Part shown: in pieces, positions 1-64,000 of the stretch | Layout: every line of letters starts with the position of its first letter | Position numbering within the stretch: the first letter of the stretch is position 1 | Sequence record: LC727697.1 | DNA length: 64,000 bases | Direction: 5' to 3' (one strand) | Notes under the pieces: model-generated | Database searches by the model: none | Told to the model about the DNA's origin: nothing | Seen by the model: only the letters and a program-made list of their open reading frames with translations | Made by a program: the position numbers and the translations under genes

Positions 1-106
1 TTCTTAAGTCTTAATGTATAATAACACACATAAATAACAATGTAAAGATTAGATCTTTATACATATTATCACACTAAAAATAAGATTTTAACCAGGAGTC
101 ATACTT

Positions 107-880
107 TTGAAACAACGTGATAAGCGCAAAGCTCGAGCAAGCGAAGGTCCTAACAGTACCTTTCATCTAGTAACTAACAATGTTGTTCAACCGTCTACTA
201 ATACTAAACAAGTAAGATCTATACAAAGAAAACAAGAAGTTAAGCTAATACCAAAAAGCTTAGCACAAGAAGAATATGTAAACGCATTAGAAGACGATAC
301 ACAGCACATTGTATTTGCAACAGGTCCAGCAGGATCTGGAAAAACATTACTAGCATCTATGTATGCAATTAAAGCATATAAAGAAGGTAAATGCGATAAG
401 ATTGTAATTACTAGGCCAGCAGTATCAGTAGACGAAGAACACGGTTTTTTGCCAGGCACGCTAATAGATAAAATGGCTCCTTGGGTAATACCAATAATGG
501 ATGTGTTTAAAGAATATTATTCCCCTGTCGAAATAGAACAAATGCTTATGGAAGAAATTATAGAAATTGCTCCCCTTGCATATATGAGAGGCAGAACATT
601 TAAAAATTGTGTTATATTAGCAGACGAAATACAGAATACAACGCCTAACATGTCTAAAATGCTTTTTTCAAGAATAGGTGAGAATTGTAAAATGATAGTC
701 ACTGGCGATATAGAGCAACACGATCGGGGCTTCGAAATAAATGGACTAAAAGATTTCTTAGAAAGACTCGATAAAGCAGGCGGCAATAAACACATAAGTG
801 TCATTAAATTTACTTCAAAGGATATTAAACGTCATCCACTGATTGAAGATATTTTAGAAATGTATAAGGACATTAATTAA
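107..880 (+). CDS. phoH: PhoH-family ATPase
   Basis: Walker A GPAGSGKT, RPAV, GFLPG, LAYMRGRT, DEIQN, GDIEQHD motifs; AGGAG at 94-98 before TTG. Confidence 0.95.
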   Translation: MKQRDKRKARASEGPNSTFHLVTNNVVQPSTNTKQVRSIQRKQEVKLIPKSLAQEEYVNALEDDTQHIVFATGPAGSGKTLLASMYAIKAYKEGKCDKIVITRPAVSVDEEHGFLPGTLIDKMAPWVIPIMDVFKEYYSPVEIEQMLMEEIIEIAPLAYMRGRTFKNCVILADEIQNTTPNMSKMLFSRIGENCKMIVTGDIEQHDRGFEINGLKDFLERLDKAGGNKHISVIKFTSKDIKRHPLIEDILEMYKDIN

Positions 881-908
881 ATAAAAGGGGCATATGCCCC
901 TTTTATTT
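879..908. terminator. Bidirectional terminator (30-bp perfect palindrome)
   Basis: AAATAAAAGGGGCAT|ATGCCCCTTTTATTT between convergent genes. Confidence 0.85.
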
Positions 909-926
909 TGTCTAATTATTAAACCC

Positions 927-960
927 AAAATAAAACCCTAACTAGTTAGGGTTTTATTTT
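927..960. terminator. Second terminator (34-bp perfect palindrome)
   Basis: AAAATAAAACCCTAACT|AGTTAGGGTTTTATTTT just after the stop of the minus-strand HAD gene. Confidence 0.8.
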
Positions 961-962
961 TG

Positions 963-1559
963 TTAGTTTACAATATTTTCTATTTCGGTCCAAAGTTTGT
1001 CTATATCAATCCTTATAATATTTTTAGAAGTTTTTACATTTGTATTATGAGGATGAAGTGCAAGAACAGTTTTTATACCGAGTTTATGACCTAATTCTGC
1101 GTTACCCGGATGGTCTTCTATCCAGAGAATTGCATCTTTAGAATATTTCTTTAACAATTCTTCTTTACTTAGTCCAGGCTCTATGCAATGGACTTCATCA
1201 AACACTTCTTTGCCGAATACTTCAGAGATATTGTATTTTCTATTATCTAGTGCATGTTCTTTCCCACTTAAGCTACTAATAGCAACAAAACTAAATCCTT
1301 TATCTTTTAATTTATTAATAGCATCTACTGCGTTATCCATGGGAGACAGATATCGCATTGCACTAGAATTATTAAACTCTGTTATAAGTTCATTAATGGC
1401 ATCTTTATCTAATTTTAAGTCAGATGCCATATCATACGTAGATGCAACAATATTACTATCTTGCGGTATAAGGTTTTTAGATTTCAAAAAATTTAAAAAT
1501 TCGGGATACCATTTTAAAAGTACACCGTCAACATCTACTAGTATAAGATTATTGCTCAC
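963..1559 (-). CDS. HAD-superfamily 5'(3')-deoxyribonucleotidase-like protein
   Basis: N-terminal DVDGV motif I, ISS motif II, WIEDHPGN motif IV. Confidence 0.8.
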   Translation of the reverse strand: MSNNLILVDVDGVLLKWYPEFLNFLKSKNLIPQDSNIVASTYDMASDLKLDKDAINELITEFNNSSAMRYLSPMDNAVDAINKLKDKGFSFVAISSLSGKEHALDNRKYNISEVFGKEVFDEVHCIEPGLSKEELLKKYSKDAILWIEDHPGNAELGHKLGIKTVLALHPHNTNVKTSKNIIRIDIDKLWTEIENIVN

Positions 1560-1911
1560 TAGATTCTGTCTCGCTAATTTTGGATTCTGTAGTTTCTTCG
1601 CTAGCAGTATTTGATTCTTTTATTGCAAACGGATTCTCTTTACCTAAAAGGCTATAAAATTGCCCAAACTGAATGGGATATTTTTCAGCAACATATTTTG
1701 CAATTTCGTTATATGACGCATTGCCTTCTGTTCTATTTTTATATACAGTTTCTGCCTTTGCATCTAAAATAACAGACGATTGAAGCAACACAGAATTCGG
1801 CAACTTATTAAGAAATGAACACTCTTCTGTTACTTCCCATTGGTCTTTAGTGTATTTCTTTAGTGAATATCGATGAGTCAGTACAATGTATGCTCGTTTA
1901 GTTGAAACCAT
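1549..1911 (-). CDS. Hypothetical protein
   Basis: 120-aa ORF tightly packed in operon. Confidence 0.7.
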   Translation of the reverse strand: MVSTKRAYIVLTHRYSLKKYTKDQWEVTEECSFLNKLPNSVLLQSSVILDAKAETVYKNRTEGNASYNEIAKYVAEKYPIQFGQFYSLLGKENPFAIKESNTASEETTESKISETESSEQ

Positions 1912-1912
1912 A

Positions 1913-2842
1913 TTAAAGTCCTCGTCTGTTTCGTTCTAATTCTATAATTGTTGCTGATAAGTTTATTTCCGGATCAGCAACTAATGAGTGTTTAGATAAG
2001 CCATTTCTAATAATAAGAATTGCACTATCTTTTTGATCATCAGTGTCACCCCAAAGATCTAAATTATCATACATAAACCTATACATATCATCATACTCTT
2101 CTTGTCGTATTTGTTTACATATAAGTTGCCTTGCTTCGGAATATTTTCCATTTTTAAACAGAGCAATTGCACTAATCTTATAATCTTCTGTTGTTACACT
2201 AGATGCTTGCGGTATTTCTAATACACCACTAGTTGTATTCTGCTGAAGTACATTAATGCATTTTCTAAGATCAGGATACGTAGATTTTACGAAATCGTCT
2301 AACACTTCTAATTCAAAACTAATGCCTTCATTTAAAAGTATAGTCGCCATTCGTGTAGTAAATTCGACTTCATCTACTTTTTCTACGTGGAAACTCTGAC
2401 AACGACTATGTAATGCAGGGATAATTTTATTTTGATAATTACCTGTAAGAATAAATCTACAAGAATTTGAATATTGCTCTAATATTCCACGAAGTGTTGC
2501 TTGTGCATTTATACTTAAATGGTCACACTCGTCTAGTATAATATATTTAAAATCACCGAACGGTAATGTAGAAGCAAACCCACTAACTGTGTCCCTAATA
2601 AAATCTACACCGTTATCTCTAGATGCGTTAATGAACAGACAATCGGCATCCATTACTCCTAATTCATTTAACAGTAACCTAGCTAAAGTAGTTTTGCCTA
2701 CACCGGGTGTACCGGTAAGCAAAAGATTTCCGATACTTTTATTGTCTATCCAACTTTGTACTTGCTTCTTTTGTTGTTCACTAGTAAATACGTAATCTTC
2801 TACTTTTTTAGGACGATATTTTTCTGTCCATAATTCTTTCAT
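1913..2842 (-). CDS. gp44: Clamp loader AAA+ subunit (gp44/RFC small-like)
   Basis: LWTEKYRP, GTPGVGKTT, NAS, ILDECD, LHSRC motifs. Confidence 0.95.
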   Translation of the reverse strand: MKELWTEKYRPKKVEDYVFTSEQQKKQVQSWIDNKSIGNLLLTGTPGVGKTTLARLLLNELGVMDADCLFINASRDNGVDFIRDTVSGFASTLPFGDFKYIILDECDHLSINAQATLRGILEQYSNSCRFILTGNYQNKIIPALHSRCQSFHVEKVDEVEFTTRMATILLNEGISFELEVLDDFVKSTYPDLRKCINVLQQNTTSGVLEIPQASSVTTEDYKISAIALFKNGKYSEARQLICKQIRQEEYDDMYRFMYDNLDLWGDTDDQKDSAILIIRNGLSKHSLVADPEINLSATIIELERNRRGL

Positions 2843-2855
2843 TAGATATTATGCC

Positions 2856-3182
2856 TTAATTATAAACTCGTGTTTCTACTATTATATTGTCTTCTGGCTC
2901 TTCATCGGATATCAATAAAATAGAATCTATTTCAGCACAGTAATATACATTTTGCTCTGTAGTGTGTACTGGACGGGACCAGCGACCGTGCTTAATTAAC
3001 ACCCATTGGCCTACAACAAATGTATCTTTTTGATCTTCTCTTATATGGGATACTTGTGCCCACCGAGCGCGGATGCCGTGTGACTTACCGTTATCATCTG
3101 TAAAAATAATACCGCCTACAGTGCGTTCGCCTTTTTTAAAATTAGTTACAATAATGTTGTTATGAAGTGGTATTATATTCAT
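2856..3182 (-). CDS. groES: GroES/Cpn10 co-chaperonin
   Basis: IIPLHNNIIV start, GGIIF mobile loop, VGQWVL. Confidence 0.8.
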   Translation of the reverse strand: MNIIPLHNNIIVTNFKKGERTVGGIIFTDDNGKSHGIRARWAQVSHIREDQKDTFVVGQWVLIKHGRWSRPVHTTEQNVYYCAEIDSILLISDEEPEDNIIVETRVYN

Positions 3183-3183
3183 T

Positions 3184-3525
3184 TTAAATATCTTTATTAC
3201 TATCTTCTGTTATAGTAATGTTCCCTTCGTCATCTATAATTTCTTTCTTACGTTTTTCTTTTGTAACTTTTTTAGATTGTACTACTTCTTCGTGCTCATC
3301 TTCTTCATCTAGATTGGGTTTGATAGAAGCTGTTGCAGTTTCTGTTTGATGTTCAGAATGGTATCTGTGAACTCGCTCGGCAGCAGTTTCTATAATTTCG
3401 CCGCCTGGACCCAACTTGTCGCCTTTTGCGTTAACATTCATGTTTCCTACTGCAACTACATTTTCATTTTGAATACGGAGTGAATCCATATCTACTAATA
3501 CGCCATTGTTAGATTTTTTTTGCAT
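3184..3525 (-). CDS. Hypothetical protein (AVGNMNVNAKGD motif)
   Basis: 113-aa ORF with AGGAG RBS, in operon. Confidence 0.75.
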   Translation of the reverse strand: MQKKSNNGVLVDMDSLRIQNENVVAVGNMNVNAKGDKLGPGGEIIETAAERVHRYHSEHQTETATASIKPNLDEEDEHEEVVQSKKVTKEKRKKEIIDDEGNITITEDSNKDI

Positions 3526-3537
3526 AATTAACTCCTT

Positions 3538-4047
3538 TTATTTTAGAAATTCTTTTATATCTAAATTATATTTTAGTGAATCTACTTTATGCACGCCTAT
3601 TAAAAATAATACATAAGACGCAACACTAGACCCGCGACCCACACCCCAGATAAGGCAATTTTCCCTCATATATGATACAAAATATATCATAAATCTTAGC
3701 ATATTGTATAAACCGCGTTCTTGAAAGAGTTTCAGTTCCATTAATACTCTTTCTTTTTGTGCATCAGTGTCACATAAATTTAATATAAAAGAATCTATAT
3801 CTATATTTTTAAATTCCGGTGGCATAAACCATTCTGAAGACATTTTTTCATGAAATTCATCAACAGAACAAGTTAAGTGTTTCGTCGTATTAAGTTTATG
3901 CAACCCTAACACTTGTTCTACGTGCATATTATACTTGTTTATGTCTTCGTTGTCAACAAAGAGTGGATCTCCCAGCTGGTTCCCTTGCAAAAGGATATTT
4001 ATGCCTGTTGTTATAGTTATTTCTTTTCTATTATATTTGTCGTTCAT
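3538..4047 (-). CDS. dnaE: DNA polymerase III alpha-like protein, N-terminal half (GRGS region)
   Basis: RVxxELxxF, WGVGRGSSVASYVLFLIGVHKVDSLKYNL matches the DnaE GRGS segment; ends immediately before the DxD motif. Confidence 0.85.
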   Translation of the reverse strand: MNDKYNRKEITITTGINILLQGNQLGDPLFVDNEDINKYNMHVEQVLGLHKLNTTKHLTCSVDEFHEKMSSEWFMPPEFKNIDIDSFILNLCDTDAQKERVLMELKLFQERGLYNMLRFMIYFVSYMRENCLIWGVGRGSSVASYVLFLIGVHKVDSLKYNLDIKEFLK

Positions 4048-4738
4048 TTAAAACATCAACTATGTCTACAACATTGTCTTCAGTTTCTACATTTATACCT
4101 AATTCTTCTTTTATTGCAGCTTCGAACTTATCGTTAATATCATTTAACACATGTCTTGTACAAACAGACATTTGTACTTCTTCTAATGTACGATTTTCTA
4201 AATCAGGAACATAATCAAATGTATCTACATCAACCCTATCCCACCACGGCACGTCCCATATAGGTTTTTCATCTTCATTAGGAAACATATCGTCTATTGT
4301 AGGAAGATCATATATTTCATCTACATGTTTTCCGAATGTGTAACTAAAATTACTATCGTCTGATATAATAATGTCACCTATAGATAGCTTACCATCTGTT
4401 ATAGATGAAATCTTAGAATGAAAAACCATTGCTAGTGTTTTTAAATCTTTAGGAAAACTAGGAACACCTATTATGTTATTTTCTGCTATATCATACAACA
4501 TAGAAATTCTAGTATCGCTCATATCGACGATAATACTGCCTTCTACGTAATTAGAAATCCAGTAATCTATTATATTTTTTTGAACTTCAAAATCAATTAA
4601 ATCTTCACCGTTGCTTGCATCCTTTGCAGGAACGAATCCAATTATAATTTCCCATTCAGTTTCTTTCAATACAGAAGTAAGAACGTGTGTTTTAAATTTT
4701 CTTTTAAAAGAATAAAACCCTTGTACGTCAGCAAACAT
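4031..4738 (-). CDS. Hypothetical protein
   Basis: 235-aa ORF overlapping its neighbours' start/stop. Confidence 0.75.
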   Translation of the reverse strand: MFADVQGFYSFKRKFKTHVLTSVLKETEWEIIIGFVPAKDASNGEDLIDFEVQKNIIDYWISNYVEGSIIVDMSDTRISMLYDIAENNIIGVPSFPKDLKTLAMVFHSKISSITDGKLSIGDIIISDDSNFSYTFGKHVDEIYDLPTIDDMFPNEDEKPIWDVPWWDRVDVDTFDYVPDLENRTLEEVQMSVCTRHVLNDINDKFEAAIKEELGINVETEDNVVDIVDVLNERQI

Positions 4739-5035
4739 TTATTTGTTCCTTTTTGTTATACGGTCTAATGCAGTTGGGTCACCCGATACTTTACCTAAAT
4801 TAATAGGAGCGAGGGGATCTATACCTTTTGCCATATTTTCTTTTGTTAATTGCTCATTACGTGCCTTGGTCATCCTGTATTCGTATTCTTCTTCTAGTTG
4901 TGCCAGTGTTATTTCTACACTGTGTATTAAGGTATGATGGCCAGCCATATGTGCTTGATTTAAATATTCCCTTGCTTTCATCAATCTAGACTGTAATTCT
5001 TCATCTGTTAATTTAGACCAATCGCCGTTAATCAT
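4739..5035 (-). CDS. Hypothetical helical protein
   Basis: 98-aa ORF with AGGA RBS, first gene after a sigma70 promoter. Confidence 0.75.
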   Translation of the reverse strand: MINGDWSKLTDEELQSRLMKAREYLNQAHMAGHHTLIHSVEITLAQLEEEYEYRMTKARNEQLTKENMAKGIDPLAPINLGKVSGDPTALDRITKRNK

Positions 5036-5055
5036 ATAGAAATTCCTTTTCCTAT

Positions 5056-5085
5056 ATTATATGGCAAAAAAAGGGCACCTGTCAA
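5056..5085 (-). promoter_or_regulatory. sigma70-type promoter overlapping a terminator
   Basis: TTGACA(5085-5080)-N18-TATAAT(5061-5056). Confidence 0.8.
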
Positions 5086-5095
5086 GTGCCCTTTT
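5069..5095 (-). terminator. Intrinsic terminator
   Basis: AAAAGGGCAC/GTGCCCTTTT stem, 7-nt loop, T-run on minus strand. Confidence 0.8.
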
Positions 5096-5110
5096 ACAAC
5101 TATGCAGGTC

Positions 5111-5611
5111 TTAGCTGCGTCCGGAAAAGTGCTTGAGCCAGTCGTCCAACTCATCTTCACTAGCATCGGCAACTGTTTGCCGTTTTGAATCCGAACTACT
5201 AGTACCTACTAGGACTTGTTCTCCGGACTTATATGCTTCCGTCTCTGCTAGCTGTCGCTCTAGGTTCTCTCGGAGCACAGCAGCAGAAACAGCTCGGTAA
5301 GTAGACGGTTTGCCAGTTAGTTCTAACTCAACTAGGCCGAAGGTCATAATCCCTATCAAGCCACGGAGAAAAAATGCAGCGTTGAGCCACATAGTATTTC
5401 GCCAATGAATTAGATGATGCTTAGTAAAACGAATACTGCAAATTTTTTCCTTTAATTCGGCGAAAAAATATTTCAGTCGCAATACTCGCATTTTACGAGC
5501 AATAGCTTTTTTCTCTTTTTCCCCGATTACCTTGCGGTGCGCTAGTGGATCTGCATTTGCATCGGTAGCTTGGGTATTTACAGAAGTATTTTTTTGGTTC
5601 ACAGTTGCCAT
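5111..5611 (-). CDS. Hypothetical protein (GC-richer than flanks)
   Basis: 166-aa ORF with GGAG RBS, followed by terminator. Confidence 0.75.
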   Translation of the reverse strand: MATVNQKNTSVNTQATDANADPLAHRKVIGEKEKKAIARKMRVLRLKYFFAELKEKICSIRFTKHHLIHWRNTMWLNAAFFLRGLIGIMTFGLVELELTGKPSTYRAVSAAVLRENLERQLAETEAYKSGEQVLVGTSSSDSKRQTVADASEDELDDWLKHFSGRS

Positions 5612-5633
5612 TGCATGTCTCCAGCGGCGGTTA

Positions 5634-5936
5634 TTAAAGTATATGCGTAGTATAAAGCGTATAATGTACGTCGTCTAGTGGCAATTTATATGTACTAATA
5701 TAGGTAATATTTGTAAGTTCTATAATTCTGTTTAGTATGTCTGAGTATGTCGGTTTCGCATCGATCCCGATGGCTTCATAATCTTTAAACCAAGCCATTT
5801 TAGTAAATATTATAGAATCTTCTGTAGAATATAATTCTTGTATTGTTCGTTTTATTTTTGCCACAAGGAAAAATACATTTCCGTCTTCGCCGCCTATATC
5901 TACAGAATACTTTGATAGGTCCCAGTGTTTAGTCAT
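5634..5936 (-). CDS. Hypothetical protein
   Basis: 100-aa ORF in operon. Confidence 0.7.
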   Translation of the reverse strand: MTKHWDLSKYSVDIGGEDGNVFFLVAKIKRTIQELYSTEDSIIFTKMAWFKDYEAIGIDAKPTYSDILNRIIELTNITYISTYKLPLDDVHYTLYTTHIL

Positions 5937-6264
5937 TTGTCGTTATATGAAAAAGTAAACCAGTGCGCCATACATATACTCTAGTAAATTCAGATCCAAC
6001 ACTTAGTGTAAAATACACAGCATCGTCATGATTCTTAAAAGCAATATATTTGAAGTCATTGGCGTCTACAGCTACTCCAACAAATTCAGAAGTCCGCCGC
6101 ATATCTTTTATTATATTATCTATTTTTCTTCTATATGAATCTATTTCATCATTAGAGTAATCCTTACAAGCAGGCGACCATCTACTATAATAAACAGGTT
6201 TAGTGCTCATGTACATCAAGGGATTATCTTCGGATACTAAATAATCGGAATATAATTTTTTCAT
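5929..6264 (-). CDS. Small hypothetical protein, FxxxxDAxxFxL paralog family
   Basis: IAFKNHDDAVYFTL motif shared with neighbours. Confidence 0.7.
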   Translation of the reverse strand: MKKLYSDYLVSEDNPLMYMSTKPVYYSRWSPACKDYSNDEIDSYRRKIDNIIKDMRRTSEFVGVAVDANDFKYIAFKNHDDAVYFTLSVGSEFTRVYVWRTGLLFHITTND

Positions 6265-6518
6265 GTTCTTTCTGATATTCCATTAATAAATATATATGGA
6301 TATTTTATCCTAGCTATTATTTCAGATTCGGGTGAATTAAAATAAAATACTTCGTATCGTTCACCGTCTTTAAACGTGTCGTGCCACCCTATATCACTTC
6401 TAAATTCAGTAAATAGCCATTTTCTAATTTTTCTTGTATTATTATAATCAGATTTAATTGTAATTTTTAGCATCTTTCTTTTCAAAAAGTTGCCTAAGGT
6501 TTCAGTGACAAAATCCAC
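6261..6518 (-). CDS. Small hypothetical protein, possible member of the same paralog family
   Basis: IRKWLFTEF...VFYFNSPESEIIARIKY. Confidence 0.65.
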   Translation of the reverse strand: MDFVTETLGNFLKRKMLKITIKSDYNNTRKIRKWLFTEFRSDIGWHDTFKDGERYEVFYFNSPESEIIARIKYPYIFINGISERT

Positions 6519-6754
6519 GAATCTAGAAATTTTTTATAAATAATTTCATCACTAGCAGTAGCAAATGATGCATCTATATTTGATTGATCCCTTAAATTTA
6601 CTATATGAGTACGCCCATATTTTGTTAGAATTTCTATTCTAATTTTTCCAGATATAAAAGAAACTACATACTCTTCTGTGGATTTCTGGTACTTAACTTC
6701 AGCAATTGTGTTTAGTGGTATTATTGTTGAGTCTTCCGTGACTAATACTTTCAT
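6494..6754 (-). CDS. Hypothetical protein
   Basis: Start moved to ATG 6754 (MKVLV), AAGG upstream. Confidence 0.6.
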   Translation of the reverse strand: MKVLVTEDSTIIPLNTIAEVKYQKSTEEYVVSFISGKIRIEILTKYGRTHIVNLRDQSNIDASFATASDEIIYKKFLDSWILSLKP

Positions 6755-6768
6755 TCCCTTACCTTTTA

Positions 6769-7038
6769 TTATAAACAAAGTTTTATTAGAACAAGAATAT
6801 GTTCAGCATCCATGTCGGTATTGTACACACGAACCGGAAACGGCTTTTTAGTTCTAACAAACCGGGCAGAACGCTGCGAGAGAATCCGTTTAATAGAATA
6901 CCGCGGCGATCCTGCCGACCAATTTTTTCTGCCATGACCAAACTGACTGTTCATAAAAGAAACAAATTTATTAAACTGCTCAACGTCGTCGAAGTCGATT
7001 TCGAACTTAACATCCTTGGCGTTGCTGTTCGTAGACAT
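6769..7038 (-). CDS. Hypothetical protein
   Basis: 89-aa ORF. Confidence 0.65.
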   Translation of the reverse strand: MSTNSNAKDVKFEIDFDDVEQFNKFVSFMNSQFGHGRKNWSAGSPRYSIKRILSQRSARFVRTKKPFPVRVYNTDMDAEHILVLIKLCL

Positions 7039-7085
7039 TGCGTTGATACCCGGTAGTTATGTTGATTTGTACTTATAATATATTA

Positions 7086-7523
7086 TTACTGCGCATGTTG
7101 CAACATATATTTTGTCCAAGCCAAGATAATTGCGTGTTTCACTATAGCATAATTTTGAAAATAGAATTCCTCACCTAAACATTCTCTATAATTATCAGGT
7201 GACACATCAACCCCATACCATGCAGTTCCACCCTGTGTTTTGCAATTTATATAAAGCTGTGCTTGGTTATCTGAGATTATATCCACAATTCCTACGTCGC
7301 AATCGACCGTAACCTTTTCAGAAAGTTCTAATATATTGCATAACGGTACAATCCTTCCGCATACTGTTTTGACAAAACATATGTGTTCTGCTACATCAAA
7401 ATGAGTCATTAACGGATTATTATATAATTTAAATAGATCACTAGATACGTCTCTTTGACCACTTATATCTTTATAAATATTGTTATATATCGGATTCTTT
7501 CCGAACTTCGGATTCATAGACAT
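7086..7523 (-). CDS. Hypothetical protein
   Basis: 145-aa ORF with GGAGG RBS. Confidence 0.7.
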   Translation of the reverse strand: MSMNPKFGKNPIYNNIYKDISGQRDVSSDLFKLYNNPLMTHFDVAEHICFVKTVCGRIVPLCNILELSEKVTVDCDVGIVDIISDNQAQLYINCKTQGGTAWYGVDVSPDNYRECLGEEFYFQNYAIVKHAIILAWTKYMLQHAQ

Positions 7524-7890
7524 TAAATTTTCCTCCCGGATACCGTGCCTCTAGTTTTTCCACGTTCATGCCGATTATTTCATCTAGGGAAATATCGAGT
7601 GCAATACAAGCCGAAACAACATAGAACATTACGTCGCCTAATTCTCGTTTTAGATGATATACCACATCATCTGTATATTCTTTTCCTTGATATTTAAGTT
7701 TCTTAACAATTTCCCCAAATTCACCCGATTCTGCTAGCATACCCTGGCTTGCAGTATCTAATGTTTCTATCTTACAGCCATTTGCTTTGAGCTTTTTTAG
7801 TGCATCAATATATGCATCGAAATTAGAACTCGGTTCACTAAGTAGTTTCTGTACAAATTTAGTATAATTATTGTTTGTGCTCATTGTCAT
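7483..7890 (-). CDS. mazG: MazG-like NTP pyrophosphohydrolase
   Basis: GMLAESGEFGEIVKK...RELGDVMFY...NVEKLEARYP. Confidence 0.9.
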   Translation of the reverse strand: MTMSTNNNYTKFVQKLLSEPSSNFDAYIDALKKLKANGCKIETLDTASQGMLAESGEFGEIVKKLKYQGKEYTDDVVYHLKRELGDVMFYVVSACIALDISLDEIIGMNVEKLEARYPGGKFNVYESEVRKESDI

Positions 7891-8344
7891 CCCCTGACGT
7901 TAATACTGTTACGTTTGCTTGATTAAATAGCCATTTAGATACTTTTAATTCTTCTGTCCATCGGTCATTATATCCAGTGTCTTGTATTAATATAGATTCG
8001 TCTATTATAACATGTGTTATACCGGACTGAATAATAGCCCTTGCACAAGATGCACACGGATGATGAGTTGTATATAAAACACATCCTTTTAATGATACAG
8101 TGGCTTGATATATTGCATTTCGCTCTGCGTGCTCGCACGCTAATAACTTAAACTCTCTATTATTATAAAGAGATTCGTCGTCATCTACTCCCTTCGGAAA
8201 TCCATTAAACCCAAAACTAACAGGTTCTCCGATTTTAGTTACAATTAATGCACCCGTTTTAGTAGATGGATCTTTAGACCAAGACGCTATTAATTTAGTT
8301 AATTCTATTAACCTGGTTTTCCATTTTTTATCTAATATGTTCAT
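7868..8344 (-). CDS. dCMP deaminase
   Basis: SKDPST, HAERNA and PCASC zinc motifs. Confidence 0.92.
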   Translation of the reverse strand: MNILDKKWKTRLIELTKLIASWSKDPSTKTGALIVTKIGEPVSFGFNGFPKGVDDDESLYNNREFKLLACEHAERNAIYQATVSLKGCVLYTTHHPCASCARAIIQSGITHVIIDESILIQDTGYNDRWTEELKVSKWLFNQANVTVLTSGDDNEHKQ

Positions 8345-9378
8345 TATTTAAATTTAATATTCAAATATCCGTGTTCTGTTGTACTTGGCAATGGATTTCT
8401 AGAATTCCATTCTACAGATAATTTATGCGTGCCATCCGGTTTAAATATATAATAATTATAATTGCGTCTACCAAGTGTAAAATGTCCCATTACGTGGTAC
8501 ATTAATTTTATAGAATATGCATGTTCGTCTATATCACTAGATACATTTACATTTTCTATTTCTACTTTTTTGTTAAATGCACCAAAGATATTAAAAGGCA
8601 CAATACAATCGTATTTGTCTAGTTTAGTGTATTGATCTGATGCAATTTTATTAAAATTATCCCTATTTACATCTTTGTCACTAAACTCATCTAATACATT
8701 ACCTACAGTTGCAATCTTATTTGTAGATTCTATAAAATATGTTAATGTATTACTAATATTATCTATTTTTGCAAAGAGCAATTTTTTCTTTGCAGTAGAT
8801 AGTAATTCATATGAATGACTCTTAGTTTGATAATAATATTGTCCGCAAAGTTCTATAAAATTAAATGATCCTAGATATACGCACTCTACTTTAGATTTTA
8901 ATTTCACCCAAGATCCTATAGGAACTTCGGATAATTTAATTTTCGACTCTAATAGTTTAGTATTTTCTCTGGCAGATTTATATAGACTAGACGATTCTGG
9001 TATTAACACGTTTTCGCCAGAATCATATCCCCACACACATTTGTCTTGGATTAATCCTTCTGAGATGCTGCCACAACTTAGAATAGAAGTAATGTTGTTT
9101 GAACTTATCTCTATTGTAAATCCTCTAGGATCACATACAGTCCACAGACTAGTATTTCCTCGCCAAGTTGATGATTTAATTATAGTAAATCCCGGCAAGG
9201 GCTGGTTTGCGTATACAGTAGTGCTATTTTTATAATATCTATTTATAGACTCCATTTTCTGGTGTCTTGTTTTTTCGTAAGGACACATTCCACCTGCAGG
9301 AATTTGGTTAGTTTTTTGTGTTCCTGATGTATTGGGAATTCTAGTTCCTACAAAAATTTCTTCCGGTATTCTAATCAT
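8344..9378 (-). CDS. Hypothetical phage protein (DPRGFxxEI motif)
   Basis: 344-aa ORF with start/stop overlaps. Confidence 0.75.
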   Translation of the reverse strand: MIRIPEEIFVGTRIPNTSGTQKTNQIPAGGMCPYEKTRHQKMESINRYYKNSTTVYANQPLPGFTIIKSSTWRGNTSLWTVCDPRGFTIEISSNNITSILSCGSISEGLIQDKCVWGYDSGENVLIPESSSLYKSARENTKLLESKIKLSEVPIGSWVKLKSKVECVYLGSFNFIELCGQYYYQTKSHSYELLSTAKKKLLFAKIDNISNTLTYFIESTNKIATVGNVLDEFSDKDVNRDNFNKIASDQYTKLDKYDCIVPFNIFGAFNKKVEIENVNVSSDIDEHAYSIKLMYHVMGHFTLGRRNYNYYIFKPDGTHKLSVEWNSRNPLPSTTEHGYLNIKFK

Positions 9379-9632
9379 TTATGTATTAATCCAAATGTTA
9401 CTGCTTCTTCTTTATTTCTAAAAGTAAATATATATCTAGTAATTTTACCTGAATTATGTTCTACATCTAATTCCCATTTATATCTACAATTTTCATTACA
9501 CCAGAGTATAAGTTTGTGTAATGTTTCTGCAGTGTGGGGATTAGGATCTATGCGTATTGTTGATGAATTCTCGTGAGATTTGCCTAATACGCTCATTAGT
9601 TGTTGAACAAAGTATTTCAACATCTTTATCAT
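9375..9632 (-). CDS. Small protein, WCxEN...FxF...eAxxFxL paralog family
   Basis: LWCNENC...FTFRNKEEAVTFGL. Confidence 0.75.
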   Translation of the reverse strand: MIKMLKYFVQQLMSVLGKSHENSSTIRIDPNPHTAETLHKLILWCNENCRYKWELDVEHNSGKITRYIFTFRNKEEAVTFGLIHK

Positions 9633-9741
9633 AACAATACCTATTATCTTCTAATAGCTTACTGTAAGTTTCTTGGAAAATATACAAATCTTCTAAACTA
9701 GAAGAATTTATAATTTGCAATTTATCGTCTAGGCTCATCAT
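9541..9741 (-). CDS. Small hypothetical protein
   Basis: Strong AGGAG RBS before ATG; overlaps the 5' end of the next gene. Confidence 0.6.
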   Translation of the reverse strand: MMSLDDKLQIINSSSLEDLYIFQETYSKLLEDNRYCYDKDVEILCSTTNERIRQISREFINNTHRS

Positions 9742-9756
9742 TGTTATTAGCTCCTA

Positions 9757-10014
9757 TTAAAGTCCAAACTGTAATTTGAACATTAGCGCTTCCGAGCCAT
9801 CTTCGAACCCAAATTTAGATCCGCCGAGCATGGTCCATTTAGATTCTACGTTTTCATCACACCAAATTACCAAAGATTTATTTACAATATCAGATAAATC
9901 TAGTTCTAGATCTACAAAAGTCCATTCTGTATTTTTATTTTTAAAAATAGTAGTAGCCTGTACATAGTTTCCTGTAGTGGTGTATTGTTTCTTAGGAAGA
10001 TTACTAAAATCCAT
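9757..10014 (-). CDS. Small protein, WCxEN paralog family
   Basis: IWCDENV...FGFEDGSEALMFKLQF; AAGGAG RBS. Confidence 0.8.
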   Translation of the reverse strand: MDFSNLPKKQYTTTGNYVQATTIFKNKNTEWTFVDLELDLSDIVNKSLVIWCDENVESKWTMLGGSKFGFEDGSEALMFKLQFGL

Positions 10015-10042
10015 TTGACTTACTCCTTTTTATTATGCTAGA

Positions 10043-10070
10043 ATTATAACATAATTTTATACAAAAGCAA
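10043..10070 (-). promoter_or_regulatory. sigma70-type promoter (extended -10)
   Basis: TTGCTT-N16-TATAAT with TG immediately upstream of -10. Confidence 0.6.
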
Positions 10071-10101
10071 GTTGTTTTCGTTTAATATATAGGAAAATAC
10101 A

Positions 10102-10332
10102 ATGTCTGAAGAGCAAAAAACATACAGTGAATCTTATATGCATGCAAAAACATATATTACAAACTGGAATTCTTGGGGAAACAACCAATTACAGTTTAAA
10201 AATATAAAAGATGCTATAGATGTAGTAGCAGAGCTCGGAATAAACAAATGTGTTAGGCTAGGAACCCGTGTAAGATTTAAAGAATATGATGAGTTGGTAT
10301 TTCAACGCATTAAATATTACATAGACGAGTAG
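10102..10332 (+). CDS. Small hypothetical protein
   Basis: 76-aa ORF, AGGA RBS, followed by hairpin. Confidence 0.7.
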   Translation: MSEEQKTYSESYMHAKTYITNWNSWGNNQLQFKNIKDAIDVVAELGINKCVRLGTRVRFKEYDELVFQRIKYYIDE

Positions 10333-10389
10333 CATTTTTAACACAATTTAGCGTATGATGTTTATGTGTTTGCGCTGTAACACAATTAC

Positions 10390-10418
10390 TAAAAACCCCG
10401 CATTATGCGGGGTTTTTA
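10390..10418. terminator. Terminator hairpin (14-bp arms, 1-nt loop)
   Basis: TAAAAACCCCGCAT-T-ATGCGGGGTTTTTA. Confidence 0.8.
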
Positions 10419-10490
10419 ATGCATTTAAAACACTACACACAACATTTATATAGTGTTATTTAATTTACCTTAAACAAATAATGCTCACAC

Positions 10491-10515
10491 AAAAAAAGGG
10501 GACCGAAGTCCCCTT
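10491..10515 (-). terminator. UUCG-tetraloop intrinsic terminator after clpP
   Basis: AAGGGGAC-TTCG-GTCCCCTT-TTTTT on minus strand. Confidence 0.9.
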
Positions 10516-10541
10516 AAATTATCACCAGCTACAGTGAATAG

Positions 10542-11213
10542 TTACTTCAGGTCAGCTTTAGTGCGGAATACTTTGTCTGCCAACCCGAACTCAACTGCTT
10601 CTTGAGCAGAGAGGAATGTGTCGAATTTCATAATTTCGATAAATTCGTCGAACGTCTTGCCAGCAGTGTTATGATGAACATACAGCTCAGTGAGACGCTT
10701 GTTAATTTTAGATAGTTCTGCCGCATGGCGGACAGCATCTTCAATTCCTAACTCAACTTGTTGAGTTGTGCCGCCGAATCCCCCGAAGCCGCCGCTGGCT
10801 CGATGAATCATAGTGCGGGATTCGCTAGACACGTAACGATGCCCCGGAGTACCTGCTTGTGCTAGGAAAGACCCCATACTGCATGCTTGGCCCAACACGA
10901 TGGTATTAACGGGACACGAAATATATTCCATCGTGTTATAAATAGACAAACCAGCAGTAACGCTGCCGCCCGGAGAGTTAATATACATCGAAACGGGCTG
11001 TTCTGCCGATTCCGATTCGAGGAAAAGAAGCTGGGCAACAATTACGGATGCCATCTCGTCGCGAACTGGACCATTAAGAAAAACAATACGCTCTTTTAGA
11101 AGACGGGAATAAATATCCCAACTACGTTCGCCGTTGCCGTTATTTTCGACAACCATGGGGATCAAACCAGCTTCGGTAGGATATTGTCCTTGTGCTGTAT
11201 AATTGTAGCTCAT
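10542..11213 (-). CDS. clpP: ClpP protease proteolytic subunit
   Basis: [22 protein letters not shown], catalytic Ser (ACSMGS), His (MIHRA), Asp (FDTF). Confidence 0.97.
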
Positions 11214-11309
11214 ATAATAAGTCCTGTGTTTGTTTACGTTGTGTATATAATAGCAATGTTATTATACATCGTCTAGTTATAATTAAAGTTTAGTATGATA
11301 AATATTGTT

Positions 11310-11681
11310 ATGAAAATAAAAGAAATAATACTAGAAAATAAAACACATATAGAATTGTACGGTGCTGCAAACACTGACATTGATGCATTTTACAATCCAG
11401 AATTATATACTAATAATCAAAAACAGATTAAGAGATATGCAGTTTTGGGTATGACAGGTGACGGACCGACTCCTGTATTTAAAACTATTCCGAAAAATCC
11501 TGCCAACAAACCATTTAATAATCATCCAAAAAACGACGATACACAATCTCCTGGTTTTAGAGGTTTACAAATGGCAAAAGAACGTGCAGGATTACCGTTT
11601 GAGCCTTACCAAAAAATAGATCCTAGTTATAAACAATACAACGATATTCCATATGGTCCCGGAAATATTATGGATAGATAA
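11310..11681 (+). CDS. Late-expressed hypothetical protein (probable virion protein)
   Basis: Start moved to ATG 11310 (MKIKEIILE), 5 nt after ATAAATA at 11298-11304. Confidence 0.7.
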   Translation: MKIKEIILENKTHIELYGAANTDIDAFYNPELYTNNQKQIKRYAVLGMTGDGPTPVFKTIPKNPANKPFNNHPKNDDTQSPGFRGLQMAKERAGLPFEPYQKIDPSYKQYNDIPYGPGNIMDR

Positions 11682-11707
11682 AAATGCCCCGTACGGGGCA
11701 TTTTTAT
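11678..11707. terminator. Bidirectional terminator (30-bp perfect palindrome)
   Basis: ATAAAAATGCCCCGT|ACGGGGCATTTTTAT between convergent genes. Confidence 0.85.
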
Positions 11708-12477
11708 ATCTTGTCGCTCAAATATTGTTCTAATGTATACGCTAAGTCTCTATTATATTCGGGTTTTGTTTCGTCTAATGCATCTAAATTATTTAATGCC
11801 CAAATCCAATAGTCCATTGGAACTTCATCTAAGGGTTTATCTTTATGTTTGCCAAATGGCATAGACGAAAGCATTAACGGCTTATTAGATATTTCTATAA
11901 GTTGATCTGCATACGGTATATCACTATCTAATTTATTCTTAGACTCTAAATCAGTTACTATTCGTTCCAATAATACACCGCACATATATGCATCTTCTCC
12001 TGCTCTATGCGCTACGAAATCGTCAGGAATATCTAACATTAATTTATATCTTAGATAAGATAATTTAAATTCTTCAAAAGTAGGATCGGTTTGATATGCA
12101 TATCGTGCAAGTTTTAAAGTACACAACCAATTAGTGCTAGATGCTATGTTATATCTCTCTAATACCTTTTTATCATACGGAGCATTGTGTGCAACTATTA
12201 GTTGGCAGCTTGTAATAGATTTGTATTGGTCGACTACATCGGCAAAAGTAGGTTTTCCTTCTACCATACGATCTGTTATGCCAGTTATAGAACTTATTTT
12301 AGGAGTTATTTGCGCATGATTAACTCTGGGTTTAAATAATTCACTACTATAAGTCCATTTGTTAGTATAAGACGCTATACCTAATTCTATTATTTCTGCT
12401 ACACGAGTATCTAAATGTGTAGTTTCTGTATCTAAAATTATAAGTGATTCTAGTAATTCCTTTAAACGTGGTGTCAT
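11704..12477 (-). CDS. DEDDh 3'-5' exonuclease (ExoX/DnaQ-like) with C-terminal MPFGKH domain
   Basis: DTETT, AHNAPYD, HRAGEDA; C-terminal MPFGKHKDKPLDEVPMDYWIW. Confidence 0.9.
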   Translation of the reverse strand: MTPRLKELLESLIILDTETTHLDTRVAEIIELGIASYTNKWTYSSELFKPRVNHAQITPKISSITGITDRMVEGKPTFADVVDQYKSITSCQLIVAHNAPYDKKVLERYNIASSTNWLCTLKLARYAYQTDPTFEEFKLSYLRYKLMLDIPDDFVAHRAGEDAYMCGVLLERIVTDLESKNKLDSDIPYADQLIEISNKPLMLSSMPFGKHKDKPLDEVPMDYWIWALNNLDALDETKPEYNRDLAYTLEQYLSDKI

Positions 12478-12543
12478 TATAATATTCTCTTGTTATTGTA
12501 TACATTATAACACCAAATATATAAAATATATACACAATTATGA

Positions 12544-12576
12544 TAAAATAAAAGGGCTCAATGCCCTTTTATTTTA
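12544..12576 (-). terminator. Intrinsic terminator
   Basis: TAAAATAAAAGGGC / GCCCTTTTATTTTA arms, 5-nt loop. Confidence 0.8.
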
Positions 12577-13083
12577 CACAATTTGCACCATTTGAACCGA
12601 AGATACAGGGAATGGATTTGTACCATTCCAGGTCCATCCGTATACTGTATTACCTCCCAAATCTGAAGTATATTGTGTTGGTGCACCTAAATAACCAGTT
12701 ACAGAACTCCAGAAATTAGTTACTAAGTTGGTTGGTGCATTAGTTTGATCGACACCTATTCCTAGCACTTTATCGTAATCATTCCATGCAACTATAGTTA
12801 AATTGTATCCTTTAAAAACAATATTGTTTATTTTAGAACCTGTTGCAAACACTCTATATCCATATTGGGCATTCGGTGCAGCTTGCAACTGAGCAGAAGT
12901 TAATATATATTGTCCTGTTGGCATTCTACCATATGCGCCAGCAATACTTACTTGCCCTGTAGTTGCTGCACCACATAATATCCTCATTTCGGCAGCGTTT
13001 ACATCTAACCGAGCATCTTGTGGATTTCCTAATTCAACGTTAATTTGCTGTGTAGAAAGAGAACCCGAAGAAGGTAATGTCAT
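12574..13083 (-). CDS. Small tail-fibre/virion-associated protein
   Basis: N-terminal MTLPSSGSLSTQQINVELG typical of phage fibre-type proteins; ATAAATA late motif upstream (13104-13110). Confidence 0.6.
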   Translation of the reverse strand: MTLPSSGSLSTQQINVELGNPQDARLDVNAAEMRILCGAATTGQVSIAGAYGRMPTGQYILTSAQLQAAPNAQYGYRVFATGSKINNIVFKGYNLTIVAWNDYDKVLGIGVDQTNAPTNLVTNFWSSVTGYLGAPTQYTSDLGGNTVYGWTWNGTNPFPVSSVQMVQIV

Positions 13084-13102
13084 AATAATATATCCTTTTT
13101 TA

Positions 13103-13264
13103 TTATTTATTACTCAACTCTAAGTCGCCTTTGCCTATTTCTATTTCGTTACCGTCTTCTAATTCTACTATAGCAATAGTTTTATTAGATATAAATTTTA
13201 TAACAATGCCGCTTGTCTCGCCAAATTCGGTTTTAATAATAACATCGTCGCCTACATTTATCAT
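13103..13264 (-). CDS. 53-aa SH3/KOW-like small protein (absent from the ORF track)
   Basis: Translated by hand: MINVGDDVIIKTEFGETSGIVIKFISNKTIAIVELEDGNEIEIGKGDLELSNK; AAGGA RBS. Confidence 0.75.
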   Translation of the reverse strand: MINVGDDVIIKTEFGETSGIVIKFISNKTIAIVELEDGNEIEIGKGDLELSNK

Positions 13265-13273
13265 AAAATATCC

Positions 13274-14644
13274 TTATTTTATATCTTTGCTAGAATCTGC
13301 TTCAAATTTATCTGTTCTTATTTCTAAAAATCTAGGAAGAAAAAGAGAATCAACACCTATTCGGTCTACGCTTTTAATTCTTTCATTATACATAACACTC
13401 ACTATGCTATGTTTCCATTTATTTTCAAAATTTGCTGTTGCATCATCGCGTTCGCTGTCAGTTAAACCAGATATGTTGACTATTACCTTACCGTCTGAGC
13501 TTTCACATATTAATGATCCAACTTTATGTTCTGTTTTAGTACCTACTGTTCCGTAATTAAACCCAGTTACAATTAATTCGCATACTTTTTCTGATTTATA
13601 TTTTAATACTAACTTACTTCGTTTATTTTCCCATATACTATCAGGACATTTTACCATTATGCCTTCTTCGTTTCTAGATATTGCTTCGTCGAAGAAGATT
13701 TTTACTTCCTCTTTGCTATAAAGGAGACGAGTTTCTGCTAACCTAATTTGCCCTATATTTCCTAAAATAGTATTATATATTTTACTTTCTATATAATCAT
13801 CATCTACTTGCAATTTATGTATTGCATTTGATAAACTTTCGAATCTACTAGAATAGGGTGTAGTGCATTTATGTTCATTAAAACATCTAAGAGGAATACA
13901 ATCCCAAAGAATTGCTCTTACATTCTTTATTTCATTATCTGTAATGGTATCACTTTGTGCTTTACTTATGATACCGTTTCCTGTCCGTCTGGGGAGTATA
14001 TTATTATTAGAATCTACAACTATTAATTCGCCATCAAAAACCATATCTTCGTCGAAATATTTAATTAGCGAAACAAATGCGTCATCTAAAATATCTTTAA
14101 AATCGTATGATTTACCCGATCTTCCATAAAATGAAACAATTCCGGATTTACTAACATGAATATTAATTCTAGTTCCGTCTGATTTTATCTGAGAATAATA
14201 TGGTAACTTGCATTTACTAAGAAGATTTTCTGTTGCAGGTTCTGCTAGCAAGCACGGATATTTAGGTACTAGATCCTTCCATATTTTATTAACTGTAGCA
14301 TCTTGTATCCCTGCGCGTAAATCCTTTCTAATAATCCGGATAATTACATTTGCATCGTCATCTGTTAAACTAGAAAGAATATATGTTAGATGCAATATTG
14401 CGGCATTACCTGTTTTTATTCTATCAGATAGAACAGATAATTCGGTTAGTGCTTGTTCTAAGGTAAGAATAGTATCTGTTCGCGTGAATTCTGGTATTTT
14501 CTTTATATAAAAGTTAATAAATGGATTTAATGCCAAATGTATTACTTTTTTTAATGTGTCATTATCCTTGTTTCTTTCTAGAATAGCTAATTTAGTAGTT
14601 CGTTTAGTAGTATTTCCGATTTCGTCTAAAATTGTACGAATCAT
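13274..14644 (-). CDS. lig: ATP-dependent DNA ligase (gp30-like)
   Basis: KSDG adenylation motif, FDGEL, EEGIMVK, LKYK, FLPRF. Confidence 0.95.
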   Translation of the reverse strand: MIRTILDEIGNTTKRTTKLAILERNKDNDTLKKVIHLALNPFINFYIKKIPEFTRTDTILTLEQALTELSVLSDRIKTGNAAILHLTYILSSLTDDDANVIIRIIRKDLRAGIQDATVNKIWKDLVPKYPCLLAEPATENLLSKCKLPYYSQIKSDGTRINIHVSKSGIVSFYGRSGKSYDFKDILDDAFVSLIKYFDEDMVFDGELIVVDSNNNILPRRTGNGIISKAQSDTITDNEIKNVRAILWDCIPLRCFNEHKCTTPYSSRFESLSNAIHKLQVDDDYIESKIYNTILGNIGQIRLAETRLLYSKEEVKIFFDEAISRNEEGIMVKCPDSIWENKRSKLVLKYKSEKVCELIVTGFNYGTVGTKTEHKVGSLICESSDGKVIVNISGLTDSERDDATANFENKWKHSIVSVMYNERIKSVDRIGVDSLFLPRFLEIRTDKFEADSSKDIK

Positions 14645-14671
14645 AATAGTGCCTTATTTAATTACTTAATA

Positions 14672-16402
14672 TTATGCAAGAACTTGTTCTACTTCTGCAC
14701 AATCTATTGTTTCTTTTTCCATTAACAAGTCTGCTACAAGTTTTAATTCAGCCTTTTTATCCGAAAGTAATGTTATGGCCTTATTGTACGCATCTTTTAC
14801 TAGAATTGCTGCATCTTGTTCTGCACTAGATTGCAAACTAGACAGGGTCGATGTCGCAACCGGTCCTATACTACCGAAACCACACGATGTAGTCATGTAT
14901 ACTGCAAGTTCGGTTGCTCTCTTTATATCTGAACTAGCGCCAGTGGATATTGCAGATTCACCGTATATGAGTTCTTCTGCTGCGCGGCCTGCCATTAACG
15001 TAACTAATTTATTCATGAGCTGCTCTTTGCTAACAGAAGGCTCTTCGTTAGGAAGAAATACAGTTACACCTAGTGCTAGACCTCGAGGAATGATAGATAC
15101 TTTATGCAAGTTATCATTAGATTTGTAAATTACACCCGATATTGCATGACCGGCTTCATGATATGCAGTACGAAGCAATTCTTCTTGGGTATATTTCTTT
15201 GTCGAATTTTCACCCATTAACACCTTATCTTTTGCTCGTTCTACATGCTCCTGGGTAATTACAGTTTGCCCAGACCTTACTGCATAGATTGCAGCCTCAT
15301 TGACTAGTTTAGCTAACTCAGCACCAGAGAATCCCGGAGTTCCTTTTGCTATTACTGAAAAATCTACATTGTCTTCAAATGTTTTTCCATTTGCATTTAT
15401 TTCTAAAATCTTCTGTCTAATCCCCACATCAGGTAAACTTAGTTGAACAATTCTGTCAAATCGTTTAGGACGAATAACAGCCGGGTCTAATATATCTAGT
15501 CTATTAGTAGCTGCAAGAATTGTAATACCATCGTTATCTTGCATTCCATCCATTTCTACTAATAACTGATTGAGTGTTTGGTCTGATCCATTAGATATTT
15601 TAGTAGAACGTTGCTGTGCAAGTGCATCAATTTCGTCTATGAAAATAATGCACGGCGCAGCTTCCTTTGCTTTTTTAAACATATCTGTTACACGGTTTGC
15701 ACCTACACCGACAAATGTATCATTAAACTCAGATCCAGCAACATAGAAAAAATTAACATTTGCCTCTTTTGCCATTGCCTTTGCTAAAAGTGTTTTCCCG
15801 ACGCCCGGACTGCCGTGCATTAGAATTCCACGAGGCACATCTATTCCCATGCTAGAATACTTAGTTCGATGAGCAATAAAATCAACTAACTCTTTTACTT
15901 CATTTATTTCGTGAGTATGGCCAGCTACATCGTTAAACGTTACTTCAATGTCTTTTGGTTCTATCTTGCGAAGTTTGGATTTACTTTTTGCATCTAATGA
16001 AGAACCAGGACCTATTCGCTTCAAAACGAATACCATTAAAATTAAAAATACTAACATTACTATAAGTCCAGACACCAAACTAGTAAGGAATGGACTAGGG
16101 GTAGAAGGTTCTTCGGTTACTACAGGAACACCTGCTTTAAGAAATGATTCTATTAATTTACTGGTATCTCCGGGGAATGTTACTTTTCTTCTGTCTGATG
16201 TATTAGTAACATACTGTAGTGTTTGTCCATCTTCTTTTAATTTAACACTAATTATTTTACCGCTCGTTGCGTCTGATAAAAAGGTGTTTATAGACACACT
16301 AGTCGGCTTGTAATTAATCGTTAACGCAAGTCCAGTTATGCATATTACAAGAAATAAAATAATAAATCTGTTATTTTTTATGAACTTAACAATATGTTGC
16401 AT
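14672..16402 (-). CDS. ftsH: FtsH ATP-dependent zinc metalloprotease
   Basis: Two TM segments, GSPGVGKT, FIDEID, SRH (ATNRLDILDPAVIRPKRFDR), HEAGH, GASSD. Confidence 0.97.
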   Translation of the reverse strand: MQHIVKFIKNNRFIILFLVICITGLALTINYKPTSVSINTFLSDATSGKIISVKLKEDGQTLQYVTNTSDRRKVTFPGDTSKLIESFLKAGVPVVTEEPSTPSPFLTSLVSGLIVMLVFLILMVFVLKRIGPGSSLDAKSKSKLRKIEPKDIEVTFNDVAGHTHEINEVKELVDFIAHRTKYSSMGIDVPRGILMHGSPGVGKTLLAKAMAKEANVNFFYVAGSEFNDTFVGVGANRVTDMFKKAKEAAPCIIFIDEIDALAQQRSTKISNGSDQTLNQLLVEMDGMQDNDGITILAATNRLDILDPAVIRPKRFDRIVQLSLPDVGIRQKILEINANGKTFEDNVDFSVIAKGTPGFSGAELAKLVNEAAIYAVRSGQTVITQEHVERAKDKVLMGENSTKKYTQEELLRTAYHEAGHAISGVIYKSNDNLHKVSIIPRGLALGVTVFLPNEEPSVSKEQLMNKLVTLMAGRAAEELIYGESAISTGASSDIKRATELAVYMTTSCGFGSIGPVATSTLSSLQSSAEQDAAILVKDAYNKAITLLSDKKAELKLVADLLMEKETIDCAEVEQVLA

Positions 16403-16442
16403 TATTTGATCCTATAAGGGGTTATGTGTGTAATATAACTGT

Positions 16443-17087
16443 TTACCGCTTATATGTAAATAGTTTTAAAAGTTTCTCTATAGACTCCATTATTGTATCG
16501 TACCAAAATAATACTACAGTTGTAGATAGTTTTTGCATAGATATATTTTCACATTTTTCGTTTATACAATCTTCTAATGTTTTGAGTATTACCACGCAAT
16601 TAATCACGTTTATTATCATACTGCCTATACAATAACTGACTGATAAATCTAATAGTATAGACATTACTATGGTCACAAGCAAAGTCATTGCTATAGAAAC
16701 ATTAAATGACGACGCGAAACTAAAAATGTTTTTTGACATAATTGCGTTTGCACAAAGAAACATATATAAAAACGAACTTATAGTAAACATAACTAAAACT
16801 AATAATGGCGCTACTTCCCCCAGTAACGCAGTTAATCCATTCCCTAATGTTATTCCTTGCCAAAATAATAAAAATACACTCCCTACAATAGACACATACA
16901 CATTTGTTCTAATACAATCTATAATAAACATTATAGCAAAATATGAAAATATACACACAAGTAAATTCATATTAAGAATTGGCATAGTTAATGCTAAATA
17001 TGCGCCGGCGGCTGCAAATATTCTAGTTAACATTAAAGTTGCAAATGTTCCTATTATAGATTTCTGTTCATTTGTTTTAAGTTCCAA
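16443..17087 (-). CDS. Polytopic membrane protein, BAX-inhibitor-1/YccA-like
   Basis: About 7 hydrophobic segments; FWQGITLGNGL and C-terminal VLFWYDTIMESIEKLLKLF resemble YccA TM3/TM7; start moved to TTG 17087 after AAGGAG. Confidence 0.55.
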   Translation of the reverse strand: MELKTNEQKSIIGTFATLMLTRIFAAAGAYLALTMPILNMNLLVCIFSYFAIMFIIDCIRTNVYVSIVGSVFLLFWQGITLGNGLTALLGEVAPLLVLVMFTISSFLYMFLCANAIMSKNIFSFASSFNVSIAMTLLVTIVMSILLDLSVSYCIGSMIINVINCVVILKTLEDCINEKCENISMQKLSTTVVLFWYDTIMESIEKLLKLFTYKR

Positions 17088-17101
17088 TTTTATCTCCTTA
17101 T

Positions 17102-17133
17102 AAAACAATCCCCGCAATTGCGGGGATTGTTTT
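17102..17133. terminator. 32-bp perfect palindrome / terminator
   Basis: AAAACAATCCCCGCAA|TTGCGGGGATTGTTTT. Confidence 0.75.
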
Positions 17134-17360
17134 TACTCTTCTTCGATTACCACAGGCATTTCTTTTTCTAATTTCTTTAACTGTGCTTCTGTTTGTTTAT
17201 CTAACATTTCTTCAGAAATATTAACATATGCCTTTTTAAAGTGTTCTAAACAATATGCTTTTCCTTCTATAGGTTTTGCTCCGCATTGTGTTTTAGAATT
17301 TCCTTTCCATTCACACTGTTTAGCTCTATATACTCCAAAAGTAAAATCAAATGTTTTCAT
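17133..17360 (-). CDS. Small C-C-C-H zinc-binding protein resembling the GcrA C-terminal domain
   Basis: CEW...CG...EGKAYCLEHFKKAY. Confidence 0.55.
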   Translation of the reverse strand: MKTFDFTFGVYRAKQCEWKGNSKTQCGAKPIEGKAYCLEHFKKAYVNISEEMLDKQTEAQLKKLEKEMPVVIEEE

Positions 17361-17427
17361 TTATAATCCTTATTACGTCATGCGTTTGTGTCGATCTTCA
17401 AGCTTCTTGTTGCAAAAGCTATCCATA

Positions 17428-17721
17428 TCAGTCTGTATATAAATCTTGTATTATTAATAATTGTTTATTATTTTGTAATGTTTCTTTTATTAAATGTTCT
17501 AAGTTAATAGTTTCCGAATAATTAGTATGCCAGTGATATGGTTTAGTTGGTTTAATTTGTTCACAAACATAAATTACATATTGGTCTATAGGTTGAGTTA
17601 TAGAATATGGTTTTATATTGCGTAAAATATCTTTATAAAATACCACACTAACTGTTACAGATACACCATTTCTTTTATTGATTACTGTGTAATCTTTTCC
17701 AATAGTGTGTATATCTATCAT
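17428..17721 (-). CDS. Hypothetical protein
   Basis: 97-aa ORF in operon. Confidence 0.65.
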   Translation of the reverse strand: MIDIHTIGKDYTVINKRNGVSVTVSVVFYKDILRNIKPYSITQPIDQYVIYVCEQIKPTKPYHWHTNYSETINLEHLIKETLQNNKQLLIIQDLYTD

Positions 17722-17730
17722 TTATTTGCA

Positions 17731-18015
17731 TTACCTGTCATGAAATAGAATTGTGTTACCCTTATAGGTAGATACGTATACTCCTAATAAATCTTTAAAC
17801 AATAACGAATTAGCCCAACACTCTGGACCTTCGCCCCACATAATAGCTGCATCAGCTTTTACATATTTATGAATTTGTTTTTTCGACAATACTTTAATAC
17901 CGTTTGGATTAAATCCTGCTTGCTTGGCAAATTCCTTTAATTCAAATGCCATGTGTTGTGCAGTTTCATAAGATAAAGAAAAGAGGCATTCATCCCAATG
18001 CTTTTTAGTTCTCAT
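17731..18015 (-). CDS. Hypothetical protein
   Basis: 94-aa ORF. Confidence 0.65.
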   Translation of the reverse strand: MRTKKHWDECLFSLSYETAQHMAFELKEFAKQAGFNPNGIKVLSKKQIHKYVKADAAIMWGEGPECWANSLLFKDLLGVYVSTYKGNTILFHDR

Positions 18016-18034
18016 AAGTATTCACCGAAGTTAT

Positions 18035-18583
18035 TTATTGAGAATACATACCCTCCAGATATTCCCAATTAAATATATTCCATATATTCTCGTAGTATGA
18101 CTTCTTGTCTGCTTTATAATCGAGCATATATGCATGCTCCCAACAATCAATAAGTAAGAATATATCGTCTCTTACTTCGTGATTTGGGATTTCCTTTATT
18201 ACAAGGGTATTAGAAACATAAATCCATCCAGAACCATGAACATCCATACATGCAGATATAACCTCATTTTTAAATTTAGAAAATGAAGTAAATTTAGATT
18301 TTATATCTTTTAATAATATCCCGGAAGGAGAATATCTTTTTTGAGAATCAGTAAATTGACTAAAATAAATCCCATGCAAGTATGCACCTGCAAATGAAAA
18401 TTTATTACTAGGGTCTTTGTTTACTGAAGATATGTAATTAGAATATAGTGTTCCGTAATGTAGTTCTACTAAATCTTTAGAGAAAGTAGGACTAAGACTA
18501 CTTACGGAATACGGGATAGGAATTTTCTTTACGGACGATGCAGCTTCTGCAATAGATATGTATTTCTTTATGGAATCATTCAT
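18035..18583 (-). CDS. sod: Fe/Mn superoxide dismutase
   Basis: IPYSVSSLSP, LHYGT, LHGIYF, GSGW, DCWEHAY: all four metal ligands present. Confidence 0.92.
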   Translation of the reverse strand: MNDSIKKYISIAEAASSVKKIPIPYSVSSLSPTFSKDLVELHYGTLYSNYISSVNKDPSNKFSFAGAYLHGIYFSQFTDSQKRYSPSGILLKDIKSKFTSFSKFKNEVISACMDVHGSGWIYVSNTLVIKEIPNHEVRDDIFLLIDCWEHAYMLDYKADKKSYYENIWNIFNWEYLEGMYSQ

Positions 18584-18625
18584 AATTCTTATATCCCTAT
18601 ATGCTTTATTTATTATAATAGGGAA

Positions 18626-18645
18626 GGGGGCAGGTGTCTACCCCC
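18626..18645 (-). terminator. GC-rich hairpin after clpS
   Basis: GGGGGTAG-ACAC-CTGCCCCC on minus strand. Confidence 0.6.
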
Positions 18646-18657
18646 GTTTTTGCTGTA

Positions 18658-18960
18658 TTACGATTCTTCTACAGTTACTTTAAAATCAGGATAACCGTTG
18701 TTAATGGCAAGTTGAACAGATTTAGACTGTTTCGATTCTGCAATTTCTTTTGTATAGCTGCCTACAATCTTTGCGCCGCGTTCATGCACTTCCATCATTG
18801 TATTGTATGCGCTAGATGCATCGTAGTCATATATATATACTAACAATTGCATAACAAATTCCATAGTGGTTTTGTTATCGTTGTGAAAAACTACATTATA
18901 TTTCTTAGGTTGAAATACAGTAGACGAAGTTTCAACTTTATTAGCTACCTTTACAGTCAT
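18658..18960 (-). CDS. clpS: ClpS N-degron adaptor
   Basis: YNVVFHNDNKTTMEFV...MMEVHERG...YTKEIAESK; start moved to ATG 18960. Confidence 0.92.
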   Translation of the reverse strand: MTVKVANKVETSSTVFQPKKYNVVFHNDNKTTMEFVMQLLVYIYDYDASSAYNTMMEVHERGAKIVGSYTKEIAESKQSKSVQLAINNGYPDFKVTVEES

Positions 18961-18996
18961 TTTTAAATCCCAAGTTGATCGTAATTGATACACATT

Positions 18997-19024
18997 ATTA
19001 TATATGTTTAAACAGTGTCGTCAA
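18997..19024 (-). promoter_or_regulatory. sigma70-type promoter of clpS
   Basis: TTGACG-N16-TATAAT. Confidence 0.7.
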
Positions 19025-19036
19025 GTTATATAGCAA

Positions 19037-19068
19037 AAATAAAAAGCTGGAATACCAGCTTTTTATTT
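19037..19068 (-). terminator. Intrinsic terminator after hsp20
   Basis: AAATAAAAAGCTGG / CCAGCTTTTTATTT, 4-nt loop. Confidence 0.85.
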
Positions 19069-19075
19069 GTAAACA

Positions 19076-19507
19076 TTATTCTATATCAATTACTTTTCGT
19101 TGTGATTCTGCAGGACTCGGCGGTTGAATTTTTATTGTTAGAATGCCATTTTTCATACCGCACGAAGATATATTTATAAGATCGTCTACAAGCCTGAATT
19201 TGACAGAAAAATCTTTACTAGAAATACCTTTGTGTTCGTATTCTACTTCAGTTTTAAAAATTCGTTCCGGTTTTGTTTCTATTACTAACAGTCGTTCTCT
19301 GCTATCTACATAAACATCTAGCTCGGATTTATCATAACCGGCAAGAGCTAATTCAAGACAATAGCTACCGTCTGCATTCTTTATCAAATTATGGGGAGGA
19401 AACTTCTGGCTACTAAGTTCATTAGTAATAGTATTAAGTAAATCAGTTGCACCTAGTGCATATCTATAATTAGCTAGGTTAGATGACATTATAACATGTT
19501 TTTGCAT
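19076..19507 (-). CDS. hsp20: Small heat-shock protein Hsp20 (IbpA-like)
   Basis: FPPHNLIK, LALAGYDK, HKGIS, NGILTI. Confidence 0.93.
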   Translation of the reverse strand: MQKHVIMSSNLANYRYALGATDLLNTITNELSSQKFPPHNLIKNADGSYCLELALAGYDKSELDVYVDSRERLLVIETKPERIFKTEVEYEHKGISSKDFSVKFRLVDDLINISSCGMKNGILTIKIQPPSPAESQRKVIDIE

Positions 19508-19582
19508 TTTTAATCTCCTTTACGCAAGATATAGTGTGAGCCCAATAAGGCACTCGTTGTATAGTATTCCTCATGGAATACT
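19508..19582 (-). promoter_or_regulatory. Three-hairpin 5' UTR, ROSE-like RNA thermometer candidate
   Basis: Hairpins at 19563-19582, 19538-19555 and 19514-19529; the last pairs UCUUGC with the GGAGA SD with a bulged G. Confidence 0.5.
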
Positions 19583-19590
19583 AATGTTAT

Positions 19591-20061
19591 TTATCTTTTA
19601 AATGTTGACTTATACGTTTCATATATAGCAGAATTGTTTTCGTGTTCCCATATTTCTATACTATGGACCCAACATCTTCCGCCAGAATGTTTTTCTATAA
19701 TGGGATTTAAATAGTCAAACAGATGCTTACATGAACCTTCTATTCCGGGACCATGGCCTTTTTTAACATCCATTATATTTAATTTAACTAGACCTTCTTG
19801 TTCCATTTGTTTAAGGATATTTAACTTGGGATCATCAGATGCAACTAAAACATTATGATCCCATTGTTCTTCCAACCATTTCCTAAAATCTTTCAATCCA
19901 CCAAAATCTACTACCCACATTTTATCATCTAATGTAGTAGCAGAAAAAACAATCTTCACTGTTCTTCCATAGCCGTGTATTCTACTGCAATGACCTGTAT
20001 CTTTCCATTGACGATGGCCAGTGGAAATAGGTCCAAATCTCTTAGTTGAAAAATATGCCAT
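19591..20061 (-). CDS. queD: QueD/PTPS-family T-fold protein (HGY variant)
   Basis: GHRQW...HCSRIHGY, VVDFGGLK, WEHENNSA. Confidence 0.85.
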   Translation of the reverse strand: MAYFSTKRFGPISTGHRQWKDTGHCSRIHGYGRTVKIVFSATTLDDKMWVVDFGGLKDFRKWLEEQWDHNVLVASDDPKLNILKQMEQEGLVKLNIMDVKKGHGPGIEGSCKHLFDYLNPIIEKHSGGRCWVHSIEIWEHENNSAIYETYKSTFKR

Positions 20062-20062
20062 A

Positions 20063-20398
20063 TTAAATTATTAATCCGCAATAAATGCATTTTTCTGCAT
20101 CTGTATTTGTATGATAATTAGTATTGTGATACACAAACTTATGATTGCAATACCGACGGATATACTGCATAGTTTTATCTATACAGATTATACGTTGTTC
20201 AAGTCTACTGCATTCGGATATAGCATCTTTATACGATTGGAGCTGTTCTATATCCATTTTTATGCTGGAAATAAGTAAAGAATCTGCAGGATCTGCAGGG
20301 ATGTCAACTTTATCCAATTGCCGTAGGCTATAATAGAGTTTATTCCTACGATTTCTGCAAAACATAAGTTCATTATTTAAAATCCTGCAAAGGTCCAT
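20063..20398 (-). CDS. Hypothetical protein with C-terminal CxH...CxxC
   Basis: YCNHKF...CIYCG. Confidence 0.65.
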   Translation of the reverse strand: MDLCRILNNELMFCRNRRNKLYYSLRQLDKVDIPADPADSLLISSIKMDIEQLQSYKDAISECSRLEQRIICIDKTMQYIRRYCNHKFVYHNTNYHTNTDAEKCIYCGLII

Positions 20399-20400
20399 TA

Positions 20401-20607
20401 TTATATTTTTTTCTTTTTCTGGCGTTGAATTGCTGCTTTTTTAGCTTTTGTCTTTTTTACAGAAGGCTTTTCATAGAATTCGCGTTCTCGAACTTCTTTT
20501 AATTTTCCTGAATTTTGAACCTTTTTAGTAAAAGTTCTAAGTGCTTGGTTAAAGTTATCGTGTCTTACTTCTACAGTAAGACCAGTAATTATATTAAATG
20601 TCTTCAT
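20401..20607 (-). CDS. rpsU: 30S ribosomal protein bS21
   Basis: FNQALRTFTKKV...REREFYEKPS and basic C-terminal helix. Confidence 0.92.
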   Translation of the reverse strand: MKTFNIITGLTVEVRHDNFNQALRTFTKKVQNSGKLKEVREREFYEKPSVKKTKAKKAAIQRQKKKKI

Positions 20608-21820
20608 TTTGCCCTTTTATGAAATTATGTTTTCCTAGTTCGTGTATAATAATCTTGCTAAACCCTTCTCGTCTTATAGAAGGCAATCTATATGCTATAC
20701 TAGATAGTTCTTTTTCTAAAATAGTTCTTAAACCACGAGCGCCTGTTTTCCTATTAAACGCTGTAGTAGCAACAGATTTTATAAAATCTTCATCGAATTC
20801 TAATTCAATGTTATCTAATTTAAACATAGTTTGATATTGTTTAAGTATAGAACTTTTAGGCTCTACTAGAATTCGACGAAGCATAGTCTCTGTTACATCA
20901 TGAAACGCAATAAGAACAGGAAATCTCCCTACAAATTCTCTTATAAAACCGTATGTATACAAATCTTCCGGTTCTACATAGAATAAACTACCTTCTATGG
21001 GTTTACCAGCTTCTGAACCAAATCCCATTTGAGATTTAGTAGAACTAAGTCTTTTATTTATTACTGCATCCAGTCCTATAAATGCGCCGCCAACTATAAA
21101 CAAAACGTTAGTTGTGTCAAACATAATTTCCTGCCTAGGACTAAACATACTGTTAGAATTTAGTTCTAATTTAATCGTTGTTCCTTCTAACACCCGAAGT
21201 AAAGACTGTTGAACACCCTCGCCGGAAACATCAGATCCTGCAGAATTTGTTCCTTTTTTAGAACGCTTCTTATCTATTTCATCTATAAATACGATTCCAC
21301 GTTGCGCTAGTTCTATGTCACCATTTGCTTCTGCGATTAATCTAGTAAATATAGTCTCTACATGATCGCCGACATATCCTGCCTCTGTTAGCGAAGTAGA
21401 ATCTACAGAAACAAAAGGTATGTTTAACAATTTAGATATACTAGATATTAAAAATGTCTTACCGCTGCCTGAAGGTCCCAGTAGCATTATGTTAGATTTA
21501 GATAACTCTACATCATGTTCAGTAGTGTTATAGTTTACCCGTTTATAATGATTATACACTGCTAGACTTAGTAATTCTTTTGCGTGATCTTGCCCTACAA
21601 TGTCTTTATCTAGCAATTCCTTTAGTTCTTCAGGTGTGTATTTTATTTCTAATTTATTAGATTCCCGATCATTTGTTTCAGCAGTTTCTAAAAAATTGTT
21701 GCACTGAGTTACACACTGGTCACATATATATACATTTGATCCATATTTAGCAGGGCTACGAAACAACTTAGACACATCATCTTTGCCTTTATTGCAATAA
21801 GAGCATGTTTCTTTCGACAT
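20594..21820 (-). CDS. clpX: ClpX ATP-dependent unfoldase
   Basis: C4 zinc-binding domain (CSYC...CDQC), GPSGSGKT, GYVG, DVSGEGVQQ, TGARGLR. Confidence 0.97.
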   Translation of the reverse strand: MSKETCSYCNKGKDDVSKLFRSPAKYGSNVYICDQCVTQCNNFLETAETNDRESNKLEIKYTPEELKELLDKDIVGQDHAKELLSLAVYNHYKRVNYNTTEHDVELSKSNIMLLGPSGSGKTFLISSISKLLNIPFVSVDSTSLTEAGYVGDHVETIFTRLIAEANGDIELAQRGIVFIDEIDKKRSKKGTNSAGSDVSGEGVQQSLLRVLEGTTIKLELNSNSMFSPRQEIMFDTTNVLFIVGGAFIGLDAVINKRLSSTKSQMGFGSEAGKPIEGSLFYVEPEDLYTYGFIREFVGRFPVLIAFHDVTETMLRRILVEPKSSILKQYQTMFKLDNIELEFDEDFIKSVATTAFNRKTGARGLRTILEKELSSIAYRLPSIRREGFSKIIIHELGKHNFIKGQNEDI

Positions 21821-21837
21821 TTATATCTACCTTTATA

Positions 21838-22356
21838 TTATGCAATATATGTTGCACAAGCTTTATCAGTTTCCCACCATTCTACTTTAGAAACAGTTAT
21901 ACCTTTTTGTTCTAAAATGCTTTCAGCATATTCCCAAATCCATTTAGCTAAATTTTCTGCAGTAGGAACAAAATCTACTATTACAAAACTATCTGCATGT
22001 TCCTTTTCGTGTTCTACTGTCTCTTCAGATGTATCGAATATTCCATAGTGCTCAAAACTTATAGTAGAATATTTAGATGCATTGGTTATCTTACTAAAAT
22101 TAGGATCGTTTGCATCTATAATAAACTTATGGTCGATTACGTCATCTATAAATTTTTTAAGAAAACCTAAATGCTTAAAATCAGTTACCATACCGTTTAC
22201 TAAAGAAGTTCCAGTTAAATGAATAACTATTTTACCTGTATGTCCGTGTAAATGCCTGCATTTGCATTTGGTGTCTTCAACTAAATCTGCATCTAAGTGT
22301 TGATTATGGACTCTGTGAGCATATGCAAAACTGAAACTTTTATTAATCTGCCACAA
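21838..22356 (-). CDS. queD: QueD (6-carboxytetrahydropterin synthase), long type
   Basis: AHRV...KCRHLHGH, DFKHL, DHKF, PTAENLA. Confidence 0.9.
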   Translation of the reverse strand: MWQINKSFSFAYAHRVHNQHLDADLVEDTKCKCRHLHGHTGKIVIHLTGTSLVNGMVTDFKHLGFLKKFIDDVIDHKFIIDANDPNFSKITNASKYSTISFEHYGIFDTSEETVEHEKEHADSFVIVDFVPTAENLAKWIWEYAESILEQKGITVSKVEWWETDKACATYIA

Positions 22357-22386
22357 TTTTATATTCCTTATTAATATGCTATGTGT

Positions 22387-22419
22387 AACTACTATGGATA
22401 GGTCCTATCCATAGTAGTT
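22387..22419. terminator. Hairpin with 16-bp arms and 1-nt loop between folE and queD
   Basis: AACTACTATGGATAGG-T-CCTATCCATAGTAGTT. Confidence 0.7.
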
Positions 22420-22423
22420 TTTG

Positions 22424-23113
22424 TTATTTTACAAGAGACATAAATTCTGCACGGGTGGCAGGATCGTTGCTAAATGCACCACTTAATTTAGAAGTTATCG
22501 TACTCGAACTTGTATCTTCTACACCCCTAGATTCCACACACAGATGCCTTCCGTTAATTAAAACAGCAACATCGTCTGTTTCCAGAATATACCGTAATGC
22601 ATGAAATATTTGCAATGTGAGTCGTTCTTGAACTTGAGGTCTCTTGCAGAAAAATTCTGCTACTCTATTTAATTTAGAGAGACCTATTACTTTATTTTTA
22701 GGAATATAAGCAACTGATATTCCGCCTCGACCGGAAGATGATCCAGAAATTATTGGTAAAATATGATGTTCGCACTGAGAATATAAATCTATATCTTTTA
22801 CTAAGACCATTTCATTTGCATTAAATTTATTTTCAATAGTGGTGCATTTAGGAAATGCCTCATAATCCAAGCCATAAAATATCTCAGATACATACATTTT
22901 TGCTACTCGACGAGGCGTTTCTGCAAGACTATCGTCGGAAAGATCCAACGCAAGTGCATTCATAATTTCAACAAAATGAGATTCAATTTTATCTATCCGC
23001 TCTTTAACGTTTAGAGTTTGCTCTTGCATAGGAGTTTCTACTCCTTGTTGGATTAAATATTGCTGTACTTTTTTGCCTAGTTCGGCATCAGTTTTAGTTT
23101 TGTTTAACGACAC
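22424..23113 (-). CDS. folE: GTP cyclohydrolase I
   Basis: TPRRVAKM, SQCEHH, GLSKLNR, RPQVQERLT, HLCVESRGV. Confidence 0.97.
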   Translation of the reverse strand: MSLNKTKTDAELGKKVQQYLIQQGVETPMQEQTLNVKERIDKIESHFVEIMNALALDLSDDSLAETPRRVAKMYVSEIFYGLDYEAFPKCTTIENKFNANEMVLVKDIDLYSQCEHHILPIISGSSSGRGGISVAYIPKNKVIGLSKLNRVAEFFCKRPQVQERLTLQIFHALRYILETDDVAVLINGRHLCVESRGVEDTSSSTITSKLSGAFSNDPATRAEFMSLVK

Positions 23114-23183
23114 GATTTCCTCCTGAAATCATTTTAGTTTGATAAGCAAAGTGCCGCCTGCACTTTGCTTTAATTATTTGTAT

Positions 23184-23212
23184 AGTATACTATACGTTTT
23201 CTTCCGTGTCAA
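23184..23212 (-). promoter_or_regulatory. sigma70-type promoter of folE
   Basis: TTGACA-N17-TATACT. Confidence 0.85.
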
Positions 23213-23261
23213 CCCAATGACAAAGATATTTAGATACGTTTTAACATCATTAACTACATAG

Positions 23262-23573
23262 TTAAAATAAATGCGGAATATAAGGCAACGGGGTTGTTTT
23301 AGGCATTGATACAATTGCATCTTTAATAGAATTAACTGTATTTTTTATCAATGATATGTCTGTTTGAATTTCATTTATGCGGGCACACATAGTAGTTAGC
23401 ATACTTAGCAAAGACTCAGATGTATATACATGATCTTCGCCTTTTAATTTATCCATTATATTTTCTTTTTCTAAAATGTCTATAATATCTGGCGTAGATA
23501 ATAATTGCTCTACTTTTTTTAAAGTTTCCACTACATCAACGATATCGTATGTTACATTGATCGGAGTTTTCAT
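23262..23573 (-). CDS. Hypothetical coiled-coil protein
   Basis: 103-aa ORF, TAATG overlap with thyA. Confidence 0.65.
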   Translation of the reverse strand: MKTPINVTYDIVDVVETLKKVEQLLSTPDIIDILEKENIMDKLKGEDHVYTSESLLSMLTTMCARINEIQTDISLIKNTVNSIKDAIVSMPKTTPLPYIPHLF

Positions 23574-24469
23574 TATATAGCCATCCTAGGTTTATTAGAA
23601 ACATCTGGATTACATTTGTAATTTTCTAGTTCTATATCTTCGAATTCAAGTGACAATATATCATCTAAAGTCTTTAAATCCTTTTTAATTATAAGTTTAG
23701 GTAAGTCATGCCAGGTCCTGGTTATTAATTCTTTTGCCATGTCCATTTGGTTGTTGTAAATATGGACATCCATTCCAGAATAGTATAATATTCCCGGTTC
23801 TATTCCGAGTACATTTGCTATAAAATGATTTAATAGAGAATAAAACATTATATTAGTGGGTGTACCGAAGCATATATCTTGACTTCTTGCAACAAAACTA
23901 CTATTTAATTTTCCATCAAGAATTTGATACTGATGATATAAATGACAACTAGGTAAGGCAGCATCATCTAATTGGGTAGGATTCCAGTGTAAAACAATGT
24001 GTCTTCTAGAGTGTGGATCCTTAGTTAAAGATTCTATTAAATTTTTTATCTGATCTATGCCAGTATTGTCAAGTTTACTGTAATCTGTGATTCCGTTTAC
24101 AGTAGAATAATGACCTCCAAAATTTCTCATCTGGAATCCATATCCTTTACCGATATGGCCTACTGGCAAATAATTTAATTTTCTACTATCTAAAAATTCT
24201 CTAGTAGTATTTCCTTCCCAGATGTTAATGTTTTTATTTTTTAAAATTGTAGAATCTACTTGCCCTCTTAGCATCCACATAAGTTCTTCAAACGCAATTC
24301 TCAATGATGCACGTCGTGAAGTTTGAATAGGAAATCCTTCCGTTAAGTTTATGTGCATATTTGCACCCCAAATGGCCCTGGATCCTATTCCGGTCCTATC
24401 ATCCCTATCTATACCTGTATCTAAAATAGTTTTAATTATGTTTAAATATTGCGGATCGTAATTATTCAT
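23573..24469 (-). CDS. thyA: Thymidylate synthase
   Basis: DRTGIG, EELMWMLRG, LPSCH, RSQD, FGTPTN, HIY. Confidence 0.95.
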   Translation of the reverse strand: MNNYDPQYLNIIKTILDTGIDRDDRTGIGSRAIWGANMHINLTEGFPIQTSRRASLRIAFEELMWMLRGQVDSTILKNKNINIWEGNTTREFLDSRKLNYLPVGHIGKGYGFQMRNFGGHYSTVNGITDYSKLDNTGIDQIKNLIESLTKDPHSRRHIVLHWNPTQLDDAALPSCHLYHQYQILDGKLNSSFVARSQDICFGTPTNIMFYSLLNHFIANVLGIEPGILYYSGMDVHIYNNQMDMAKELITRTWHDLPKLIIKKDLKTLDDILSLEFEDIELENYKCNPDVSNKPRMAI

Positions 24470-24789
24470 TATTTTTTAAGCTTGTTAAATGTTCTGTATT
24501 TTTGAATATAGTTCGAATTTATTATTTGTTTTGTTATAAAAACCAATACGTGTTGTAATACAATAATTGCCCAGAATGCAGTATATAATAACGGAATAAA
24601 ACAGAATAAAAATTGTCCTATTGCTAGCCAAAACCAATCGAACAGATGTTTGTTTATTTTTTCAGATAAAGTGTCTTCAGTTTCATCGTCAGCTATAATA
24701 TAAATCATCTTAATAAACGATACAATAACCACTATGGCAAAAACAACAAAATTAATTATTTGGCCATAGAACATAAAACTATCATTCAT
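24469..24789 (-). CDS. Small membrane protein
   Basis: Two or three hydrophobic segments. Confidence 0.65.
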   Translation of the reverse strand: MNDSFMFYGQIINFVVFAIVVIVSFIKMIYIIADDETEDTLSEKINKHLFDWFWLAIGQFLFCFIPLLYTAFWAIIVLQHVLVFITKQIINSNYIQKYRTFNKLKK

Positions 24790-25150
24790 ACAACTCCTTT
24801 CCTTTAAAAATTATTATATCTTTATTTTGACTTTTAGCTATATAGAAGCTGTGTTTTGTTCCTTTACTGACGCCATCCCAGAATGCAACACCAGAATGTG
24901 CGTTATCCCATATTTCTACATTTCTTTTGAAACCTGCAGATTTACCGTATTGTTTCCAGTCTGGTTTTATTTCTAGTAATGGTATATTATTTAAGTTTGC
25001 GTATATAGCAGCTATTTCATCGGGACTATTTTTACATCCGCCCGATACTATACCTTCGTACATATATTCTGTAAAAAGTGCATCCAATACCAAGAATATA
25101 AAGTCAGAATCTATGTACCCTCTACTGCCAACTACAGCCAAGTATTTCAT
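24782..25150 (-). CDS. SLOG/YspA-like (DUF2493-type) protein
   Basis: VVGSRG, VSGG, GKSAGFKRN, FWDGVSKGT. Confidence 0.85.
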   Translation of the reverse strand: MKYLAVVGSRGYIDSDFIFLVLDALFTEYMYEGIVSGGCKNSPDEIAAIYANLNNIPLLEIKPDWKQYGKSAGFKRNVEIWDNAHSGVAFWDGVSKGTKHSFYIAKSQNKDIIIFKGKELYE

Positions 25151-25908
25151 ATTGCTATAAATTTCTCTAATCTAATAACAGATTGTATATCCAATATTGC
25201 ACAACTAAGCTTACCTTCCGGTATTTTCCCGCACGACGTGTCCATAAAGATAGTCCTACCTTTATTATTGTTTACATGTATTACGGGGTGTGTTATTTTC
25301 TTTCCGTGAAAAGGTGCTCTATCGTGTCCTACTATACACCATTTACCCGAAGGGACATAATCCGTCCAACTATAAAGTCTAACGGGAAAGCCTGTATTAT
25401 CACGTTGACCATTGGTTTGACCGTACAGTAACATATACCTCTCGTACTTCGATACTGCTACAGGATAATCCCACATTGATTCTGCTACTGCACCGTGAGC
25501 AAATAACCAATTGTTTAAATATGCATAGTAGTATGCATTGCAATTGGTTATAATGTCTGTTATGCAATCGGAAAATTCAGAAATTAAATAATCGCCTATG
25601 CTTTCTAATGTAGATTGCTGTTGGTTACCCAACACAACTTCGTTGCCTTGCGCCCAGCGATAGAATTTGTCATCATGATTTCCTATAATTAATGCACCGC
25701 AGTTACTCTCTATTACCGATTTTACCATTAATAGAGTTTCCATAGGTTTTGCATTAACTACACCGTCGACTAAATCGCCGAGAAATACAACAAACATGTC
25801 ATGTTTAGTTGCATAGTCTAACGCTTGTTTTAGTTTGTCAGCTGCCGAATGAATATCACTAATAACTAGCATTTTCGAATAGCCTGAAGTACAGTGTGCT
25901 AAGTTCAT
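25147..25908 (-). CDS. Calcineurin-like metallophosphoesterase
   Basis: SDIH, LGDLVD, GNHD, AHG, GH, DTSC motifs. Confidence 0.9.
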   Translation of the reverse strand: MNLAHCTSGYSKMLVISDIHSAADKLKQALDYATKHDMFVVFLGDLVDGVVNAKPMETLLMVKSVIESNCGALIIGNHDDKFYRWAQGNEVVLGNQQQSTLESIGDYLISEFSDCITDIITNCNAYYYAYLNNWLFAHGAVAESMWDYPVAVSKYERYMLLYGQTNGQRDNTGFPVRLYSWTDYVPSGKWCIVGHDRAPFHGKKITHPVIHVNNNKGRTIFMDTSCGKIPEGKLSCAILDIQSVIRLEKFIAI

Positions 25909-25940
25909 GTTTATTCATCCAGTTGTACTAATATAGTTAC

Positions 25941-25969
25941 ATTATACAACTGTTGTAGTAGAAAGTCAA
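25941..25969 (-). promoter_or_regulatory. sigma70-type promoter
   Basis: TTGACT-N17-TATAAT. Confidence 0.8.
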
Positions 25970-26181
25970 TGTCTATAAATATTACTGTCAGGGATAGAAA
26001 AGTATAACATAAACATAAGTGCATCACTTTCTTCAAAGAACGCAAAAGTAATACATATTCTGTAATTTTCACTATCATACGACGACATGATATAATAATC
26101 TGCAGGACTAACGTTCTCAGAACACCACAACATCATGTCGCGTTTATTTTCATCTAGTATAGGTATTTGGATTTTAACCAT
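25966..26181 (-). CDS. Small protein, WCxEN paralog family
   Basis: LWCSENV...FAFFEESDALMFMLYF. Confidence 0.75.
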   Translation of the reverse strand: MVKIQIPILDENKRDMMLWCSENVSPADYYIMSSYDSENYRICITFAFFEESDALMFMLYFSIPDSNIYRH

Positions 26182-26398
26182 TTAGTCTCTTTTCAGACGT
26201 AGAAATAAACGAATTAAGCTTTTTTGCTACTTCTATTACTTCATCTGCCGAAATGTCTATACATTCTGTTATGACAACACTTCCAGACGAATGTATGCTT
26301 TTACTTATATAATCTGCTTGTTTTTTATCTCTTACGATTTTATAAGCAAGTTCTAAAATATTAAGTCTAATTTCGTACGGTGTTTTACTAGCAGACAT
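26174..26398 (-). CDS. Small hypothetical protein (KTPYEIRL motif)
   Basis: AGGAG RBS, CTAAATA late motif at 26433-26439. Confidence 0.75.
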   Translation of the reverse strand: MSASKTPYEIRLNILELAYKIVRDKKQADYISKSIHSSGSVVITECIDISADEVIEVAKKLNSFISTSEKRLNG

Positions 26399-26439
26399 TT
26401 TTTTCTCCTTGTGTGTTTGTGTCTAGTTAATGTATTTAG

Positions 26440-27462
26440 TTAACGCATTTTCTTTAATCCGGGACTATATTGATTCTGATACATAGTCATTACCCTAGTA
26501 GCAGACGTTTCGCCGGTCCTTGCGTATGCGATGTGTATCCAAGGCATGTTGCCATGCTCCCATATAAGTTGTTTGTACGGGACATTATCTTTTACCCACA
26601 AAACCATTTGCCATAATTGATCATACGACTTTCCTGGCCATTGTAAATCGGCAGCAAAACCCTTTTCGTGATCAGACTTACCGTTTTGTACATTCCTGAA
26701 ACCGGAATTTATTCTAGCTCCCGGATATTGTGCTATAATAGGTTCTAAGCAATGCTCTGCTAAACTTTTAAGATTACATACTATTTCATTTACAGTTAGA
26801 CCACGTTGTGCTTTTATAGCATGAGGAAATGTGGCTTTTATAGATAAATCCCCTATTGTAAAATTAGGACTTAATCTAATAGAATAATCTATGCTACCTG
26901 TTATGACCGGACATTCAGTGGGTATCGGTGGACGTGCCGGGGGAATATTATTATTTTCATCTACAGGAGGTTTAGATATGGGCGGCGGTGGTGTTGTTTG
27001 GGGTAGGGGAGGATAATGTCCTCCCCCTGAATTTGTTTCATATTCGTCTGCAATAGGATCGCCTTCCTGATAATCTAAAGGACCGCAAGGAAGAATTCCT
27101 ACTGCGTTGATATATTCATTCTGGTCTTTAGGTAATATTACATCATCTACTATTATAGGATCAGTGTTGCCGTTATTAATAAAAACGTTAGGACTACCCT
27201 GAGCTGCCAACGAAGTGCAACCGACTAAATCGCCTAGCCTAGCAGCAGGAAGATTATTTACCCAGACGTTAGGGGATCCTACTGCCATCGTACTATTGTG
27301 ACAGGACCCGGCGGGACTGCAATGCACATCCCACTTATCTGTTACTCGGTGTTCTGGCAAATTATTCACGAATACGTTAGGACTACCCTGAACATTCGGG
27401 CGCGGCGGATATCCAATTTGATGACCGCTACATATATCCCCTAATCTTACTGCTTCTGGCAT
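26440..27462 (-). CDS. PAAR spike-tip domain fused to peptidase M15
   Basis: PEAVRLGD/PAARLGD repeats with His/Cys ligands; Pro-rich linker; SGFR, SDHEKGFAADL, WIHIAY. Confidence 0.9.
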   Translation of the reverse strand: MPEAVRLGDICSGHQIGYPPRPNVQGSPNVFVNNLPEHRVTDKWDVHCSPAGSCHNSTMAVGSPNVWVNNLPAARLGDLVGCTSLAAQGSPNVFINNGNTDPIIVDDVILPKDQNEYINAVGILPCGPLDYQEGDPIADEYETNSGGGHYPPLPQTTPPPPISKPPVDENNNIPPARPPIPTECPVITGSIDYSIRLSPNFTIGDLSIKATFPHAIKAQRGLTVNEIVCNLKSLAEHCLEPIIAQYPGARINSGFRNVQNGKSDHEKGFAADLQWPGKSYDQLWQMVLWVKDNVPYKQLIWEHGNMPWIHIAYARTGETSATRVMTMYQNQYSPGLKKMR

Positions 27463-27486
27463 ATGAACTCCTGTATTTTAATTTAT

Positions 27487-28626
27487 TTAGTCTAAACTAA
27501 ATCCTGTATTATAAATTTCAGAAATATCATTTTTTACTCCGCCCTGAGTATACGAAGTAATTTCCTCTTCTTGCGGCGCTACTTGGGTTGTTTTAGAACC
27601 AATCCAATGCTCTGTCCACGGAAGTGGATTACTAGCATGTTTGTATATTTTTTGCATACCTAATGCATGCAAACGTCTATCTGCAATAAACTCAACATAC
27701 TGTTTTAGTATGGCAGACGATAAACCTACGATAGAACCATCTTTAAACAAATAATCTGCCCATTCACGTTCTTGTTGAACAGCTTCTTCATACATAGCAT
27801 AAACCTCATCTTTGCAATTTTCTGCAATTTGTTTCCATGCTTCGCCTTCTGAGCCATCTGCAAACTTTTTAAGAATAGTAGTAGTAACTGCCAAGTGTAC
27901 GTTTTCGTCTCTGCAAATCATTTTAATTATTTTTGCAGATTTATTCATTAATTTTAACGATTCACTATATGCCCACGTACATGCAAACGAAACATAAAAT
28001 CTGACACCTTCTAGTATGTTTATGGCTACCATCATTTTATAGAATAATGTCATTAATTTTTTCGGATTTATATCTATTTCTTTACCGTTTACAATATGAT
28101 TACCATAACCTAGCATATTGTACCAATTACCATATTCTATAAACTCGTCATAGTATTTTGTAACTGCACTGGCACGTTCGATGATGGGTTCTATTTTTAC
28201 TACATTATCTAACACATCTTTTGGATCATGATACACATTCCTAATTAAGTGAGAATAACTTCTCGAATGTATACTTTCCATAAAAGTCCATGCAAGAATA
28301 AATCCTTCTAACTCCGGAATAGACACAAACGGAGTAAGTGCAATATTAGGTGCTCTACCCTGAACAGAATCTAGCAAAATCTGATAACTGAGATTTGATG
28401 TAAAAATATGTTTGCCGGCTGCGTCTAATTTGCGATGAAAATCATCTTTATCTTGATCCATTGCTATTTCTTCTGGTACCCAGAAGAAACCTATCTGTTT
28501 TCTAGTTTGCTTTTCGAAAAATGAATATTTTTGTCTATCAAACCTAGATACGTTTATTGGCCGACCGAAGAACATAGCTTCTTTAGTAGCATCAAACTGT
28601 TCTGGTTCAAATGTTTTAAATTTCAT
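27487..28626 (-). CDS. nrdB: Ribonucleotide reductase class Ia beta subunit
   Basis: FFWVPEEI, DSVQ, ESIHSRSY (radical Tyr), EGVRFY, RDENVH. Confidence 0.97.
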   Translation of the reverse strand: MKFKTFEPEQFDATKEAMFFGRPINVSRFDRQKYSFFEKQTRKQIGFFWVPEEIAMDQDKDDFHRKLDAAGKHIFTSNLSYQILLDSVQGRAPNIALTPFVSIPELEGFILAWTFMESIHSRSYSHLIRNVYHDPKDVLDNVVKIEPIIERASAVTKYYDEFIEYGNWYNMLGYGNHIVNGKEIDINPKKLMTLFYKMMVAINILEGVRFYVSFACTWAYSESLKLMNKSAKIIKMICRDENVHLAVTTTILKKFADGSEGEAWKQIAENCKDEVYAMYEEAVQQEREWADYLFKDGSIVGLSSAILKQYVEFIADRRLHALGMQKIYKHASNPLPWTEHWIGSKTTQVAPQEEEITSYTQGGVKNDISEIYNTGFSLD

Positions 28627-28679
28627 GTATGTTATCCTTATATTGTGTGTAATAAAGGGAACAATGTTCCCTTTTTATA

Positions 28680-30965
28680 TTATATTTTGCAAGAATCGCA
28701 ATCTTCTTCGTCAGCAATAGCAGATGAAATATCAGCCTCTACGTCGTCTGTTTGACCATCGTATGTATTATGGTAATAAAGTGTTTTTAAACCCATTTTA
28801 TATGCATATAGCAGATCTTTGATCATTACTGATTTCGGAATTTCATCATTCTCGTAGTGTTCTGGATTATAAAATGTATTTGTAGAAATTGCCTGATCTA
28901 GATATTTCTGTGCAACTGCTACTAGATTTAAATAACCAGTACAACTCTTCATATCCCATAACAGTTCGTATCTATTCTTTAGTTTAGGGAATCCAGGTAC
29001 CACTTGCTTAAGTCTACCTTCGCCCGATCCTTTTACACTAATAAATGCTCTGGGCGGTTCTATGCCATTAGTTGCATTACTTATTTGCGCAGATGTCTCC
29101 GATGGCATAAAACTAGATAAATTACTATTATACATGCCATATTGTGCTACTTGTTCTCTCAGTTCATCCCATGGCATTCTTTGTACATTTTTAACTAATT
29201 GGTCTACACTTGTTTTATAAGTATCTATAGGGAAAATATTCCTGCTATATTTTATATTATCCCATCCCGGTATTGTAGCATTTTTTTCTTTTGCTATATC
29301 CGAACTAGCTTTAATTAAATAATACTGGAATGCTTCCATTAACTCATCCCATGCTTCTAATCCGCTGTTATCAGTATATTTGAAATTATTTTTAGCTAAC
29401 CAATATGCAAGATTAATAACTCCTATTCCCAACGGACGATATTTAAGTGTAGAATTTTTTGCGGCAGGAATCGGATAATTTTGATAATCTAGTAACTCGT
29501 TTAAACCTCTCACTAATATTTCGGCAGGTCGTTGCAAATCTTCTTTTTTCTTAACTAAACCTAAATTAATTGCTGCAAGTGTACATAACGCTATTTCACC
29601 TTCTTCATCATATACATGTTTAAGAGGTTTAGTTGCAAGTGTAATTTCGGTACACAAATTTGTCATTTTAATCGGTGCAAATTCGGGAATAAATGCACCA
29701 TGATCATTTGCATGATCAATATTCATTAAATATATACGGCCAGTTTCTTTTCGTTCTGTTATAAACTTATCAAATAGTTCTTCAGCACTAATAGTATGCT
29801 TAATAATTCCCTTAGTATTTTCGTATTTTACATAAAGACGTTCAAATTCTTTTTGATCATCATAAAACGCTTTTTGTAAATCAGGCACTTCGTTCGGACT
29901 GAATAATGTTATATTACCATTTTCTAACAATCTAGAATATGCAAATCTGTTAAACAGTATGCAATAATCCATGTGTCTGACCGAATTCTCTTCAGTTCCT
30001 TTATTATTTTTAAGATTAAGAATTGTTTCAATTTCTAGATGCCAGTAGGGAGCAGAAAGTGTAGCGGCGCCGCCTCGTACGCCGCCTTGAGAACAAGATT
30101 TAACAGCAGCCTGGAACATTCTATAAAACGGAGTTACGCCAGTATGTTTTGTATCACCATTTCTTATCTTTGCCCCTAATGCACGTATATGACCGCCGTG
30201 TATGCCTATCCCTGCCTTTTGACTAATATATTTAACAATAGAACTAGTTGTAGCATTTATGGAATCTAAGCTATCATCAGTTTCGATTAATACACATGAA
30301 CTAAATTGTTTTACAGAGGTTCTAAGACCTGCCATAATAGGTGTTGGCAAGGAAATTACACCAGTACTTAATAAATCATAACATTCTTTTACTATAGCAA
30401 CTCGTTCTTTTCCTGTATATTTATGGAACATAGTTGCTGCAACTAAAAGATTTAGGTATTGAGGGGTTTCAAATACTTTCTTAGTAACTCTATCTTGAAC
30501 TAAATATTTTCCACGAAATTGTTCCATACCTGCATAGGCATGGTTAAAATCCCTCGAATGATCTATTACATTATCGAAATGATCCCATTCTTCCTTTGTA
30601 TACCAATCTAACAACTCTTTTGTATAATATCCTAATTTGATATTTCTTTGTACTAAATCATAAACAGGAATGGTATCATACTGACCTAATGCTTCTTTTC
30701 TAATTTGAAACAGTCGAAGCCTTGCTGCAACCCATTGGTAATTAGGACTTTCTTCAGAAATTAATTCATGTGCAGCAGCAATTAAAATTTCATGAATAGT
30801 ATCAGTTGTGATGCCGGGGTATAATTGCAATTGTGCCTTCATTTCTAAATGAGACACAGATACACCTGTTAGACCCTCGGTTGCCCAATATAAAATTTTA
30901 TGAATTTTTTCTGGATCAAATTCTTCTTTGGTACCGTCACGTTTAATAACAAAAATCCCTTTCAT
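28680..30965 (-). CDS. nrdA: Ribonucleotide reductase class Ia alpha subunit
   Basis: ATP cone (VIKRDG), QFSSC, TNLCTEI, PSETSA, C-terminal CDSC. Confidence 0.98.
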   Translation of the reverse strand: MKGIFVIKRDGTKEEFDPEKIHKILYWATEGLTGVSVSHLEMKAQLQLYPGITTDTIHEILIAAAHELISEESPNYQWVAARLRLFQIRKEALGQYDTIPVYDLVQRNIKLGYYTKELLDWYTKEEWDHFDNVIDHSRDFNHAYAGMEQFRGKYLVQDRVTKKVFETPQYLNLLVAATMFHKYTGKERVAIVKECYDLLSTGVISLPTPIMAGLRTSVKQFSSCVLIETDDSLDSINATTSSIVKYISQKAGIGIHGGHIRALGAKIRNGDTKHTGVTPFYRMFQAAVKSCSQGGVRGGAATLSAPYWHLEIETILNLKNNKGTEENSVRHMDYCILFNRFAYSRLLENGNITLFSPNEVPDLQKAFYDDQKEFERLYVKYENTKGIIKHTISAEELFDKFITERKETGRIYLMNIDHANDHGAFIPEFAPIKMTNLCTEITLATKPLKHVYDEEGEIALCTLAAINLGLVKKKEDLQRPAEILVRGLNELLDYQNYPIPAAKNSTLKYRPLGIGVINLAYWLAKNNFKYTDNSGLEAWDELMEAFQYYLIKASSDIAKEKNATIPGWDNIKYSRNIFPIDTYKTSVDQLVKNVQRMPWDELREQVAQYGMYNSNLSSFMPSETSAQISNATNGIEPPRAFISVKGSGEGRLKQVVPGFPKLKNRYELLWDMKSCTGYLNLVAVAQKYLDQAISTNTFYNPEHYENDEIPKSVMIKDLLYAYKMGLKTLYYHNTYDGQTDDVEADISSAIADEEDCDSCKI

Positions 30966-30973
30966 ATATTTCC

Positions 30974-31408
30974 TTAGTTTAGTTCTCTTATGTGTTCTTT
31001 ACTGTAAATGTCTATTACAGTTATATTTGTTAGATTATTTAATTCTATTACATCTCTCGGATAATAATTTAATACCATACCATCTACAACAGGTACCATA
31101 AATCTTTGTTCTGTATCATCTATAACATACATTTTAATATTTGCATCAGGGAATACAGAAATAACAGTGTAGTACATCATTAATGATATAGAATTTTCAC
31201 AAAATTTAATATCAGCAAGAATGTCCCACGGATCTGGCCAAGTATTAGGATTATAAAAATCAATGGTTCTAGGTCCTAATGGCATATCTGCAAAAAAGTT
31301 TGCAATTTCTAGTAATGCTTGATTAATGGGTAGAGTTTTTAAGGAGAGTCTATGCTGTCTCCAGGCAGCAATCCGTTTATCTGCCCGGAGATTATTCCAA
31401 TCTGTCAT
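30974..31408 (-). CDS. Hypothetical protein
   Basis: 144-aa ORF. Confidence 0.7.
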   Translation of the reverse strand: MTDWNNLRADKRIAAWRQHRLSLKTLPINQALLEIANFFADMPLGPRTIDFYNPNTWPDPWDILADIKFCENSISLMMYYTVISVFPDANIKMYVIDDTEQRFMVPVVDGMVLNYYPRDVIELNNLTNITVIDIYSKEHIRELN

Positions 31409-31424
31409 TTATTATTTCTATTTG

Positions 31425-32624
31425 TTAATTCTGAACTGATTCGTTATCCCACGAAATCCAACGCTTTGTAGTTAATTTAAGAAGTACCCTCGACGGAAAA
31501 TTATGCCTGTATGTTATATTTACTGTGTTAGGTGCTACATATTCTCCACTAAAATCTACATCAGCGTCGTATCCCACCGAAGATCTATGCTCAACAGATG
31601 TGTCTGAAACAACTACAGTTTCTGATCCTTTAGATAAAATAATATTTAATGTTCCGGTTTGAACAAACCTGCCATCGCTGCCCATAACTGGGCCTTGCAT
31701 GTCATCAAAACTTATAGAATAATCTATATTAAATGTATCAGATACCGAACCATCAAACGTCATTGGACTAGTTTCGTAGTTACCGCCGTTTATTATATCT
31801 ATAGTTTTTACTAAAGTAAACGAATTAGAAGGCTCTAATTCGTATGTTATAGGACTATTTACTATTACATCTGTACTACTAGTAGTTTTAAAGTATTCTG
31901 TTAGTATTTCTACGTTTTGTTTTGTAGTTACATATGCTTTGTCACTGTCTGTAGTAATATATTCATTTATTAATACACTTAAACTAGCAGATTCGTATAC
32001 AGTATCAGTAAATAATATCCCTGCGTCCATTACTATACCGTTATTGTATGCAGAGTTTACAGTATTATCTATAATATACGAATTGTTAGCTATAGTTGTC
32101 AGATTAAACGAATCAGGCGGTTGGCATCCTGCAAAAAATTTAAACGTATACTGATCAGAGGAATCAATAGTCCACGAATACATCAATGTATATCTAATAT
32201 CAGAGGCGCTACCTGTTGACTGGAGTACAGACGTCTTAACACTACGAATAATCTCTATATTTCGTTCGTATTCATTAATGCTTTCTCTGTTAGTATCAGA
32301 AACATAATATAGCTGCGGGAATTTAGCCAATTCTGCTAGATTTTGCTTTTCAGCATCAGTTAATGTAGTTGGCTCCGATACAAAAGTAAAAATATTGTGT
32401 AATAACGTTTGGTTAACTAAATCTTGGGATCCAAGAGGTTCTCCCCTAAACAATTCAACGGCTGCTACTGCATCTTCGTCAGACACGCCAATAAATAATT
32501 GCTTAGTATCCATACACCAACCGAGTTCTCCCGGTCTTAGTGGTTGCGGCAAGTTAACACGACGACCTCTTCTGTTTTCTATTCGTGCTACTATTATATC
32601 TTGTGTTAAATACGGATCGGCCAT
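31425..32624 (-). CDS. Virion structural protein with Mtd_N-like N-terminus
   Basis: RIENRRG...LRPGELGWCMDTKQLFIG; ATAAATA late motif at 32653-32659. Confidence 0.7.
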   Translation of the reverse strand: MADPYLTQDIIVARIENRRGRRVNLPQPLRPGELGWCMDTKQLFIGVSDEDAVAAVELFRGEPLGSQDLVNQTLLHNIFTFVSEPTTLTDAEKQNLAELAKFPQLYYVSDTNRESINEYERNIEIIRSVKTSVLQSTGSASDIRYTLMYSWTIDSSDQYTFKFFAGCQPPDSFNLTTIANNSYIIDNTVNSAYNNGIVMDAGILFTDTVYESASLSVLINEYITTDSDKAYVTTKQNVEILTEYFKTTSSTDVIVNSPITYELEPSNSFTLVKTIDIINGGNYETSPMTFDGSVSDTFNIDYSISFDDMQGPVMGSDGRFVQTGTLNIILSKGSETVVVSDTSVEHRSSVGYDADVDFSGEYVAPNTVNITYRHNFPSRVLLKLTTKRWISWDNESVQN

Positions 32625-32655
32625 GCTAAAAATTCCATTTTATTTTGTATTATAT

Positions 32656-33321
32656 TTATGCCAATACTACTTCAGTATAATATCTCATAACATCATCAAA
32701 CCACATATTCTTATATTCAGAATATTCATCTGCTTCTATAATAAATTCCTGAAACATTCCTGTTTGTGTTGCCATAAGTATAACACCAGTAGTTATATTA
32801 GTTCCATACATGATGTTGTGAGCTTCTGCATATGCAACTAATTGCTTAAAATAATTTTCAATCCATTCTTTTTTCCTAACATTTCTTGCATTTTTAAAAT
32901 CTATTATTGATTCTCTATCCTTATATACACCAACTAAGTCTGTAGTACCTGCATATAATTCAGGATAATATAATGGGACTTCAGTACCCCATGCTTCTGA
33001 TAGATGTTTCAGTCCGTTCTGTTTAATTAAACCAAACATCATTTTAGCCATAGGATTTCCGTTAATTTCGGAACTACCGTTAAGAAAATTTTCTAAGTTT
33101 TGGTGCAAATGCGTTCCTGTGTATGAAGACGACTCTGTTATTTTAGCTGCGTTTTCTTCACCTTCCCTTTCACGCCAATCAGTTAGAAATGACTTATCGG
33201 TAACAAAATCTAATATAGTAGTAACAGAAGGCAATAATTTTCCGTCTGGTGTTTTGTATTTTCTACCTGCCGGAGAATCTACACGATCGCAAAAAGTATA
33301 ATTGAATTTTTGTATTAACAT
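32656..33321 (-). CDS. PD-(D/E)XK exonuclease
   Basis: LPSVTTIL, GTHLH, YAGTTD, IIDFK, QLVAYA. Confidence 0.9.
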   Translation of the reverse strand: MLIQKFNYTFCDRVDSPAGRKYKTPDGKLLPSVTTILDFVTDKSFLTDWREREGEENAAKITESSSYTGTHLHQNLENFLNGSSEINGNPMAKMMFGLIKQNGLKHLSEAWGTEVPLYYPELYAGTTDLVGVYKDRESIIDFKNARNVRKKEWIENYFKQLVAYAEAHNIMYGTNITTGVILMATQTGMFQEFIIEADEYSEYKNMWFDDVMRYYTEVVLA

Positions 33322-33328
33322 AGCCTGT

Positions 33329-33357
33329 ATTATAATATAAGGCTATAAATATGTCAA
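33329..33357 (-). promoter_or_regulatory. sigma70-type promoter giving a leaderless exonuclease mRNA
   Basis: TTGACA-N17-TATAAT, then 7 nt to ATG. Confidence 0.8.
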
Positions 33358-33384
33358 GAACAGACAATGAAAATTAGTGGTATA

Positions 33385-33720
33385 TTACCAAGTAATATAC
33401 CACTGAAGGCTAGATTGAGTGTTAGGATTTAACTGAAGTTTGATTACATATCCCAAATCAGTAAAGTATTGTGTTATGAATTCGAACTGATCAGTGATGG
33501 CCCTATCTGTTTTTTGTTTCATAAATACTTTATAGTAATCTTTATCGGGTGTGTCATTAGTTATAGGTGTACCCGATTTAACATAGACGCTTAGTTGCTT
33601 CATGTCTATTGCTGTTAGTATTGCTTGCTGAATTCCGCATATTTCTGTAAAGATAGTTTTATTATCTCTACTCATTATCCTTGCATCTTCAGCACGTATA
33701 AATCCAGATCCACAACTCAT
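33385..33720 (-). CDS. Hypothetical (probable virion) protein
   Basis: 111-aa ORF at the end of the late block. Confidence 0.7.
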   Translation of the reverse strand: MSCGSGFIRAEDARIMSRDNKTIFTEICGIQQAILTAIDMKQLSVYVKSGTPITNDTPDKDYYKVFMKQKTDRAITDQFEFITQYFTDLGYVIKLQLNPNTQSSLQWYITW

Positions 33721-34034
33721 TATTTTAGATCCTGCATAGCTAATTTAGATACTTCTTTAGAAAACTTATCATCTTCTTTGTCAGTAATATCTGTTGTGTT
33801 ACCTATTGTTATGACTTGCCCATTTACACTAGTAATGCCGGGTACATTTTCTAATTGAGAAACAACTTGATCAGGTGTAACAGAATAACCCATAGAAATT
33901 AATTTGTCTGTTACCCTTTTTGTACTAATAGTGGACAAACCGGCAGCTTTTGCTGCCGTTATAATATCAAACAAAGAACTTTCTAGTCTATCTACATATT
34001 CGTCTGATTCGACTAATATATCTTTAATCTTCAC
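33720..34034 (-). CDS. Probable head-internal protein
   Basis: MKIKDILVE|S N-terminus. Confidence 0.65.
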   Translation of the reverse strand: MKIKDILVESDEYVDRLESSLFDIITAAKAAGLSTISTKRVTDKLISMGYSVTPDQVVSQLENVPGITSVNGQVITIGNTTDITDKEDDKFSKEVSKLAMQDLK

Positions 34035-35222
34035 TTATTGTTTCCTAGAAGATTTCAATTTATCTATAGATGCCTGTAATGAAACTAAACTTTCAGATAA
34101 TTTTTTTAGTTTATTACTTCTTGTTGAGTTAGATTCTTTCATGGAACGACCTAACGGTTCTTCAGTGTCGGCTGCACCGAAATTATCCTCTATTCCCAGT
34201 CCTAAATCGTCGCCTATTTCTAGTTGATCATCCATATCGACATCAGTGCCAGCAGTTTCTATTCCATCCATATCGGTATATGTACTTCCAGTAGAAAGCA
34301 TATCTACTGCATTATCGATGCGGTCTTTTGTACTGCGTAAGGTGTCTACTATACTATTGAAATCAGCAAGTAATTCTGACTGGAATCTATTTGCTGTAGC
34401 GGCGCCGTAAGTTTGACGCATTTGATCAGATACTGCACCTAAGTCTTCGTTCATAAGTCTGCCTAACTTTTCTACCATAGTTTGCAGTTCTTGACCGAAA
34501 CCTTTAGCAGCAATAACTACTTCTGCTTGTTCTACTTCGTTTTCATTTAATTTTCTAGATTCTTTCACTGAAATACCTTTAGTTAGGCTGGGATGTTTGT
34601 ATATTTCACGACCATGGCGTTCAAAGTCTGCTCGGTCGCCGTATGGCTCTAATTCTAAATCAGCCAATTTACTTCCTTTTTGTTTCAATAATTCGTTTGC
34701 TGCATCTCGTTGAGATTGCGATACAGTTGACCAATCATACGAATCAGTTAACATAGTATCATCTGAGTTAGAATTTAAATAATGTTCTAATCTAGCTCTT
34801 AAATCTAATGCTATATCGTCATCTTTAAATCTGTATGAACTAGAACGATACGAATTTAATGTGGATCTCATAGCATCGTCTATGTCATCGCCTTGTTTTA
34901 ATAAATTTACTGCATCTTTAAATAGAGTAGATAATACATTATTATATGATGCCGAATCTACCCTACCATCTACTGATCTATGCATTTCTAACAAAGTATC
35001 AATGCCTTCTTTCATTAAAATGCATTTAGCATGCTCGGGTGACGATGCAGAAATATTATTGATTCTATTATTAATAATTGATTTTACAACAGATTCTTTG
35101 AGTTTTTCTAGTTCTTCGACAGACGCCGACTCAGATAATGATACACCGTAACTCGATTTTAACATCGAATTTATTTTCTTAAATTTTTTTGATTCTGTAA
35201 TTTTAACGTCTTTCAAAAACAT
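34035..35222 (-). CDS. Probable prohead core/scaffold-like protein
   Basis: Helical, acidic; many (I/L/V)xE|S sites; late motif at 35250-35256. Confidence 0.55.
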   Translation of the reverse strand: MFLKDVKITESKKFKKINSMLKSSYGVSLSESASVEELEKLKESVVKSIINNRINNISASSPEHAKCILMKEGIDTLLEMHRSVDGRVDSASYNNVLSTLFKDAVNLLKQGDDIDDAMRSTLNSYRSSSYRFKDDDIALDLRARLEHYLNSNSDDTMLTDSYDWSTVSQSQRDAANELLKQKGSKLADLELEPYGDRADFERHGREIYKHPSLTKGISVKESRKLNENEVEQAEVVIAAKGFGQELQTMVEKLGRLMNEDLGAVSDQMRQTYGAATANRFQSELLADFNSIVDTLRSTKDRIDNAVDMLSTGSTYTDMDGIETAGTDVDMDDQLEIGDDLGLGIEDNFGAADTEEPLGRSMKESNSTRSNKLKKLSESLVSLQASIDKLKSSRKQ

Positions 35223-35258
35223 AGCTAAATTACCTTATAATTTTGTATATATTTATCA

Positions 35259-35714
35259 TTATTTATTAGATAACCTAAAGGATCTAATTGCGCGCTTTAG
35301 CTTAACTATGTTGTGTTTAGCAACAGAAATTCTGTCATCATACATACAAGTATCTTCTAAATTAGCAAATCGTTTAGAATACGAATAATGAACTATATCA
35401 TTTAAATGTTTTGTGTAACTAGATTCCCAATTTAGAACTTTTCTTTTTCCGTTTATTAAATTCTTTTCCATACACATAGCATAGCAGTATGCCGTACTGT
35501 ATAAGTTAAAAGAAATGTTTTCTTTTCTTGCTGTATCGGAATTAACTATTATCCACTTATCATTTTTATATTTAATTACATAACTACCATATACAGATTC
35601 ATTCTTTTTATCTGCTAATAATTCTAACTCATCTTCATTTAATGATAGTATAGTAGATGATATTACTTCATCAAATGTCTCTAATATTTTCTTTTTGTTT
35701 ATTTTTTTAGGCAT
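35259..35714 (-). CDS. Hypothetical protein
   Basis: 151-aa ORF in late block. Confidence 0.7.
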   Translation of the reverse strand: MPKKINKKKILETFDEVISSTILSLNEDELELLADKKNESVYGSYVIKYKNDKWIIVNSDTARKENISFNLYSTAYCYAMCMEKNLINGKRKVLNWESSYTKHLNDIVHYSYSKRFANLEDTCMYDDRISVAKHNIVKLKRAIRSFRLSNK

Positions 35715-35715
35715 A

Positions 35716-36342
35716 TTACTTTTTTGGTTTGGGACCGGGCTTTTTAGGTTTCTTATGTCTACGTTTTATTTCACCTAATGGAGTTACTACACCACTTATA
35801 GCAGCAGATGACATAAATGATGATTCATCTACAGCCGAATCATTAGATATACCGGCTAATTTTTTTATACGATCGATTTCTTTTGTTGCATCGTCTGCAG
35901 ACATGTTAGGAGTAACCGGAATTATACTATCGCCCGATTGAACAATCGAACCGCCGTCGGAAGTATTAATAGTAATAGTATTGCCTGCTATTGTTTTATT
36001 TTTTACTGTTACATCTTTAGGATTTCCGGATTCGGGATTGGCAATTGTAAGTTTATCACCAGTTTTTAATTTCTTAAAATTAGGAGTATCTTTTAAATTA
36101 GTTAAATCAGCAGCAGTAATTTTTTGTTGTTGACTTGGTGCAATTGAAGTATCCCTTACAGCAGAATAACTATTATCTAATGATTCTACTATATGTTTTA
36201 TAATGTCAGAATCTATGTGGTCTTGACTCTCAGTTAATGCCACAAAATCCTTAAATGAAATATATTTCATAAATGAACGTAATTCTAGTTCGTTTAAACC
36301 AAATTGTTCTTTTAATATTTGTTCTAATTTTATTTTATTCAT
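35716..36342 (-). CDS. Probable head-internal protein with basic tail
   Basis: LTE|S, IVE|S, VDE|S sites; C-terminal RRHKKPKKPGPKPKK. Confidence 0.6.
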   Translation of the reverse strand: MNKIKLEQILKEQFGLNELELRSFMKYISFKDFVALTESQDHIDSDIIKHIVESLDNSYSAVRDTSIAPSQQQKITAADLTNLKDTPNFKKLKTGDKLTIANPESGNPKDVTVKNKTIAGNTITINTSDGGSIVQSGDSIIPVTPNMSADDATKEIDRIKKLAGISNDSAVDESSFMSSAAISGVVTPLGEIKRRHKKPKKPGPKPKK

Positions 36343-36803
36343 ATTAATGAAGATCTCACAAATTCTATGTTTAAACCCGACCCATATGTTCTTATAATGG
36401 TACCTGACGGCAATATAATACCATCTAGTTCGTCTACTAATAACCCAGTTGTTCCGGGTGTACCATATGGGTTATAATTAGTAAACACTTCCGGCATTTC
36501 ACATGCGAATTTCCATACAAATCCTTCGCCAATTAATGTAGGGGCACCATATGCAGCTAAATTAGCAACAGGAACAGGATTATTCATTATAACTGGCATA
36601 GCTCTGAGACCTATACTTTGAAGAAGTATTTCGAAATTCTTTTGGCTTATATCATGTATATTATTTGTTACTAAGATGTTTATCCCTTCTGCGTTTTCGG
36701 GATCAGTATATGCCTTATCGGATTGCGCATATACTATAAAATAGGGTACATCGGCAGTTAGATTTTGTTGGGCACTACTAGTACCATGAATTTTTTGTGT
36801 CAT
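36339..36803 (-). CDS. Probable virion protein
   Basis: Late motif at 36833-36839; N-terminus MTQKIHG resembles that of the neighbouring gene. Confidence 0.65.
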   Translation of the reverse strand: MTQKIHGTSSAQQNLTADVPYFIVYAQSDKAYTDPENAEGINILVTNNIHDISQKNFEILLQSIGLRAMPVIMNNPVPVANLAAYGAPTLIGEGFVWKFACEMPEVFTNYNPYGTPGTTGLLVDELDGIILPSGTIIRTYGSGLNIEFVRSSLI

Positions 36804-36875
36804 TGCTATTACCTATACACATATTATATAGGTATTTATCGCATATGTAAAGTTTTTTCTACACACTAAGAACAA

Positions 36876-36898
36876 GAAAGGGCTTAATAAGCCCTTTC
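36876..36898 (-). terminator. Hairpin (11-bp arms, 1-nt loop)
   Basis: GAAAGGGCTTA-A-TAAGCCCTTTC. Confidence 0.7.
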
Positions 36899-36921
36899 AA
36901 GTTTTATTTAAGTTAACTATA

Positions 36922-37224
36922 TTAAACTACAGTAAACTTACCTACAGTAACAGTACCAGTCAAACCAGCAGCAGTTAATGCAGCTTCTAGGTCTGCCTTG
37001 GTCCAGCCGTCGCCAGCATTTTCTACAGCAACATGCATTACACCGGCATCGAATTCTATAATAACTAGAGTCGATTTTAAAGAAACAGTGCGATATACTT
37101 GTTCTGCTACGCTGTTAGGTAATTGCGGGTTTACGTCAACGCTAGCAACTTCGATTTTTAGATATTGCAGATGACCAGTTAAGTTAGTACCTGCTAAGAT
37201 GCCGCCATGTACTTTTTGTACCAT
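36922..37224 (-). CDS. Probable abundant virion (decoration-type) protein
   Basis: Own late motif (37278-37284), GGAG RBS and terminator; MVQKVHG start. Confidence 0.65.
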   Translation of the reverse strand: MVQKVHGGILAGTNLTGHLQYLKIEVASVDVNPQLPNSVAEQVYRTVSLKSTLVIIEFDAGVMHVAVENAGDGWTKADLEAALTAAGLTGTVTVGKFTVV

Positions 37225-37290
37225 GTTAAATATTCTCCATTAATTAATTTATACAAAGTTTCCTTTGTAGCTATAGTTATTTATCTTTTT

Positions 37291-37722
37291 CTATTGTTTA
37301 TTAGTTTTTTCCGGAAATTTTGTAGAGTATTCTGCCGGAATAAGAGTTATTTCATATGCATTTCCATCCGTTGTACTAACTAACGCAACTATGCCGTTGG
37401 CTGTAGATTTTATAGAAACTATATCTTTTATAAAATCACACTTTCCTATACTAGAAATAAGGTCTATTAATCTAGTAGGTCTACTTTCTTGCAAAGATAC
37501 CCTCTCTTCTAGACCGGGATACGGAAGTGACTTAATTACATTGCCGTGTTTATAGTAAAATTTTCCGCCAAAGTTGTACCCAAATATAACTTCGCCTTTG
37601 TGCTTTCTATGAAATTCTGCTTGAGTTCCATTGTTTTTTATGTCATCCCAGTCTACTTTTATATTAGTTGTATTGTCTATAGACGACATAATTTTGTCAA
37701 AACGTGATTGATAACTAGACAT
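37291..37722 (-). CDS. Hypothetical protein
   Basis: Start moved to ATG 37722 (MSSYQ) after AGGA, which removes the overlap. Confidence 0.65.
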   Translation of the reverse strand: MSSYQSRFDKIMSSIDNTTNIKVDWDDIKNNGTQAEFHRKHKGEVIFGYNFGGKFYYKHGNVIKSLPYPGLEERVSLQESRPTRLIDLISSIGKCDFIKDIVSIKSTANGIVALVSTTDGNAYEITLIPAEYSTKFPEKTNKQ

Positions 37723-37729
37723 AAAAATC

Positions 37730-38443
37730 CTAAATATATTTTTGTATTTCTGTAGGAAATACAAAACCGTCCACTATATTAGCATTTTTAAAATTATTTG
37801 CTATAGCAGAATACGTCGCTTCTGGATCTCCTTCATAATACGGAATAAAATTATATAAATCCTCTAAAGAATTTATATTAGCCCCTAGTACATATTTTAT
37901 TAAAGTAGGATGGGTAGTTTGCGATATAGTAACATCAGGTATAGATGTATCGTAATATCGATTTATTCGTACCATACCCCTAACAGGCGACCATATATAT
38001 CTAGAAACATAATCAGTAGTGGGATCCAAGAATTGTGTTTGGAAAATTCCAGAAATTGCTAAATTTCTATGAGATCCTTTATATGCTGAGTTTTCATCTC
38101 TAAAATAATATAATTTTAGCCAATTAACTTCCCCGTGCATAAAATCTACCTGATAATATTTAGTATCGGTGTGCTGATATTTAACAGAGAAAGATGGCTG
38201 TCCGCCATGTTGGATTACATTTTCTTGACCAAACGAAGATAATAATAAAGATTTAAAATCAGATAACGTTATATAATCTTTATCTATTGCTAAATCTATA
38301 TCACCTGTTACTGGAAATTTTCCAGTAGATCCTAAATAGTTATTCGATAAAGATAAACTAAGAATACTTTCTAACGACAACACTATATCTGGTAATACCG
38401 ATAAGCTCACCGGTTCTAATTGACCAAATGCATTTCCGCTCAT
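37730..38443 (-). CDS. Pol-beta-superfamily nucleotidyltransferase
   Basis: LGSTGK...GDIDL and third Asp in QVDFM. Confidence 0.75.
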   Translation of the reverse strand: MSGNAFGQLEPVSLSVLPDIVLSLESILSLSLSNNYLGSTGKFPVTGDIDLAIDKDYITLSDFKSLLLSSFGQENVIQHGGQPSFSVKYQHTDTKYYQVDFMHGEVNWLKLYYFRDENSAYKGSHRNLAISGIFQTQFLDPTTDYVSRYIWSPVRGMVRINRYYDTSIPDVTISQTTHPTLIKYVLGANINSLEDLYNFIPYYEGDPEATYSAIANNFKNANIVDGFVFPTEIQKYI

Positions 38444-38688
38444 TATTTTAATACGTCCGATATTGATAGATTTATTTTGCTCAAATCTGCATTATAACCT
38501 TGCGCAATGCGATCGCCTGTTTTCCAACGTTTTATTACAGATCGCTTCGCTGCGCCTGCGCCGAGGTCGCCTAATTTAATTCTCTTATTAATTATTTTAA
38601 TGACCTTTTGATATAAACTCTTATCGAAAGCTATATCCTTAGTAATATCGGATACAGGAGTTTTACTTTGTATTTCATCTAATCGCAT
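38443..38688 (-). CDS. Small basic hypothetical protein
   Basis: 81-aa ORF, TAATG coupling to the NTase gene. Confidence 0.65.
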   Translation of the reverse strand: MRLDEIQSKTPVSDITKDIAFDKSLYQKVIKIINKRIKLGDLGAGAAKRSVIKRWKTGDRIAQGYNADLSKINLSISDVLK

Positions 38689-39698
38689 TGTAAACCCTTA
38701 TTAATTATTGTTGCGTTCCTTGGCATTTGGGATTTCTTATAAACTTCTATCCGTCTGTTAGGCTCGGATTGACTAGTAAATAAGCTAGGATATCCAAATG
38801 TATCTACATCAATATATGTTAGTGTCTGGTCATTTGACCGTCGCCTAATCCTAATATATAATTCTTCCGAATTTATTAAATCAGAAACAGTTAAAAATTT
38901 ACCATTAAATGTAATTACATTATCTGTAACAGAATATTTTACATCCATGGGACCTATGTATAGATAATCTATGGGTCCTCCCATTTCTTTTGTACCTTTT
39001 ACTATCTTAGTAGCAACAGAAACTGGAATTTTATAAAATACATCCGCTGGGTCATTTTTAGAAAATTCGTGACCCTGTTTATATCCTTTGTTTTTAAAGT
39101 ATTCTATAGCACATTGCAACGGTTCGTTCATAAATCCGGGTGCTATTACGTTTATGCCTGCTAGGCCACCACCTGCTATAGACGGTGACGTAACACCTTT
39201 CATACTTATATTGTAGCACGCTCCGTTAACTGTATTAAGAACAACATCAGTGTACGGTTCTTTTCCTAAACTGTTTCTCCCACTATATTTATATGCATTT
39301 GTAACATTTTCTATTTTTAAATTAGCATTAATAGTGACAGGGCAACTACTTGTTTCATTATTTATTATAGATACAAAGGAATGCTCTTGCCTTTCTAATA
39401 ACTGTTTACTTCCAGGTTTTCCGCCAAATTCACTAGATTTTAATATTTCAGAAAGGGCTACAGTATCACTACCGGACGGGAATACAATTTTATTCCCATT
39501 TTTTAACGATTCTAGCGACTTCTCTAAACCCGAAGAACGTAAAAATTTAACAAATTTAGAATTAGCTACAGTAGACTTATATCCTAATTTTATTTTACTA
39601 CCATTTACTAGTGTAAAATACTCTCTATTTTCTATTTTATTAAGAAATATATCCCAATTATTTCTTTTTAATAGTTGAGTTTTACTTAAATGTGCCAT
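38679..39698 (-). CDS. Putative PD-(D/E)XK (restriction-like) endonuclease
   Basis: KEPYTDVVL...ISMKG pattern. Confidence 0.55.
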   Translation of the reverse strand: MAHLSKTQLLKRNNWDIFLNKIENREYFTLVNGSKIKLGYKSTVANSKFVKFLRSSGLEKSLESLKNGNKIVFPSGSDTVALSEILKSSEFGGKPGSKQLLERQEHSFVSIINNETSSCPVTINANLKIENVTNAYKYSGRNSLGKEPYTDVVLNTVNGACYNISMKGVTSPSIAGGGLAGINVIAPGFMNEPLQCAIEYFKNKGYKQGHEFSKNDPADVFYKIPVSVATKIVKGTKEMGGPIDYLYIGPMDVKYSVTDNVITFNGKFLTVSDLINSEELYIRIRRRSNDQTLTYIDVDTFGYPSLFTSQSEPNRRIEVYKKSQMPRNATIINKGLQCD

Positions 39699-41039
39699 CT
39701 ATATAGACGCCAACTTATTAAATAATTCTTTTACAGAACTAGAATTACTAACTATTTCTTTCGCATTATACAATCTATTCCTAAGATTAGAAATTGCTTC
39801 TAATGTTTTTGTATGAACAGAATCGTTATATCTAAATGTATATTTCATATACGATATATATACTACTTTTTCCATATCTTTATATCTGTTTAAATAAGAT
39901 TTAGTAAAAGTGTCTAGCTCGTTTATAGATTCAGATAGTATTCCTAATATTACATTTTTATCTATATTATTTAGAATTCTATCATCAATGTTTACTTGTT
40001 TGCGCCTAACTGTGCCTAGATTTTTATTGCCGAGGACTTTGCCTACTTTTATAAAAGTTTCACTAAATAGAGAAGTTTGTCCGGAGATATTATCATTCGT
40101 TGCCAATCTACAAAGTGCATTACTGTACATATGATAAAATTCATTTACTTCAGTAAATAAAGTCTTATCTACAATTTTTACTTGCATACTAGGTGTACGT
40201 ATTACATATCCTTCTACAAAAGTAGCACCGAAATTAGATTTTAAAGATATATCATTTAATATACGTTCTTTTAACTTAGAAGAAAACTCTTTTGTTTTGT
40301 TGAAAATATACTCTCTATTATCTTTAATGAGTTGTTTGCTATCTTCAGTAACTTTCTCGCTATTTAACCTACTGGTCACTTTAAGTTCAATTGATTTTAA
40401 ATTAGTCATCCCTTCTATTTTAGAAGGAGAACTAGCAAAGTCTACTATATCTTTTAAAATTGTATCTAATTGAAGATTAACATTAGATAGTTTTATACTT
40501 TCTAATTTAGAAAATTCCCATTCTGTTATACTCGTCTCTTCAGTAAAACCTACACCATTGTCATTTACCACAGGTATAGACAACTCAACACAATCTCTTA
40601 TGTTATTCATTGCTGTAGATACACAATCAAACGAATTGCCGTTTAAATTTCTTAAAAACACAATTCGATTAATGCCGTCATATTCAATTACGTTGGGTAT
40701 CTTCCCGTATAATACTTCAATTTCATATATATCTCCAACTGATAATCCACTTTTAATTAAAATGTCTTTATTTTGTTCTAACAGGGTGTGGGCTATTATA
40801 TGGTATACATTCTTAAATGTCTTTTCTAATGCAGAAATATTATAAATTCTAGTTCCACCCTTACCTTCCCTGGATGTAAATAGACCTATATTATCTAACC
40901 CCATACATAAATAGTAACCGTCTATTTTTTCTGTTATAGTAGCTTCATGCATGGAATTAACAAATGATACTAATTCTGTGAGTGTTAAGTTATCTAAATG
41001 TTTAATCCCTTTGTGTTTTTGTATTTCTGCAATATTCAT
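39699..41039 (-). CDS. ATP-dependent ligase-fold nucleotidyltransferase (RNA-ligase-like)
   Basis: Motif I TEKIDG, III EIEVL, IV EGYV, V VKIVDK. Confidence 0.7.
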   Translation of the reverse strand: MNIAEIQKHKGIKHLDNLTLTELVSFVNSMHEATITEKIDGYYLCMGLDNIGLFTSREGKGGTRIYNISALEKTFKNVYHIIAHTLLEQNKDILIKSGLSVGDIYEIEVLYGKIPNVIEYDGINRIVFLRNLNGNSFDCVSTAMNNIRDCVELSIPVVNDNGVGFTEETSITEWEFSKLESIKLSNVNLQLDTILKDIVDFASSPSKIEGMTNLKSIELKVTSRLNSEKVTEDSKQLIKDNREYIFNKTKEFSSKLKERILNDISLKSNFGATFVEGYVIRTPSMQVKIVDKTLFTEVNEFYHMYSNALCRLATNDNISGQTSLFSETFIKVGKVLGNKNLGTVRRKQVNIDDRILNNIDKNVILGILSESINELDTFTKSYLNRYKDMEKVVYISYMKYTFRYNDSVHTKTLEAISNLRNRLYNAKEIVSNSSSVKELFNKLASI

Positions 41040-41063
41040 ACTATTACCTTATTATTCGAAGTT

Positions 41064-41093
41064 ATAATAGCAAAAATCCCGTTATTGCGTCAA
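41064..41093 (-). promoter_or_regulatory. sigma70-type promoter with its -35 in a terminator loop
   Basis: TTGACG-N18-TATTAT. Confidence 0.7.
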
Positions 41094-41110
41094 GCAGTAA
41101 CGGGATTTTT
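41072..41110 (-). terminator. Intrinsic terminator
   Basis: AAAAATCCCGTTA / TAACGGGATTTTT arms. Confidence 0.85.
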
Positions 41111-41123
41111 ATAGAAAATAATA

Positions 41124-42323
41124 TTACCGATGTTTTCTATTTAACCGTTTAGATTCATTATCTGGATCGAGTTCATTGGTATCTCGGTGTTCAGTCTCAG
41201 AAGTTAATTGAGTAATAATATCTAAAACATCTTTGTCAGATAAAGTAGACTTTTCCATTATAGGAGATTCGATACTTTCAGGAAGAAGTTTATACAATCT
41301 AGATTGGTTTCTTTTTAGCCATGATAGTACGGGCGCTCGCAACCCTGCTTTCTTAATAAGAGATGCTACCCTAACCAATTCTTCGTTATAATCTTCTTCT
41401 TTTGTAATTCCTGCTTCTTTGAATATATTTTTGATTTCTCTATCACTAAATTTAAAATCTTTGAGAATTTGCTCTATATCTGCACTATCAGTAGAACCGT
41501 GATATTTATTCTTCCATACTCGTTTTAGTATATCTGCATCAACTTCGCCGCGACCGCCATTTAGACCTAATTGTCCCTTTAATACATCTAGCTTATTAGA
41601 TGCATTTTGTCCTACATTTGAATTGCCGATAGTGTCTGTGACTCTAGACCAAGCCCTCGATAAAAAATCCAATGGTCCTTCGTTTATAATAGATTCATTT
41701 GTAGAGGAAGTATCATCTAATTCTTTATTGACTTTATCTAATGCAAATGATAACATCGCAAATATTTCGTTTGCTACTGTTCCTTTTTTAGCAGATTCTG
41801 CGGCGGCAGATAAAGTAGATGATATAAATGCAGCGGCGGCAGAATTAGATAGCTGTCTCATTAAATAATCTACCATTTTATTAACATCTGCTGCTCGTCT
41901 TTGGCCAGATAATGCAGTCTTTATATCTACTTTATCTTTTATTGCCTGTTTATTAAGTTTACGCTGAGCTTCTTCGGCAGTTTCTTTATCATCTGACTGA
42001 ACTTCATGTGATATTTCAGTTTGTTCTGCCTGATCATATATTTGGTCTATTACGGGCTCTATTCGCTGTTTAACTTGATTGGCAGCATTTGATGCACTTC
42101 TGTTATCAGAGGTAAAGGATCCTAAAAATCCTTTACCAGATCCTCTTTTCTTAGAAGCAATGTTGAATATATTTACTATTTCTCCCGGAGAAATAAATGC
42201 CTCTATGATTGTAGTAAACTCCGAAATATCGTTACGCACAGATTCATAGAGACGGTTTAGATCTTTTAATTCCTGTTTAGATTTTTCTGTAGATAAAAAT
42301 CTTTTAAAAGTTTTATTAGTCAT
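41124..42323 (-). CDS. Probable head-internal helical protein
   Basis: 399 aa; INE|G, LPE|S, TNE|S sites; in late operon. Confidence 0.6.
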   Translation of the reverse strand: MTNKTFKRFLSTEKSKQELKDLNRLYESVRNDISEFTTIIEAFISPGEIVNIFNIASKKRGSGKGFLGSFTSDNRSASNAANQVKQRIEPVIDQIYDQAEQTEISHEVQSDDKETAEEAQRKLNKQAIKDKVDIKTALSGQRRAADVNKMVDYLMRQLSNSAAAAFISSTLSAAAESAKKGTVANEIFAMLSFALDKVNKELDDTSSTNESIINEGPLDFLSRAWSRVTDTIGNSNVGQNASNKLDVLKGQLGLNGGRGEVDADILKRVWKNKYHGSTDSADIEQILKDFKFSDREIKNIFKEAGITKEEDYNEELVRVASLIKKAGLRAPVLSWLKRNQSRLYKLLPESIESPIMEKSTLSDKDVLDIITQLTSETEHRDTNELDPDNESKRLNRKHR

Positions 42324-42927
42324 CGTTTTCTAATTCTCGTATTAGCGTAAGAAGTTGTCTTTTATTTAACACACCTGATGTTACAAATCTTTGAATACGC
42401 TCCATGTCTTCCTGTTGTTCTGGAGTCAATTCAAATGTATTAGCTTTAGTGTAGGAGTTAAGTTCGCCTGCTATGTCAGGTCTTGGCTCGGGAGCGCGGG
42501 TGGTCGCTGGTCGTTGTGTTTGTTTAGGTTGTTCAGGTTTTGTTTCTAGTTTTTGTGTATCTGGAATAATTTCAGGTATTTTTGTTTGGACTTTTAATTT
42601 ACCTTGAATTATATCTTGCACCTGCTCTTCCGGATATCCTAAACCTATAAGAAACTGCTTTACATATTCTGGATCAGTTTCTTTTTTTTCTGGACCTACT
42701 TTTGCATTATCTTCACTTGCTTTTTTAACAAATTGTTTAACGACTTCTTTAGTAGTACGTTTAGTAGGCGCTTTTTTATTAGGTTGTTTAGAAGCTATCT
42801 TCTTTTTAGAAGAAGATTCTGCATCAGATACATCCGGTGCTTCATGCATATAGCTGCTCTGTTGTGCTACCGGACTGTTTAACCCAATGAAATCGTCAAA
42901 TGTACTAGCTTCGAATACTTTTTTCAT
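42316..42927 (-). CDS. Probable head-internal protein
   Basis: MKKVFE|A start; Lys- and Pro-rich linkers. Confidence 0.6.
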   Translation of the reverse strand: MKKVFEASTFDDFIGLNSPVAQQSSYMHEAPDVSDAESSSKKKIASKQPNKKAPTKRTTKEVVKQFVKKASEDNAKVGPEKKETDPEYVKQFLIGLGYPEEQVQDIIQGKLKVQTKIPEIIPDTQKLETKPEQPKQTQRPATTRAPEPRPDIAGELNSYTKANTFELTPEQQEDMERIQRFVTSGVLNKRQLLTLIRELENDD

Positions 42928-42929
42928 TA

Positions 42930-43169
42930 TTATTCCTTAAGTTTTCTCACTGACTTACTAAATCGTTTAGCATCCTTGTATTTGATACTACTAAGTAATT
43001 TTTTTTCTAATTGCTCTGCGTCTGCATCAGAGTAATTAGATTCGATATACTCAATTAGATGAATTGCAGATTGTATTATATGTTCTGCTCTATATTCTAT
43101 CAATTCTTCTTTGCTCTTAGAAGGAACATAATTATTAAGTTCTTCTAAAATACTACGTCTAGTACTCAC
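42930..43169 (-). CDS. Small hypothetical protein
   Basis: GTG start with AGGGG RBS; late motif at 43191-43197. Confidence 0.7.
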   Translation of the reverse strand: MSTRRSILEELNNYVPSKSKEELIEYRAEHIIQSAIHLIEYIESNYSDADAEQLEKKLLSSIKYKDAKRFSKSVRKLKE

Positions 43170-43209
43170 ATCAGTATCCCCTATTCGTTATATTTATCTA
43201 CTATTACTA

Positions 43210-44649
43210 TTATCTGTTGCCGCTAAGTAGATTACGAAGCCGGGCACTTTTTTCTACCATAGATTCTGCCGGTTTTTGTTCAATAACAGGTGTCTTTTGT
43301 ACATGAGTATCTTTATTATTAGGTGTGTCTAATGACCTATCTGCGCGGAGTTTATCAATAACACTCCTTGTATTCTCGGATAATGCGCTAGCTTGTTCTG
43401 GATCTAAATCAGATAATCTTAGTGTTCTTTGATCAAACGCAAGATCTACTTTCTGCCCGACGCCCGACGACGAACGTGTTTTAAGAAATTGAATTTGATA
43501 TCTTCCATTTTCTCTCATAGCTTGCGTTGTAAAAATAGCTATTACATTATCGGCAGTATTAATCTTAGAAATACCCCCAGAAATGTGTTCATGTCCAAAA
43601 TCTACAGATTCGTGTGAATTTCTGTTTAACTGCGATGCAGTGACTAATAGAATTTGAAGCTCAACTGCTAAGTTCCTTAATTCTTCAGAAACGTATTTGT
43701 CTTTAACAAACAGATCCGATGGACTTACCTTTTTACTTATAGGCATACACAAATCCAAATAGTCTAACATTATTGCATCTACTTTTAATCCTGTTTGAAT
43801 TTCGTATTCTTTTATATAAGAACGTATATCGTTGGCTGTACAACCATTGGGTAATTGCTTAATTCGAAGGGAGCCCTTAGTTTTCTTTTTAGATTCAATA
43901 ACTTTTATAGCTACGTCATCTACCCTGCGTAAAACTTCTTTTGTATCAATACCTGTGTTCATAGAATCTATGCGCATAGAACATAAGTTTTCGCTCAATT
44001 CTAAACTAAGGTAAACTACGTTAAGTCCTGCTATAGCCCAATTTAACCCTATATTTTGTAGGAATATAGATTTGCCAGCGCCCGATTGTCCTGCAAAAAT
44101 ATTTAGAGCGCCGCGCTCAAAACCACCGTACAGTTTTGCATCTAAATCTTTCATGCCAGTTGACACTAACGATTTTCTGTCTTTAATGGCATTAAGTCTA
44201 GACAGTGGATCTCCAAAATAATCAGTACCTAAATCTTTAACTAATGCAATAGAAACTGCATTCTTAACTTTTTGTTCAACTTCTCCGTACCGACCGGTAA
44301 CTAATAAATCAGGAGACTCTAATATCACATTCTCTAGTTGTTTATGCCTAGCAAATGTTTCGTATTCTTCTAAAAACCAATTTTTGTGGCTATCATGTAT
44401 GTTATCTAATAACTCAAATGATTTTCCTGTTATGGCAGATACTTGTTCTACAGTAGGAAGAGTACTATGTTTATCTGCATGTTCATTTAGAAAATCTATA
44501 ACTTTTTGGTTAATCTTATCCGAATAGTGGTCTCGTTGTATTATAGATCGGCATCTAATAAACAATTCTGGGTCAGTTAAGAAAAATTTTATAAACAAAT
44601 CTTCTACGCCAGTATTATAATCCTTTACTACGTCTTTGTTTTGTTTCAC
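43210..44649 (-). CDS. gp41: Replicative helicase gp41/DnaB-like
   Basis: GQSGAGKS, LSLELSE, LDYLDL, ASQLNR, KTRSS. Confidence 0.95.
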   Translation of the reverse strand: MKQNKDVVKDYNTGVEDLFIKFFLTDPELFIRCRSIIQRDHYSDKINQKVIDFLNEHADKHSTLPTVEQVSAITGKSFELLDNIHDSHKNWFLEEYETFARHKQLENVILESPDLLVTGRYGEVEQKVKNAVSIALVKDLGTDYFGDPLSRLNAIKDRKSLVSTGMKDLDAKLYGGFERGALNIFAGQSGAGKSIFLQNIGLNWAIAGLNVVYLSLELSENLCSMRIDSMNTGIDTKEVLRRVDDVAIKVIESKKKTKGSLRIKQLPNGCTANDIRSYIKEYEIQTGLKVDAIMLDYLDLCMPISKKVSPSDLFVKDKYVSEELRNLAVELQILLVTASQLNRNSHESVDFGHEHISGGISKINTADNVIAIFTTQAMRENGRYQIQFLKTRSSSGVGQKVDLAFDQRTLRLSDLDPEQASALSENTRSVIDKLRADRSLDTPNNKDTHVQKTPVIEQKPAESMVEKSARLRNLLSGNR

Positions 44650-44650
44650 A

Positions 44651-45673
44651 CTATATTCCTTTTATTTTTCTTTTAATTCGTATGGCAGTAGAATTCCGTT
44701 CGATACCGTATATAATACTCTGAACTGTAAGTAATCTTCCATATTTTTGGGATGCTTCACTAGCATCTTTTATATTATTATCCCAATTAGGAAATGATAC
44801 ATACCAGTTATATTCTAAAGCAGAATCTACTAAATGACTGCCGTTACTATCAAAATCAGGCAATACTATTATTTCTTTGCCTAGCGAGTTTATTATATTT
44901 GCTTGATGTTTACTTACAGAACCCATGGTAGATACTCCATCTACCATTATAGCATCTATTACTCCTTCCGTTAGTATAACATATTTTCTATTGTAGGATC
45001 TTTGGGAATCTAACCCATACACAAAATGTTCGGGGAATCTATTTTCATATCTTCTTATTTCTAATTCATTTGGTTGTTCTTCAAAATATCTTCCGCAATA
45101 TCCTACAACTTTTCCATTATATGTGAACGGAAGTATTATTCGTTTATTCCATAAAAATTTCTGAGAGGGTGACCAGTATATATTAGACATATCCGGAAAT
45201 CCTCTAGATAAGGCATACATTGCACATTTAAGAAGATTGGGATCATTAGGAGATATTTCTAACCATTCTAATATAGGTTTAGAATTTTTAGGAAGACTAG
45301 TAGTAGTCCAATTAGTTTTAATACTTAATTCTAGTTCGGGAGTTTTAAATATGTCTCCTGCTTCTTTCTCTCTAAATGCCTGGAATTTAAGTTTACGAAT
45401 ATCATCATCGGATGTACCTATATGTCGTAGAAGGAACTCTATTTTCTCTCCTATCAGAGCCCCCGGAGTCCATTTTGTTACAAATGTACAGTTAAAGCAA
45501 TGGACCCCTATTGTTCCATCCGATTCAAACATAACACCGAACCGTTTTCGCTTATCAGCAGTTGTACCCATAGCGACACACAAAGGACAATTACAAACTA
45601 ACCATCCTTTGTTTCCTGGCTTTAAATACGGAAGTCTAGAAGTTATTTCTTGTTTTAAAAGTTCGCTAATCAC
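44651..45673 (-). CDS. gp61: DNA primase gp61-like
   Basis: CPLC/HCFNC zinc ribbon, TEGVID and PDFD TOPRIM motifs; start moved to GTG 45673 by promoter geometry. Confidence 0.9.
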   Translation of the reverse strand: MISELLKQEITSRLPYLKPGNKGWLVCNCPLCVAMGTTADKRKRFGVMFESDGTIGVHCFNCTFVTKWTPGALIGEKIEFLLRHIGTSDDDIRKLKFQAFREKEAGDIFKTPELELSIKTNWTTTSLPKNSKPILEWLEISPNDPNLLKCAMYALSRGFPDMSNIYWSPSQKFLWNKRIILPFTYNGKVVGYCGRYFEEQPNELEIRRYENRFPEHFVYGLDSQRSYNRKYVILTEGVIDAIMVDGVSTMGSVSKHQANIINSLGKEIIVLPDFDSNGSHLVDSALEYNWYVSFPNWDNNIKDASEASQKYGRLLTVQSIIYGIERNSTAIRIKRKIKGI

Positions 45674-45679
45674 GCGCAC

Positions 45680-45708
45680 ATTATAGCATGCACGTTTTTC
45701 GTTGTCAA
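45680..45708 (-). promoter_or_regulatory. sigma70-type promoter giving a leaderless primase mRNA
   Basis: TTGACA-N17-TATAAT, then 6 nt to GTG. Confidence 0.8.
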
Positions 45709-46578
45709 TTAACTTCTTAACATTACTTTAGAAATTTCTCCATTGTTTGGGATTGTCGAATCCGGATACCAACGGAATTTTAACCAAAGAACATTTGCTT
45801 GAAAAGTGTATGGCATTATTCCAGTGAAATTATTAAACTGAATATAATCAAACATAGATCTTAAATTAATCGGAAACCAAGAACTAAATTCATCTTCTAG
45901 CGAAGGAATTTGGTCTAATGTACCATATACTTCAAATTTACCTGTGAAATTTTCTGCATATATTGCAATAGTATGCACACCCGATCTATAATTTTTTACT
46001 CTATTAGATGGAAATGGACCTGCATTGTAATAATTAAAAGTATAATCAGTGTTTATTACTTTTCGCCATTCAGTAGCAACTATAGTGTCTATGGGCGCCT
46101 TTTCTAAACTATCTCTAACTTCTGCATACAGTTGTATATCAGATGATGTATTTGTATAAAACGGCGTACTAATTACAGGGAGTCCGTCTATATTAGATAT
46201 GCCGGGAATAAATTCTTCTTGTCCTATTATACTCAAAGTGTAATATCCATTAGGCACATTTATTAGATCTCCTTCTAATATAGACAATATAAAAATTCCA
46301 GGAGACTGCTCATATATATCACACTGTTTTACTAGCACTCGTTCTTTATTTTCTGTATTAATTAAACTAGCAAACACAGAAAGTCCATGAATATTTACTA
46401 ATCGTCTATCAGGATTATAAACCCTAAATTTTACTTGATTATCTACACCTTTGTATAGTTTTATTGTTTGTGAATGCATAGGTCTATTATCCAATAATTT
46501 ACAATTGCAAGAAAGTATACCGTTATCATATAACAGTTCTACAAAATTATCATATTTATATAATGTATGGAATGTCAT
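45709..46578 (-). CDS. Probable virion structural protein (beta-rich, BppU-N-like)
   Basis: IKLYKGVDNQVKFRVYNPDRR; TATAAATA 5 nt before ATG. Confidence 0.6.
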   Translation of the reverse strand: MTFHTLYKYDNFVELLYDNGILSCNCKLLDNRPMHSQTIKLYKGVDNQVKFRVYNPDRRLVNIHGLSVFASLINTENKERVLVKQCDIYEQSPGIFILSILEGDLINVPNGYYTLSIIGQEEFIPGISNIDGLPVISTPFYTNTSSDIQLYAEVRDSLEKAPIDTIVATEWRKVINTDYTFNYYNAGPFPSNRVKNYRSGVHTIAIYAENFTGKFEVYGTLDQIPSLEDEFSSWFPINLRSMFDYIQFNNFTGIMPYTFQANVLWLKFRWYPDSTIPNNGEISKVMLRS

Positions 46579-46583
46579 ACACG

Positions 46584-46621
46584 TATTTATATTAAAACGG
46601 TTAGTGTTAAAGGAATAAATA
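46584..46621. promoter_or_regulatory. Divergent pair of T4-like late promoters
   Basis: TATAAATA on minus (46591-46584) and ATAAATA on plus (46615-46621). Confidence 0.6.
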
Positions 46622-46640
46622 ATACAGAGAGAAGAAAATC

Positions 46641-47039
46641 ATGGACAACACAAATAATAATACAATAGATCAAGAGTTAGCAGAATTATCTGAAAAATTT
46701 CCATTTTTGAGTGGCATACAACACTTAGAAAATTTCTATATAGGAATTATTCAAAATTCGGATGACAAATATATAAGTTTTTATGATTTTAAATCATTAA
46801 AAAACAGTCAACACAAAGATATATTTCTTCAATGCGGTGACTGTTGGTGGTGGGAATCTTCTAGGATATTACCAATAAATATATTCATGCCAAACGAAAT
46901 GGCAGAATTTAGATATTGCCTAAAAACCCTAGTAAACAAAGATATAAAAATAGTTTTCGGACCATGTACTTCTCTTAACAATATGCTCAAAAAGAGAATA
47001 AAAAGACGACAAGTATCTTTAATCAGGAAAATAACTTAA
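46641..47039 (+). CDS. Hypothetical protein
   Basis: 132-aa ORF on plus strand with late motif upstream. Confidence 0.75.
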   Translation: MDNTNNNTIDQELAELSEKFPFLSGIQHLENFYIGIIQNSDDKYISFYDFKSLKNSQHKDIFLQCGDCWWWESSRILPINIFMPNEMAEFRYCLKTLVNKDIKIVFGPCTSLNNMLKKRIKRRQVSLIRKIT

Positions 47040-47625
47040 ATGGATCGGGTTCTTGTTCTGCTTCTTCTTCTAATAAATTCAACTGAACAACAATTGCAAG
47101 TGCATAACTAATGGCATGTGCTTTTTTAAAATGATATGATCCGTCGCTGGGCTTATCCCACACAGTTTTGGCAATAATATCCCAAGGTTTATATTGTAAA
47201 TGATACTTACTCGGACGTATAACAGCCAGCAACATTGCTAACTGTTCTACACTTTTCGGTTTCATTCCTACTGCTAGATCAGCATAATTTCCTAAATGAA
47301 ATAAATTTTGAACTATCTGTTTATGTTCAAAATAAGACCAGTTAGGTTCTTTATCTATTAATTTCTTTAGATGTTCCTCTGATCTAACTTGTTCGTATAT
47401 ACTTACGTTAAGAAGATCAATCTTCATGTAGCCTAATTCTTCTGCAACTTTATAATCTATGTTGCTCATATTTTGTTCCGGATCAAACGGAATAGGTTGA
47501 AAATATACACCAGATAAATGTTTCTTTCCTACTCCGTCTAATTTAGCAGATATGTGTTGTAGTCCAGACAAAACTGTTAACCTATCTGCTACGTCAATAT
47601 CAACATCAGTAACTACTTTTGCCAT
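47023..47625 (-). CDS. dnaE: DNA polymerase III alpha-like protein, C-terminal half (catalytic Asp residues)
   Basis: TDVDID, KHLSGVY, MKIDLL, FKKAHAISYA match DnaE palm/finger motifs. Confidence 0.88.
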   Translation of the reverse strand: MAKVVTDVDIDVADRLTVLSGLQHISAKLDGVGKKHLSGVYFQPIPFDPEQNMSNIDYKVAEELGYMKIDLLNVSIYEQVRSEEHLKKLIDKEPNWSYFEHKQIVQNLFHLGNYADLAVGMKPKSVEQLAMLLAVIRPSKYHLQYKPWDIIAKTVWDKPSDGSYHFKKAHAISYALAIVVQLNLLEEEAEQEPDPFKLFS

Positions 47626-47626
47626 A

Positions 47627-48334
47627 TTACAACTTAGCCTCTGTCAATACAGACACTATAAAGTCAACATCATCTTTATTTGCAATAAATTTCTTTTGCC
47701 ACCAGTCAAAATCTACAGCAGTTTGAATAAATTTTTCTTGTTCTTCATTTATTCTAACCCACAATTTATCAGAAGAAGATGCCAGATATAATACCCACGG
47801 ACTAAGCTTTCCTGATTTAATAAGATATACTGCCTCTACTGTATTAACTTTTTCAAAAAAATCTACAATATCTACATTATTTTCAGTACACCAAGTGCCC
47901 ATCTCGATTATAGTTCGTTCCAGTGCTTTTTGTGCAGGTTCTTTCTGAGTATATTCTTTAAGATATCTTACATATACATAGTCTTTTTTCCAATCAGACA
48001 GCGGTATAGCGTTCTTTATTATGAAATCTATGTATTCATCTGTGTTAATAGGATTAATATCTATTAGGTGTCTTCCAAATTTAACAAAATCTATATAAAA
48101 TTTACTATCAATAAATTCTCTAAAAGATTTAGGCGTTTTAGAAGAAGTAGTTAGTTCGTAGAATCGCTGAAATACCCTAAATCCCAGTCTAGACCCAACT
48201 GTGTCTTTTTCTGCAAACCTCTTCTTTTTAACACACAAATGAGCAGCTATTGTTCGTTCTGACTTAAATTCTTTACTACAAAACTCGCACTTTGCCATCG
48301 ATGTTGCCTTTTTATTTTTCTTAGATGCTTGCAT
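47627..48334 (-). CDS. Hypothetical protein with N-terminal zinc finger
   Basis: CEFC...HLC. Confidence 0.75.
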   Translation of the reverse strand: MQASKKNKKATSMAKCEFCSKEFKSERTIAAHLCVKKKRFAEKDTVGSRLGFRVFQRFYELTTSSKTPKSFREFIDSKFYIDFVKFGRHLIDINPINTDEYIDFIIKNAIPLSDWKKDYVYVRYLKEYTQKEPAQKALERTIIEMGTWCTENNVDIVDFFEKVNTVEAVYLIKSGKLSPWVLYLASSSDKLWVRINEEQEKFIQTAVDFDWWQKKFIANKDDVDFIVSVLTEAKL

Positions 48335-48347
48335 ATACTTACTAGAA

Positions 48348-48815
48348 TTATTTCTTCTTTAAAATATCTTTTATTTCTTTATCTTCATATCCGTAGGATA
48401 ACATAATATCCTTTAATTCTGCATCAGTGTACAAATCTGCAAGCATATCAATTTCATCATCTTTTGCGTTTGGATGAATTTTAAAAATAAATTCTTTCCT
48501 CGGATTCTTTTTTTTCTTTTTATTCGGGGCAATCCATTTACGTTGTTCTTTTCTTCCAGTTCCACACAACGACAATAGCATCCATTGCAATTTAGGATGC
48601 TTGTACATTAATGAAAAATCCACATTTACAATATCATTGGTCATTATAAGACCCCAATCTGCATTATCACCGATTATATTACTAGAATATCTCATTATAA
48701 TCCACGATGAAAATACTTTCTTCTGTTCATCAGTTAACTTGTCATAAAAATCTCTATCATTATAATCTAATGCTTGCAATTCCATCCAAAGCGGTAAAAT
48801 GCTTTCTTCTGCCAT
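48348..48815 (-). CDS. gp62: Clamp loader small subunit (gp62-like)
   Basis: FSSWIIMRYSS...HPKLQWMLL...RKWI pattern; replication-gene context. Confidence 0.7.
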   Translation of the reverse strand: MAEESILPLWMELQALDYNDRDFYDKLTDEQKKVFSSWIIMRYSSNIIGDNADWGLIMTNDIVNVDFSLMYKHPKLQWMLLSLCGTGRKEQRKWIAPNKKKKKNPRKEFIFKIHPNAKDDEIDMLADLYTDAELKDIMLSYGYEDKEIKDILKKK

Positions 48816-49318
48816 TATTTAAATAACTCTGCGATATCTATAGGATCAGGAATTTTATTCCCTTCTTTTACAAACAATGCACAATTCGGATTAGGTCCGT
48901 CTTCTAAAGGAATAACTAGGACAGCACCACTTTTTAATTTAGGGAAATACCACTTTACTTCAGTAAATACACTAGTTATTGTTATTTCAGAAGGAACAGG
49001 CACCATGTGTTTTAGTGGATTAAATACTATTGTATGAAACCCCCTGTCATTTAGACTAGTAAGAGGTACTACTTCCAAATCAGAATATTCTTCGTCGCAT
49101 ACTAGTATAGACCAATCTAACGGCATTTGTATACTGTACTTTCCTATCTTGAGTACAACTGCGGGAGAATAAAAACTTTCTAAAAATATAAGAGGCAAAA
49201 AGTAAAAATCTACATTAGATTTATCATTACAATCTAATATACAATACCGTATATCCTCTATGTCGTCTGGGACTCTATCTAATTCGTATGATTCATTTTC
49301 GGTTAATAAAATTTTCAA
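48815..49318 (-). CDS. Hypothetical protein
   Basis: 167-aa ORF, TAATG coupling. Confidence 0.75.
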   Translation of the reverse strand: MKILLTENESYELDRVPDDIEDIRYCILDCNDKSNVDFYFLPLIFLESFYSPAVVLKIGKYSIQMPLDWSILVCDEEYSDLEVVPLTSLNDRGFHTIVFNPLKHMVPVPSEITITSVFTEVKWYFPKLKSGAVLVIPLEDGPNPNCALFVKEGNKIPDPIDIAELFK

Positions 49319-49328
49319 AATTACACCT

Positions 49329-49580
49329 TTATTTGTATTTTTCTATTATAGCACAAAATTTTTCTTTGTCAAAGTCTCCGCTAATAATATTAAGAAATAC
49401 AGTTTCTAATGAACCGACATATACTACCCCTAACATGGTTTTACCATTTTTGATATATCTATAAAAATCAGGGGTAGGATACGAATGTACATATAATTCT
49501 GATTTTAATTTAAATAAGTTCGATTGTTCATTTAAATCTGCATCTAATTTTATATAAATTCCGTCTTGATAAAAATTCAT
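49329..49580 (-). CDS. Hypothetical protein
   Basis: 83-aa ORF in operon. Confidence 0.65.
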   Translation of the reverse strand: MNFYQDGIYIKLDADLNEQSNLFKLKSELYVHSYPTPDFYRYIKNGKTMLGVVYVGSLETVFLNIISGDFDKEKFCAIIEKYK

Positions 49581-49581
49581 A

Positions 49582-51033
49582 TTAATAATCTATTTTTTTC
49601 ACAGAAAATGGATATTCTGCTTCTTTATAGAATTTTTTCCTTTTAGTTAAATGCCTTGCAGAATATTTTGCAACAGAAGTAATATCAAATACAGATACAT
49701 AGTCTTTTCCGGGTGCCTTGCGTAGACCGCGACCGATAGACTGAATTACCCTAATAAAAGACTTTCCTGGTTCTAATAAATATACATTATGTATGTATGG
49801 TATATCAATACCAGTAGATGCAACCCCAAAGGTTGCTATAATAATTTTATCTGTATCTGATGTAACTGATTTATATTCAGTTCTTCTGTCTTTACTTTTT
49901 AAATCACCTTTAACAAAAGCAGCATTGGGTATATGCTTAAGAAGTTCTTCTCCGCTCGACAGCCTATCAACTAATACTAACGTATTACCTTCTTGAGATT
50001 TTATATGTTCGGCTAGCCATTTTAAACGAGTAGGGTCTGTAGTAAGAAATTTTAATTCGGCTGCATAGTTCGGATGCGAAGTATGATAATCGTTTAATTG
50101 TAGGACTTCTATGTGCAATTCACTAAGTATTCCTGCTTCTTGCAATTCTTTTGCTTTCACAGTTTTTGTAACAGGACCTATGCATGCAATAAGGGCAGCA
50201 GCGGCATGTTCCTCTTCCGGTATGGTTCCTGTCATAGCCCATCGAATGGGAACATTAGCAAATGTAGAAGTTAAATGTTCTTTTAATGATTGACCCTTAA
50301 TAGTATGTGCTTCATCGACTACTACTGCTACTACCCCTTCAATGAATTCTTCTAATGTTAATGCATTTTCGTCTGCTTTACTTTGTTTATAAATAGCTTC
50401 AATACTTTGCCAGGTAACTATAGTGTGAGTTTTGCCTAATTCTTTTCTATCTCCGAAATAAACGCCAGTATCTAATCCGAAGTTTTTAAAATCCCGTTCT
50501 GTTTGGGTAACTAAGTCTTTAGATGGAACAATTGTTATTGTTCTTCCATACTTTTCTACTTTATGTGCTAATGCAGCAGTAACTAATGTTTTTCCAAAAC
50601 CAGTAGGCAATGTTGCTATACTCTGTGTATTAGCTAAGTAATTATTCACTGCCTCTACTTGATAATCCCGTAGAACAATATTCTGCCCTTCATATTGATG
50701 TCCTACAGGCCAAGTAATATGAGAATATGAGTTAGCATCTATTGGTTCAAAATTACACGAAAACGGTTGTCTATTATCTTCTATGGTTATATAATAACCA
50801 CTATTTTCTACAATAGGAATAAGTATATCTAAAAAATTAAGATACGAACGTCCGGCTATATCACAATATCTAATACATCCATCCCATCTACCTAACTTGT
50901 ATGCAGGTTGGTGTCTTGCATGAGGTAAAAAGAATTTTAACGAATCAGATAGTTTTCTACGAGTGTTTATATCAAGTCCAGTAAATGCAATATTTACTTC
51001 ATCTTTTATTACTAATTTGCAATCCTTTGCCAT
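49582..51033 (-). CDS. uvsW: UvsW-like SF2 helicase
   Basis: LRDYQ, PTGFGKT, VDEAH, TGT, GIDIP, QSIGRGLR. Confidence 0.95.
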   Translation of the reverse strand: MAKDCKLVIKDEVNIAFTGLDINTRRKLSDSLKFFLPHARHQPAYKLGRWDGCIRYCDIAGRSYLNFLDILIPIVENSGYYITIEDNRQPFSCNFEPIDANSYSHITWPVGHQYEGQNIVLRDYQVEAVNNYLANTQSIATLPTGFGKTLVTAALAHKVEKYGRTITIVPSKDLVTQTERDFKNFGLDTGVYFGDRKELGKTHTIVTWQSIEAIYKQSKADENALTLEEFIEGVVAVVVDEAHTIKGQSLKEHLTSTFANVPIRWAMTGTIPEEEHAAAALIACIGPVTKTVKAKELQEAGILSELHIEVLQLNDYHTSHPNYAAELKFLTTDPTRLKWLAEHIKSQEGNTLVLVDRLSSGEELLKHIPNAAFVKGDLKSKDRRTEYKSVTSDTDKIIIATFGVASTGIDIPYIHNVYLLEPGKSFIRVIQSIGRGLRKAPGKDYVSVFDITSVAKYSARHLTKRKKFYKEAEYPFSVKKIDY

Positions 51034-51045
51034 TACGAATCCTAT

Positions 51046-51510
51046 TTAAATTTGTGCGTCGTCTAGTCCTGCACAACGAAGTTTAACTATGTGGCCTACC
51101 ATCCAATTCTTAGAATCTAAACCCTTCATTAGCGAAAGATATTTGTTTCTTAGCAATGCAACTTCATTAACTAATATTGCCCTGTTTACTACAAGTGGAT
51201 CTCCTTCTGCATATTTCTCTGCATCCCTAGAAGAAAGTGCTTTAGGAAACTGCTGTAGATAAAATTTGAATCTGTCGCTTTTTTCTTGTTTATACTGAAT
51301 ATTAAGTAATTCTAGTACAGCTTCAATTTCTTGAAGCTGTGCAAATCTATTCTCTACTATACCCGGCAACTCTGCGCAATGTTTCTCTAACGTTTTACCC
51401 TTTAAAGACATTTCTGTAGACTTAGAAATATCTATTTCCTTTTCGAAAAAAGAAATGAAATCGGGTATCTTAGATAAATCTGCATAGACAATGTTATACC
51501 AATTGTTCAT
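51046..51510 (-). CDS. uvsY: UvsY recombination mediator
   Basis: ALSSRDAEKYAEGD...LMKGLDSK; start moved to ATG 51510. Confidence 0.85.
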   Translation of the reverse strand: MNNWYNIVYADLSKIPDFISFFEKEIDISKSTEMSLKGKTLEKHCAELPGIVENRFAQLQEIEAVLELLNIQYKQEKSDRFKFYLQQFPKALSSRDAEKYAEGDPLVVNRAILVNEVALLRNKYLSLMKGLDSKNWMVGHIVKLRCAGLDDAQI

Positions 51511-51820
51511 TTTCTTTTCCAGCAAGTGCAATCCTAATTACTTTTAAAAATAAATGAGCTCGTTGAGATTTTGACGGTATTCTTCGTTTTAGTCTAAATT
51601 GACTAATAGGAATATTAAATGAATCGGAACATAGTATATGTAGGTTATTAATATTTTCAGGTTGTATTACCCATATAACCGCATTCATATCTTTTGTTAC
51701 CATATCTAACAATTTGTCTAATTGTTCTATGACAGCATCTTTATTTTTGGATGTTATATTGGCTTTCAACGACGATACAGTTGATAGAAATTCGTCACTA
51801 AATTCTAAATTAGTCGTCAT
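51494..51820 (-). CDS. Hypothetical protein
   Basis: ORF coupled to neighbours. Confidence 0.6.
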   Translation of the reverse strand: MTTNLEFSDEFLSTVSSLKANITSKNKDAVIEQLDKLLDMVTKDMNAVIWVIQPENINNLHILCSDSFNIPISQFRLKRRIPSKSQRAHLFLKVIRIALAGKENEQLV

Positions 51821-52010
51821 CTGCTTCACCTAAATGTGTTTTTGCTGCTATTTTAAGTTCTTTTTCAAACATTTGAATATCTACATCAAGCATTCCGTAT
51901 TCATCTAAAACTTCTATAAACGCATCCGCTGCATGAATGCGCTCAGATGACTTAATATATGGTCGCACGGCAGCCCAAATTTCATTTATTGCTTCAACAT
52001 CTGTAATCAT
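51810..52010 (-). CDS. Small acidic hypothetical protein
   Basis: 66-aa ORF, ATGA overlap. Confidence 0.7.
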   Translation of the reverse strand: MITDVEAINEIWAAVRPYIKSSERIHAADAFIEVLDEYGMLDVDIQMFEKELKIAAKTHLGEADDD

Positions 52011-53842
52011 TTATTAACCTTATATTGCAATTTTAAATGGCCAGCATCGTATACTCGATAAAATCCATTATTTTTCATATTCTCTTCTTCTGTTAATGAT
52101 TTATCGAAATCTGATAAAATGTTTTTCAACTTGTGTTTCATAAATTTTTGCCTATTAAGCCTTTTTGAAAAATCCTCTTTACTCACATAAGTGTAATTAA
52201 AATCAGTCTCATACAGTATATCAAACCCATTGTTTACATATACATTATTTGTCGGATTCGACCATCTGAGATCAGCATATGTGTTTATAACATCTATTTT
52301 GTTATTATTAATACAATATTTCAACAACTTAGAAAATCCGCCGATCACGTGCATAGAAGATGCATATCTAACTAGTTCTGTACATTTCTTCTTTTTAAGA
52401 AAAGACATAGCACAAACTAATTCATTATCATAATATAATCCATATGCATACGAGGATGCAGAATCTTCTTGTATGTGATATTTTTTAAAGAAATTTCGTT
52501 TGTCTGCTACCGATATTTCTTTAACTATACAATTCCTTGCATAACATTTATTATTAGATTTTCCTAAAATGTGCGCTAATTTTCTCTTTACTAGTTCTTT
52601 CTTATGAATAAATTCATCTTCAAAAATTTGTATTAAACGAATACCTTTTTGTTTACATATGCTATATTTTTCTCTATGCTTTGTTACATTTCCTTCTGTT
52701 CGTGTGCTATGAAAATATAATCCGTTGTATTCTATTCCTATGTTAAGTTCGGGAATAAAAATATCAATTTCTCGCGGAAATATAATAGTACGATCATTGT
52801 CGATTACATTAAATCCCAATGAACGCACATATTCAGATATTTCTGCATGACCAGAAGAAATATTTCCCTTTGTATATTTTATACCTTCTTCTATTAACTT
52901 TTCAGTAATAGATGTTATTTCGTATTTTTCACATAAAGCAGCTAATGTATAACCGTTGTCTATTAATTTAACAACTTCTTCTTTTATATCATTCCAAATC
53001 AAATCAATTTTTTTAATCGGTTCTCGTGTTTTCCATCCGTTATCTGCCATTATTTTCCATATGGTGTATTGACATACTCCCAATTTTTCTGCTATTTGGT
53101 ATGTAGTCATACATTCATCATAATACATCCGATAAATTTCTGATTCTTTACCACTTAATATAGAATGTTTCGGTTTTGTAAAATACTGTATATTGTATTC
53201 TTTTATAACGCTTTCTACATAAGTTCTAGAAATTCCGTATTCATTTATTATATCAACAATAGATTTAATTTTTAATTCTTCTGCTAGAGTTTCTCTAGAT
53301 ATTTTATCTTGTTGATGTTTTACAGCAGGTGGCAACGAATTAGTATAATCGATTTTTAAATGTGTTAAATGATGTTTTAGTTCTTCAAAATTAAAGTTAT
53401 AATTATTTTTTATCCAACTAATTGTTCGTCTTTCGTTATATACTAAGTGTTCGAAAAAGTCTTTAGTAAAATCTTCAGGCTTTTTTGTTTTACGCTTCTT
53501 GTTAGTAGCAGTATATAGACACTTTTCGATTGGTATTCCGTAATCATTAAACACTTGTTTTAAATGAAGTTCATTAATCTTATAAGTCTTTCTTATTTCA
53601 TTAAATGATTGTTTTTTAATTACATGTAAGTCAAATAACAACTCCTTTGAAACAAGTTTTTTAAATTTCAAAATTTTTATATCAGTTTCTTGCAACGGTA
53701 GACGATTCGTTTCATCTCTTATGATGGTTTTAATGACATCATAAGAGACTCCGTATATTTGCTTTAATTCAGATACAGATTTTAAATCATCGAAGTGTAA
53801 TTTGATAATATTAATACGATCTGTTTCGCATAATTTATTCAT
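52007..53842 (-). CDS. Hef-like free-standing homing endonuclease with N-terminal HTH repeats
   Basis: About 6 HTH-like repeats; EIDIFIPELNIGIEYNGLYFH; C-terminal YARNC...ELVRY...ADLRWS...VYDAG. Confidence 0.8.
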   Translation of the reverse strand: MNKLCETDRINIIKLHFDDLKSVSELKQIYGVSYDVIKTIIRDETNRLPLQETDIKILKFKKLVSKELLFDLHVIKKQSFNEIRKTYKINELHLKQVFNDYGIPIEKCLYTATNKKRKTKKPEDFTKDFFEHLVYNERRTISWIKNNYNFNFEELKHHLTHLKIDYTNSLPPAVKHQQDKISRETLAEELKIKSIVDIINEYGISRTYVESVIKEYNIQYFTKPKHSILSGKESEIYRMYYDECMTTYQIAEKLGVCQYTIWKIMADNGWKTREPIKKIDLIWNDIKEEVVKLIDNGYTLAALCEKYEITSITEKLIEEGIKYTKGNISSGHAEISEYVRSLGFNVIDNDRTIIFPREIDIFIPELNIGIEYNGLYFHSTRTEGNVTKHREKYSICKQKGIRLIQIFEDEFIHKKELVKRKLAHILGKSNNKCYARNCIVKEISVADKRNFFKKYHIQEDSASSYAYGLYYDNELVCAMSFLKKKKCTELVRYASSMHVIGGFSKLLKYCINNNKIDVINTYADLRWSNPTNNVYVNNGFDILYETDFNYTYVSKEDFSKRLNRQKFMKHKLKNILSDFDKSLTEEENMKNNGFYRVYDAGHLKLQYKVNK

Positions 53843-55106
53843 CGAACTCTTCTAAATGACCCTCTTCCACTTCTACGACATTGCCTAGGTCTTCGTCTGT
53901 AAATTCATTCATAATTACTTTTAGTTTATCGTAATCATTCCATTCTTTCCTATAATACAGCATTTCGGTACCATCTTTGGTTATGTACTTATATCTATTG
54001 CCTTGTTTTACAAGTTTACCTGTTTTTTCAAACAAGTCAAATAGACCCGATATTGGACTCATACCTGTATCATATGGAATATTTACTTTTACTGTCTCAA
54101 ACGGCTTTGCATATCGAGATTTCACAACTTTACATACTGCACGAATGCCAGCTACTTCAGAAATTTTATTACCTGCTTCGTCTTCTTTTAATTTTAACTT
54201 TTGCATTGCCACTACAATTGACGCCGCATAGACTGCGCCGCTGCCACCCGAAATTACAGCGTCAGGCTGAAATAAATCTTGAGATGCATATGTATGGTTA
54301 GTACAAACAAGGCCTATGTCTAAGTTGCCGAACATATTTGTACAGTTAGAAATCAATGCTTTTAATTGTTTTGCTTTCCTGCCCATATCTCCTTTCATAT
54401 CACCATTTTGAAATTGTGCAGTTTCCGTTGGTGTCAATAACATTCCGAGCGAGTCAATAACAAAAAGCACCTTTGGTCGATCATTGTTAGGTAGTTCGGC
54501 ATAATTAGTCTTGTAATCTTTAACAAAATCACTAATAATTTTTGCTACATCATCTATCATCGATACAGAGATGCGTAACATTTTTTCCGGTCCGGTGTCT
54601 ACACCTAGTGCATGTAGCCAAGATTCGTCGAGTGCATTTTCTGAATCAAGTAATACAACAAAAATTCCCTTTTCTTGTGCATCTTTTACAATGTTTCCTG
54701 ATACTATATACGATTTGCCACTATTGTGAGAAGAGAATCCATCACCATAGTAACGATGATTTTCGTGGAGTATTTCGAAATCGAAACATTCTTCGATGCC
54801 ACTTTCAGTTACAGAACTAATTGTTGAGACACCGTTTACAGTAAGCACTTGTTGGCCTTCGTACAAGTCTTTTGCAAGTGTCCAAAAAGTTTCCGATCCG
54901 TCTACCACTTCGATCATATGGTTTACTGCACATCTAGTAACTAACCCATCCTGCGTTTCTACCGTCACCATACTAAGAGGGCCTTTATCGAACCAAGATC
55001 CCAGTTTTTGCCAGCCATCTGGTGTGTCTAACTCAATTTCGTATTCATTACTACTGTAGAGAGACTTCAGTTCACTAACTGTTACTTCCTTTTCGATGTA
55101 TTCCAT
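53835..55106 (-). CDS. uvsX: C-intein (128 aa) fused to the UvsX/RecA C-terminal part
   Basis: Hint blocks (CAVNH, CFDF, SHN), then SGKS, DSENALD, IDSLG, KGDMG, TNH, KSRY. Confidence 0.93.
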   Translation of the reverse strand: MEYIEKEVTVSELKSLYSSNEYEIELDTPDGWQKLGSWFDKGPLSMVTVETQDGLVTRCAVNHMIEVVDGSETFWTLAKDLYEGQQVLTVNGVSTISSVTESGIEECFDFEILHENHRYYGDGFSSHNSGKSYIVSGNIVKDAQEKGIFVVLLDSENALDESWLHALGVDTGPEKMLRISVSMIDDVAKIISDFVKDYKTNYAELPNNDRPKVLFVIDSLGMLLTPTETAQFQNGDMKGDMGRKAKQLKALISNCTNMFGNLDIGLVCTNHTYASQDLFQPDAVISGGSGAVYAASIVVAMQKLKLKEDEAGNKISEVAGIRAVCKVVKSRYAKPFETVKVNIPYDTGMSPISGLFDLFEKTGKLVKQGNRYKYITKDGTEMLYYRKEWNDYDKLKVIMNEFTDEDLGNVVEVEEGHLEEFDE

Positions 55107-55109
55107 TTA

Positions 55110-56543
55110 TTAAAATTTCCTTTTATTATTTAAAATATTAACTAAATTTTTAATTGTTTCTTTCGGATTCTTCCTAAAGTCCTTTTCCCAAACTACTATA
55201 AAATCACTAACCAAATCAGATGATCTAATTAACGTTTCTCTGTAAATGTCCGATTCTCTTATTTCTTTAGCAGTTTTTCCATATATCAGTGTGTCATCAG
55301 TATATGTACTATCTGCATGCCAAAAGTTTCCATAAAATTCGATTACTGTTTTGCTTTTAGAATCATAGAAATCTACTATTTTCCCCATAACAGGGTATTC
55401 GTAGTTTAGTTCAGAAAAGTAAACTCCATCGGTATCGATATCCTCGGCAATTCCCCAAAATAGTTCTTGAGATACTTTAGAAGAATTATTTCGTTTCTTA
55501 AAAAAATCAACGCTTTGCTTAAATGCAATATCATAATCGCAATTTGTCCTTGCCATTATCCCTTCCGGGCTGTGAGTTTTTTTAAGGTTTATCAAAGATT
55601 TCTCCTCGTCTGTTTTAAGACTCATTGTAGTCATCCACGATTCTATTCTTCGATCACGCTCTTCTTGAGATACATTTTTCCAAGTATTCTGTATATTAGA
55701 TACTTTCCCTTTTGCCTCTTCTTCGCTATACCCGTTTTTAATCCAATATGCAACTGATCGAACAGAGTATTCGCTAGTGCCTTTTAGTTTTTTGGAAGAC
55801 ATGGCACTTGCTTTCTGTTGATGTTCGTTTATCTTCACTAATGCAGTATCTTCATCAAACCCCTTTGCCATCCAATATTGTATCGAAGTAGGCAAATAGT
55901 TTCTCTTTACCGCAGATACAGATGAATGTGTGCTTTTTCCGACAGATTTACCATACCGTAATACGCTAGCATATAAAGACGTACTAGATCCCAGTTTCAT
56001 CAGTCTTTTCATTCTTCCTGCATAATTAGTCAAATCTAACTTAATAAAAAACGAAATTGTCTTTTTATAAAACTCCAACCTTTCTGGTGTATACACACTA
56101 AGCAATAATGATAAACGTTTCTTTTGCTTATCAGTCATCTGGTTATAATACACACCATTATTGGAAAAGTCTTTATTACGTGTTATAAATGCCTCTTCCA
56201 CTGTCATTCCTTTACGGAATGCAGTTTTATATCTATTACTGATTAGTAAATTAACAGATTCGAGGAAGTCTTTTCCAAAAATATAAGAAATACTGTCTTG
56301 AGTTTTTGTACTAATACCATCTGTTCTGAGCTGATAGTATCTGTTATATGCATCATATAAGTCGGGAACTTTCACAGTTATCATAGTTAATATCATACGC
56401 TGAGATGCAGAATCCACTTTGCTCTTAGCAGAATCTTCTATCTTACGTATATCAGAAATGTACTTTTCTGATATCGTTACTATGTTTAACTCATTACATA
56501 GCTTCTTAAAGTTTTTTGTAGAAAGAACATTGTAATTTCCCAT
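55110..56543 (-). CDS. Free-standing Vsr-like/PD-(D/E)XK homing endonuclease
   Basis: Two YWxxxGxxEExA repeats; VDFYD...IEFYGNFWH...VVWE catalytic domain. Confidence 0.8.
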   Translation of the reverse strand: MGNYNVLSTKNFKKLCNELNIVTISEKYISDIRKIEDSAKSKVDSASQRMILTMITVKVPDLYDAYNRYYQLRTDGISTKTQDSISYIFGKDFLESVNLLISNRYKTAFRKGMTVEEAFITRNKDFSNNGVYYNQMTDKQKKRLSLLLSVYTPERLEFYKKTISFFIKLDLTNYAGRMKRLMKLGSSTSLYASVLRYGKSVGKSTHSSVSAVKRNYLPTSIQYWMAKGFDEDTALVKINEHQQKASAMSSKKLKGTSEYSVRSVAYWIKNGYSEEEAKGKVSNIQNTWKNVSQEERDRRIESWMTTMSLKTDEEKSLINLKKTHSPEGIMARTNCDYDIAFKQSVDFFKKRNNSSKVSQELFWGIAEDIDTDGVYFSELNYEYPVMGKIVDFYDSKSKTVIEFYGNFWHADSTYTDDTLIYGKTAKEIRESDIYRETLIRSSDLVSDFIVVWEKDFRKNPKETIKNLVNILNNKRKF

Positions 56544-56546
56544 AAA

Positions 56547-56586
56547 GTCTCCGTTTTAGATAAAAGTATTTATCCTCGACGGAGAC
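56547..56586 (-). promoter_or_regulatory. Late promoter inside an RBS-sequestering hairpin
   Basis: GTCTCCGT/ACGGAGAC outer stem, GATAAA/TTTATC inner stem, ATAAATA at 56573-56567. Confidence 0.8.
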
Positions 56587-56595
56587 ACTGGACAG

Positions 56596-56841
56596 TTAAG
56601 ATTGCTTCTTAGATAGTCTAATTTTCACTTTAGCAGTTTCAGGCAAACAACCCGACTCGCCAGCAAACATAGTTACTTTACCCATAGGTACGCCTTTATT
56701 AAAGTCGCTACTAATGAGATAATTAAGAGTATAGTTGCCGGTACTAATCCAAATAGTTGGGTCATTAAATCCTGTACTAATGCCAGTGATACTTTTAGTA
56801 ATATCTTTTCTAAATTTAGAAATATCGAATGGTTTTGTCAT
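56596..56841 (-). CDS. uvsX: UvsX/RecA N-terminal part fused to a 17-aa N-intein
   Basis: WISTGNYTLNYLISS...GKVTMFAGESG|CLPETAKVKIRLSKKQS-stop. Confidence 0.93.
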   Translation of the reverse strand: MTKPFDISKFRKDITKSITGISTGFNDPTIWISTGNYTLNYLISSDFNKGVPMGKVTMFAGESGCLPETAKVKIRLSKKQS

Positions 56842-56917
56842 AAAATGTCCTTTTTATAATACTGCCGTCCTTCCAACATTGTAGTTGTACTTTTTGGCTA
56901 TTTTAGGTTATATTAAA

Positions 56918-56942
56918 GAGAGGGGATCAGCGATCCCCTCTC
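56918..56942 (-). terminator. Terminator after gp32
   Basis: GAGAGGGGATC / GATCCCCTCTC, then TTT. Confidence 0.8.
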
Positions 56943-56947
56943 CCTAT

Positions 56948-57934
56948 TTAGTTGCCGCTGTTTTGGCGGGCGCGGATGAGCGCAATTATATCTTGCGCAT
57001 TAGAAGCAGATTTGACAGGCTCTACAGGTTTAGTAGTATCTTCCCAAGGAAGATCATCGTTATCGTCTTCTATAACTGAAGAACTAGATACCGTAGTCTT
57101 AGGTTCTGGTTTAGATACAGGTACACTTACGGAAGTATTAGTAGGAACTTCAACCCCGTAAGGGCGATAGTATTTCCCCCAACGCTGCGGATCATATTCT
57201 TTACCTTCTACTGATTCTTCGAACATCTCGAATATAGCAGCTAATGCTTCTGCATCAGGTTTGGCAGGTAAAAATTTACTTAAATCATACAGACCATATG
57301 TTTGGATTGCTTGGAATTCTTCTTCAGTTAACGAAGATTCTTTCCTTGCCCATTTAGATGTAGCGTAATCGGCATATTGGCCCTTCATTAATTTAGTTAT
57401 CTGGAAATCAGTACCATTTAAATAATCAGTGGGAATGTTTTCCATTTCGGGGTCTAATAGAGACGATTTAACTAGATTAAAAATCTGACTTCCGAATGTG
57501 AATTTGCGAATAGGATTCTCCGGTAGTTCTTGTTCTACAAGGGGTGACTTACGAACAAGTCCTTGGAAAATATAAGAACGTTTCTTCCAATAAGTACGCG
57601 CTAATTTCTCTAACGAAGGATCTTTAAACCACGGACGGATTTCTTGATGAATAGGGCAAGATTCCCCCCACATTTCTACACACGGTACAGTAACAACTGT
57701 AGGTTTACTATTCATACCTACAATGCCACTGAATGGAATTTTAATTTGTTGTTTTTCTACCCAGAAAAAGGTATTATCAGTGTTTGCATCAGGAAGAAAT
57801 CTTACAGTAGCACTGTCGTTTTCATTCATGTCCCAGAATGGGAAATTACTTTTATCTGCACTGCCAGATGATTTTGTGCCACGTTTTGTTTCTTGATCTT
57901 TTAATTTTTGACGTAGTTCAGCAAGAGAAGCCAT
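56948..57934 (-). CDS. gp32: Single-stranded DNA-binding protein gp32-like
   Basis: VRFLP, CPI, YADYATSKW, acidic C-terminal region. Confidence 0.85.
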   Translation of the reverse strand: MASLAELRQKLKDQETKRGTKSSGSADKSNFPFWDMNENDSATVRFLPDANTDNTFFWVEKQQIKIPFSGIVGMNSKPTVVTVPCVEMWGESCPIHQEIRPWFKDPSLEKLARTYWKKRSYIFQGLVRKSPLVEQELPENPIRKFTFGSQIFNLVKSSLLDPEMENIPTDYLNGTDFQITKLMKGQYADYATSKWARKESSLTEEEFQAIQTYGLYDLSKFLPAKPDAEALAAIFEMFEESVEGKEYDPQRWGKYYRPYGVEVPTNTSVSVPVSKPEPKTTVSSSSVIEDDNDDLPWEDTTKPVEPVKSASNAQDIIALIRARQNSGN

Positions 57935-57970
57935 AATGAATTATCCTTAATATTTTTTTATTTTATCCTA

Positions 57971-58011
57971 AACCCTTTTAATACAGTTTTGCTCGGGTTA
58001 GCTGCAAAACT
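57971..58011 (-). promoter_or_regulatory. Predicted H-type pseudoknot in the gp32 leader
   Basis: S1 AGTTTTGC/GCAAAACT; S2 AACCC/GGGTT; followed by an AU-rich tract. Confidence 0.6.
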
Positions 58012-58024
58012 AAGTTATGGTGTA

Positions 58025-58053
58025 ATTATATAATGCAGTTATCTATTTGTCAA
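58025..58053 (-). promoter_or_regulatory. sigma70-type promoter of gp32
   Basis: TTGACA-N17-TATAAT. Confidence 0.85.
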
Positions 58054-58133
58054 CCATTTATTTTTAGTGTAATATGCAAAGTATACAGAATTAATTTTAT
58101 TTCGAATCCATTTTAATGATCTTGATAATAATT

Positions 58134-59624
58134 TTATTTAGCAATTTTAGAATATATTCTGTTAATAACATCATCTGGCAATTTTAGTAATTTTTCTCTG
58201 TCATTATATCTTCCGTGGCTATTGCTTATAATAAAATCAATTTTAGAGACAGTGTCATTTGCATCTACTTTTTGATCAGATGCGTGTTTATCTAAATCCG
58301 AATTACTGTATTTGTTGTCTTTATTTTTATTAAAGGGATTATTATCCGGGAAGTCAGGAATATTTATCCCAAATTCGTTAATCGATTCTGCAAATAACCC
58401 ATTAGTTTGATTAGTATTTGCTTTTTTAACACTAACGTTTTCAAAAAATGATTTAATTATAGAACATTCGAATTTATTTAAAGTATTTTCTTTTATTAGC
58501 TTAGATCCCATCGACGAAATATAATTAGCTAATAATGTATTTTCTAATATTCTAGAACTAAGTTCTTGTAAGCTATGTCCTAACTTAATATTAGGATTTT
58601 CATATATTATAGCATTAGTTTCTAAAATAGGCATAGACTCTATATAAATTTGTTTAGAAACTGCTTCTTCTATTTTCTTTAAATATGATTGTTTTTCCTT
58701 AACGAGTTTACTCACTATAGGAAGAACATCAGTAAACTTATCATCAAACTTACGAATAGTAAACATATCCTTAAACTTATCTACATCAGATACATCGCAT
58801 TCTGCTTCTTCCGTTTCTTCGATCCTAGATTTTACTATACCGTAGGTATTTACACCAGATAGACGTTTTAAATCTGTAGCTATACTATCTATGCTTTCCT
58901 TAATATTAGCAATAACATCGTTGCTATCTTCTGTTATAAGATTGTTAGAACGAATATATCTCATAAATTCTCTTAACTTAGTATAGTTAGCACAGCTTTC
59001 TATTATATAAGAACCGATCGAATCGTATTGATTACCGCCTTGCTGTATATGTCTTGCCATGGCGCGGGCGCCAACTAAGTTATTGTGAGGAAAACGAAAC
59101 CTTTCTCCCGAGTGTTCTATAAAAATTGCAGAAATATTTCTAGAACGGGCTCCCCTAATCTCTTCGTCGACATGTGTCTTATGCTTTACATGTATTTTAA
59201 CATTTTCTATTGTTTGATAACTTGTTTTTCTAGAACCAGCTAGAGGAGATATAGATTCAGATACAGATCCGTTAGACATTTCTTTTTCCTTTTTAACTTT
59301 TGCTTGGTATGCAAAATCCCTCGGTGTTATTTCTCTCCCGAAGTCTTTCAAGGTAAAATTTAGCATGTAATGCACTGCTATATTCTTTAACTGAACTAAT
59401 GTGCTTTCGTATTCAGTTAAAGAAATATTATTGTTTTTGCTCATACGAATTTCACCAGTGTCTTCATCTAGTGTTATCATCATGTTCGGATATTGAACAT
59501 AAAATCGACGAGCTTTTTCCGGGTCTATTACTTCATTGCCTGTTAGGTCATACATTTTAACCCGATAGCTGTGCCCTTTTAATACAGAAAATATTTTTTT
59601 AGCAGTTCTGTTATAATTAATCAA
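58134..59624 (-). CDS. Probable virion/prohead-associated protein
   Basis: 496 aa; late motif at 59650-59656; several xxE|S/D sites. Confidence 0.65.
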   Translation of the reverse strand: MINYNRTAKKIFSVLKGHSYRVKMYDLTGNEVIDPEKARRFYVQYPNMMITLDEDTGEIRMSKNNNISLTEYESTLVQLKNIAVHYMLNFTLKDFGREITPRDFAYQAKVKKEKEMSNGSVSESISPLAGSRKTSYQTIENVKIHVKHKTHVDEEIRGARSRNISAIFIEHSGERFRFPHNNLVGARAMARHIQQGGNQYDSIGSYIIESCANYTKLREFMRYIRSNNLITEDSNDVIANIKESIDSIATDLKRLSGVNTYGIVKSRIEETEEAECDVSDVDKFKDMFTIRKFDDKFTDVLPIVSKLVKEKQSYLKKIEEAVSKQIYIESMPILETNAIIYENPNIKLGHSLQELSSRILENTLLANYISSMGSKLIKENTLNKFECSIIKSFFENVSVKKANTNQTNGLFAESINEFGINIPDFPDNNPFNKNKDNKYSNSDLDKHASDQKVDANDTVSKIDFIISNSHGRYNDREKLLKLPDDVINRIYSKIAK

Positions 59625-59652
59625 AATTCTTACCTCAAAACTTTAATTGTAT

Positions 59653-61143
59653 TTATTGTTTTGTGTTGTCATACTCAGGTAATGATGATAAGTATCGTTT
59701 ACCTGCATCTGTAGTTTTAAGTAAATTAATAAACCATTTAGATACAGGCAGGCTATTAGATTTAAACATTAAATCACTGCCTAGTTTTATTGCATCGTTC
59801 TCTTCTTTTGGTGTTTTAGCATTGCTAAGCTCATGCTCAATTGCTGTCATAAGTTCCGGCCATTCGATCGAATTAGCAATCTCAACAGCTAACGGAAGAT
59901 TATACAGAAGGTATTGTTTTGTTTTAGAATTCTCAGCTACATGTTTTAGATAGTTCGATATTATTAAATCAAAATCCTTTCCGCCTATGTCCAGTAATCG
60001 ACGAACAAAATTAAATCCAGCATCATCTAAAGATTTAGAATGAGACCCTGTAGAATCTTCAAGGTATCTAGTTAATCGAAGTAACATATCGCTTTCAAAA
60101 TACCCATTTATCTCTTTATATTGGTCGAGCGGTTCTATTTTGGATAATTTTAAAAAATAATCATCGAGTGATTTCGACGCAGGGTATTTTGAGTATTCCG
60201 GTAAAACAAACAACGGTAATAAAGGATCTTTAACAGAAAGTGTATCTATTAAATTCTCAGACATGCCGTGTTTCTCAATATGTTGTTTGATACGGTATTT
60301 TCGATCAGCCCACAGATCGAAATAATAGTCATCCGATAGTCTATTATCATATTCGTCATCGAAGCCGCCGCGATCGCCGACAAGTGATTTCTCAGATTTA
60401 ATTATACCGTCGTCGTACAATTTTTTAATTATAGGAATTAACAATAGCTTAGACATTTGAGCGTCGTCTAAAGGCTCGTCTTTTGAATCCATCCATTGAT
60501 TAGTTTCTAAATGGAATTGTGCTTTGAATCCATCAGAACCTAACCAAGTATATAACGGTCCCTGACTATGGTAGTGACTAAACATATTATCACTACTAGT
60601 TGCTGCGGTACACCACCTAGTTCCTTGACCAAAGAATATTGCTGCATCTTCTGTTTTGGGATTAACTAGCATTCCTTCTTGGCCTTTATAAATTACATCT
60701 GCCTGACCAGACGAAATTAATTCTTGGCGTTTGGCATTATATGCATGCTTTTTAACTTGTTTATTAGATACACCAATCAGATCGTTGCCTGTTGCTGCGT
60801 CATTTAATGGGTCAATTACTGCATACAATTCTCCTAGTGTTTTATACTGATTTATATCTTTTTTCGGTAAAACACGTTTATATCTTTCGAATGATATAAG
60901 CTCTGCCCTTATTCTATTAGTATCTTCTAATCTAAATTCACCTGCAATAAATCTATTAGTAATCCATTGCAAATATGTCTGATTAGATGTGGGATCTGCA
61001 CTCTTAAGAACATTCATTATTTCTTCAGCCGTACGAATATTCGATCCATAATTTTTAACAGCAGTAAGGAGCTTGGGTCCTTGATTTTTTACAATCAGTT
61101 CTGCTTTATCTTCATATAAAGTAAACACTTCAAATAGTTTCAT
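59653..61143 (-). CDS. Hypothetical protein with GTRWC motif (probable virion-internal protein)
   Basis: Start moved to ATG 61143 (MKLFEVFTLYE); CTAAATA at 61167-61173. Confidence 0.7.
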   Translation of the reverse strand: MKLFEVFTLYEDKAELIVKNQGPKLLTAVKNYGSNIRTAEEIMNVLKSADPTSNQTYLQWITNRFIAGEFRLEDTNRIRAELISFERYKRVLPKKDINQYKTLGELYAVIDPLNDAATGNDLIGVSNKQVKKHAYNAKRQELISSGQADVIYKGQEGMLVNPKTEDAAIFFGQGTRWCTAATSSDNMFSHYHSQGPLYTWLGSDGFKAQFHLETNQWMDSKDEPLDDAQMSKLLLIPIIKKLYDDGIIKSEKSLVGDRGGFDDEYDNRLSDDYYFDLWADRKYRIKQHIEKHGMSENLIDTLSVKDPLLPLFVLPEYSKYPASKSLDDYFLKLSKIEPLDQYKEINGYFESDMLLRLTRYLEDSTGSHSKSLDDAGFNFVRRLLDIGGKDFDLIISNYLKHVAENSKTKQYLLYNLPLAVEIANSIEWPELMTAIEHELSNAKTPKEENDAIKLGSDLMFKSNSLPVSKWFINLLKTTDAGKRYLSSLPEYDNTKQ

Positions 61144-61174
61144 TAAATCTAAATCCAATTTAACTATATTTAGT

Positions 61175-62743
61175 TTAAAATAAGAAAGGCATGGGCATAC
61201 TATCGTCATCCTCATCGACGACTTCTATACTTGCACTGATTGCACCATTTGTATTATCATCCCATAATGCAATAAACTGAGTCATCCTTAGTGTTAATAT
61301 AAGTGCAGACACTAAATCGTCTGTAGTTCCTGGTCGAGCTTCAAACGTAGATCCTCTGTGTACATAATTCTTTAATTCACTAATCAATGCAGAAGATGAT
61401 ATTTTTATTTTATTATTTTCTATTAAGGATTTCAATCTAGAACATGCTTCTATTTTTGTCCGATTAGTAGTAAGAAAACCTTGTCTTTTACGACTATTCG
61501 CCCCTGCTTGTTTTACAGGATCATGCAAAAATGTTCCAGGAAAATATTCTTCTCCTGTATCACGTATTACCACTAATGCAGCTTCTCCTAAATTATTAGA
61601 TTCCAACGACCAGTATAATTCTACTACACCTGCGTTTTGTATTTCTGTAAGTATTTCATTTAACAACCTAACTTGACCCTCAACTGGTGTTCTGTTGTGC
61701 TGCCACTCAGCTACTTGTTTCATTGTAGGTAATTCTAACACTTGTATTGCAGCATTGTCGCCGCCTGCTCCCATAGATGGATCTAATCCAACAACATATG
61801 TATTTGTCGGCTTTATTTCTTCATACCAACGGACTTGGCCTGTTTTTCTTATAGGAGTTTTAGATTCTAATTGATTTAATTTTATAGAATTTATAAGAGT
61901 TTCTTCAAAAGAAATAAACTCCACTTCGTGTTCTCTACGAAATCTTTCTTCCCCTATCTTTTCACGCTCTATCGTTGCCCAATTTTCATCTCTGTCAGGA
62001 TGATCTTTCCAAGTAGCTTTAAACGGCTTAAATCCATTAGCACCTATTTTTCGTTCATTTCCGTATTCGTCAGTTAATTTGTTTGCATTATGCCATATAT
62101 CGGCAAACAAATCCTCGTCGGTATTAGGCGTAGAAGTTATTATACATTTACCGCCAGTGGATAATGTGGGTGATAGAGAAGTCCACATTTCTATAGCCAC
62201 ATTGTACGGCACGAATGCCATTTCATCTAAATATACTAGCGAAATGGACATTCCCCTACCTGTATTTTCGGTAGTAGTAGTTGATTTAATCTTAGATCCG
62301 TTATCAAATTCTATACTATGTTTATTATAAGTAATTGCACCTGCCCTAATGTGATCTGGCAAACTTTCATATGCAAATCGAATTCGACCCATAATCTCTT
62401 TGGCGTCGCCGCCTGTTTTAGATGCAACTAAAATAAAACTATCAGGTACGAACATTGCGTACCATAGTAAATAAGATCCAGCTACAGTAGATTTACCTAG
62501 CTGCCTTCCTAGCATAGCTATAGAATATCTATAATTGTGAAATGCTTCTAATAAACCTACTTGGTATGGAAACGGTTTAAATAACAGACGACCTTTTGTA
62601 GGATGCTGAATGTAGACAAAATTTGTCATAAAATACATAGGACCATTTATAGGATCCATGCATTTTTTTAATTCTTCTATCTGTTTGTCTGTGTATAGGA
62701 CCTTTTTAAAAGCCTTTTTAATTAAATAATCTTCTGCTGCCAT
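61175..62743 (-). CDS. terL: Terminase large subunit (gp17-like)
   Basis: GRQLGKST, YLDEMAF, STPN, GLDP, DDLV; start moved to ATG 62743 because the track start lies in a terminator. Confidence 0.96.
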   Translation of the reverse strand: MAAEDYLIKKAFKKVLYTDKQIEELKKCMDPINGPMYFMTNFVYIQHPTKGRLLFKPFPYQVGLLEAFHNYRYSIAMLGRQLGKSTVAGSYLLWYAMFVPDSFILVASKTGGDAKEIMGRIRFAYESLPDHIRAGAITYNKHSIEFDNGSKIKSTTTTENTGRGMSISLVYLDEMAFVPYNVAIEMWTSLSPTLSTGGKCIITSTPNTDEDLFADIWHNANKLTDEYGNERKIGANGFKPFKATWKDHPDRDENWATIEREKIGEERFRREHEVEFISFEETLINSIKLNQLESKTPIRKTGQVRWYEEIKPTNTYVVGLDPSMGAGGDNAAIQVLELPTMKQVAEWQHNRTPVEGQVRLLNEILTEIQNAGVVELYWSLESNNLGEAALVVIRDTGEEYFPGTFLHDPVKQAGANSRKRQGFLTTNRTKIEACSRLKSLIENNKIKISSSALISELKNYVHRGSTFEARPGTTDDLVSALILTLRMTQFIALWDDNTNGAISASIEVVDEDDDSMPMPFLF

Positions 62744-62754
62744 ATCTAAATAAA

Positions 62755-62785
62755 AAATAAAAGGGTGCATAACACCCTTTTATTT
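62755..62785 (-). terminator. Intrinsic terminator
   Basis: AAATAAAAGGGTG / CACCCTTTTATTT. Confidence 0.8.
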
Positions 62786-62798
62786 CCTTAACATAATA

Positions 62799-64000
62799 TT
62801 AACCTTTAAATTTATTAAGGGCTTCATGCAACGACGCTCTTATATCATCTATACTCTCGGATGCAAATGCTTTTTGTAAAGCATTATCGCCAGATTTTGC
62901 ACTAGACGGTCCTGCCGCGCCTACTACATTTCCATCATATCCGTTAGGGAAATAGTCGTTAGCATCTACGGTATTAGTATTTATTGAAGTGACTGCACCT
63001 TCATCCATTAACGATTTATGTATAGCACGGAGTCTCTGAACTGGCATATTGACTAATTCTTGCTCGCTATTATACTTGTTACTAGTCATCAATATATCTG
63101 CTATAATTTCTGCAATATCATCTACTGAATTAGCAACTTCGCTTCCGACTGTTCCGGGTCCAAGATCTATATCGAAATCTACAGGTATATCTTCAAAATC
63201 TTCCGAATTTTCTAAATCATTTAGGTCTTCGTCGTCTTCATCGTCTTCGTCGTCGTTATCGAAGTCGCCGAAATTTTTTAAAGTATAATCACTAGCTGCT
63301 TTATCTAAATTGGGCGATGCTTCTGACACATTTTTTCTTCTATCTATTACTGTTTTTATTTCTTCTGCAGATACATTAAGACCTGCGTTTTTAAGAATTC
63401 TATATGCATTCTCTAATTCTTCTAAAGAAACAGCTTTGTAATCATCATCTAATGTGGGGTCTTTTTTAGGATCATTAAATGCATATCCAGTCTTAGGAAT
63501 ATCCATATCATGCACACTTTCTTCTACATTAGATATTCCAGCCAATTTAGATATTTCATCTAAAGTAGATTCAAATGTTTCACCCATAACTTTATCGTGA
63601 ATTCGCTTTATAACTGCATATGGTAAAGTTTCTAGTTTTGCCTGATCCCTATATATATCACTATATGCAAGTATATCTTGTATCATATCATCGACATCAG
63701 TTACTTCAAAGTTATTTCTGTAATGTGTAACGTCATCGTTATCATCTATGCCAAACGAAATATCATCAGAATAATCATCTGCAGTTCCTGCTAATTCATC
63801 AAACGCAGAATCTTCATTAACTGAATTATCCCATTTAGTAGGATACGGAGCATCTTTAGAAATATATCCGGTTTCTCCATCCCATTCGCCGCAGCCGAAT
63901 GCCTGACATATGTCTTCGTCGCCCTCGAATCTAACACCGGGTTTTAATGCTTTACATGCGCGGACCCAAGATTTAAATGTGTGGAAAATTCTATTTCCAT
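62799..64000 (-). CDS. Acidic probable head-internal protein, 5'-truncated by the window edge
   Basis: Hand translation shows the frame of ORF 62799..63686 stays open to the window end (...SWVRACKALKPGVRFEGDEDI...GEWDGETG...), so it is at least 399 aa. Confidence 0.75.
   Translation of the reverse strand, partial: GNRIFHTFKSWVRACKALKPGVRFEGDEDICQAFGCGEWDGETGYISKDAPYPTKWDNSVNEDSAFDELAGTADDYSDDISFGIDDNDDVTHYRNNFEVTDVDDMIQDILAYSDIYRDQAKLETLPYAVIKRIHDKVMGETFESTLDEISKLAGISNVEESVHDMDIPKTGYAFNDPKKDPTLDDDYKAVSLEELENAYRILKNAGLNVSAEEIKTVIDRRKNVSEASPNLDKAASDYTLKNFGDFDNDDEDDEDDEDLNDLENSEDFEDIPVDFDIDLGPGTVGSEVANSVDDIAEIIADILMTSNKYNSEQELVNMPVQRLRAIHKSLMDEGAVTSINTNTVDANDYFPNGYDGNVVGAAGPSSAKSGDNALQKAFASESIDDIRASLHEALNKFKG

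Follow-up and report, generated by a model that had tools for sequence, protein, structure and literature searches.

The split gene pair and its genome

The window analysed here is a stretch of 64,000 nucleotides from sequence record LC727697.1 and belongs to a PA5oct-like Pseudomonas jumbo phage. Two open reading frames (ORFs), which an earlier note on this DNA had placed at 3538-4047 and 47023-47625, are present at these coordinates on the minus strand. They lie 43 kb apart, encode 369 aa in total and were identified as the N-terminal half (N-half) and the C-terminal half (C-half) of a split minimal DNA polymerase III alpha (Pol III alpha), based on the following evidence.

3538..4047, minus strand: N-half of split minimal Pol III alpha, 169 aa (ORF, PF07733, phmmer against PDB, phrog_11127, VIA-align)
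47023..47625, minus strand: C-half of split minimal Pol III alpha, 200 aa (ORF, phrog_11778, phrog_405, profile against PDB, AF2)

To the first description of the pair we add that the gene for the C-terminal half precedes that for the N-terminal half when the coding strand is read 5' to 3'. Both halves are 100% identical at the amino acid level to proteins of PA5oct-like phages, and both ORFs are intact in 11 PA5oct-like genomes, with protein identities of 98.8-100%. In the original PA5oct record the two genes are labelled 'hypothetical protein', and in PHROGs and recent GenBank records they are labelled DNA polymerase. The near-identical phage MIJ3 was reported to have a family B polymerase, and the family B polymerase of this phage lineage contains an intein (PMC6892783). 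We also looked for the family B polymerase gene in approximately 80 kb of the Paride annotation and saw none there.

A 'minimal, split DNA polymerase III alpha' has previously been described in jumbo phages of group 2.2, the RaK2/121Q/Atu_ph07/PA5oct type, by Iyer, Anantharaman, Krishnan, Burroughs and Aravind, based on comparisons of a genome set that included PA5oct (Iyer et al., 2021, Viruses 13:63; PMC7824862). There, two standalone proteins are encoded by distant genes, without other Pol III domains and with a family B polymerase alongside, the N-terminal protein being the NTP-binding part and the C-terminal protein the Mg2+- and template-binding part (PMC7824862). The pair in the window is this same system and shows no essential difference from it: the genes are distant and standalone, the N-terminal part carries the G-S loop, the C-terminal part carries the carboxylates and fingers, and there are no other domains. 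The core finding, which the earlier note had presented as a discovery, was thus already published in 2021 (PMC7824862). Beyond it we add the residue-level mapping to E. coli alpha (278-393 and 396-808), the sizes of the metagenome families, natural fused forms, the variable gene order and distance, transcript evidence and the conserved gene blocks around each half.

Relationship of the two halves to family C polymerases

Family C polymerases are the bacterial replicases. In DnaE and PolC (PF07733; 2HNH, 2HPI, 5LEW), a single polypeptide of about 1100-1400 aa combines PHP, thumb, full fingers, clamp-binding domain, HhH and OB fold. The pair in the window shares with them the Pol-beta-type palm with GRGS, DxD and third Asp in colinear order, and its C-half has counterparts of the finger motifs RPGP and FNKSH. 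Unlike DnaE and PolC, it comprises 369 aa in two chains, and the listed domains are missing or cut down. The motifs were located as follows.

3628..3639, minus strand: GRGS loop, N-half residues 137-140 (translation; alignment to GRGS of Taq and E. coli alpha)
3538..3552, minus strand: C-terminal end of the N-half, EFLK plus stop, opposite DnaE FERFL(N); conserved break point
47593..47607, minus strand: DVDID, C-half residues 7-11 (translation; opposite DnaE PDFDVDF)
47410..47424, minus strand: KIDLL, C-half residues 68-72 (translation; opposite DnaE K-F/M-D-F-L-G)
47206..47217, minus strand: RPSK, C-half residues 137-140 (aligned to DnaE finger motif RPGP)
47116..47130, minus strand: FKKAH, C-half residues 166-170 (aligned to DnaE finger motif F-N-K-S-H)

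The N-half matched Pfam PF07733 (DNA_pol3_alpha) with 36.9 bits (cut-off 23.9, E 4e-9), residues 95-168 corresponding to profile positions 21-94 of 260. A phmmer search against PDB returned Pol III alpha exclusively (Taq 382-454, E. coli 322-392), and phrog_11127 'DNA polymerase' was matched with E 8e-46. In the predicted structure (pLDDT 85), residues 73-169 superpose on E. coli alpha 278-393 with an rmsd of 2.5 Å and Z 8.7 (VIA-align) and represent the first part of the DnaE palm, preceded by a family-specific head (residues 1-72) that lacks a DnaE counterpart in the same alignment. GRGS is the G-S motif of Pol-beta-type nucleotidyltransferases and in DnaE binds the phosphates of the incoming nucleotide; G137, R138, G139 and S140 are unchanged across 28 N-half homologues.

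As a single sequence the C-half gave no match in Pfam or in PDB. A profile of 28 homologues had Pol III alpha as the sole family matched in PDB, weakly (E 0.04-0.26) and in four colinear pieces that include the DxDxD strand, the stretch from K-x-D-F-L to RPGP, and Y-x-F-N-K-S-H-A. The C-half also matched PHROG 405 (full-length DnaE, E 7e-7) and phrog_11778 'DNA polymerase' (E 2e-63). Its structure was predicted by AF2 with pLDDT 90, and all 13 top structural matches were C-family polymerases, the next unrelated match having Z 2.1; residues 1-200 superpose on E. coli alpha 396-808 with Z 8.5. The homology was thus visible via profile, PHROGs and structure, VIA-align and AFDB being clearer than Foldseek, in which the isolated N-half and C-half gave modest E-values of 3e-2 and 4e-3, which probably reflects that neither half is a complete domain. 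For the C-half, whose link to DnaE is weak by sequence alone (E 0.04), the assignment depends on colinearity, on structure and on the fused homologue described below.

The C-half contains the remaining palm with the three carboxylates, and strongly shortened thumb and finger regions. Its 200 aa span what occupies about 410 aa in E. coli alpha, so that about half is deleted. DVDID, aligned to DIDID of Mtb and DFDVD of E. coli alpha, contains D7 and D9, two of the three aspartates that bind metal, and the conserved D11, all unchanged across C-half homologues. The third catalytic aspartate, D70, lies together with the conserved K68 in KIDLL, which is aligned to KMDFLG of Mtb DnaE1; K68, D70, L72 and N73 are unchanged. 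The only finger motifs left are RPxK and FKKxH, in which R137, P138 and K140, and F166, K167 and H170, respectively, do not vary among the homologues. Translation confirmed that GRGS and all three catalytic Asp residues, as the earlier note had claimed, are held in about 370 aa (369 aa), and neither chain alone holds a complete Pol-beta-type nucleotidyltransferase centre.

Compared with full DnaE, the pair lacks the thumb, most of the fingers, PHP, the clamp-binding domain, HhH and the OB fold. In the Pfam search neither half matched PHP, PF17657, HHH_6 or OB, PF07733 on the N-half being the sole match; PHP (PF02811) was absent from the N-half as well as from the adjacent ORF 4031-4738, and no intein/Hint domain was detected in either half. 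These results agree with the claim that PHP, clamp-binding and OB domains and an intein are lacking, as none was detected by Pfam and there is no room for an intein. Of the features that define family C, a palm with G-S loop and three carboxylates is thus present, divided between two chains; an N-terminal PHP, complete thumb and fingers (PF17657), a clamp-binding domain, HhH and an OB fold are absent.

The reduction could also be read as a two-chain Pol-beta-type nucleotidyltransferase that does not copy a template, for instance one with terminal transferase activity, one that adds primers or tails or one that makes a nucleotide signal. The deletion of about half of alpha 396-808, in which the thumb and most of the fingers are lost, points in this direction, as do the absent clamp-binding, HhH and OB domains and the family B polymerase that the lineage already has. 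Moreover, a minimal core of G-S and three carboxylates is common to many nucleotidyltransferases that are not polymerases. However, RPxK and FKKxH, which DnaE uses near the template and the incoming nucleotide, are unchanged, the nearest structural relatives are all C-family DNA polymerases and the genes are embedded among replisome genes. We regard such a transferase as unlikely, and an accessory DNA polymerase as the more likely reading of the pair.

The break point between the two halves is identical in every member: it follows the G-S loop, precedes the DxD strand and interrupts the palm. In the alignment of 28 N-halves every sequence stops at EFLK or EFLR, apart from two extra residues in three of them, and the C-half begins 4-6 residues ahead of the DxDxD strand. 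The equivalence to FERFLN and PDFDVD that had been proposed for the break was borne out, EFLK standing opposite FERFL and the C-half starting just before DxDxD. In cyanobacterial DnaE (Synechocystis/Nostoc dnaE-n and dnaE-c), a family C catalytic subunit is likewise made from two distant genes, and the halves of a full-length DnaE are ligated by a split intein. Post-translational joining of this kind would be suggested here by the analogy alone, a DnaE-type gene in two distant pieces, and by the intein in the family B polymerase of the lineage. In contrast to the cyanobacterial case, the break lies elsewhere, inside the palm, and the pair has no intein parts: nothing follows EFLK in the N-half and only 4-6 residues precede DxDxD in the C-half, so that neither an N-intein (about 100 aa) nor a C-intein (about 35 aa) could be accommodated, no intein/Hint domain was detected and a fused homologue needs just a 10-residue linker. 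We rejected this explanation, to which we assign practically no probability.

Conservation, gene neighbourhood and natural single-chain forms

Both halves belong to large families, the N-half to one of more than 5500 same-sized homologue clusters (about 170-180 aa) and the C-half to one of more than 1000 homologue clusters (about 190-200 aa). The catalytic and finger residues were unchanged in 28 + 28 diverse homologues at 42-67% identity, and both halves are under strong purifying selection. In addition, both genes were present in the same runs of RNA-seq assemblies from PA5oct infection (one 2020 study); the RNA-seq contigs, which are unstranded, cover the C-half, and local depth contrasts favour RNA over carried-over DNA. 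The ORFs are small and were called 'hypothetical protein' in the original PA5oct record, as might be expected of functionless, decaying fragments of a captured dnaE. This is contradicted by the thousands of homologues of equal length that keep the catalytic residues invariant at 40-68% identity, by the intact ORFs in 11 PA5oct-like genomes and by the infection assemblies. Non-conserved or decaying halves, which would have spoken against the proposal of the earlier note, were therefore not what we found; the pseudogene reading is refuted by conservation and has a negligible chance of being correct.

About 95 jumbo-phage records contained both halves, at distances of 15-224 kb. The numbers of phage records with N-half and C-half, respectively, were 34 and 34 for Escherichia, 11 and 11 for Pseudomonas, 10 and 11 for Klebsiella, 9 and 8 for Salmonella, 8 and 8 for Erwinia, 4 and 4 for Xanthomonas and 4 and 4 for Yersinia; surplus N-half matches were full-length DnaE of unrelated phages. 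The distance between the halves was 15 kb in XacN1, 30-44 kb in RaK2, 121Q and PA5oct, and 180-224 kb in Atu_ph07 and Phosso. Their order varied, and in cultured phages they were never adjacent. The check across jumbo phages that had been suggested thus showed co-occurring halves with a constant break point.

Both halves lie inside a replication and nucleotide-metabolism block, the C-half near primase and DnaB and the N-half near the clamp loader, and each is embedded in its own conserved gene block. The C-half is always flanked by two genes, phrog_11058 (a zinc-finger protein) and phrog_11637 (on the opposite strand), for neither of which Atlas searches returned a function. Next to a close split C-half (L014:627-1229), the upstream gene was tested as an adjacent N-half and was found to be the zinc-finger neighbour instead.

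In metagenomes we found natural single-chain forms. Three proteins of 375-376 aa (P0311, P0391 and P0392; four contigs from four samples, loci L004-L007) are fused single ORFs in which the N-half, a 10-residue linker and the C-half follow in N-to-C order, with no stop or start at the junction. They share the two modules and the motifs with the split pair, with 44% identity to the window's N-half (E 3e-25) and 40% to its C-half (E 5e-37), and PF07733 runs across the junction (profile positions 12-121). The fused gene takes the place of the C-half gene, with the same two neighbours, a downstream gene on the opposite strand and a structural-protein gene. Such forms are rare, with three 90% clusters compared to thousands of split clusters, and none were found in IMG/VR when further ones were sought. 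In a midpoint-rooted C-half tree they nest in a well-supported clade of split forms, which suggests that the fusion is secondary and not ancestral. Separately, the Atlas contained, in Bacillota, single-chain proteins of about 360 aa with PF07733 and PF17657 as well as HTH-fused forms, clusters that may partly be fragments.

The variable distance and order of the halves, their lack of adjacency in cultured phages and the separate conserved gene blocks could indicate that each half has a function of its own and that there is no joint enzyme. Against this, the phyletic patterns of the halves match, a natural fusion exists in DnaE order and the active-site elements are split between the chains so that neither is complete alone. 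Separate functions are therefore highly improbable, and the natural fusion in N-to-C order supports that the halves work together.

A probable two-chain enzyme and its possible role

Taken together, the two ORFs are the PA5oct-lineage copies of split minimal Pol III alpha and quite probably form a two-chain enzyme, which would act as an accessory polymerase or nucleotidyltransferase, most likely as an accessory DNA polymerase. This explanation builds on the observed homology, exact break point, invariant residues, selection, co-occurrence and natural fusion, and on the finding of both genes in infection transcriptomes. The two-chain enzyme itself is supported indirectly, by the strict break point, the co-occurrence, the fusions and the location of the GS loop and the carboxylates on different chains. 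The two polypeptides would be made separately and associate non-covalently in a putative heterodimer, in which the palm sheet and one composite active site would be rebuilt across the interface, with GRGS contributed by the N-half and D7, D9 and D70 by the C-half. The assembled enzyme would then add nucleotides to a 3'-OH.

Template dependence and the biological role of the pair are what we infer from these data, the most likely role being that of an accessory DNA polymerase in phage replication or repair, beside the family B polymerase. As thumb, fingers and accessory domains are missing, processive templated synthesis is not assured, and our literature search found no report of template-directed DNA synthesis by split mini Pol III alpha. 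The earlier note had proposed a non-replicative role; given the positions near the clamp loader and near primase and helicase, a role at the fork is as possible as one in repair or elsewhere. More tentatively, and with less than even probability, the pair could form the catalytic core of a Pol III-like enzyme that serves as a second replisome polymerase. Candidate partners of such a core would be the T4-type clamp system, an epsilon/ExoX-like DEDDh exonuclease with a gene of its own (11704-12477) and possibly the phrog_11058 zinc-finger protein and phrog_11637.

To our knowledge, no minimal form of a family C polymerase has been solved, and a two-chain version of 369 residues would define the smallest set of elements for family C chemistry. 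The exact residue mapping, the fused forms that could be expressed as a single chain and the candidate partner genes provide practical handles. In these giant phages, which form a very large group and already have a family B replicase, strong selection maintains the split mini Pol III alpha. Such a two-chain version would raise the question, posed in 2021, why a phage needs two unrelated polymerases. If the pair does serve as a second replisome polymerase, it would be the smallest functional family C DNA polymerase, naturally in two pieces with fusable halves, and could be used to model the ancestral Pol III core.

Homology and structure of the two halves

Protein comparison showed that both ORFs share 99-100% identity with those of 11 PA5oct-like Pseudomonas jumbo phages of the genus Wroclawvirus, a set that includes phage sp. 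30-2, PA5oct, MIJ3, Callisto and Paride. The window has a GC content of about 33% and carries nearly all genes on the minus strand. The two genes are:

3538-4047, minus strand: N-half, 169 aa
47023-47625, minus strand: C-half, 200 aa

The earlier note had read these ORFs as two parts of a family C polymerase, and its ORFs, coordinates, motifs and break point were borne out in every particular, the motif coordinates being checked by translation. The N-half matched PF07733 (Bacterial DNA polymerase III alpha NTPase domain) with 36.9 bits (E 4e-9), above the curated cut-off of 23.9 bits, with residues 95-168 corresponding to profile positions 21-94. Its PDB matches were Pol III alpha only (Taq 382-454, E. 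coli 322-392), and its C-terminal ...EFLK aligned with ...FERFL of these proteins. In a confident AlphaFold2 model (pLDDT 85), residues 73-169 superposed on E. coli alpha 278-393 at 2.5 A (Z 8.7), and residues 1-72 had no alpha counterpart. The corresponding family, PHROG 11127, carries the label 'DNA polymerase', as does PHROG 11778 for the C-half.

A single-sequence search with the C-half gave no match in Pfam or PDB. With a profile of 28 homologues the PDB search returned Pol III alpha only, weakly (E 0.04-0.26), in four colinear pieces (DxDxD, K-x-D-x-L to RP, F-x-K-x-H) that coincide exactly with the motifs named beforehand. PHROG 405, the full-length DnaE family, also matched (E 7e-7). 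The AlphaFold2 model was again confident (pLDDT 90), and residues 1-200 aligned with alpha 396-808 and with Mtb DnaE1 415-835 (Z 8.5), about half of the 396-808 stretch being deleted. The 13 best structural entries were all DnaE or PolC, the next entry having a Z of 2.1, and AFDB clusters agreed with this picture. Together, the two structural alignments cover alpha 278-808, the halves parting between residues 393 and 396. The domain search detected no PHP, finger (PF17657), HhH, OB or intein domain, in keeping with the proposed lack of PHP, OB and intein; trans-splicing of the halves into one protein is very unlikely.

The PA5oct-like C-half has an extra acidic tail with an aromatic end (..EEEAEQEPDPFKLFS; window 47026-47070, minus strand). 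Similar ends occur in a few other C-half lineages and are absent from most family members; the tail may resemble the clamp- or SSB-type interaction peptides found at the C-termini of other replication proteins. In Atu_ph07 (NC_042013) the protein match to the C-half spans L012:2501-3079, DxDxD strand included, so the RefSeq CDS start at 2585 appears to lie too far downstream and to drop two catalytic aspartates.

Clustered at 90% identity, the N-half family has over 5500 clusters of uniform length (about 170-180 aa); the C-half family has more than 1000, all of about 190-200 aa (clustering at 50% leaves 552 representatives). Across 28 diverse aligned members per half, sharing 42-67% identity with the window, the invariant residues were G137-R-G-S140 in the N-half and D7, D9, D11, K68, D70, R137, P138, K140, F166, K167 and H170 in the C-half. 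The break point, which the earlier note wished to see compared across relatives, was constant, since all aligned N-halves end in EFLK or EFLR and all C-halves start a few residues before DxDxD. Instead of the non-conserved or decaying pieces that would have spoken against an enzyme, we found large families of uniform length with invariant catalytic residues. Chance or decay does not account for the two halves, and it is very unlikely that they are pseudogene fragments.

Evidence that the halves belong together

The phyletic pattern, the divided active site, a natural fusion and transcription all indicate that the two halves go together. Phage records with the N-half and those with the C-half matched genus by genus (Escherichia 34/34, Pseudomonas 11/11, Klebsiella 10/11, Salmonella 9/8, Erwinia 8/8, Xanthomonas 4/4, Yersinia 4/4). 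Further weak N-half matches were full-length DnaE genes of the usual kind, carried by Bacillus, Listeria, Clostridium and other phages. C-half matches labelled bacterial or archaeal came from 18 loci, all on MAG contigs of unrelated phyla (including Neomarinimicrobiota, Elusimicrobia, Natrialbaceae, Rickettsiales and Pacearchaeota; one contig of 335 kb) and none in an isolate genome; they look like jumbo-phage contigs mis-binned into cellular MAGs.

The G-S phosphate-binding loop lies on one chain and the three carboxylates on the other. Given the established fold, neither half alone can form a complete Pol-beta-type centre, and independent functions of the two halves are very unlikely.

A profile search of 1.84 billion representatives gave one 375-aa protein in which the N-half (44% identity, E 3e-25) is followed by the linker DNKEGIYNIA and the C-half (residues 190-372; 40% identity, E 5e-37), and the PF07733 match runs across the junction. 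The junction was resolved column by column in an alignment of the fused form, the halves and DnaE fragments. Two more fused clusters (376 aa) showed 78-81% identity. The fused gene was found on 4 contigs from 4 different samples, which rules out an assembly accident, and is located at the C-half locus, followed by the two genes that also lie downstream of the split C-half. In a C-half tree the fused clade (support 100) was nested in a clade (support 99) with four split C-halves; as the midpoint root, placed with no outgroup, is far away, secondary fusion is the simpler reading, though not proven. By language-model features the 375-aa protein resembles many Atlas clusters of 355-380-aa PF07733+PF17657 proteins from Bacillota; among the structural neighbours of these proteins are 450-500-aa forms that carry HTH_3 at the N-terminus. 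Minimal C-family cores on a single chain may thus also occur beyond jumbo phages, but part of these Atlas clusters could be fragments.

Both genes were present in RNA-seq assemblies of one 2020 study, two runs holding both, and unstranded contigs covered the C-half in all four runs examined. In two assemblies the depth was 89-160 over 46.9-48.4 kb and 0-3 just downstream, a contrast that argues for RNA over contaminating DNA. The drop (window 46428-46900) lies about 100-160 nt past the C-half stop codon, inside the opposite-strand ORF, which suggests that the transcript ends there and that this ORF was lowly expressed in the two samples.

Gene order and candidate partners

In PA5oct-like phages, RaK2, K64-1, 121Q, PBECO4 and their relatives the two genes share a strand, and the C-half precedes the N-half by 30-44 kb; this common order is not accounted for by a simple insertion into a single gene. 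In XacN1 the order is reversed, the N-half lying 15 kb upstream, and in Atu_ph07 and Phosso 180-224 kb separate the halves. The split is accordingly old, and the two genes have shifted relative to each other. Each half retains its own neighbourhood. Neighbouring genes and a further candidate partner gene in the window are:

2856-3525, minus strand: small gene (phrog_14844) and GroES-like co-chaperonin gene after the N-half, clamp loader just below
11704-12477, minus strand: stand-alone DEDDh 3'-5' exonuclease (PF00929, E 3e-17)
46641-47039, plus strand: phrog_11637, 132 aa, overlapping the C-half gene 3' end by 17 nt
47627-48334, minus strand: phrog_11058, 235 aa, phage-only family with N-terminal C2H2-type zinc finger, ending 1 nt before the C-half start codon

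After the N-half come a small gene, the GroES-like gene and then the clamp loader; the GroES-like gene, with one small gene between, also follows the N-half in 121Q and the very distant Phosso. The C-half block (phrog_11758, phrog_11058, C-half, opposite-strand phrog_11637, virion structural protein, primase) was found in cultured phages and 17 of the 18 environmental loci, and bar one weak match no environmental locus had an N-half within 10 kb of the C-half. The sole opposite-strand gene in the immediate neighbourhood, phrog_11637, is tail-to-tail with the C-half in RaK2, Phosso, Atu_ph07, a Vibrio jumbo phage, 17/18 environmental loci and the fused-gene contigs, and has conserved FP-F, a WWWESNR-like motif and a basic C-terminal KRxKR tail. 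At all loci examined phrog_11058 was the nearest conserved gene upstream, abutting or overlapping the C-half in several and separated by 0.1-2 kb inserts in others; it may be translationally coupled to the C-half or be its partner. A link of phrog_11058 to Pol III domains was looked for and none was found.

The closest PDB relatives of the DEDDh exonuclease were ExoX, the PolC exonuclease domain and Pol III epsilon. Full-length homologues occurred in 96 phage records, equal to the C-half count, and in RaK2/121Q types the gene is found upstream of the C-half at a distance of about 4.5 kb. This exonuclease might serve the mini polymerase as a proofreader. Additionally, Paride 5971-10844 holds two 'UvsX-like recombinase' CDSs (95 aa and 423 aa) with a 477-aa gene between, then a homing endonuclease; this region maps approximately to window 52000-56900 (minus strand) and may be another interrupted gene.

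Earlier descriptions and the proposed enzyme

The split minimal Pol III alpha is already known. Iyer et al. (2021; Viruses 13:63; PMC7824862), whose data set includes PA5oct, described it in group 2.2 jumbo phages and proposed that it serves either the synthesis of one strand or repair, and both genes are annotated as DNA polymerase in the Paride, PAC2 and Phosso records and in RefSeq RaK2, K64-1 and Atu_ph07. A family B polymerase, intein-split, was reported for the near-identical MIJ3 (PMC6892783). In the literature searched we found no biochemical or genetic follow-up of the split protein. The earlier reading, a two-chain mini-polymerase or nucleotidyltransferase, was largely right in homology, break point, motifs and missing domains, and the system is not new.

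We consider it probable that two chains, made separately, would come together as one Pol-beta-type nucleotidyltransferase whose active site is a composite of both, and that the pair would work as a putative accessory DNA polymerase in a replication/repair module. The main alternative accepts the two-chain enzyme and questions templated synthesis, given the loss of the thumb, most of the fingers and every domain that binds DNA or the clamp; we regard it as rather unlikely. What remains of value is the biochemistry of the putative pair, together with small additions, namely the naturally occurring fusions, the mapping of residues and the genes for candidate partners.

Follow-up and report, generated by a model that had tools for sequence, protein, structure and literature searches.

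Five adjacent genes of a PA5oct-like Pseudomonas jumbo phage may encode a virus-specific module that cuts, extends and seals nucleic-acid ends, most likely those of RNA, as a divergent analogue of the Rnl-RlaP system. We hold this reading tentatively, as nearly an even call, and the module is most likely a form of the known repair kits that is confined to viruses and has yet to be characterised. The genes, which correspond to PA5oct gp228-232, lie in a window of 64,000 nucleotides (the whole stretch analysed, from record LC727697.1) that contains the following features:

43210..44649, minus strand: DnaB-like replicative helicase (PF03796, 3e-23), a neighbour and the upstream landmark of the ligase gene
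41066..41111, minus strand: intrinsic-terminator-like hairpin, a 14-bp stem followed by a U-run, ending the upstream gene g399
41064..41093, minus strand: candidate sigma-70-type promoter, TTGACG, 18 nt, TATTAT, with TG before the -10 box; 10/12 matches
39699..41039, minus strand: g446 (PA5oct gp228), predicted RNA-ligase-type ATP-dependent ligase-fold nucleotidyltransferase
38679..39698, minus strand: g339 (gp229), variable N-terminal domain and restriction-type PD-(D/E)XK endonuclease core
38443..38688, minus strand: g81 (gp230), small basic partner protein
37730..38443, minus strand: g237 (gp231), predicted Pol-beta-superfamily nucleotidyltransferase (NTase) of an undescribed family
37291..37722, minus strand: g143 (gp232), lineage-specific ORF with the ATG start of the PA5oct annotation
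36922..37224, minus strand: g100 (gp233), probably transcribed as the sixth gene of the unit, likely a virion protein
36876..36898, minus strand: intrinsic terminator closing the unit after g100, a 10-bp stem with 5 GC pairs and a T-run
13274..14644, minus strand: canonical ATP-dependent DNA ligase (PA5oct gp267; PF01068, 8e-24), outside the module

All five open reading frames are real and lie where a first-pass annotation of this DNA had placed them, in the order g446, g339, g81, g237 and g143. The first two are directly adjacent, g339 and g81 overlap by 10 nt, g81 and g237 overlap by 1 nt, and g143 follows after a gap of 7 nt. The block had been described as part of the late head-gene region, but its neighbours are genes for primase, DnaB helicase, an exonuclease and ribonucleotide reductase, and the portal and major head genes of PA5oct are about 65 kb distant. 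A sigma-70 promoter of its own, also claimed earlier, has a candidate in the 84-nt spacer upstream of g446, backed by its position and by its agreement with the TTGAC/TATAATA motif that has been reported for promoters of PA5oct, a phage dependent on host RNA polymerase (PMC7318152); the promoter scan as a whole does not rise above chance (50 sites versus 46 +/- 7) and carries no statistical weight alone. The -35 box of this candidate lies in the loop of the hairpin that ends g399 (RNA fold -20.9 kcal/mol, z = -7.4; 0/200 shuffles equally stable). The terminator said to insulate the five genes is missing between g143 and g100. Because the first strong terminator downstream follows g100 (-17.1 kcal/mol, z = -5.3), the transcription unit probably comprises six genes, g446 through g100.

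By its motif residues, g446 is predicted to be a catalytically intact ATP-dependent ligase-fold enzyme of the RNA-ligase type. The element E37-K38-x-D40-G41 is conserved in 82/82 relatives, as are K38, D40, G41, E108, E276, G277, K288 and D291, which mark ligase motifs I, III, IV and V. Foldseek comparison of the AF2 model (pLDDT 84) with the PDB agrees with the KxDG ligase fold proposed earlier: the top matches are all RNA ligases, led by T4 Rnl2 (prob 0.99), Rnl1, archaeal Rnl3, Trl1 and REL1 (the T. brucei enzyme at rank 29), with DNA ligases ranking lower. Like T4 Rnl2 and other Rnl-family ligases (PF09414), g446 combines a nucleotidyltransferase fold and these four motifs with a helical region beyond motif V and no OB fold. 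It differs from them in an insertion of ~140 residues between motifs III and IV, inside the catalytic domain, and in RNA_ligase matches that are sub-threshold and confined to its relatives; structural alignments show 9-13% identity at low TM-scores (0.2-0.3), which weigh against the end-repair reading. The uncharacterised family DUF6267 (PF19782) is homologous to the catalytic region of g446 (hhalign prob 97.3%, E = 1.7e-11, 274 columns, KxDG and EG motifs aligned), although g446 itself does not match the DUF6267 Pfam model.

The motif triad of g237, G38-S39...D48-x-D50...D100, is invariant in 90 sequences, with G38, D48, D50, Q98 and D100 listed as invariant residues, and suggests a Pol-beta-superfamily NTase, as had been proposed, in an undescribed family (215 representatives at E <= 1e-3). 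No Pfam family, RlaP included, matches this family, and no PF10127 match was obtained in 97 members scanned. That g237 is not RlaP by HMM, and that its Pol-beta assignment comes from sequence, count against the end-repair reading, whereas the invariant triad favours it.

The first-pass annotation knew of no characterised system with this make-up, but an RNA ligase with an associated Pol-beta NTase has been described, with biochemical support: in jumbo phages, RNA ligases are accompanied by RlaP NTases (PMC7824862), and RlaP adds 1-2 NMPs onto damaged RNA 3' ends (PMC12776372). As in Rnl-RlaP, an ATP-dependent RNA-ligase-fold enzyme and a Pol-beta-superfamily NTase are paired here genetically and by fusion, and the predicted logic is that lost 3' nucleotides are restored before sealing (PMC7824862, PMC12776372). 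The present module differs in that its NTase lacks the PF10127 match, its ligase falls in a distinct family restricted to viruses, it includes g81 as an additional small partner and, in PA5oct-like phages, a nuclease of restriction type, it has no kinase or phosphatase, and it occupies a fixed place after the replicative helicase.

Gene fusions and recurrent adjacency in unrelated phages indicate that the three enzymes are functionally linked. Ligase-NTase fusions occur in seven representatives, and among 52 multidomain NTase-family members nine are NTase-DUF6267 fusions, the reverse order of the g446-NTase type; there is also one NTase-PF09414 fusion, one g81-NTase fusion (L019) and one NTase-g339 fusion (P0024), which adjoins a PF09414-like gene. 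In Xanthomonas phage BUDD, and in X1, the NTase adjoins a g339-like gene. Synteny across phages, proposed earlier as a check, shows a conserved DnaB-ligase order (64/69 non-identical IMG/VR loci) but does not uphold the whole set: the NTase is present in only 15/69 ligase loci, which counts against the end-repair reading, and 35/69 carry an uncharacterised C-terminal domain instead. The five genes are hence not one conserved system, as had been supposed. Only ligase, g81 and NTase form a widely kept core; g143, whose homologues are limited to L012 and a single distant ORF of L004, is not conserved with it although it lies in the same predicted transcription unit.

The nuclease g339 is a lineage-specific addition in PA5oct-like phages. 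Its variable N-terminal domain (~residues 1-95) precedes a core in which E105...D151...S165-x-K167 is invariant in 20 sequences, and the AF2 model (pLDDT 90) matches MspI, HhaI and HinP1I in the PDB and CviJI and Nt.CviQII in BFVD (E 1e-8 to 1e-10) by Foldseek; a match to phrog_13937 (1e-5) was also found. The earlier PD-(D/E)XK-like assignment is therefore upheld, and the fold is that of a restriction-type enzyme. With these endonucleases g339 shares the acidic residue on the first helix, the following aspartate and the residue-x-K element, with no detected similarity at the sequence level. It departs from them in having a serine (S165) in place of the second acidic residue, an extra N-terminal domain, and a link to an NTase rather than to restriction-modification, no methyltransferase partner being seen.

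It is possible, though unlikely, that g339 acts independently, as a restriction-like or nicking endonuclease against unmodified host DNA, with phage DNA protected by its own guanine modification, or as a selfish insertion, leaving ligase, g81 and NTase as the system. The g339 family is absent from 69/69 related IMG/VR ligase loci, its slot holds unrelated inserts in other phages (a PcfJ-like gene in L004, small ORFs in L005), and homologues occur without ligase or NTase in L006/L007. Its fold is related to those of chlorovirus restriction and nicking enzymes, among others, and PA5oct, which has deazaguanine-pathway genes, has DNA that resists several restriction enzymes (10.1101/2025.03.31.646159). 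The fusion P0024 beside a ligase-like gene, the adjacencies in BUDD and X1, and translational coupling in the operon, where stop and start codons overlap, argue instead for joint action.

The folds, the intact catalytic residues, the fusions and the synteny are observed, whereas the end-repair reading infers a substrate, an order of steps and a biological role. In it, g339 would act first as a metal-dependent nuclease, making or re-cutting a break to leave 3'-OH and 5'-phosphate ends. The NTase g237 would then extend the 3'-OH by one or a few nucleotides, and g446 would self-adenylylate on K38, transfer AMP to the 5'-phosphate and seal the break. The small basic protein g81 would serve as a partner in the conserved core, to which PA5oct-like phages would have added g339. 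The cut-and-repair idea of the first-pass annotation is, in this sense, the best-supported reading. The combination of a nuclease, a Pol-beta-type NTase and a ligase is standard in base-excision repair, in end joining and in the RNA editing of kinetoplastids. The module unites the same three chemistries, and REL1 is among the fold matches of g446; homology to those systems is at the superfamily level at most, and the module differs from them in its small, phage-encoded proteins and in that neither a guide RNA nor a scaffold component was identified for it.

The substrate is most likely RNA, namely tRNA or another RNA of translation that host ribotoxins have damaged. One g339 homologue adjoins a P-loop kinase, a metallophosphoesterase and a PolyA_pol/CCA-type protein, and jumbo-phage RNA ligases with RlaP, and the activity of RlaP, provide precedent (PMC7824862, PMC12776372). 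DNA nick sealing is already served by gp267, a complete canonical ligase (N-terminal DNA-binding domain, NTase and OB fold) for which no relationship to the g446 family could be detected. However, the g339 fold resembles DNA endonucleases and not RNases, no tRNA or Rfam RNA was found near the unit, and the annotation of the whole PA5oct genome contains no polynucleotide kinase, phosphatase, RtcB or CCA enzyme, so that the classical route for healing 2',3'-cyclic-phosphate/5'-OH breaks would be absent.

A doubtful but possible alternative is that the module acts on DNA as a replication- or repair-associated set that nicks, fills or extends, and seals, as in base-excision repair or end joining. 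Here g339 would nick or cut DNA, g237 would work as a terminal transferase or as a minimal polymerase resembling Pol X, and sealing, possibly at RNA-DNA junctions, would fall to g446. DnaB, usually accompanied by primase, lies directly upstream of the ligase on the same strand not only in the 64 IMG/VR loci but also in Phosso, RsoM2USA, L004, L005, L099, L100 and L101, a DUF6267-type fusion included. The ligase family is virus-restricted and core-like across the clade, unlike sporadic accessory RNA-repair genes. In addition, g339-like genes lie near primase genes in Sf-FS3 and BUDD, RsoM2USA encodes a PDDEXK_1 nuclease two genes past its ligase homologue, and sequence-specific DNA cutters and nickases share the g339 fold. 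The sole PDB sequence match of the NTase profile, to the Pol lambda catalytic motif, points the same way but is non-significant (E > 1); single family members show weak DNA_pol_B palm and thumb matches. The separate DNA ligase, the RNA-ligase fold matches of g446 and its lack of the OB domain typical of DNA ligases favour RNA, and DnaB adjacency may be mere conserved gene order within one large clade.

It is very improbable that the NTase is a counter-defence enzyme that makes, caps or destroys small-nucleotide immune signals or modifies proteins, with the ligase-like protein adenylylating something besides a nucleic-acid end. Domains fused to members of the NTase family include a Thoeris inhibitor (Tad3) and cytidylyltransferase-like ones, although such polyvalent fusions may reflect only shared packaging; BUDD and Sf-FS3 also have a cytidylyltransferase-like gene as a neighbour. 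The full conservation of all ligase motifs, IV and V included, argues for true end-joining chemistry; no PADLOC or anti-defence family matched, and the nucleotide-signal and protein-modification alternatives raised earlier gained no direct support. Mass spectrometry detected g81, g237 and g143 in PA5oct particle preparations, and g100 carries the same tag; these tags are weak evidence for a virion role because ribonucleotide reductase, thymidylate synthase and DNA ligase bear them too.

As annotated earlier, g81 is basic (pI 10.0). Iterative searches recover homologues in L012, L081, L022, L065, L101, L005 and L021 and at the N-terminus of the L019 NTase, and the gene lies between those for ligase and NTase in six loci. 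The gene g100 and its successor g154 are paralogues, and the g100/g154 family is kept downstream in about 20 loci.

The module encodes three predicted enzymes with apparently intact catalytic motifs, a ligase-fold protein (g446), a Pol-beta nucleotidyltransferase (NTase, g237) and a PD-(D/E)XK nuclease (g339), which are genetically linked with one another and with a small basic partner (g81). The surrounding DNA, bases 36500-42500, is 100% identical to Pseudomonas phage sp. 30-2 and 98.6-99.7% identical to ten further PA5oct-like jumbo phages, including PA5oct, MIJ3, Paride and Callisto. The five reading frames from g446 to g143, named by residue number, correspond to PA5oct EST35_0228 to EST35_0232. 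All five lie on the minus strand and abut, as the first-pass annotation had described:

Genes of the probable transcription unit, in 5′ to 3′ order on the minus strand
39699-41039, minus strand, g446, ligase-fold protein, directly adjacent to g339
38679-39698, minus strand, g339, predicted PD-(D/E)XK nuclease, 10-nt overlap with g81
38443-38688, minus strand, g81, small basic partner, 1-nt overlap with g237
37730-38443, minus strand, g237, predicted Pol-beta NTase, 7-nt gap to g143
37291-37722, minus strand, g143, 66-nt gap to g100
36922-37224, minus strand, g100, next gene after g143

In the 84-nt spacer 5′ of g446 lies a hairpin with a 14-bp stem and a U-run behind it (-20.9 kcal/mol, z = -7.4). 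A promoter candidate lies in the same spacer, with TTGACG within the hairpin loop, TATTAT 18 nt downstream and an upstream TG. It agrees with the TTGAC/TATAATA motif known for PA5oct, whose transcription relies on host RNA polymerase (PMC7318152). The sigma70 promoter proposed earlier is thereby retained as a candidate fitting the phage's own motif, although the promoter scan as a whole, with 50 sites against 46 ± 7 expected, is not above chance. Other parts of the initial description require revision. The gap between g143 and g100 carries a weak hairpin (-6.7 kcal/mol, z = -1.9) and no terminator-like element, whereas the first strong terminator (-17.1 kcal/mol) lies at 36876-36898, 3′ of g100; the transcription unit therefore probably comprises six genes, through g100, rather than five closed by a terminator. 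Nor does it reside in a late head-gene block, as its neighbours encode a primase, a DnaB-type helicase (PF03796, 3e-23), an exonuclease and a ribonucleotide reductase, and the portal and major head genes are some 65 kb away in PA5oct.

Each of the eleven PA5oct-like genomes annotates the module genes as 'hypothetical' or 'structural', without a curated family. The PA5oct record labels EST35_0228 and EST35_0229 'hypothetical' and EST35_0230 to EST35_0232 'structural protein', on the basis of peptides detected by ESI-MS/MS. A structural role for the cluster was considered from these labels and dropped, because the same mass-spectrometry tag is borne by many enzymes of this phage, including ribonucleotide reductase, thymidylate synthase, DNA ligase, FtsH and ClpP, and does not establish such a role.

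Searches with single proteins against Pfam, PHROGs, NCBIfam, PADLOC and PDB sequences returned nothing useful except the match of g339 to phrog_13937, its sole family match and itself of no known function; g446 as a single sequence matched no curated family and no PDB sequence, and no Pfam family covers g237. Three relatives of the module proteins gave sub-threshold DUF6267 or Pol-beta matches. Profile searches of the PDB with alignments of g446, g339, the NTase and domain X, a C-terminal extension of many g446 homologues, were all non-significant.

Homologues of g446 were recovered by a word-index protein search (12) and from IMG/VR (111 loci). Motif I reads E37-K38-I-D40-G41, with its K, D and G present in 82 of 82 family members. 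Across these 82 distinct members, E37, K38, D40, G41, E108, P115, N116, Y120, K257, E276, G277, K288 and D291 are 100% conserved, R57 occurs in 81, and position 292 (K292) is K or R in 100%. E108, E276-G277, K288 and K292 are assigned to motifs III, IV and V by order, spacing and alignment to DUF6267. With the AlphaFold2 model of g446 (pLDDT 84), the best Foldseek match in the PDB is T4 Rnl2 (E = 1.2e-4, prob 0.99), followed by T4 Rnl1, archaeal Rnl3, fungal Trl1 ligase domains and T. brucei REL1, with DNA ligases ranked lower. TM-scores to PDB ligases are only 0.2-0.3 because of insertions, consistent with an insertion of ~140 residues between motifs III and IV. RNA ligases differ from DNA ligases and capping enzymes in lacking an OB domain C-terminal to motif V. 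Beyond residue 292, after motif V, the secondary structure of the whole g446 model consists of helices and one hairpin with no sign of an OB fold, and g446 has no OB-domain match in Pfam.

At the family level, g446 does not match PF09414 (RNA_ligase) at E ≤ 0.1, and its relatives score 18-22 bits, below the 27-bit cut-off. The Pfam DUF6267 model likewise fails to match g446, with one relative reaching 22 bits against a cut-off of 27, but hhalign comparison of the g446 family with DUF6267 gives a probability of 97.3% (E = 1.7e-11) with KxDG and EG in register. This profile-profile relation identifies DUF6267 as a sister family of g446, rather than one of which g446 is a member, and as a ligase-fold domain. 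Among single genomes representing 185,579 bacterial and archaeal species, g446 relatives occur only on three short metagenome-bin contigs, and the family is essentially viral. The literature searched yielded no biochemical data on self-adenylylation, strand joining or RNA versus DNA preference of g446. A simple reading of g446 as the replicative DNA ligase was dropped, since a canonical ATP-dependent DNA ligase is encoded at 13274-14644 on the minus strand (PA5oct gp267; PF01068, 8e-24), complete with DNA-binding, catalytic and OB domains, and profile comparison finds no relation between it and the g446 family. The phage thus has two ligase-fold enzymes.

For g237, a word-index search matched only the protein itself, and an exhaustive HMMER search yielded 215 cluster representatives at E ≤ 1e-3. 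In 90 standalone family members, five positions are invariant (G38, D48, D50, Q98 and D100) and four nearly invariant (S39, G41, K42 and G47). G38-S39, D48-x-D50 and D100 conform to the hG[GS]/[DE]h[DE]h/third-acidic pattern of the Pol-beta superfamily, and by this signature g237 is a predicted Pol-beta superfamily nucleotidyltransferase. The sole sequence match of its profile in the PDB is the catalytic motif of DNA polymerase lambda, which is non-significant (E 1.2-1.5), as are family matches to the Polbeta, pol-B palm and AbiEii models. No RlaP domain (PF10127) was found in g237, in 52 multidomain members (E ≤ 1e-3) or in 45 standalone members (E ≤ 0.1), 97 members in all. Without belonging to PF10127, the family nevertheless parallels RlaP in its association with RNA-ligase-fold genes, both by fusion (to g446-like, DUF6267 and PF09414 domains) and by adjacency, in neighbourhoods sampled via ligase loci and a few contig look-ups. 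Other g237-type NTases have different partners, with one (P0160) fused to a Thoeris inhibitor domain (Tad3) and DUF5661, and four to cytidylyltransferase-like domains (P0082, P0097 and P0174 among them).

The 20 homologues of g339 share a common core, residues 100-339, with invariant E102-R-Q-E105, K137, G145, E147, Y149, D151, S165, K167, G168, a GGPIDY-x-Y-x-GPM block and an R-x-R-x-R block. Foldseek searches of the PDB with its AlphaFold2 model (pLDDT 90) rank MspI, HhaI and HinP1I best (prob about 0.8), then MGME1, SwaI, Hjc and RecU. Among viral models (BFVD), CviJI, Nt.CviQII and other chlorovirus endonucleases match with a probability of 1.00 (E = 1e-8 to 1e-10, TM about 0.45), together with uncharacterised Stenotrophomonas phage and cyanophage proteins. 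D151 and K167 are invariant, as is E105 on the preceding helix, and the middle position of the putative catalytic constellation is the invariant S165. These matches point to a restriction-type PD-(D/E)XK enzyme with a predicted variant element, in which serine stands at the usual place of the second acidic residue.

Homologues of g339 also occur in other settings. On the JGI contig carrying P0031, the homologue is grouped with genes for an AAA_33 kinase and a metallophosphoesterase, a 417-residue protein, and a giant protein of 1857 residues that bears PolyA_pol domains; this looks like an RNA-repair make-up. In another jumbo-phage contig (L006:8001-9089; also L007), it lies among ClpS/HSP20, an RNase_T exonuclease and ClpP, at roughly the position that the DNA ligase gp267 occupies in the conserved gene order of PA5oct. 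In Xanthomonas phage BUDD and Synechococcus phage Sf-FS3, the g339 homologues have a cytidylyltransferase-like gene as a neighbour (L103:6852-7340; L102:5735-7024). A second, independent ligase-nuclease neighbourhood is found in Ralstonia phage RsoM2USA, where gene 435 (L002:10028-10696), two genes after the g446 homologue, encodes a different PD-(D/E)XK nuclease (PDDEXK_1, 8e-8).

Gene fusions are the strongest evidence that these proteins form one system. A g446-like ligase is fused to a g237-like NTase in P0007, P0009, P0115, P0145, P0161, P0167 and P0172; 9 of the 52 multidomain NTases carry a fused DUF6267, and P0060 carries a PF09414-like domain. The small partner g81 is encoded between the ligase and NTase genes in six further loci, and in L019 it makes up the N-terminus of the NTase. 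Across 69 non-identical IMG/VR ligase loci, the NTase is adjacent to the ligase in 13 and fused to it in 2, 35 instead carry a ligase with an unrelated, unidentifiable C-terminal extension, and none contains a g339 homologue. Outside the PA5oct lineage, the full five-gene set recurs only in L012, a more distant metagenomic relative with the same order at 38-57% identity, and g143 has homologues only there and in one distant reading frame, so that the five genes do not constitute a single conserved set as originally proposed. The nuclease could have an independent role, a reading that overlaps both the RNA- and the DNA-directed interpretations and that we judge improbable. In P0024 the catalytic half of the NTase is fused to the g339 core, with an upstream neighbour carrying a PF09414-like motif I region, and the Xanthomonas phages BUDD and X1 each have an NTase homologue directly 5′ of a g339 homologue.

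Domain X, present in about half of the IMG/VR g446 homologues (L019-L098, for example L055:8399-9289 and L038:7001-10759), spans about 290 to 770 residues. Its alignment (A7) shows a conserved M-S-x-x-N-x-W-G and H/S positions, with no match to Pfam, the PDB or the NTase and g339 profiles. Since loci with domain X are without the NTase, domain X may replace it. That the long ligase homologues end in a degenerate copy of either the NTase or g339 was considered and dropped (hhalign probability 0.2%).

A DnaB homologous to that of the window lies upstream of the ligase, on the same strand, in 64 of the 69 IMG/VR loci, within 2 kb in 60, and also in Sinorhizobium phage Phosso, phage RsoM2USA, two Logan contigs and the NTase-DUF6267 fusion loci. 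This synteny shows that a large clade of jumbo phages inherits the ligase vertically as a core gene; PA5oct itself is placed in group 2.2 of Iyer et al. (PMC10761892). From synteny alone, a functional tie to replication is indistinguishable from mere conservation of gene order. A 79-residue protein, g79 (42930-43169, minus strand), directly 3′ of DnaB, is kept in 27 related loci, including Phosso (38% identity), and is likely a helicase-associated small protein.

A strict post-helicase position in more than 60 viral contigs is unexpected for a facultative RNA-repair gene and raises the question of RNA versus DNA. Ligase type, NTase-ligase pairing and literature precedent favour RNA. Jumbo-phage RNA ligases are accompanied by RlaP (PMC7824862), which adds 1-2 nucleotides onto damaged RNA 3′ ends (PMC12776372). 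We therefore tentatively lean towards RNA end repair, while holding this reading short of probable. The module enzymes would trim or create, extend and seal nucleic-acid ends, in a manner resembling Rnl-RlaP repair pairs and, more loosely, nuclease/NTase/ligase pathways in general, although by the families' own thresholds the proteins are not members of PF10127, PF09414 or DUF6267. In contrast to T4-type tRNA repair (Pnkp plus Rnl1), the 5′-kinase and 3′-phosphatase have no counterpart in the unit, where no gene matches a kinase or phosphatase family. Genes for an RNA ligase, a polynucleotide kinase, RtcB or a CCA enzyme are absent from the annotation of PA5oct, which likewise lists no healing kinase or phosphatase other than a distant metallophosphoesterase (gp248). 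Neither a tRNA nor an Rfam RNA was found in or near the unit; the 12 tRNA genes of PA5oct are about 115 kb from the module. RNA repair could be reconciled with the missing healing enzymes if, speculatively, the metal-dependent nuclease re-cuts damaged ends to leave 3′-OH and 5′-phosphate.

The same lack of kinase and phosphatase healing enzymes, together with the relatives of g339 and the helicase/primase neighbourhood, speaks for a role directed at DNA, which we regard as possible but rather unlikely. A further view, to which we assign little likelihood, is that the ligase, with g81 and the NTase or with domain X, is an unrecognised core replication accessory of the large jumbo-phage clade, acting at DNA or RNA-DNA ends rather than as a facultative anti-ribotoxin kit. 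Such an accessory might process primers or nicks, or add untemplated nucleotides and reseal at enzyme-made nicks, and the PA5oct-like nuclease would turn it into programmed cut-extend-reseal on a genome.

PA5oct and Paride relatives are phage-therapy candidates, and a module for end repair could account for tolerance of RNA- or DNA-breaking host nucleases. Three previously unannotated proteins gain fold-level, testable identities, and the g237 family emerges as a new putative Pol-beta NTase family of about 215 clusters at 50% identity, whose members are regularly fused to ligase-fold domains. Unexpected features, besides the post-helicase position, are the restriction of the family to viruses, the g81 partner, the fusion of NTase and nuclease, and a domain that may replace the NTase in half of the family.

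Several minor features of the region were also recorded. The gene g100 and the downstream g154 (36339-36803, minus strand) are paralogues with a common N-terminus; in about 20 related loci, between one and three members of this family follow the module. Mass spectrometry of PA5oct detected both g100 and g154, which are probably virion proteins. A 142-residue frame antisense within g339 (39250-39678, plus strand) is low-complexity, hydrophobic and annotated in no relative, and is probably spurious. Sources disagree on gene numbers, with a preprint (10.1101/2025.03.31.646159) assigning 6-pyruvoyl-tetrahydropterin synthase to 'gp230', whereas in MK797984 that enzyme is EST35_0254 and EST35_0230 is g81.

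Follow-up and report, generated by a model that had tools for sequence, protein, structure and literature searches.

A uvsX gene divided within its Walker A motif by a putative ultra-short split intein and a Vsr-like endonuclease gene in PA5oct-like Pseudomonas phages

The DNA analysed here, which we call the window, is a stretch of 64,000 nt from record LC727697.1 and comes from a PA5oct-like Pseudomonas aeruginosa jumbo phage (Wroclawvirus). The list of open reading frames and their translations places a uvsX N-gene, an endonuclease ORF and a uvsX C-gene in that order, all on the minus strand. Every sequence feature that an earlier note had described at this locus is present where it had been placed:

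56596-56841, minus strand: uvsX N-gene, 81 aa (64-aa extein plus 17-aa intein-N), then a stop
56650..56841, minus strand: N-extein, 64 codons to ...FAGESG, the first half of Walker A
56596..56649, minus strand: intein-N, 17 codons (CLPETAKVKIRLSKKQS) plus stop codon, assigned by alignment with the family and VidaL
55110-56543, minus strand: middle ORF, a putative free-standing homing endonuclease gene, 477 aa, 1434 bp, intact
55113-55496, minus strand: predicted Vsr-like (EDxHD-type) nuclease domain, residues 350-477 of the 477-aa ORF
53835-55106, minus strand: uvsX C-gene, 423 aa (128-aa intein-C plus 295-aa extein)
54723..55106, minus strand: intein-C, 128 codons (MEYIEKEVTV...GDGFSSHN), assigned by its match to PDB 6vgv
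53835..54722, minus strand: C-extein, 295 codons from SGKSYIVSG, the second half of Walker A, plus stop codon

The N-gene product ends in ...VTMFAGESG followed by CLPETAKVKIRLSKKQS and a stop; the first 128 residues of the C-gene product end in ...GDGFSSHN, after which SGKSYIVSG begins. A 3-nt spacer separates the endonuclease gene from the C-gene (TAA TAA ATG), and the distance from the endonuclease gene to the highly conserved Walker-A codons is only 51 nt. The 64-kb window lacks the split PolB intein that has been described in MIJ3.

Both uvsX pieces match PHROG 97, 'UvsX-like recombinase', at profile positions 14-84 (N-extein, E = 3e-13) and 83-445 (C-extein, E = 2e-46), and on the solved UvsX 9gbg they cover residues 26-64 and 65-291, with neither gap nor overlap. 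The C-extein scores 40.9 bits against Pfam RecA (cut-off 27) and shares 64.5% identity with UvsX of Vibrio phage 2.275.O, a protein that lacks the intein, represents the empty site and reads GESGAGKS with no insert. Walker A (GxxxxGK[ST]) is whole only once GESG and SGKS are joined. The junctions and the gapless 9gbg alignment bear out the proposal in the earlier note that a uvsX/recA gene is cut in two and that its Walker A, GESGSGKS, would be rebuilt. Among the 10 phage genomes, all 11 variable sites of the N-extein and all 20 of the C-extein are synonymous. This pattern, 31 of 31, makes sense only with a working protein made from both pieces, and purifying selection acts on both.

The sequence between the exteins has the hallmarks of a class 1 intein with a Hint fold, and splicing activity is predicted for it. 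Cys1 is Cys65 of the N-gene, directly after GESG, and S129 of the C-gene product is the +1 residue, so the atypically split intein with a 17-aa N-half and a Cys1/Ser+1 pair is present as had been claimed. Cysteine is the first residue of all 56 split N-gene tails and of every contiguous relative. All 98 relatives examined for conservation have H63 (the block-B histidine, in CAVNH), H127, N128 and S129, and the intein-C retains 34 of the 35 columns conserved at ≥90% in these family members, those four included. The intein-N fits the consensus of 56 split N-gene clusters, CLPxxAKVxIRxxxK, and lines up with the N-terminus of the contiguous intein in Salicola phage SCTP-2; intein relatives match Pfam Intein_splicing and Hom_end_hint. 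The charges also agree with the earlier description of a basic N-half and an acidic start of the C-half: the 17-aa tail contains 4 K, 1 R and 1 E (net +4), and the 128-aa intein-C has a net charge of -17, of which the first 30 residues contribute -7.

The closest structural match to the intein-C is the split intein VidaL (PDB 6VGV/6VGW; E = 1.1e-35 and 52.5% identity against 6vgv), a match that chance could not account for. The crystallised VidaL chain begins with ESG, ends with SGK and contains a 16-aa intein-N. A 28-aa query from the N-gene tail found no match in the PDB; the N-part of VidaL, (A)LPKEAVVQIRLTKKG in 6vgv, was recovered with a natural contiguous relative as query, and the window's intein-N is identical to it at 9 of 15 positions, with residue 1, an Ala in the crystallised chain, left out of the count. 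Like the window intein, VidaL inserts into the UvsX P-loop between ESG and SGK, uses Cys1 and Ser+1, has a basic intein-N (16 aa in VidaL, 17 aa in the window) and is split in the loop after beta-strand 2. The break in the window coincides with that of VidaL (...LTKKG / MIEEKK...) and aligns with the linker of the contiguous SCTP-2 intein. By these comparisons the window intein is an orthologue of VidaL, so that its type is already known, with about half of the sequence positions differing between the two. VidaL takes its name from Lake Vida metagenome data and was developed as an 'ultra-short split intein'.

VidaL differs from the window intein in its surroundings. On the intein tree it groups with metagenome loci such as L019, in which the halves are adjacent without an endonuclease gene (only 29 nt separate them in L019) and uvsX also carries a second, canonical split intein, whereas the window has the endonuclease gene, no second intein and a cultured phage as its source. 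The earlier note had called so short an N-intein with a Cys1/Ser+1 pair in a recombinase rare. The existence of VidaL and of at least 56 metagenome N-gene clusters with tails of 15-20 aa, 9 of them 17 aa, speaks against this; the metagenomes hold about 60 split C-gene clusters as well. A further 36 metagenome cluster representatives are contiguous inteins of 133-158 aa, and so is gene 204 of SCTP-2, which runs from GDSG through CLPEDAIVNVRFCKKNLFVKNHAKQMTVKELKELY to SHN and SGKS. The intein of SCTP-2, a related jumbo phage, shares the insertion point and clearly belongs to the same family, but it is encoded in one frame (about 145 aa), and a linker of 9 residues stands in the place of the window's stop, endonuclease gene and start; SCTP-2 uvsX carries a second intein, at ISGG before C, and the window has none. 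Well-supported branches of the intein tree, which is built on 113 columns and poorly resolved overall, force at least three changes between split and contiguous states, suggesting that this one loop was split and re-fused several times. Other inteins are likewise naturally split near the N-terminus with a peptide-sized intein-N. In AceL TerL and GOS TerL, however, the intein-N has 25-37 aa and the split falls one element later, after helix 1 (the S2 site), and PolB16 OarG has a 15-aa intein-N with Ser1/Ser+1 nucleophiles; the host proteins differ in each case.

We consider it very probable that this is a fractured uvsX, in which a class 1 intein in the P-loop has been split by a Vsr-like endonuclease gene, that its product is restored by trans-splicing and that the cassette has spread recently. 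The 81-aa N-precursor and the 423-aa C-precursor would be translated separately, after which the basic intein-N would dock on the acidic intein-C and complete the Hint fold. A thioester at Cys1, transfer of the N-extein to Ser+1 and cyclisation of Asn128 would then release a UvsX of 359 aa whose Walker A is intact. Without joining, neither fragment would have a complete ATP site.

An alternative that we regard as very unlikely is that the halves no longer splice and serve as a non-covalent docking pair, with UvsX acting as a two-chain complex. Their opposite charges would suit docking as well as splicing, and there is a precedent in a phage ribonucleotide reductase whose gene is split by an endonuclease gene and whose fragments are held together, without splicing, by domains from a mobile element (PMC3045599). 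No splice product has been reported for PA5oct: its proteomics list the C-gene product alone as detected, and the junction peptide VTMFAGESGSGK is not reported. Docking by itself, however, would not call for residues needed only for the chemistry, and Cys1, H63, His127, Asn128 and Ser+1 are all kept and are (near-)invariant in the 98 relatives. An insert of 145 residues in the P-loop would, moreover, probably block ATP binding unless removed, and splicing by the orthologue VidaL, with its 16-aa intein-N, is fast (half-time about 1 min at 37 °C; PMC13014065). At an identity of only about 52%, the activity of VidaL is not simply transferable to the window intein.

Between the N-gene stop and the endonuclease start, RNA folding predicts a hairpin that buries the ribosome-binding site of the endonuclease gene:

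56539..56592, minus strand: RNA hairpin, -22.8 kcal/mol, z = -4.2 against shuffled sequences
56579-56586 / 56547-56554, minus strand: 8-bp stem of the hairpin, GUCUCCGU/ACGGAGAC
56549-56552, minus strand: GGAG ribosome-binding site, buried in the stem
56567-56573, minus strand: AUAAAUA within the hairpin loop, matching 7/8 of TATAAATA

The region round the start codon of intein-C is predicted to be unstructured. Two metagenome loci with the same gene layout, L005 and L007, form hairpins at the corresponding position (z = -4.8 and -6.7) whose sequences differ, so that across the three loci the structure is kept and the sequence is not. A hairpin over the endonuclease ribosome-binding site, often with TATAAATA, has been described for fractured genes (Dassa et al. 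2009, PMC2677866). We propose that the hairpin would hold down translation of the endonuclease. The L005 hairpin holds the full TATAAATA. The element AUAAAUA in the window's loop also amounts to 7/8 of a T4-type late promoter; because the published PA5oct promoters are sigma-70-like, the idea of a promoter within the hairpin is weak for the window.

The identical three-gene layout is found in 11 phage genome records, which represent 10 distinct phages (PA5oct was deposited twice) at ≥99.4% identity. Isolation countries are recorded for eight of these and comprise Switzerland, Thailand, Spain and Japan. Unrelated metagenome contigs, L005-L009 among them, share the order of N-gene, endonuclease gene and C-gene. 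These records contradict the assembly error that the earlier note had named as a possible source of the split. The broader explanation, that a truly contiguous intein appears split through a sequencing or assembly error or that the gene was recently broken and is decaying, has in its favour that contiguous versions exist in SCTP-2 and in the 36 metagenome clusters, yet we give it almost no weight, and the sequence data refute it as far as they reach. Phages with four recorded isolation countries and dozens of independent metagenome contigs all have the three-gene layout. The halves are separated by an intact 1434-bp ORF that has a start, ribosome-binding site and hairpin of its own, the start of the C-gene (M-x-Y-I-E-K-E-V-T-V) recurs in many split relatives, and all extein polymorphisms are synonymous.

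The middle ORF matched nothing in Pfam, PHROG or NCBIfam, and a PDB sequence search with it gave nothing usable. A tblastn search with the 477-aa protein hits a gene of Aeromonas phages Aes508 and Aes123 that is annotated as a 'putative VSR endonuclease' and is flanked by the two halves of their split PolB (E = 2e-8; pairwise blastp 4e-15, with 29% identity over residues 310-468). These similarities identify the middle gene as a homologue of endonuclease genes inside other split inteins, and the earlier description, a 'fractured gene' whose halves flank a Vsr-like endonuclease gene, holds for this ORF at 55110-56543. Aes123 and Aes508 resemble the window in being cultured phages with a fractured replication gene and a homologous intervening gene; their host gene is polB instead of uvsX, and their PolB intein has a canonical split site and a long intein-N and makes no use of cysteine (PMC13014065).

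The catalytic assignment is consistent with the EDxHD family, in which the equivalents of Vsr D51, H69 and D97 are joined by an invariant Glu at the position of Vsr F62 (PMC3239194, PMC2677866). In 50 homologues of the window's endonuclease D391, E402, G405, H409 and D432 are invariant, and a profile comparison aligns D391/E402/H409/D432 with Vsr PDFV...VIFTHGCFWH...ERDRR, weakly (E = 0.2). Eight of the 50 homologues match Pfam MTES_1575 and 3 match DUF559. The N-terminal 350 residues are all-helical, and fold searches with the whole 477-aa model were swamped by helical proteins, so the nuclease domain was modelled alone (AlphaFold, pLDDT 96.5). Its best nuclease match in Foldseek is Vsr 1cw0 (TM 0.64/0.54, probability 0.87, E = 0.28), and Vsr 1vsr matches with a TM of 0.50; the E-values of the Vsr matches, 0.19-0.28, are not significant. 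The solved EDxHD member 3r3p was matched by neither sequence nor fold in PDB sequence, profile and domain-fold searches, and direct pairwise comparison of the 477-aa ORF with the downstream 611-aa Hef-like endonuclease gave no significant similarity. The EDxHD prototype I-Bth0305I (PMC3239194) likewise has a C-terminal Vsr-like domain with the conserved Asp/His/Asp and the additional invariant Glu; its N-terminal region is presumed to serve in DNA binding, and it targets a recA-family gene, which for the window is putative. It differs in having 266 aa and residing in a group I intron, compared with 477 aa in a split intein.

The locus as a whole resembles the published fractured genes (PMC2677866), in which the ordered, same-strand halves of an essential gene of DNA metabolism carry split-intein parts at their ends and flank a free-standing, often Vsr-like endonuclease gene. 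The hosts in that set are gp41, IMPDH, DnaE, NrdA, NrdJ, ligase and terminase, and UvsX is named there only as a neighbouring gene. In most of those loci (15) the endonuclease gene and the downstream half share 6-69 bp, unlike the window with its 3-nt spacer; the endonuclease genes of L005 and L007 do overlap the downstream half, by 28 and 17 nt. Overlap is thus a frequent and not a defining trait of the fractured-gene family.

What is new here is the near-invariance of the 1.9-kb intein and endonuclease cassette across Wroclawvirus genomes, set against variable flanks. Ten genomes together show 2 singleton differences in the 1927-bp cassette, compared with 47 expected from the flanks (P = 3e-18), which have 20-57 variable sites per kb. 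Across 50 kb aligned from 5 genomes, no 1.9-kb stretch other than the cassette has ≤1 variable site (median 41), and the two longest invariant runs of that alignment both lie within the cassette. The block of invariance ends within 13 bp and 105 bp of the intein junctions, a close match to the mobile unit. These patterns suggest that intein and endonuclease gene spread recently as one unit; another cause of the low diversity, such as a single recent recombinational replacement, could also have produced them. Genus-specific DNA that is closed to imported variation was considered as the sole cause and rejected, since the rest of the 50 kb contains no stretch of this kind.

For the recent spread among related phages, we propose that the endonuclease would cut cassette-free uvsX alleles and that the whole cassette would be copied in during repair. 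Only tentatively do we suggest that the split intein and endonuclease still form one mobile unit in PA5oct-like phages, that the endonuclease cuts at or near the Walker-A codons and that very short flanking conversion tracts, of 13 bp and 105 bp, accompany the copied cassette. A competing explanation, itself on the unlikely side, accepts the splitting and the splicing and takes the endonuclease to be inactive now, with the invariant cassette arising from a chance replacement or from import of diversity into the flanks only. No empty-site uvsX allele occurs among the known Wroclawvirus genomes, and with the cassette in all sampled genomes nothing is left to home into. Both cassette differences are amino-acid changes in the endonuclease, as expected for drift after fixation, and at least one metagenome locus (L019) retains the split intein without the endonuclease gene, which is thus dispensable. 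The intact catalytic motif and the full-length ORF nevertheless argue against inactivity. Chance replacement sits poorly with the agreement between the invariant block and the mobile unit, with the lack of any comparable 1.9-kb stretch in 50 kb, even in genes without relatives outside the genus, and with the ordinary diversity of the neighbouring Hef-like endonuclease gene. Under the proposal of a mobile cassette, the unusually short intein-N may be favoured because it keeps the endonuclease gene beside its target.

For protein engineering, the window intein adds one more natural variant to a family already in use, as VidaL serves in protein semisynthesis (PMC13014065), and the dozens of further intein-N variants of 15-20 aa are candidates for screening for speed or extein tolerance. 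Ultra-short split inteins of the VidaL kind originate from metagenome data, where in vivo tests are impossible. Here, such an intein lies in the essential recombinase of phages available in culture, PA5oct, MIJ3 and Paride among them, whose host is the laboratory strain PAO1. Whether trans-splicing limits or times the recombinase, where the endonuclease cuts and whether the cassette homes as a unit are now testable in these phages. The genome papers of PA5oct and MIJ3 make no mention of a UvsX intein, and several database records name pieces of the locus 'hypothetical' or 'structural protein', annotation that can now be corrected.

The two uvsX pieces, which are predicted to be rejoined by a split intein, lie on the minus strand between the following neighbours.

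56948-57934, minus strand: gp32-type SSB gene
56596-56841, minus strand: 81-aa ORF, uvsX-N with the intein tail
55110-56543, minus strand: 477-aa ORF, the middle gene
53835-55106, minus strand: 423-aa ORF, intein-C with uvsX-C
52007-53842, minus strand: 611-aa Hef-like homing endonuclease gene (PHROG 3339, E = 4e-95)

The 81-aa product ends ...VTMFAGESG followed by the tail CLPETAKVKIRLSKKQS, and the first 128 residues of the 423-aa product end ...GDGFSSHN, after which SGKSYIVSG... begins. The 17-aa tail contains four Lys, one Arg and one Glu (net +4), and the 128-residue part carries a net charge of -17, with -7 in its first 30 residues; the earlier note, which counted 5 K/R and 1 E in the N-half and called the start of the C-half acidic, is exact on these points. 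On the UvsX-like PHROG profile the N-piece covers positions 14-84 and the C-piece 83-445, and on the solved phage UvsX 9gbg they fall on residues 26-64 and 65-291. Together the pieces make up a whole recombinase, with no part absent or doubled. The closest intein-less relative, from Vibrio phage 2.275.O (64.5% identity), reads ...VFAGESGAGKSYIVSGN... without interruption. Joining of the exteins would give a 359-aa protein with the Walker A motif GESGSGKS, and the predicted tryptic peptide across the spliced junction is VTMFAGESGSGK. All 31 extein differences among ten Wroclawvirus genomes are synonymous, which points to strong purifying selection on a product whose completeness depends on the joining of its pieces.

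Wroclawvirus, a genus of P. aeruginosa jumbo phages, is the genus given in the fetched records of the window's relatives. Pseudomonas phage sp. 30-2 is 100% identical to the window over the tested 5 kb, and ten more records are at least 99.4% identical: PA5oct (deposited twice), MIJ3, Callisto, PAC2, 30-3, Cassandra, Deifobo, Ettore and Paride. Several database records list the uvsX pieces as ‘hypothetical protein’ or ‘structural protein’. The PA5oct records MK797984.1 and NC_071039.1 flag the C-gene product and the SSB as ‘structural protein, ESI-MS/MS’, that is, from virion preparations; no such flag is given to the 81-aa N-gene product. Upstream of the SSB gene lies a sigma-70 promoter matching the consensus at 12/12 positions (TTGACA-17-TATAAT; 58025-58053, minus strand), and a GC-rich 11-bp hairpin (56918-56942) separates that gene from uvsX-N.

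The 128-residue part matches PDB 6vgv/6vgw, whose molecule name is ‘VidaL’ (E = 1.1e-35). The full crystallised chain, displayed by a PDB search that started from a naturally contiguous relative, runs ESG-(A)LPKEAVVQIRLTKKG-MIEEKKVTVQELRELY...GDGIVSH(A)-SGK, with Ala at both catalytic ends. The chain shows that VidaL shares with the window its UvsX P-loop site and its Cys1/Ser+1 chemistry, as well as the split loop. The C-parts are 52.5% identical and the N-parts agree at 9/15 positions, residue 1 left out; the N-fragment of VidaL has 16 aa, whereas that of the window has 17. VidaL has been described as a cysteine-dependent, atypically split intein that is broken after beta-strand 2 (the S1 site), with a 16-aa N-fragment and a half-time of ~1 min at 37 °C (PMC13014065). 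Atypically split inteins occurring in nature, whose N-fragments span 15-37 aa, already form a recognised class, and semisynthesis already employs VidaL (PMC13014065). Based on sequence comparison, we identify the window intein as a VidaL orthologue arranged like the fractured genes of Dassa et al. None of the defining features open to testing speaks against this; what is lacking is the overlap of endonuclease and downstream gene, which is frequent but not defining. The PA5oct and MIJ3 genome papers make no mention of a uvsX intein, the MIJ3 paper covering the split PolB intein only. What is new here is the intein's presence in cultured, PAO1-infecting phages, its near-invariant cassette and a pattern of repeated changes between split and contiguous forms.

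For the 477-aa product of the middle gene, Pfam, PHROGs, NCBIfam and the PDB sequences gave no match, yet the cluster representatives include 1143 relatives. Over the C-terminal 160 residues, the product matches the ‘putative VSR endonuclease’ of two Aeromonas phages, Aes508 and Aes123 (E = 2e-8 by tblastn and 4e-15 by pairwise blastp), and in Aes508 this ORF separates the two halves of a split DNA polymerase, one bearing the N-intein and the other the C-intein. Across 50 aligned relatives, D391, E402, G405, H409 and D432 are invariant; D391, E402, H409 and D432 fall at the positions published as the signature of Vsr-like or ‘EDxHD’ homing endonucleases, including the extra invariant Glu at Vsr F62 (PMC3239194; PMC2677866). 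The profile VDFYD...VIEFYGxxWH...D..R...IVWE pairs with E. coli Vsr PDFV...VIFTHGCFWH...ERDRR...IVWE at a non-significant E of 0.2, and Pfam matches among the 50 relatives are to MTES_1575 (8/50) and DUF559 (3/50). An AlphaFold model of residues 350-477 (pLDDT 96.5) has Vsr as its best nuclease matches (1cw0, TM 0.64/0.54, probability 0.87; 1vsr, TM 0.50), at E values of 0.2-0.3 that are not significant. Because of its homology to the Aes508/Aes123 ORF and its catalytic motif, we propose that the 477-aa product is a Vsr-like homing endonuclease; the fold test is consistent with this assignment, not decisive. Homologues of it also separate the uvsX halves at two unrelated metagenome loci (E = 1e-73 and 1e-80).

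The cassette, which runs from intein-N through the hairpin and the endonuclease gene to intein-C, is nearly free of variation. Among the ten Wroclawvirus genomes, for which Switzerland, Thailand, Spain and Japan are the recorded isolation countries, gp32 has 27 variable sites per kb, the uvsX N-extein 57 and the uvsX C-extein 22.5. In the 1927-bp cassette there are two singleton differences, both amino-acid changes in the endonuclease, against 47 expected from the flanks (Poisson P = 3e-18). Outside the two intein junctions, the first polymorphisms occur after 13 bp and 105 bp. A 50-kb alignment of five genomes has 31.9 variable columns per kb, and its 1927-bp windows have a median of 41 variable sites and a 5th percentile of 20. 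Windows with at most one variable site occur over the cassette only, and the two longest stretches free of variable columns (1022 and 1021 bp) are both within it, the next anywhere being 705 bp. Read most simply, these data suggest that the copies of the cassette have a common ancestor much more recent than that of their flanks and spread recently as a unit, fitting endonuclease-driven homing. No cassette-free Wroclawvirus is known. The Hef-like gene, unlike the cassette, shows ordinary diversity (19.7 variable sites per kb, with amino-acid changes). Its start falls 8 nt within the end of uvsX-C, a position at which intein-less relatives carry a uvsY-like gene directly after uvsX. Several HTH modules are present in the 611-aa product, and its D-x10-E-x6-H motif (IDIFIPELNIGIEYNGLYFH) is spaced like that of the intein-borne endonuclease.

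The 52 nt from the N-gene stop to the endonuclease start form a hairpin (-22.8 kcal/mol, z = -4.2) whose 3' arm holds a GGAG ribosome-binding site and whose loop holds AUAAAUA. Two metagenome loci, L005 and L007, have hairpins of different sequence at the same position (z = -4.8 and -6.7; loops UAUAAAUA and AUAAAUA), and the same arrangement was reported for 15/16 fractured-gene endonucleases and tied to translational repression (Dassa et al., 2009; PMC2677866). A late transcription start inside the loop is at most possible, because the published PA5oct promoters are sigma-70-like. The C-gene start is unstructured and is preceded by AAGGA, within the end of the endonuclease gene. What was observed here is the anatomy of the locus, its homologies, its conserved residues and the selection acting on it; the mechanism that follows is our inference. 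The 81-aa and 423-aa precursors would be made by separate translation, and pairing of the basic 17-mer with the acidic C-part would complete the Hint fold. Formation of the Cys1 thioester would be followed by transfer to Ser+1, cyclisation of Asn128 and an O-to-N shift, giving UvsX with GESGSGKS. The hairpin is expected to hold the endonuclease low, and the role of the endonuclease would be the spread of the element only. Both splicing and endonuclease activity are predicted in the phage.

A search with the intein-C part returned 103 cluster representatives, ~60 of them split C-genes that start a few residues ahead of (E)KEVTVxEL, as in the window, and 36 UvsX proteins in which a contiguous mini-intein of 133-158 aa occupies the same insertion point. 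The N-gene search gave 56 clusters, whose proteins have 75-90 aa and close with an intein tail. The tail is 15 aa long in 27 clusters, 16 in 10, 17 in 9, 18 in 5, 19 in 4 and 20 in one, with the consensus CLPxxAKVxIRxxxK and a mean net charge of +3.7. The rarity that the earlier note ascribed to so short an N-intein is thus contradicted by the 56 N-gene and ~60 split C-gene clusters, and by the orthology to VidaL. Across 98 relatives, 35 columns are conserved at 90% or more, and the window intein keeps 34 of them, the exception being Gln to Glu. The contiguous form also occurs in a cultured relative, Salicola phage SCTP-2, which reads GDSG-CLPEDAIVNVRFCKKNLFVKNHAKQMTVKELKELY...SHN-SGKS. The intein-core tree is poorly resolved and interleaves contiguous and split forms; its well-supported branches alone require at least three split/contiguous changes. 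In the contiguous proteins P0056, P0011 and Salicola gene 204, an in-frame Met falls exactly at the C-gene start of split relatives (...EKRNITMIEKEITVKEL, ...HAKQMTVKEL), which might reflect re-fusion following loss of the endonuclease gene.

SCTP-2 gene 204 (L002:3743-5713), listed as ‘hypothetical protein’, encodes a UvsX that contiguous mini-inteins interrupt twice, at the window's P-loop site and at ISGG/C...HN/SGQ. JGI metagenome 3300007538 (L019:4732-8249) has uvsX as three pieces. Its N-piece carries a 15-aa intein-N and is separated from the middle piece by 29 nt, with no endonuclease gene between; the middle piece starts with the atypical intein-C, and its other end, at ISGG/C, is a canonical intein-N of ~100 aa. 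Downstream follow a 524-aa ORF (DUF7487) and a 181-aa piece that carries a short intein-C. On the intein tree, VidaL clusters with this type. Metagenome pieces of DnaB/gp41-type helicases start with a more distant relative of the intein-C (36-38% identity in P0099 and P0101, 31% in P0103) followed by SGSGKS or SGAGKS, and so the same intein lineage, in split form, also occupies a helicase P-loop. On the split-uvsX contigs L005 (1-1513) and L007-L009 (1-2421), the large terminase also appears fractured, in the order Terminase_6N piece, ~300-aa ORF and Terminase_6C piece with a faint intein match.
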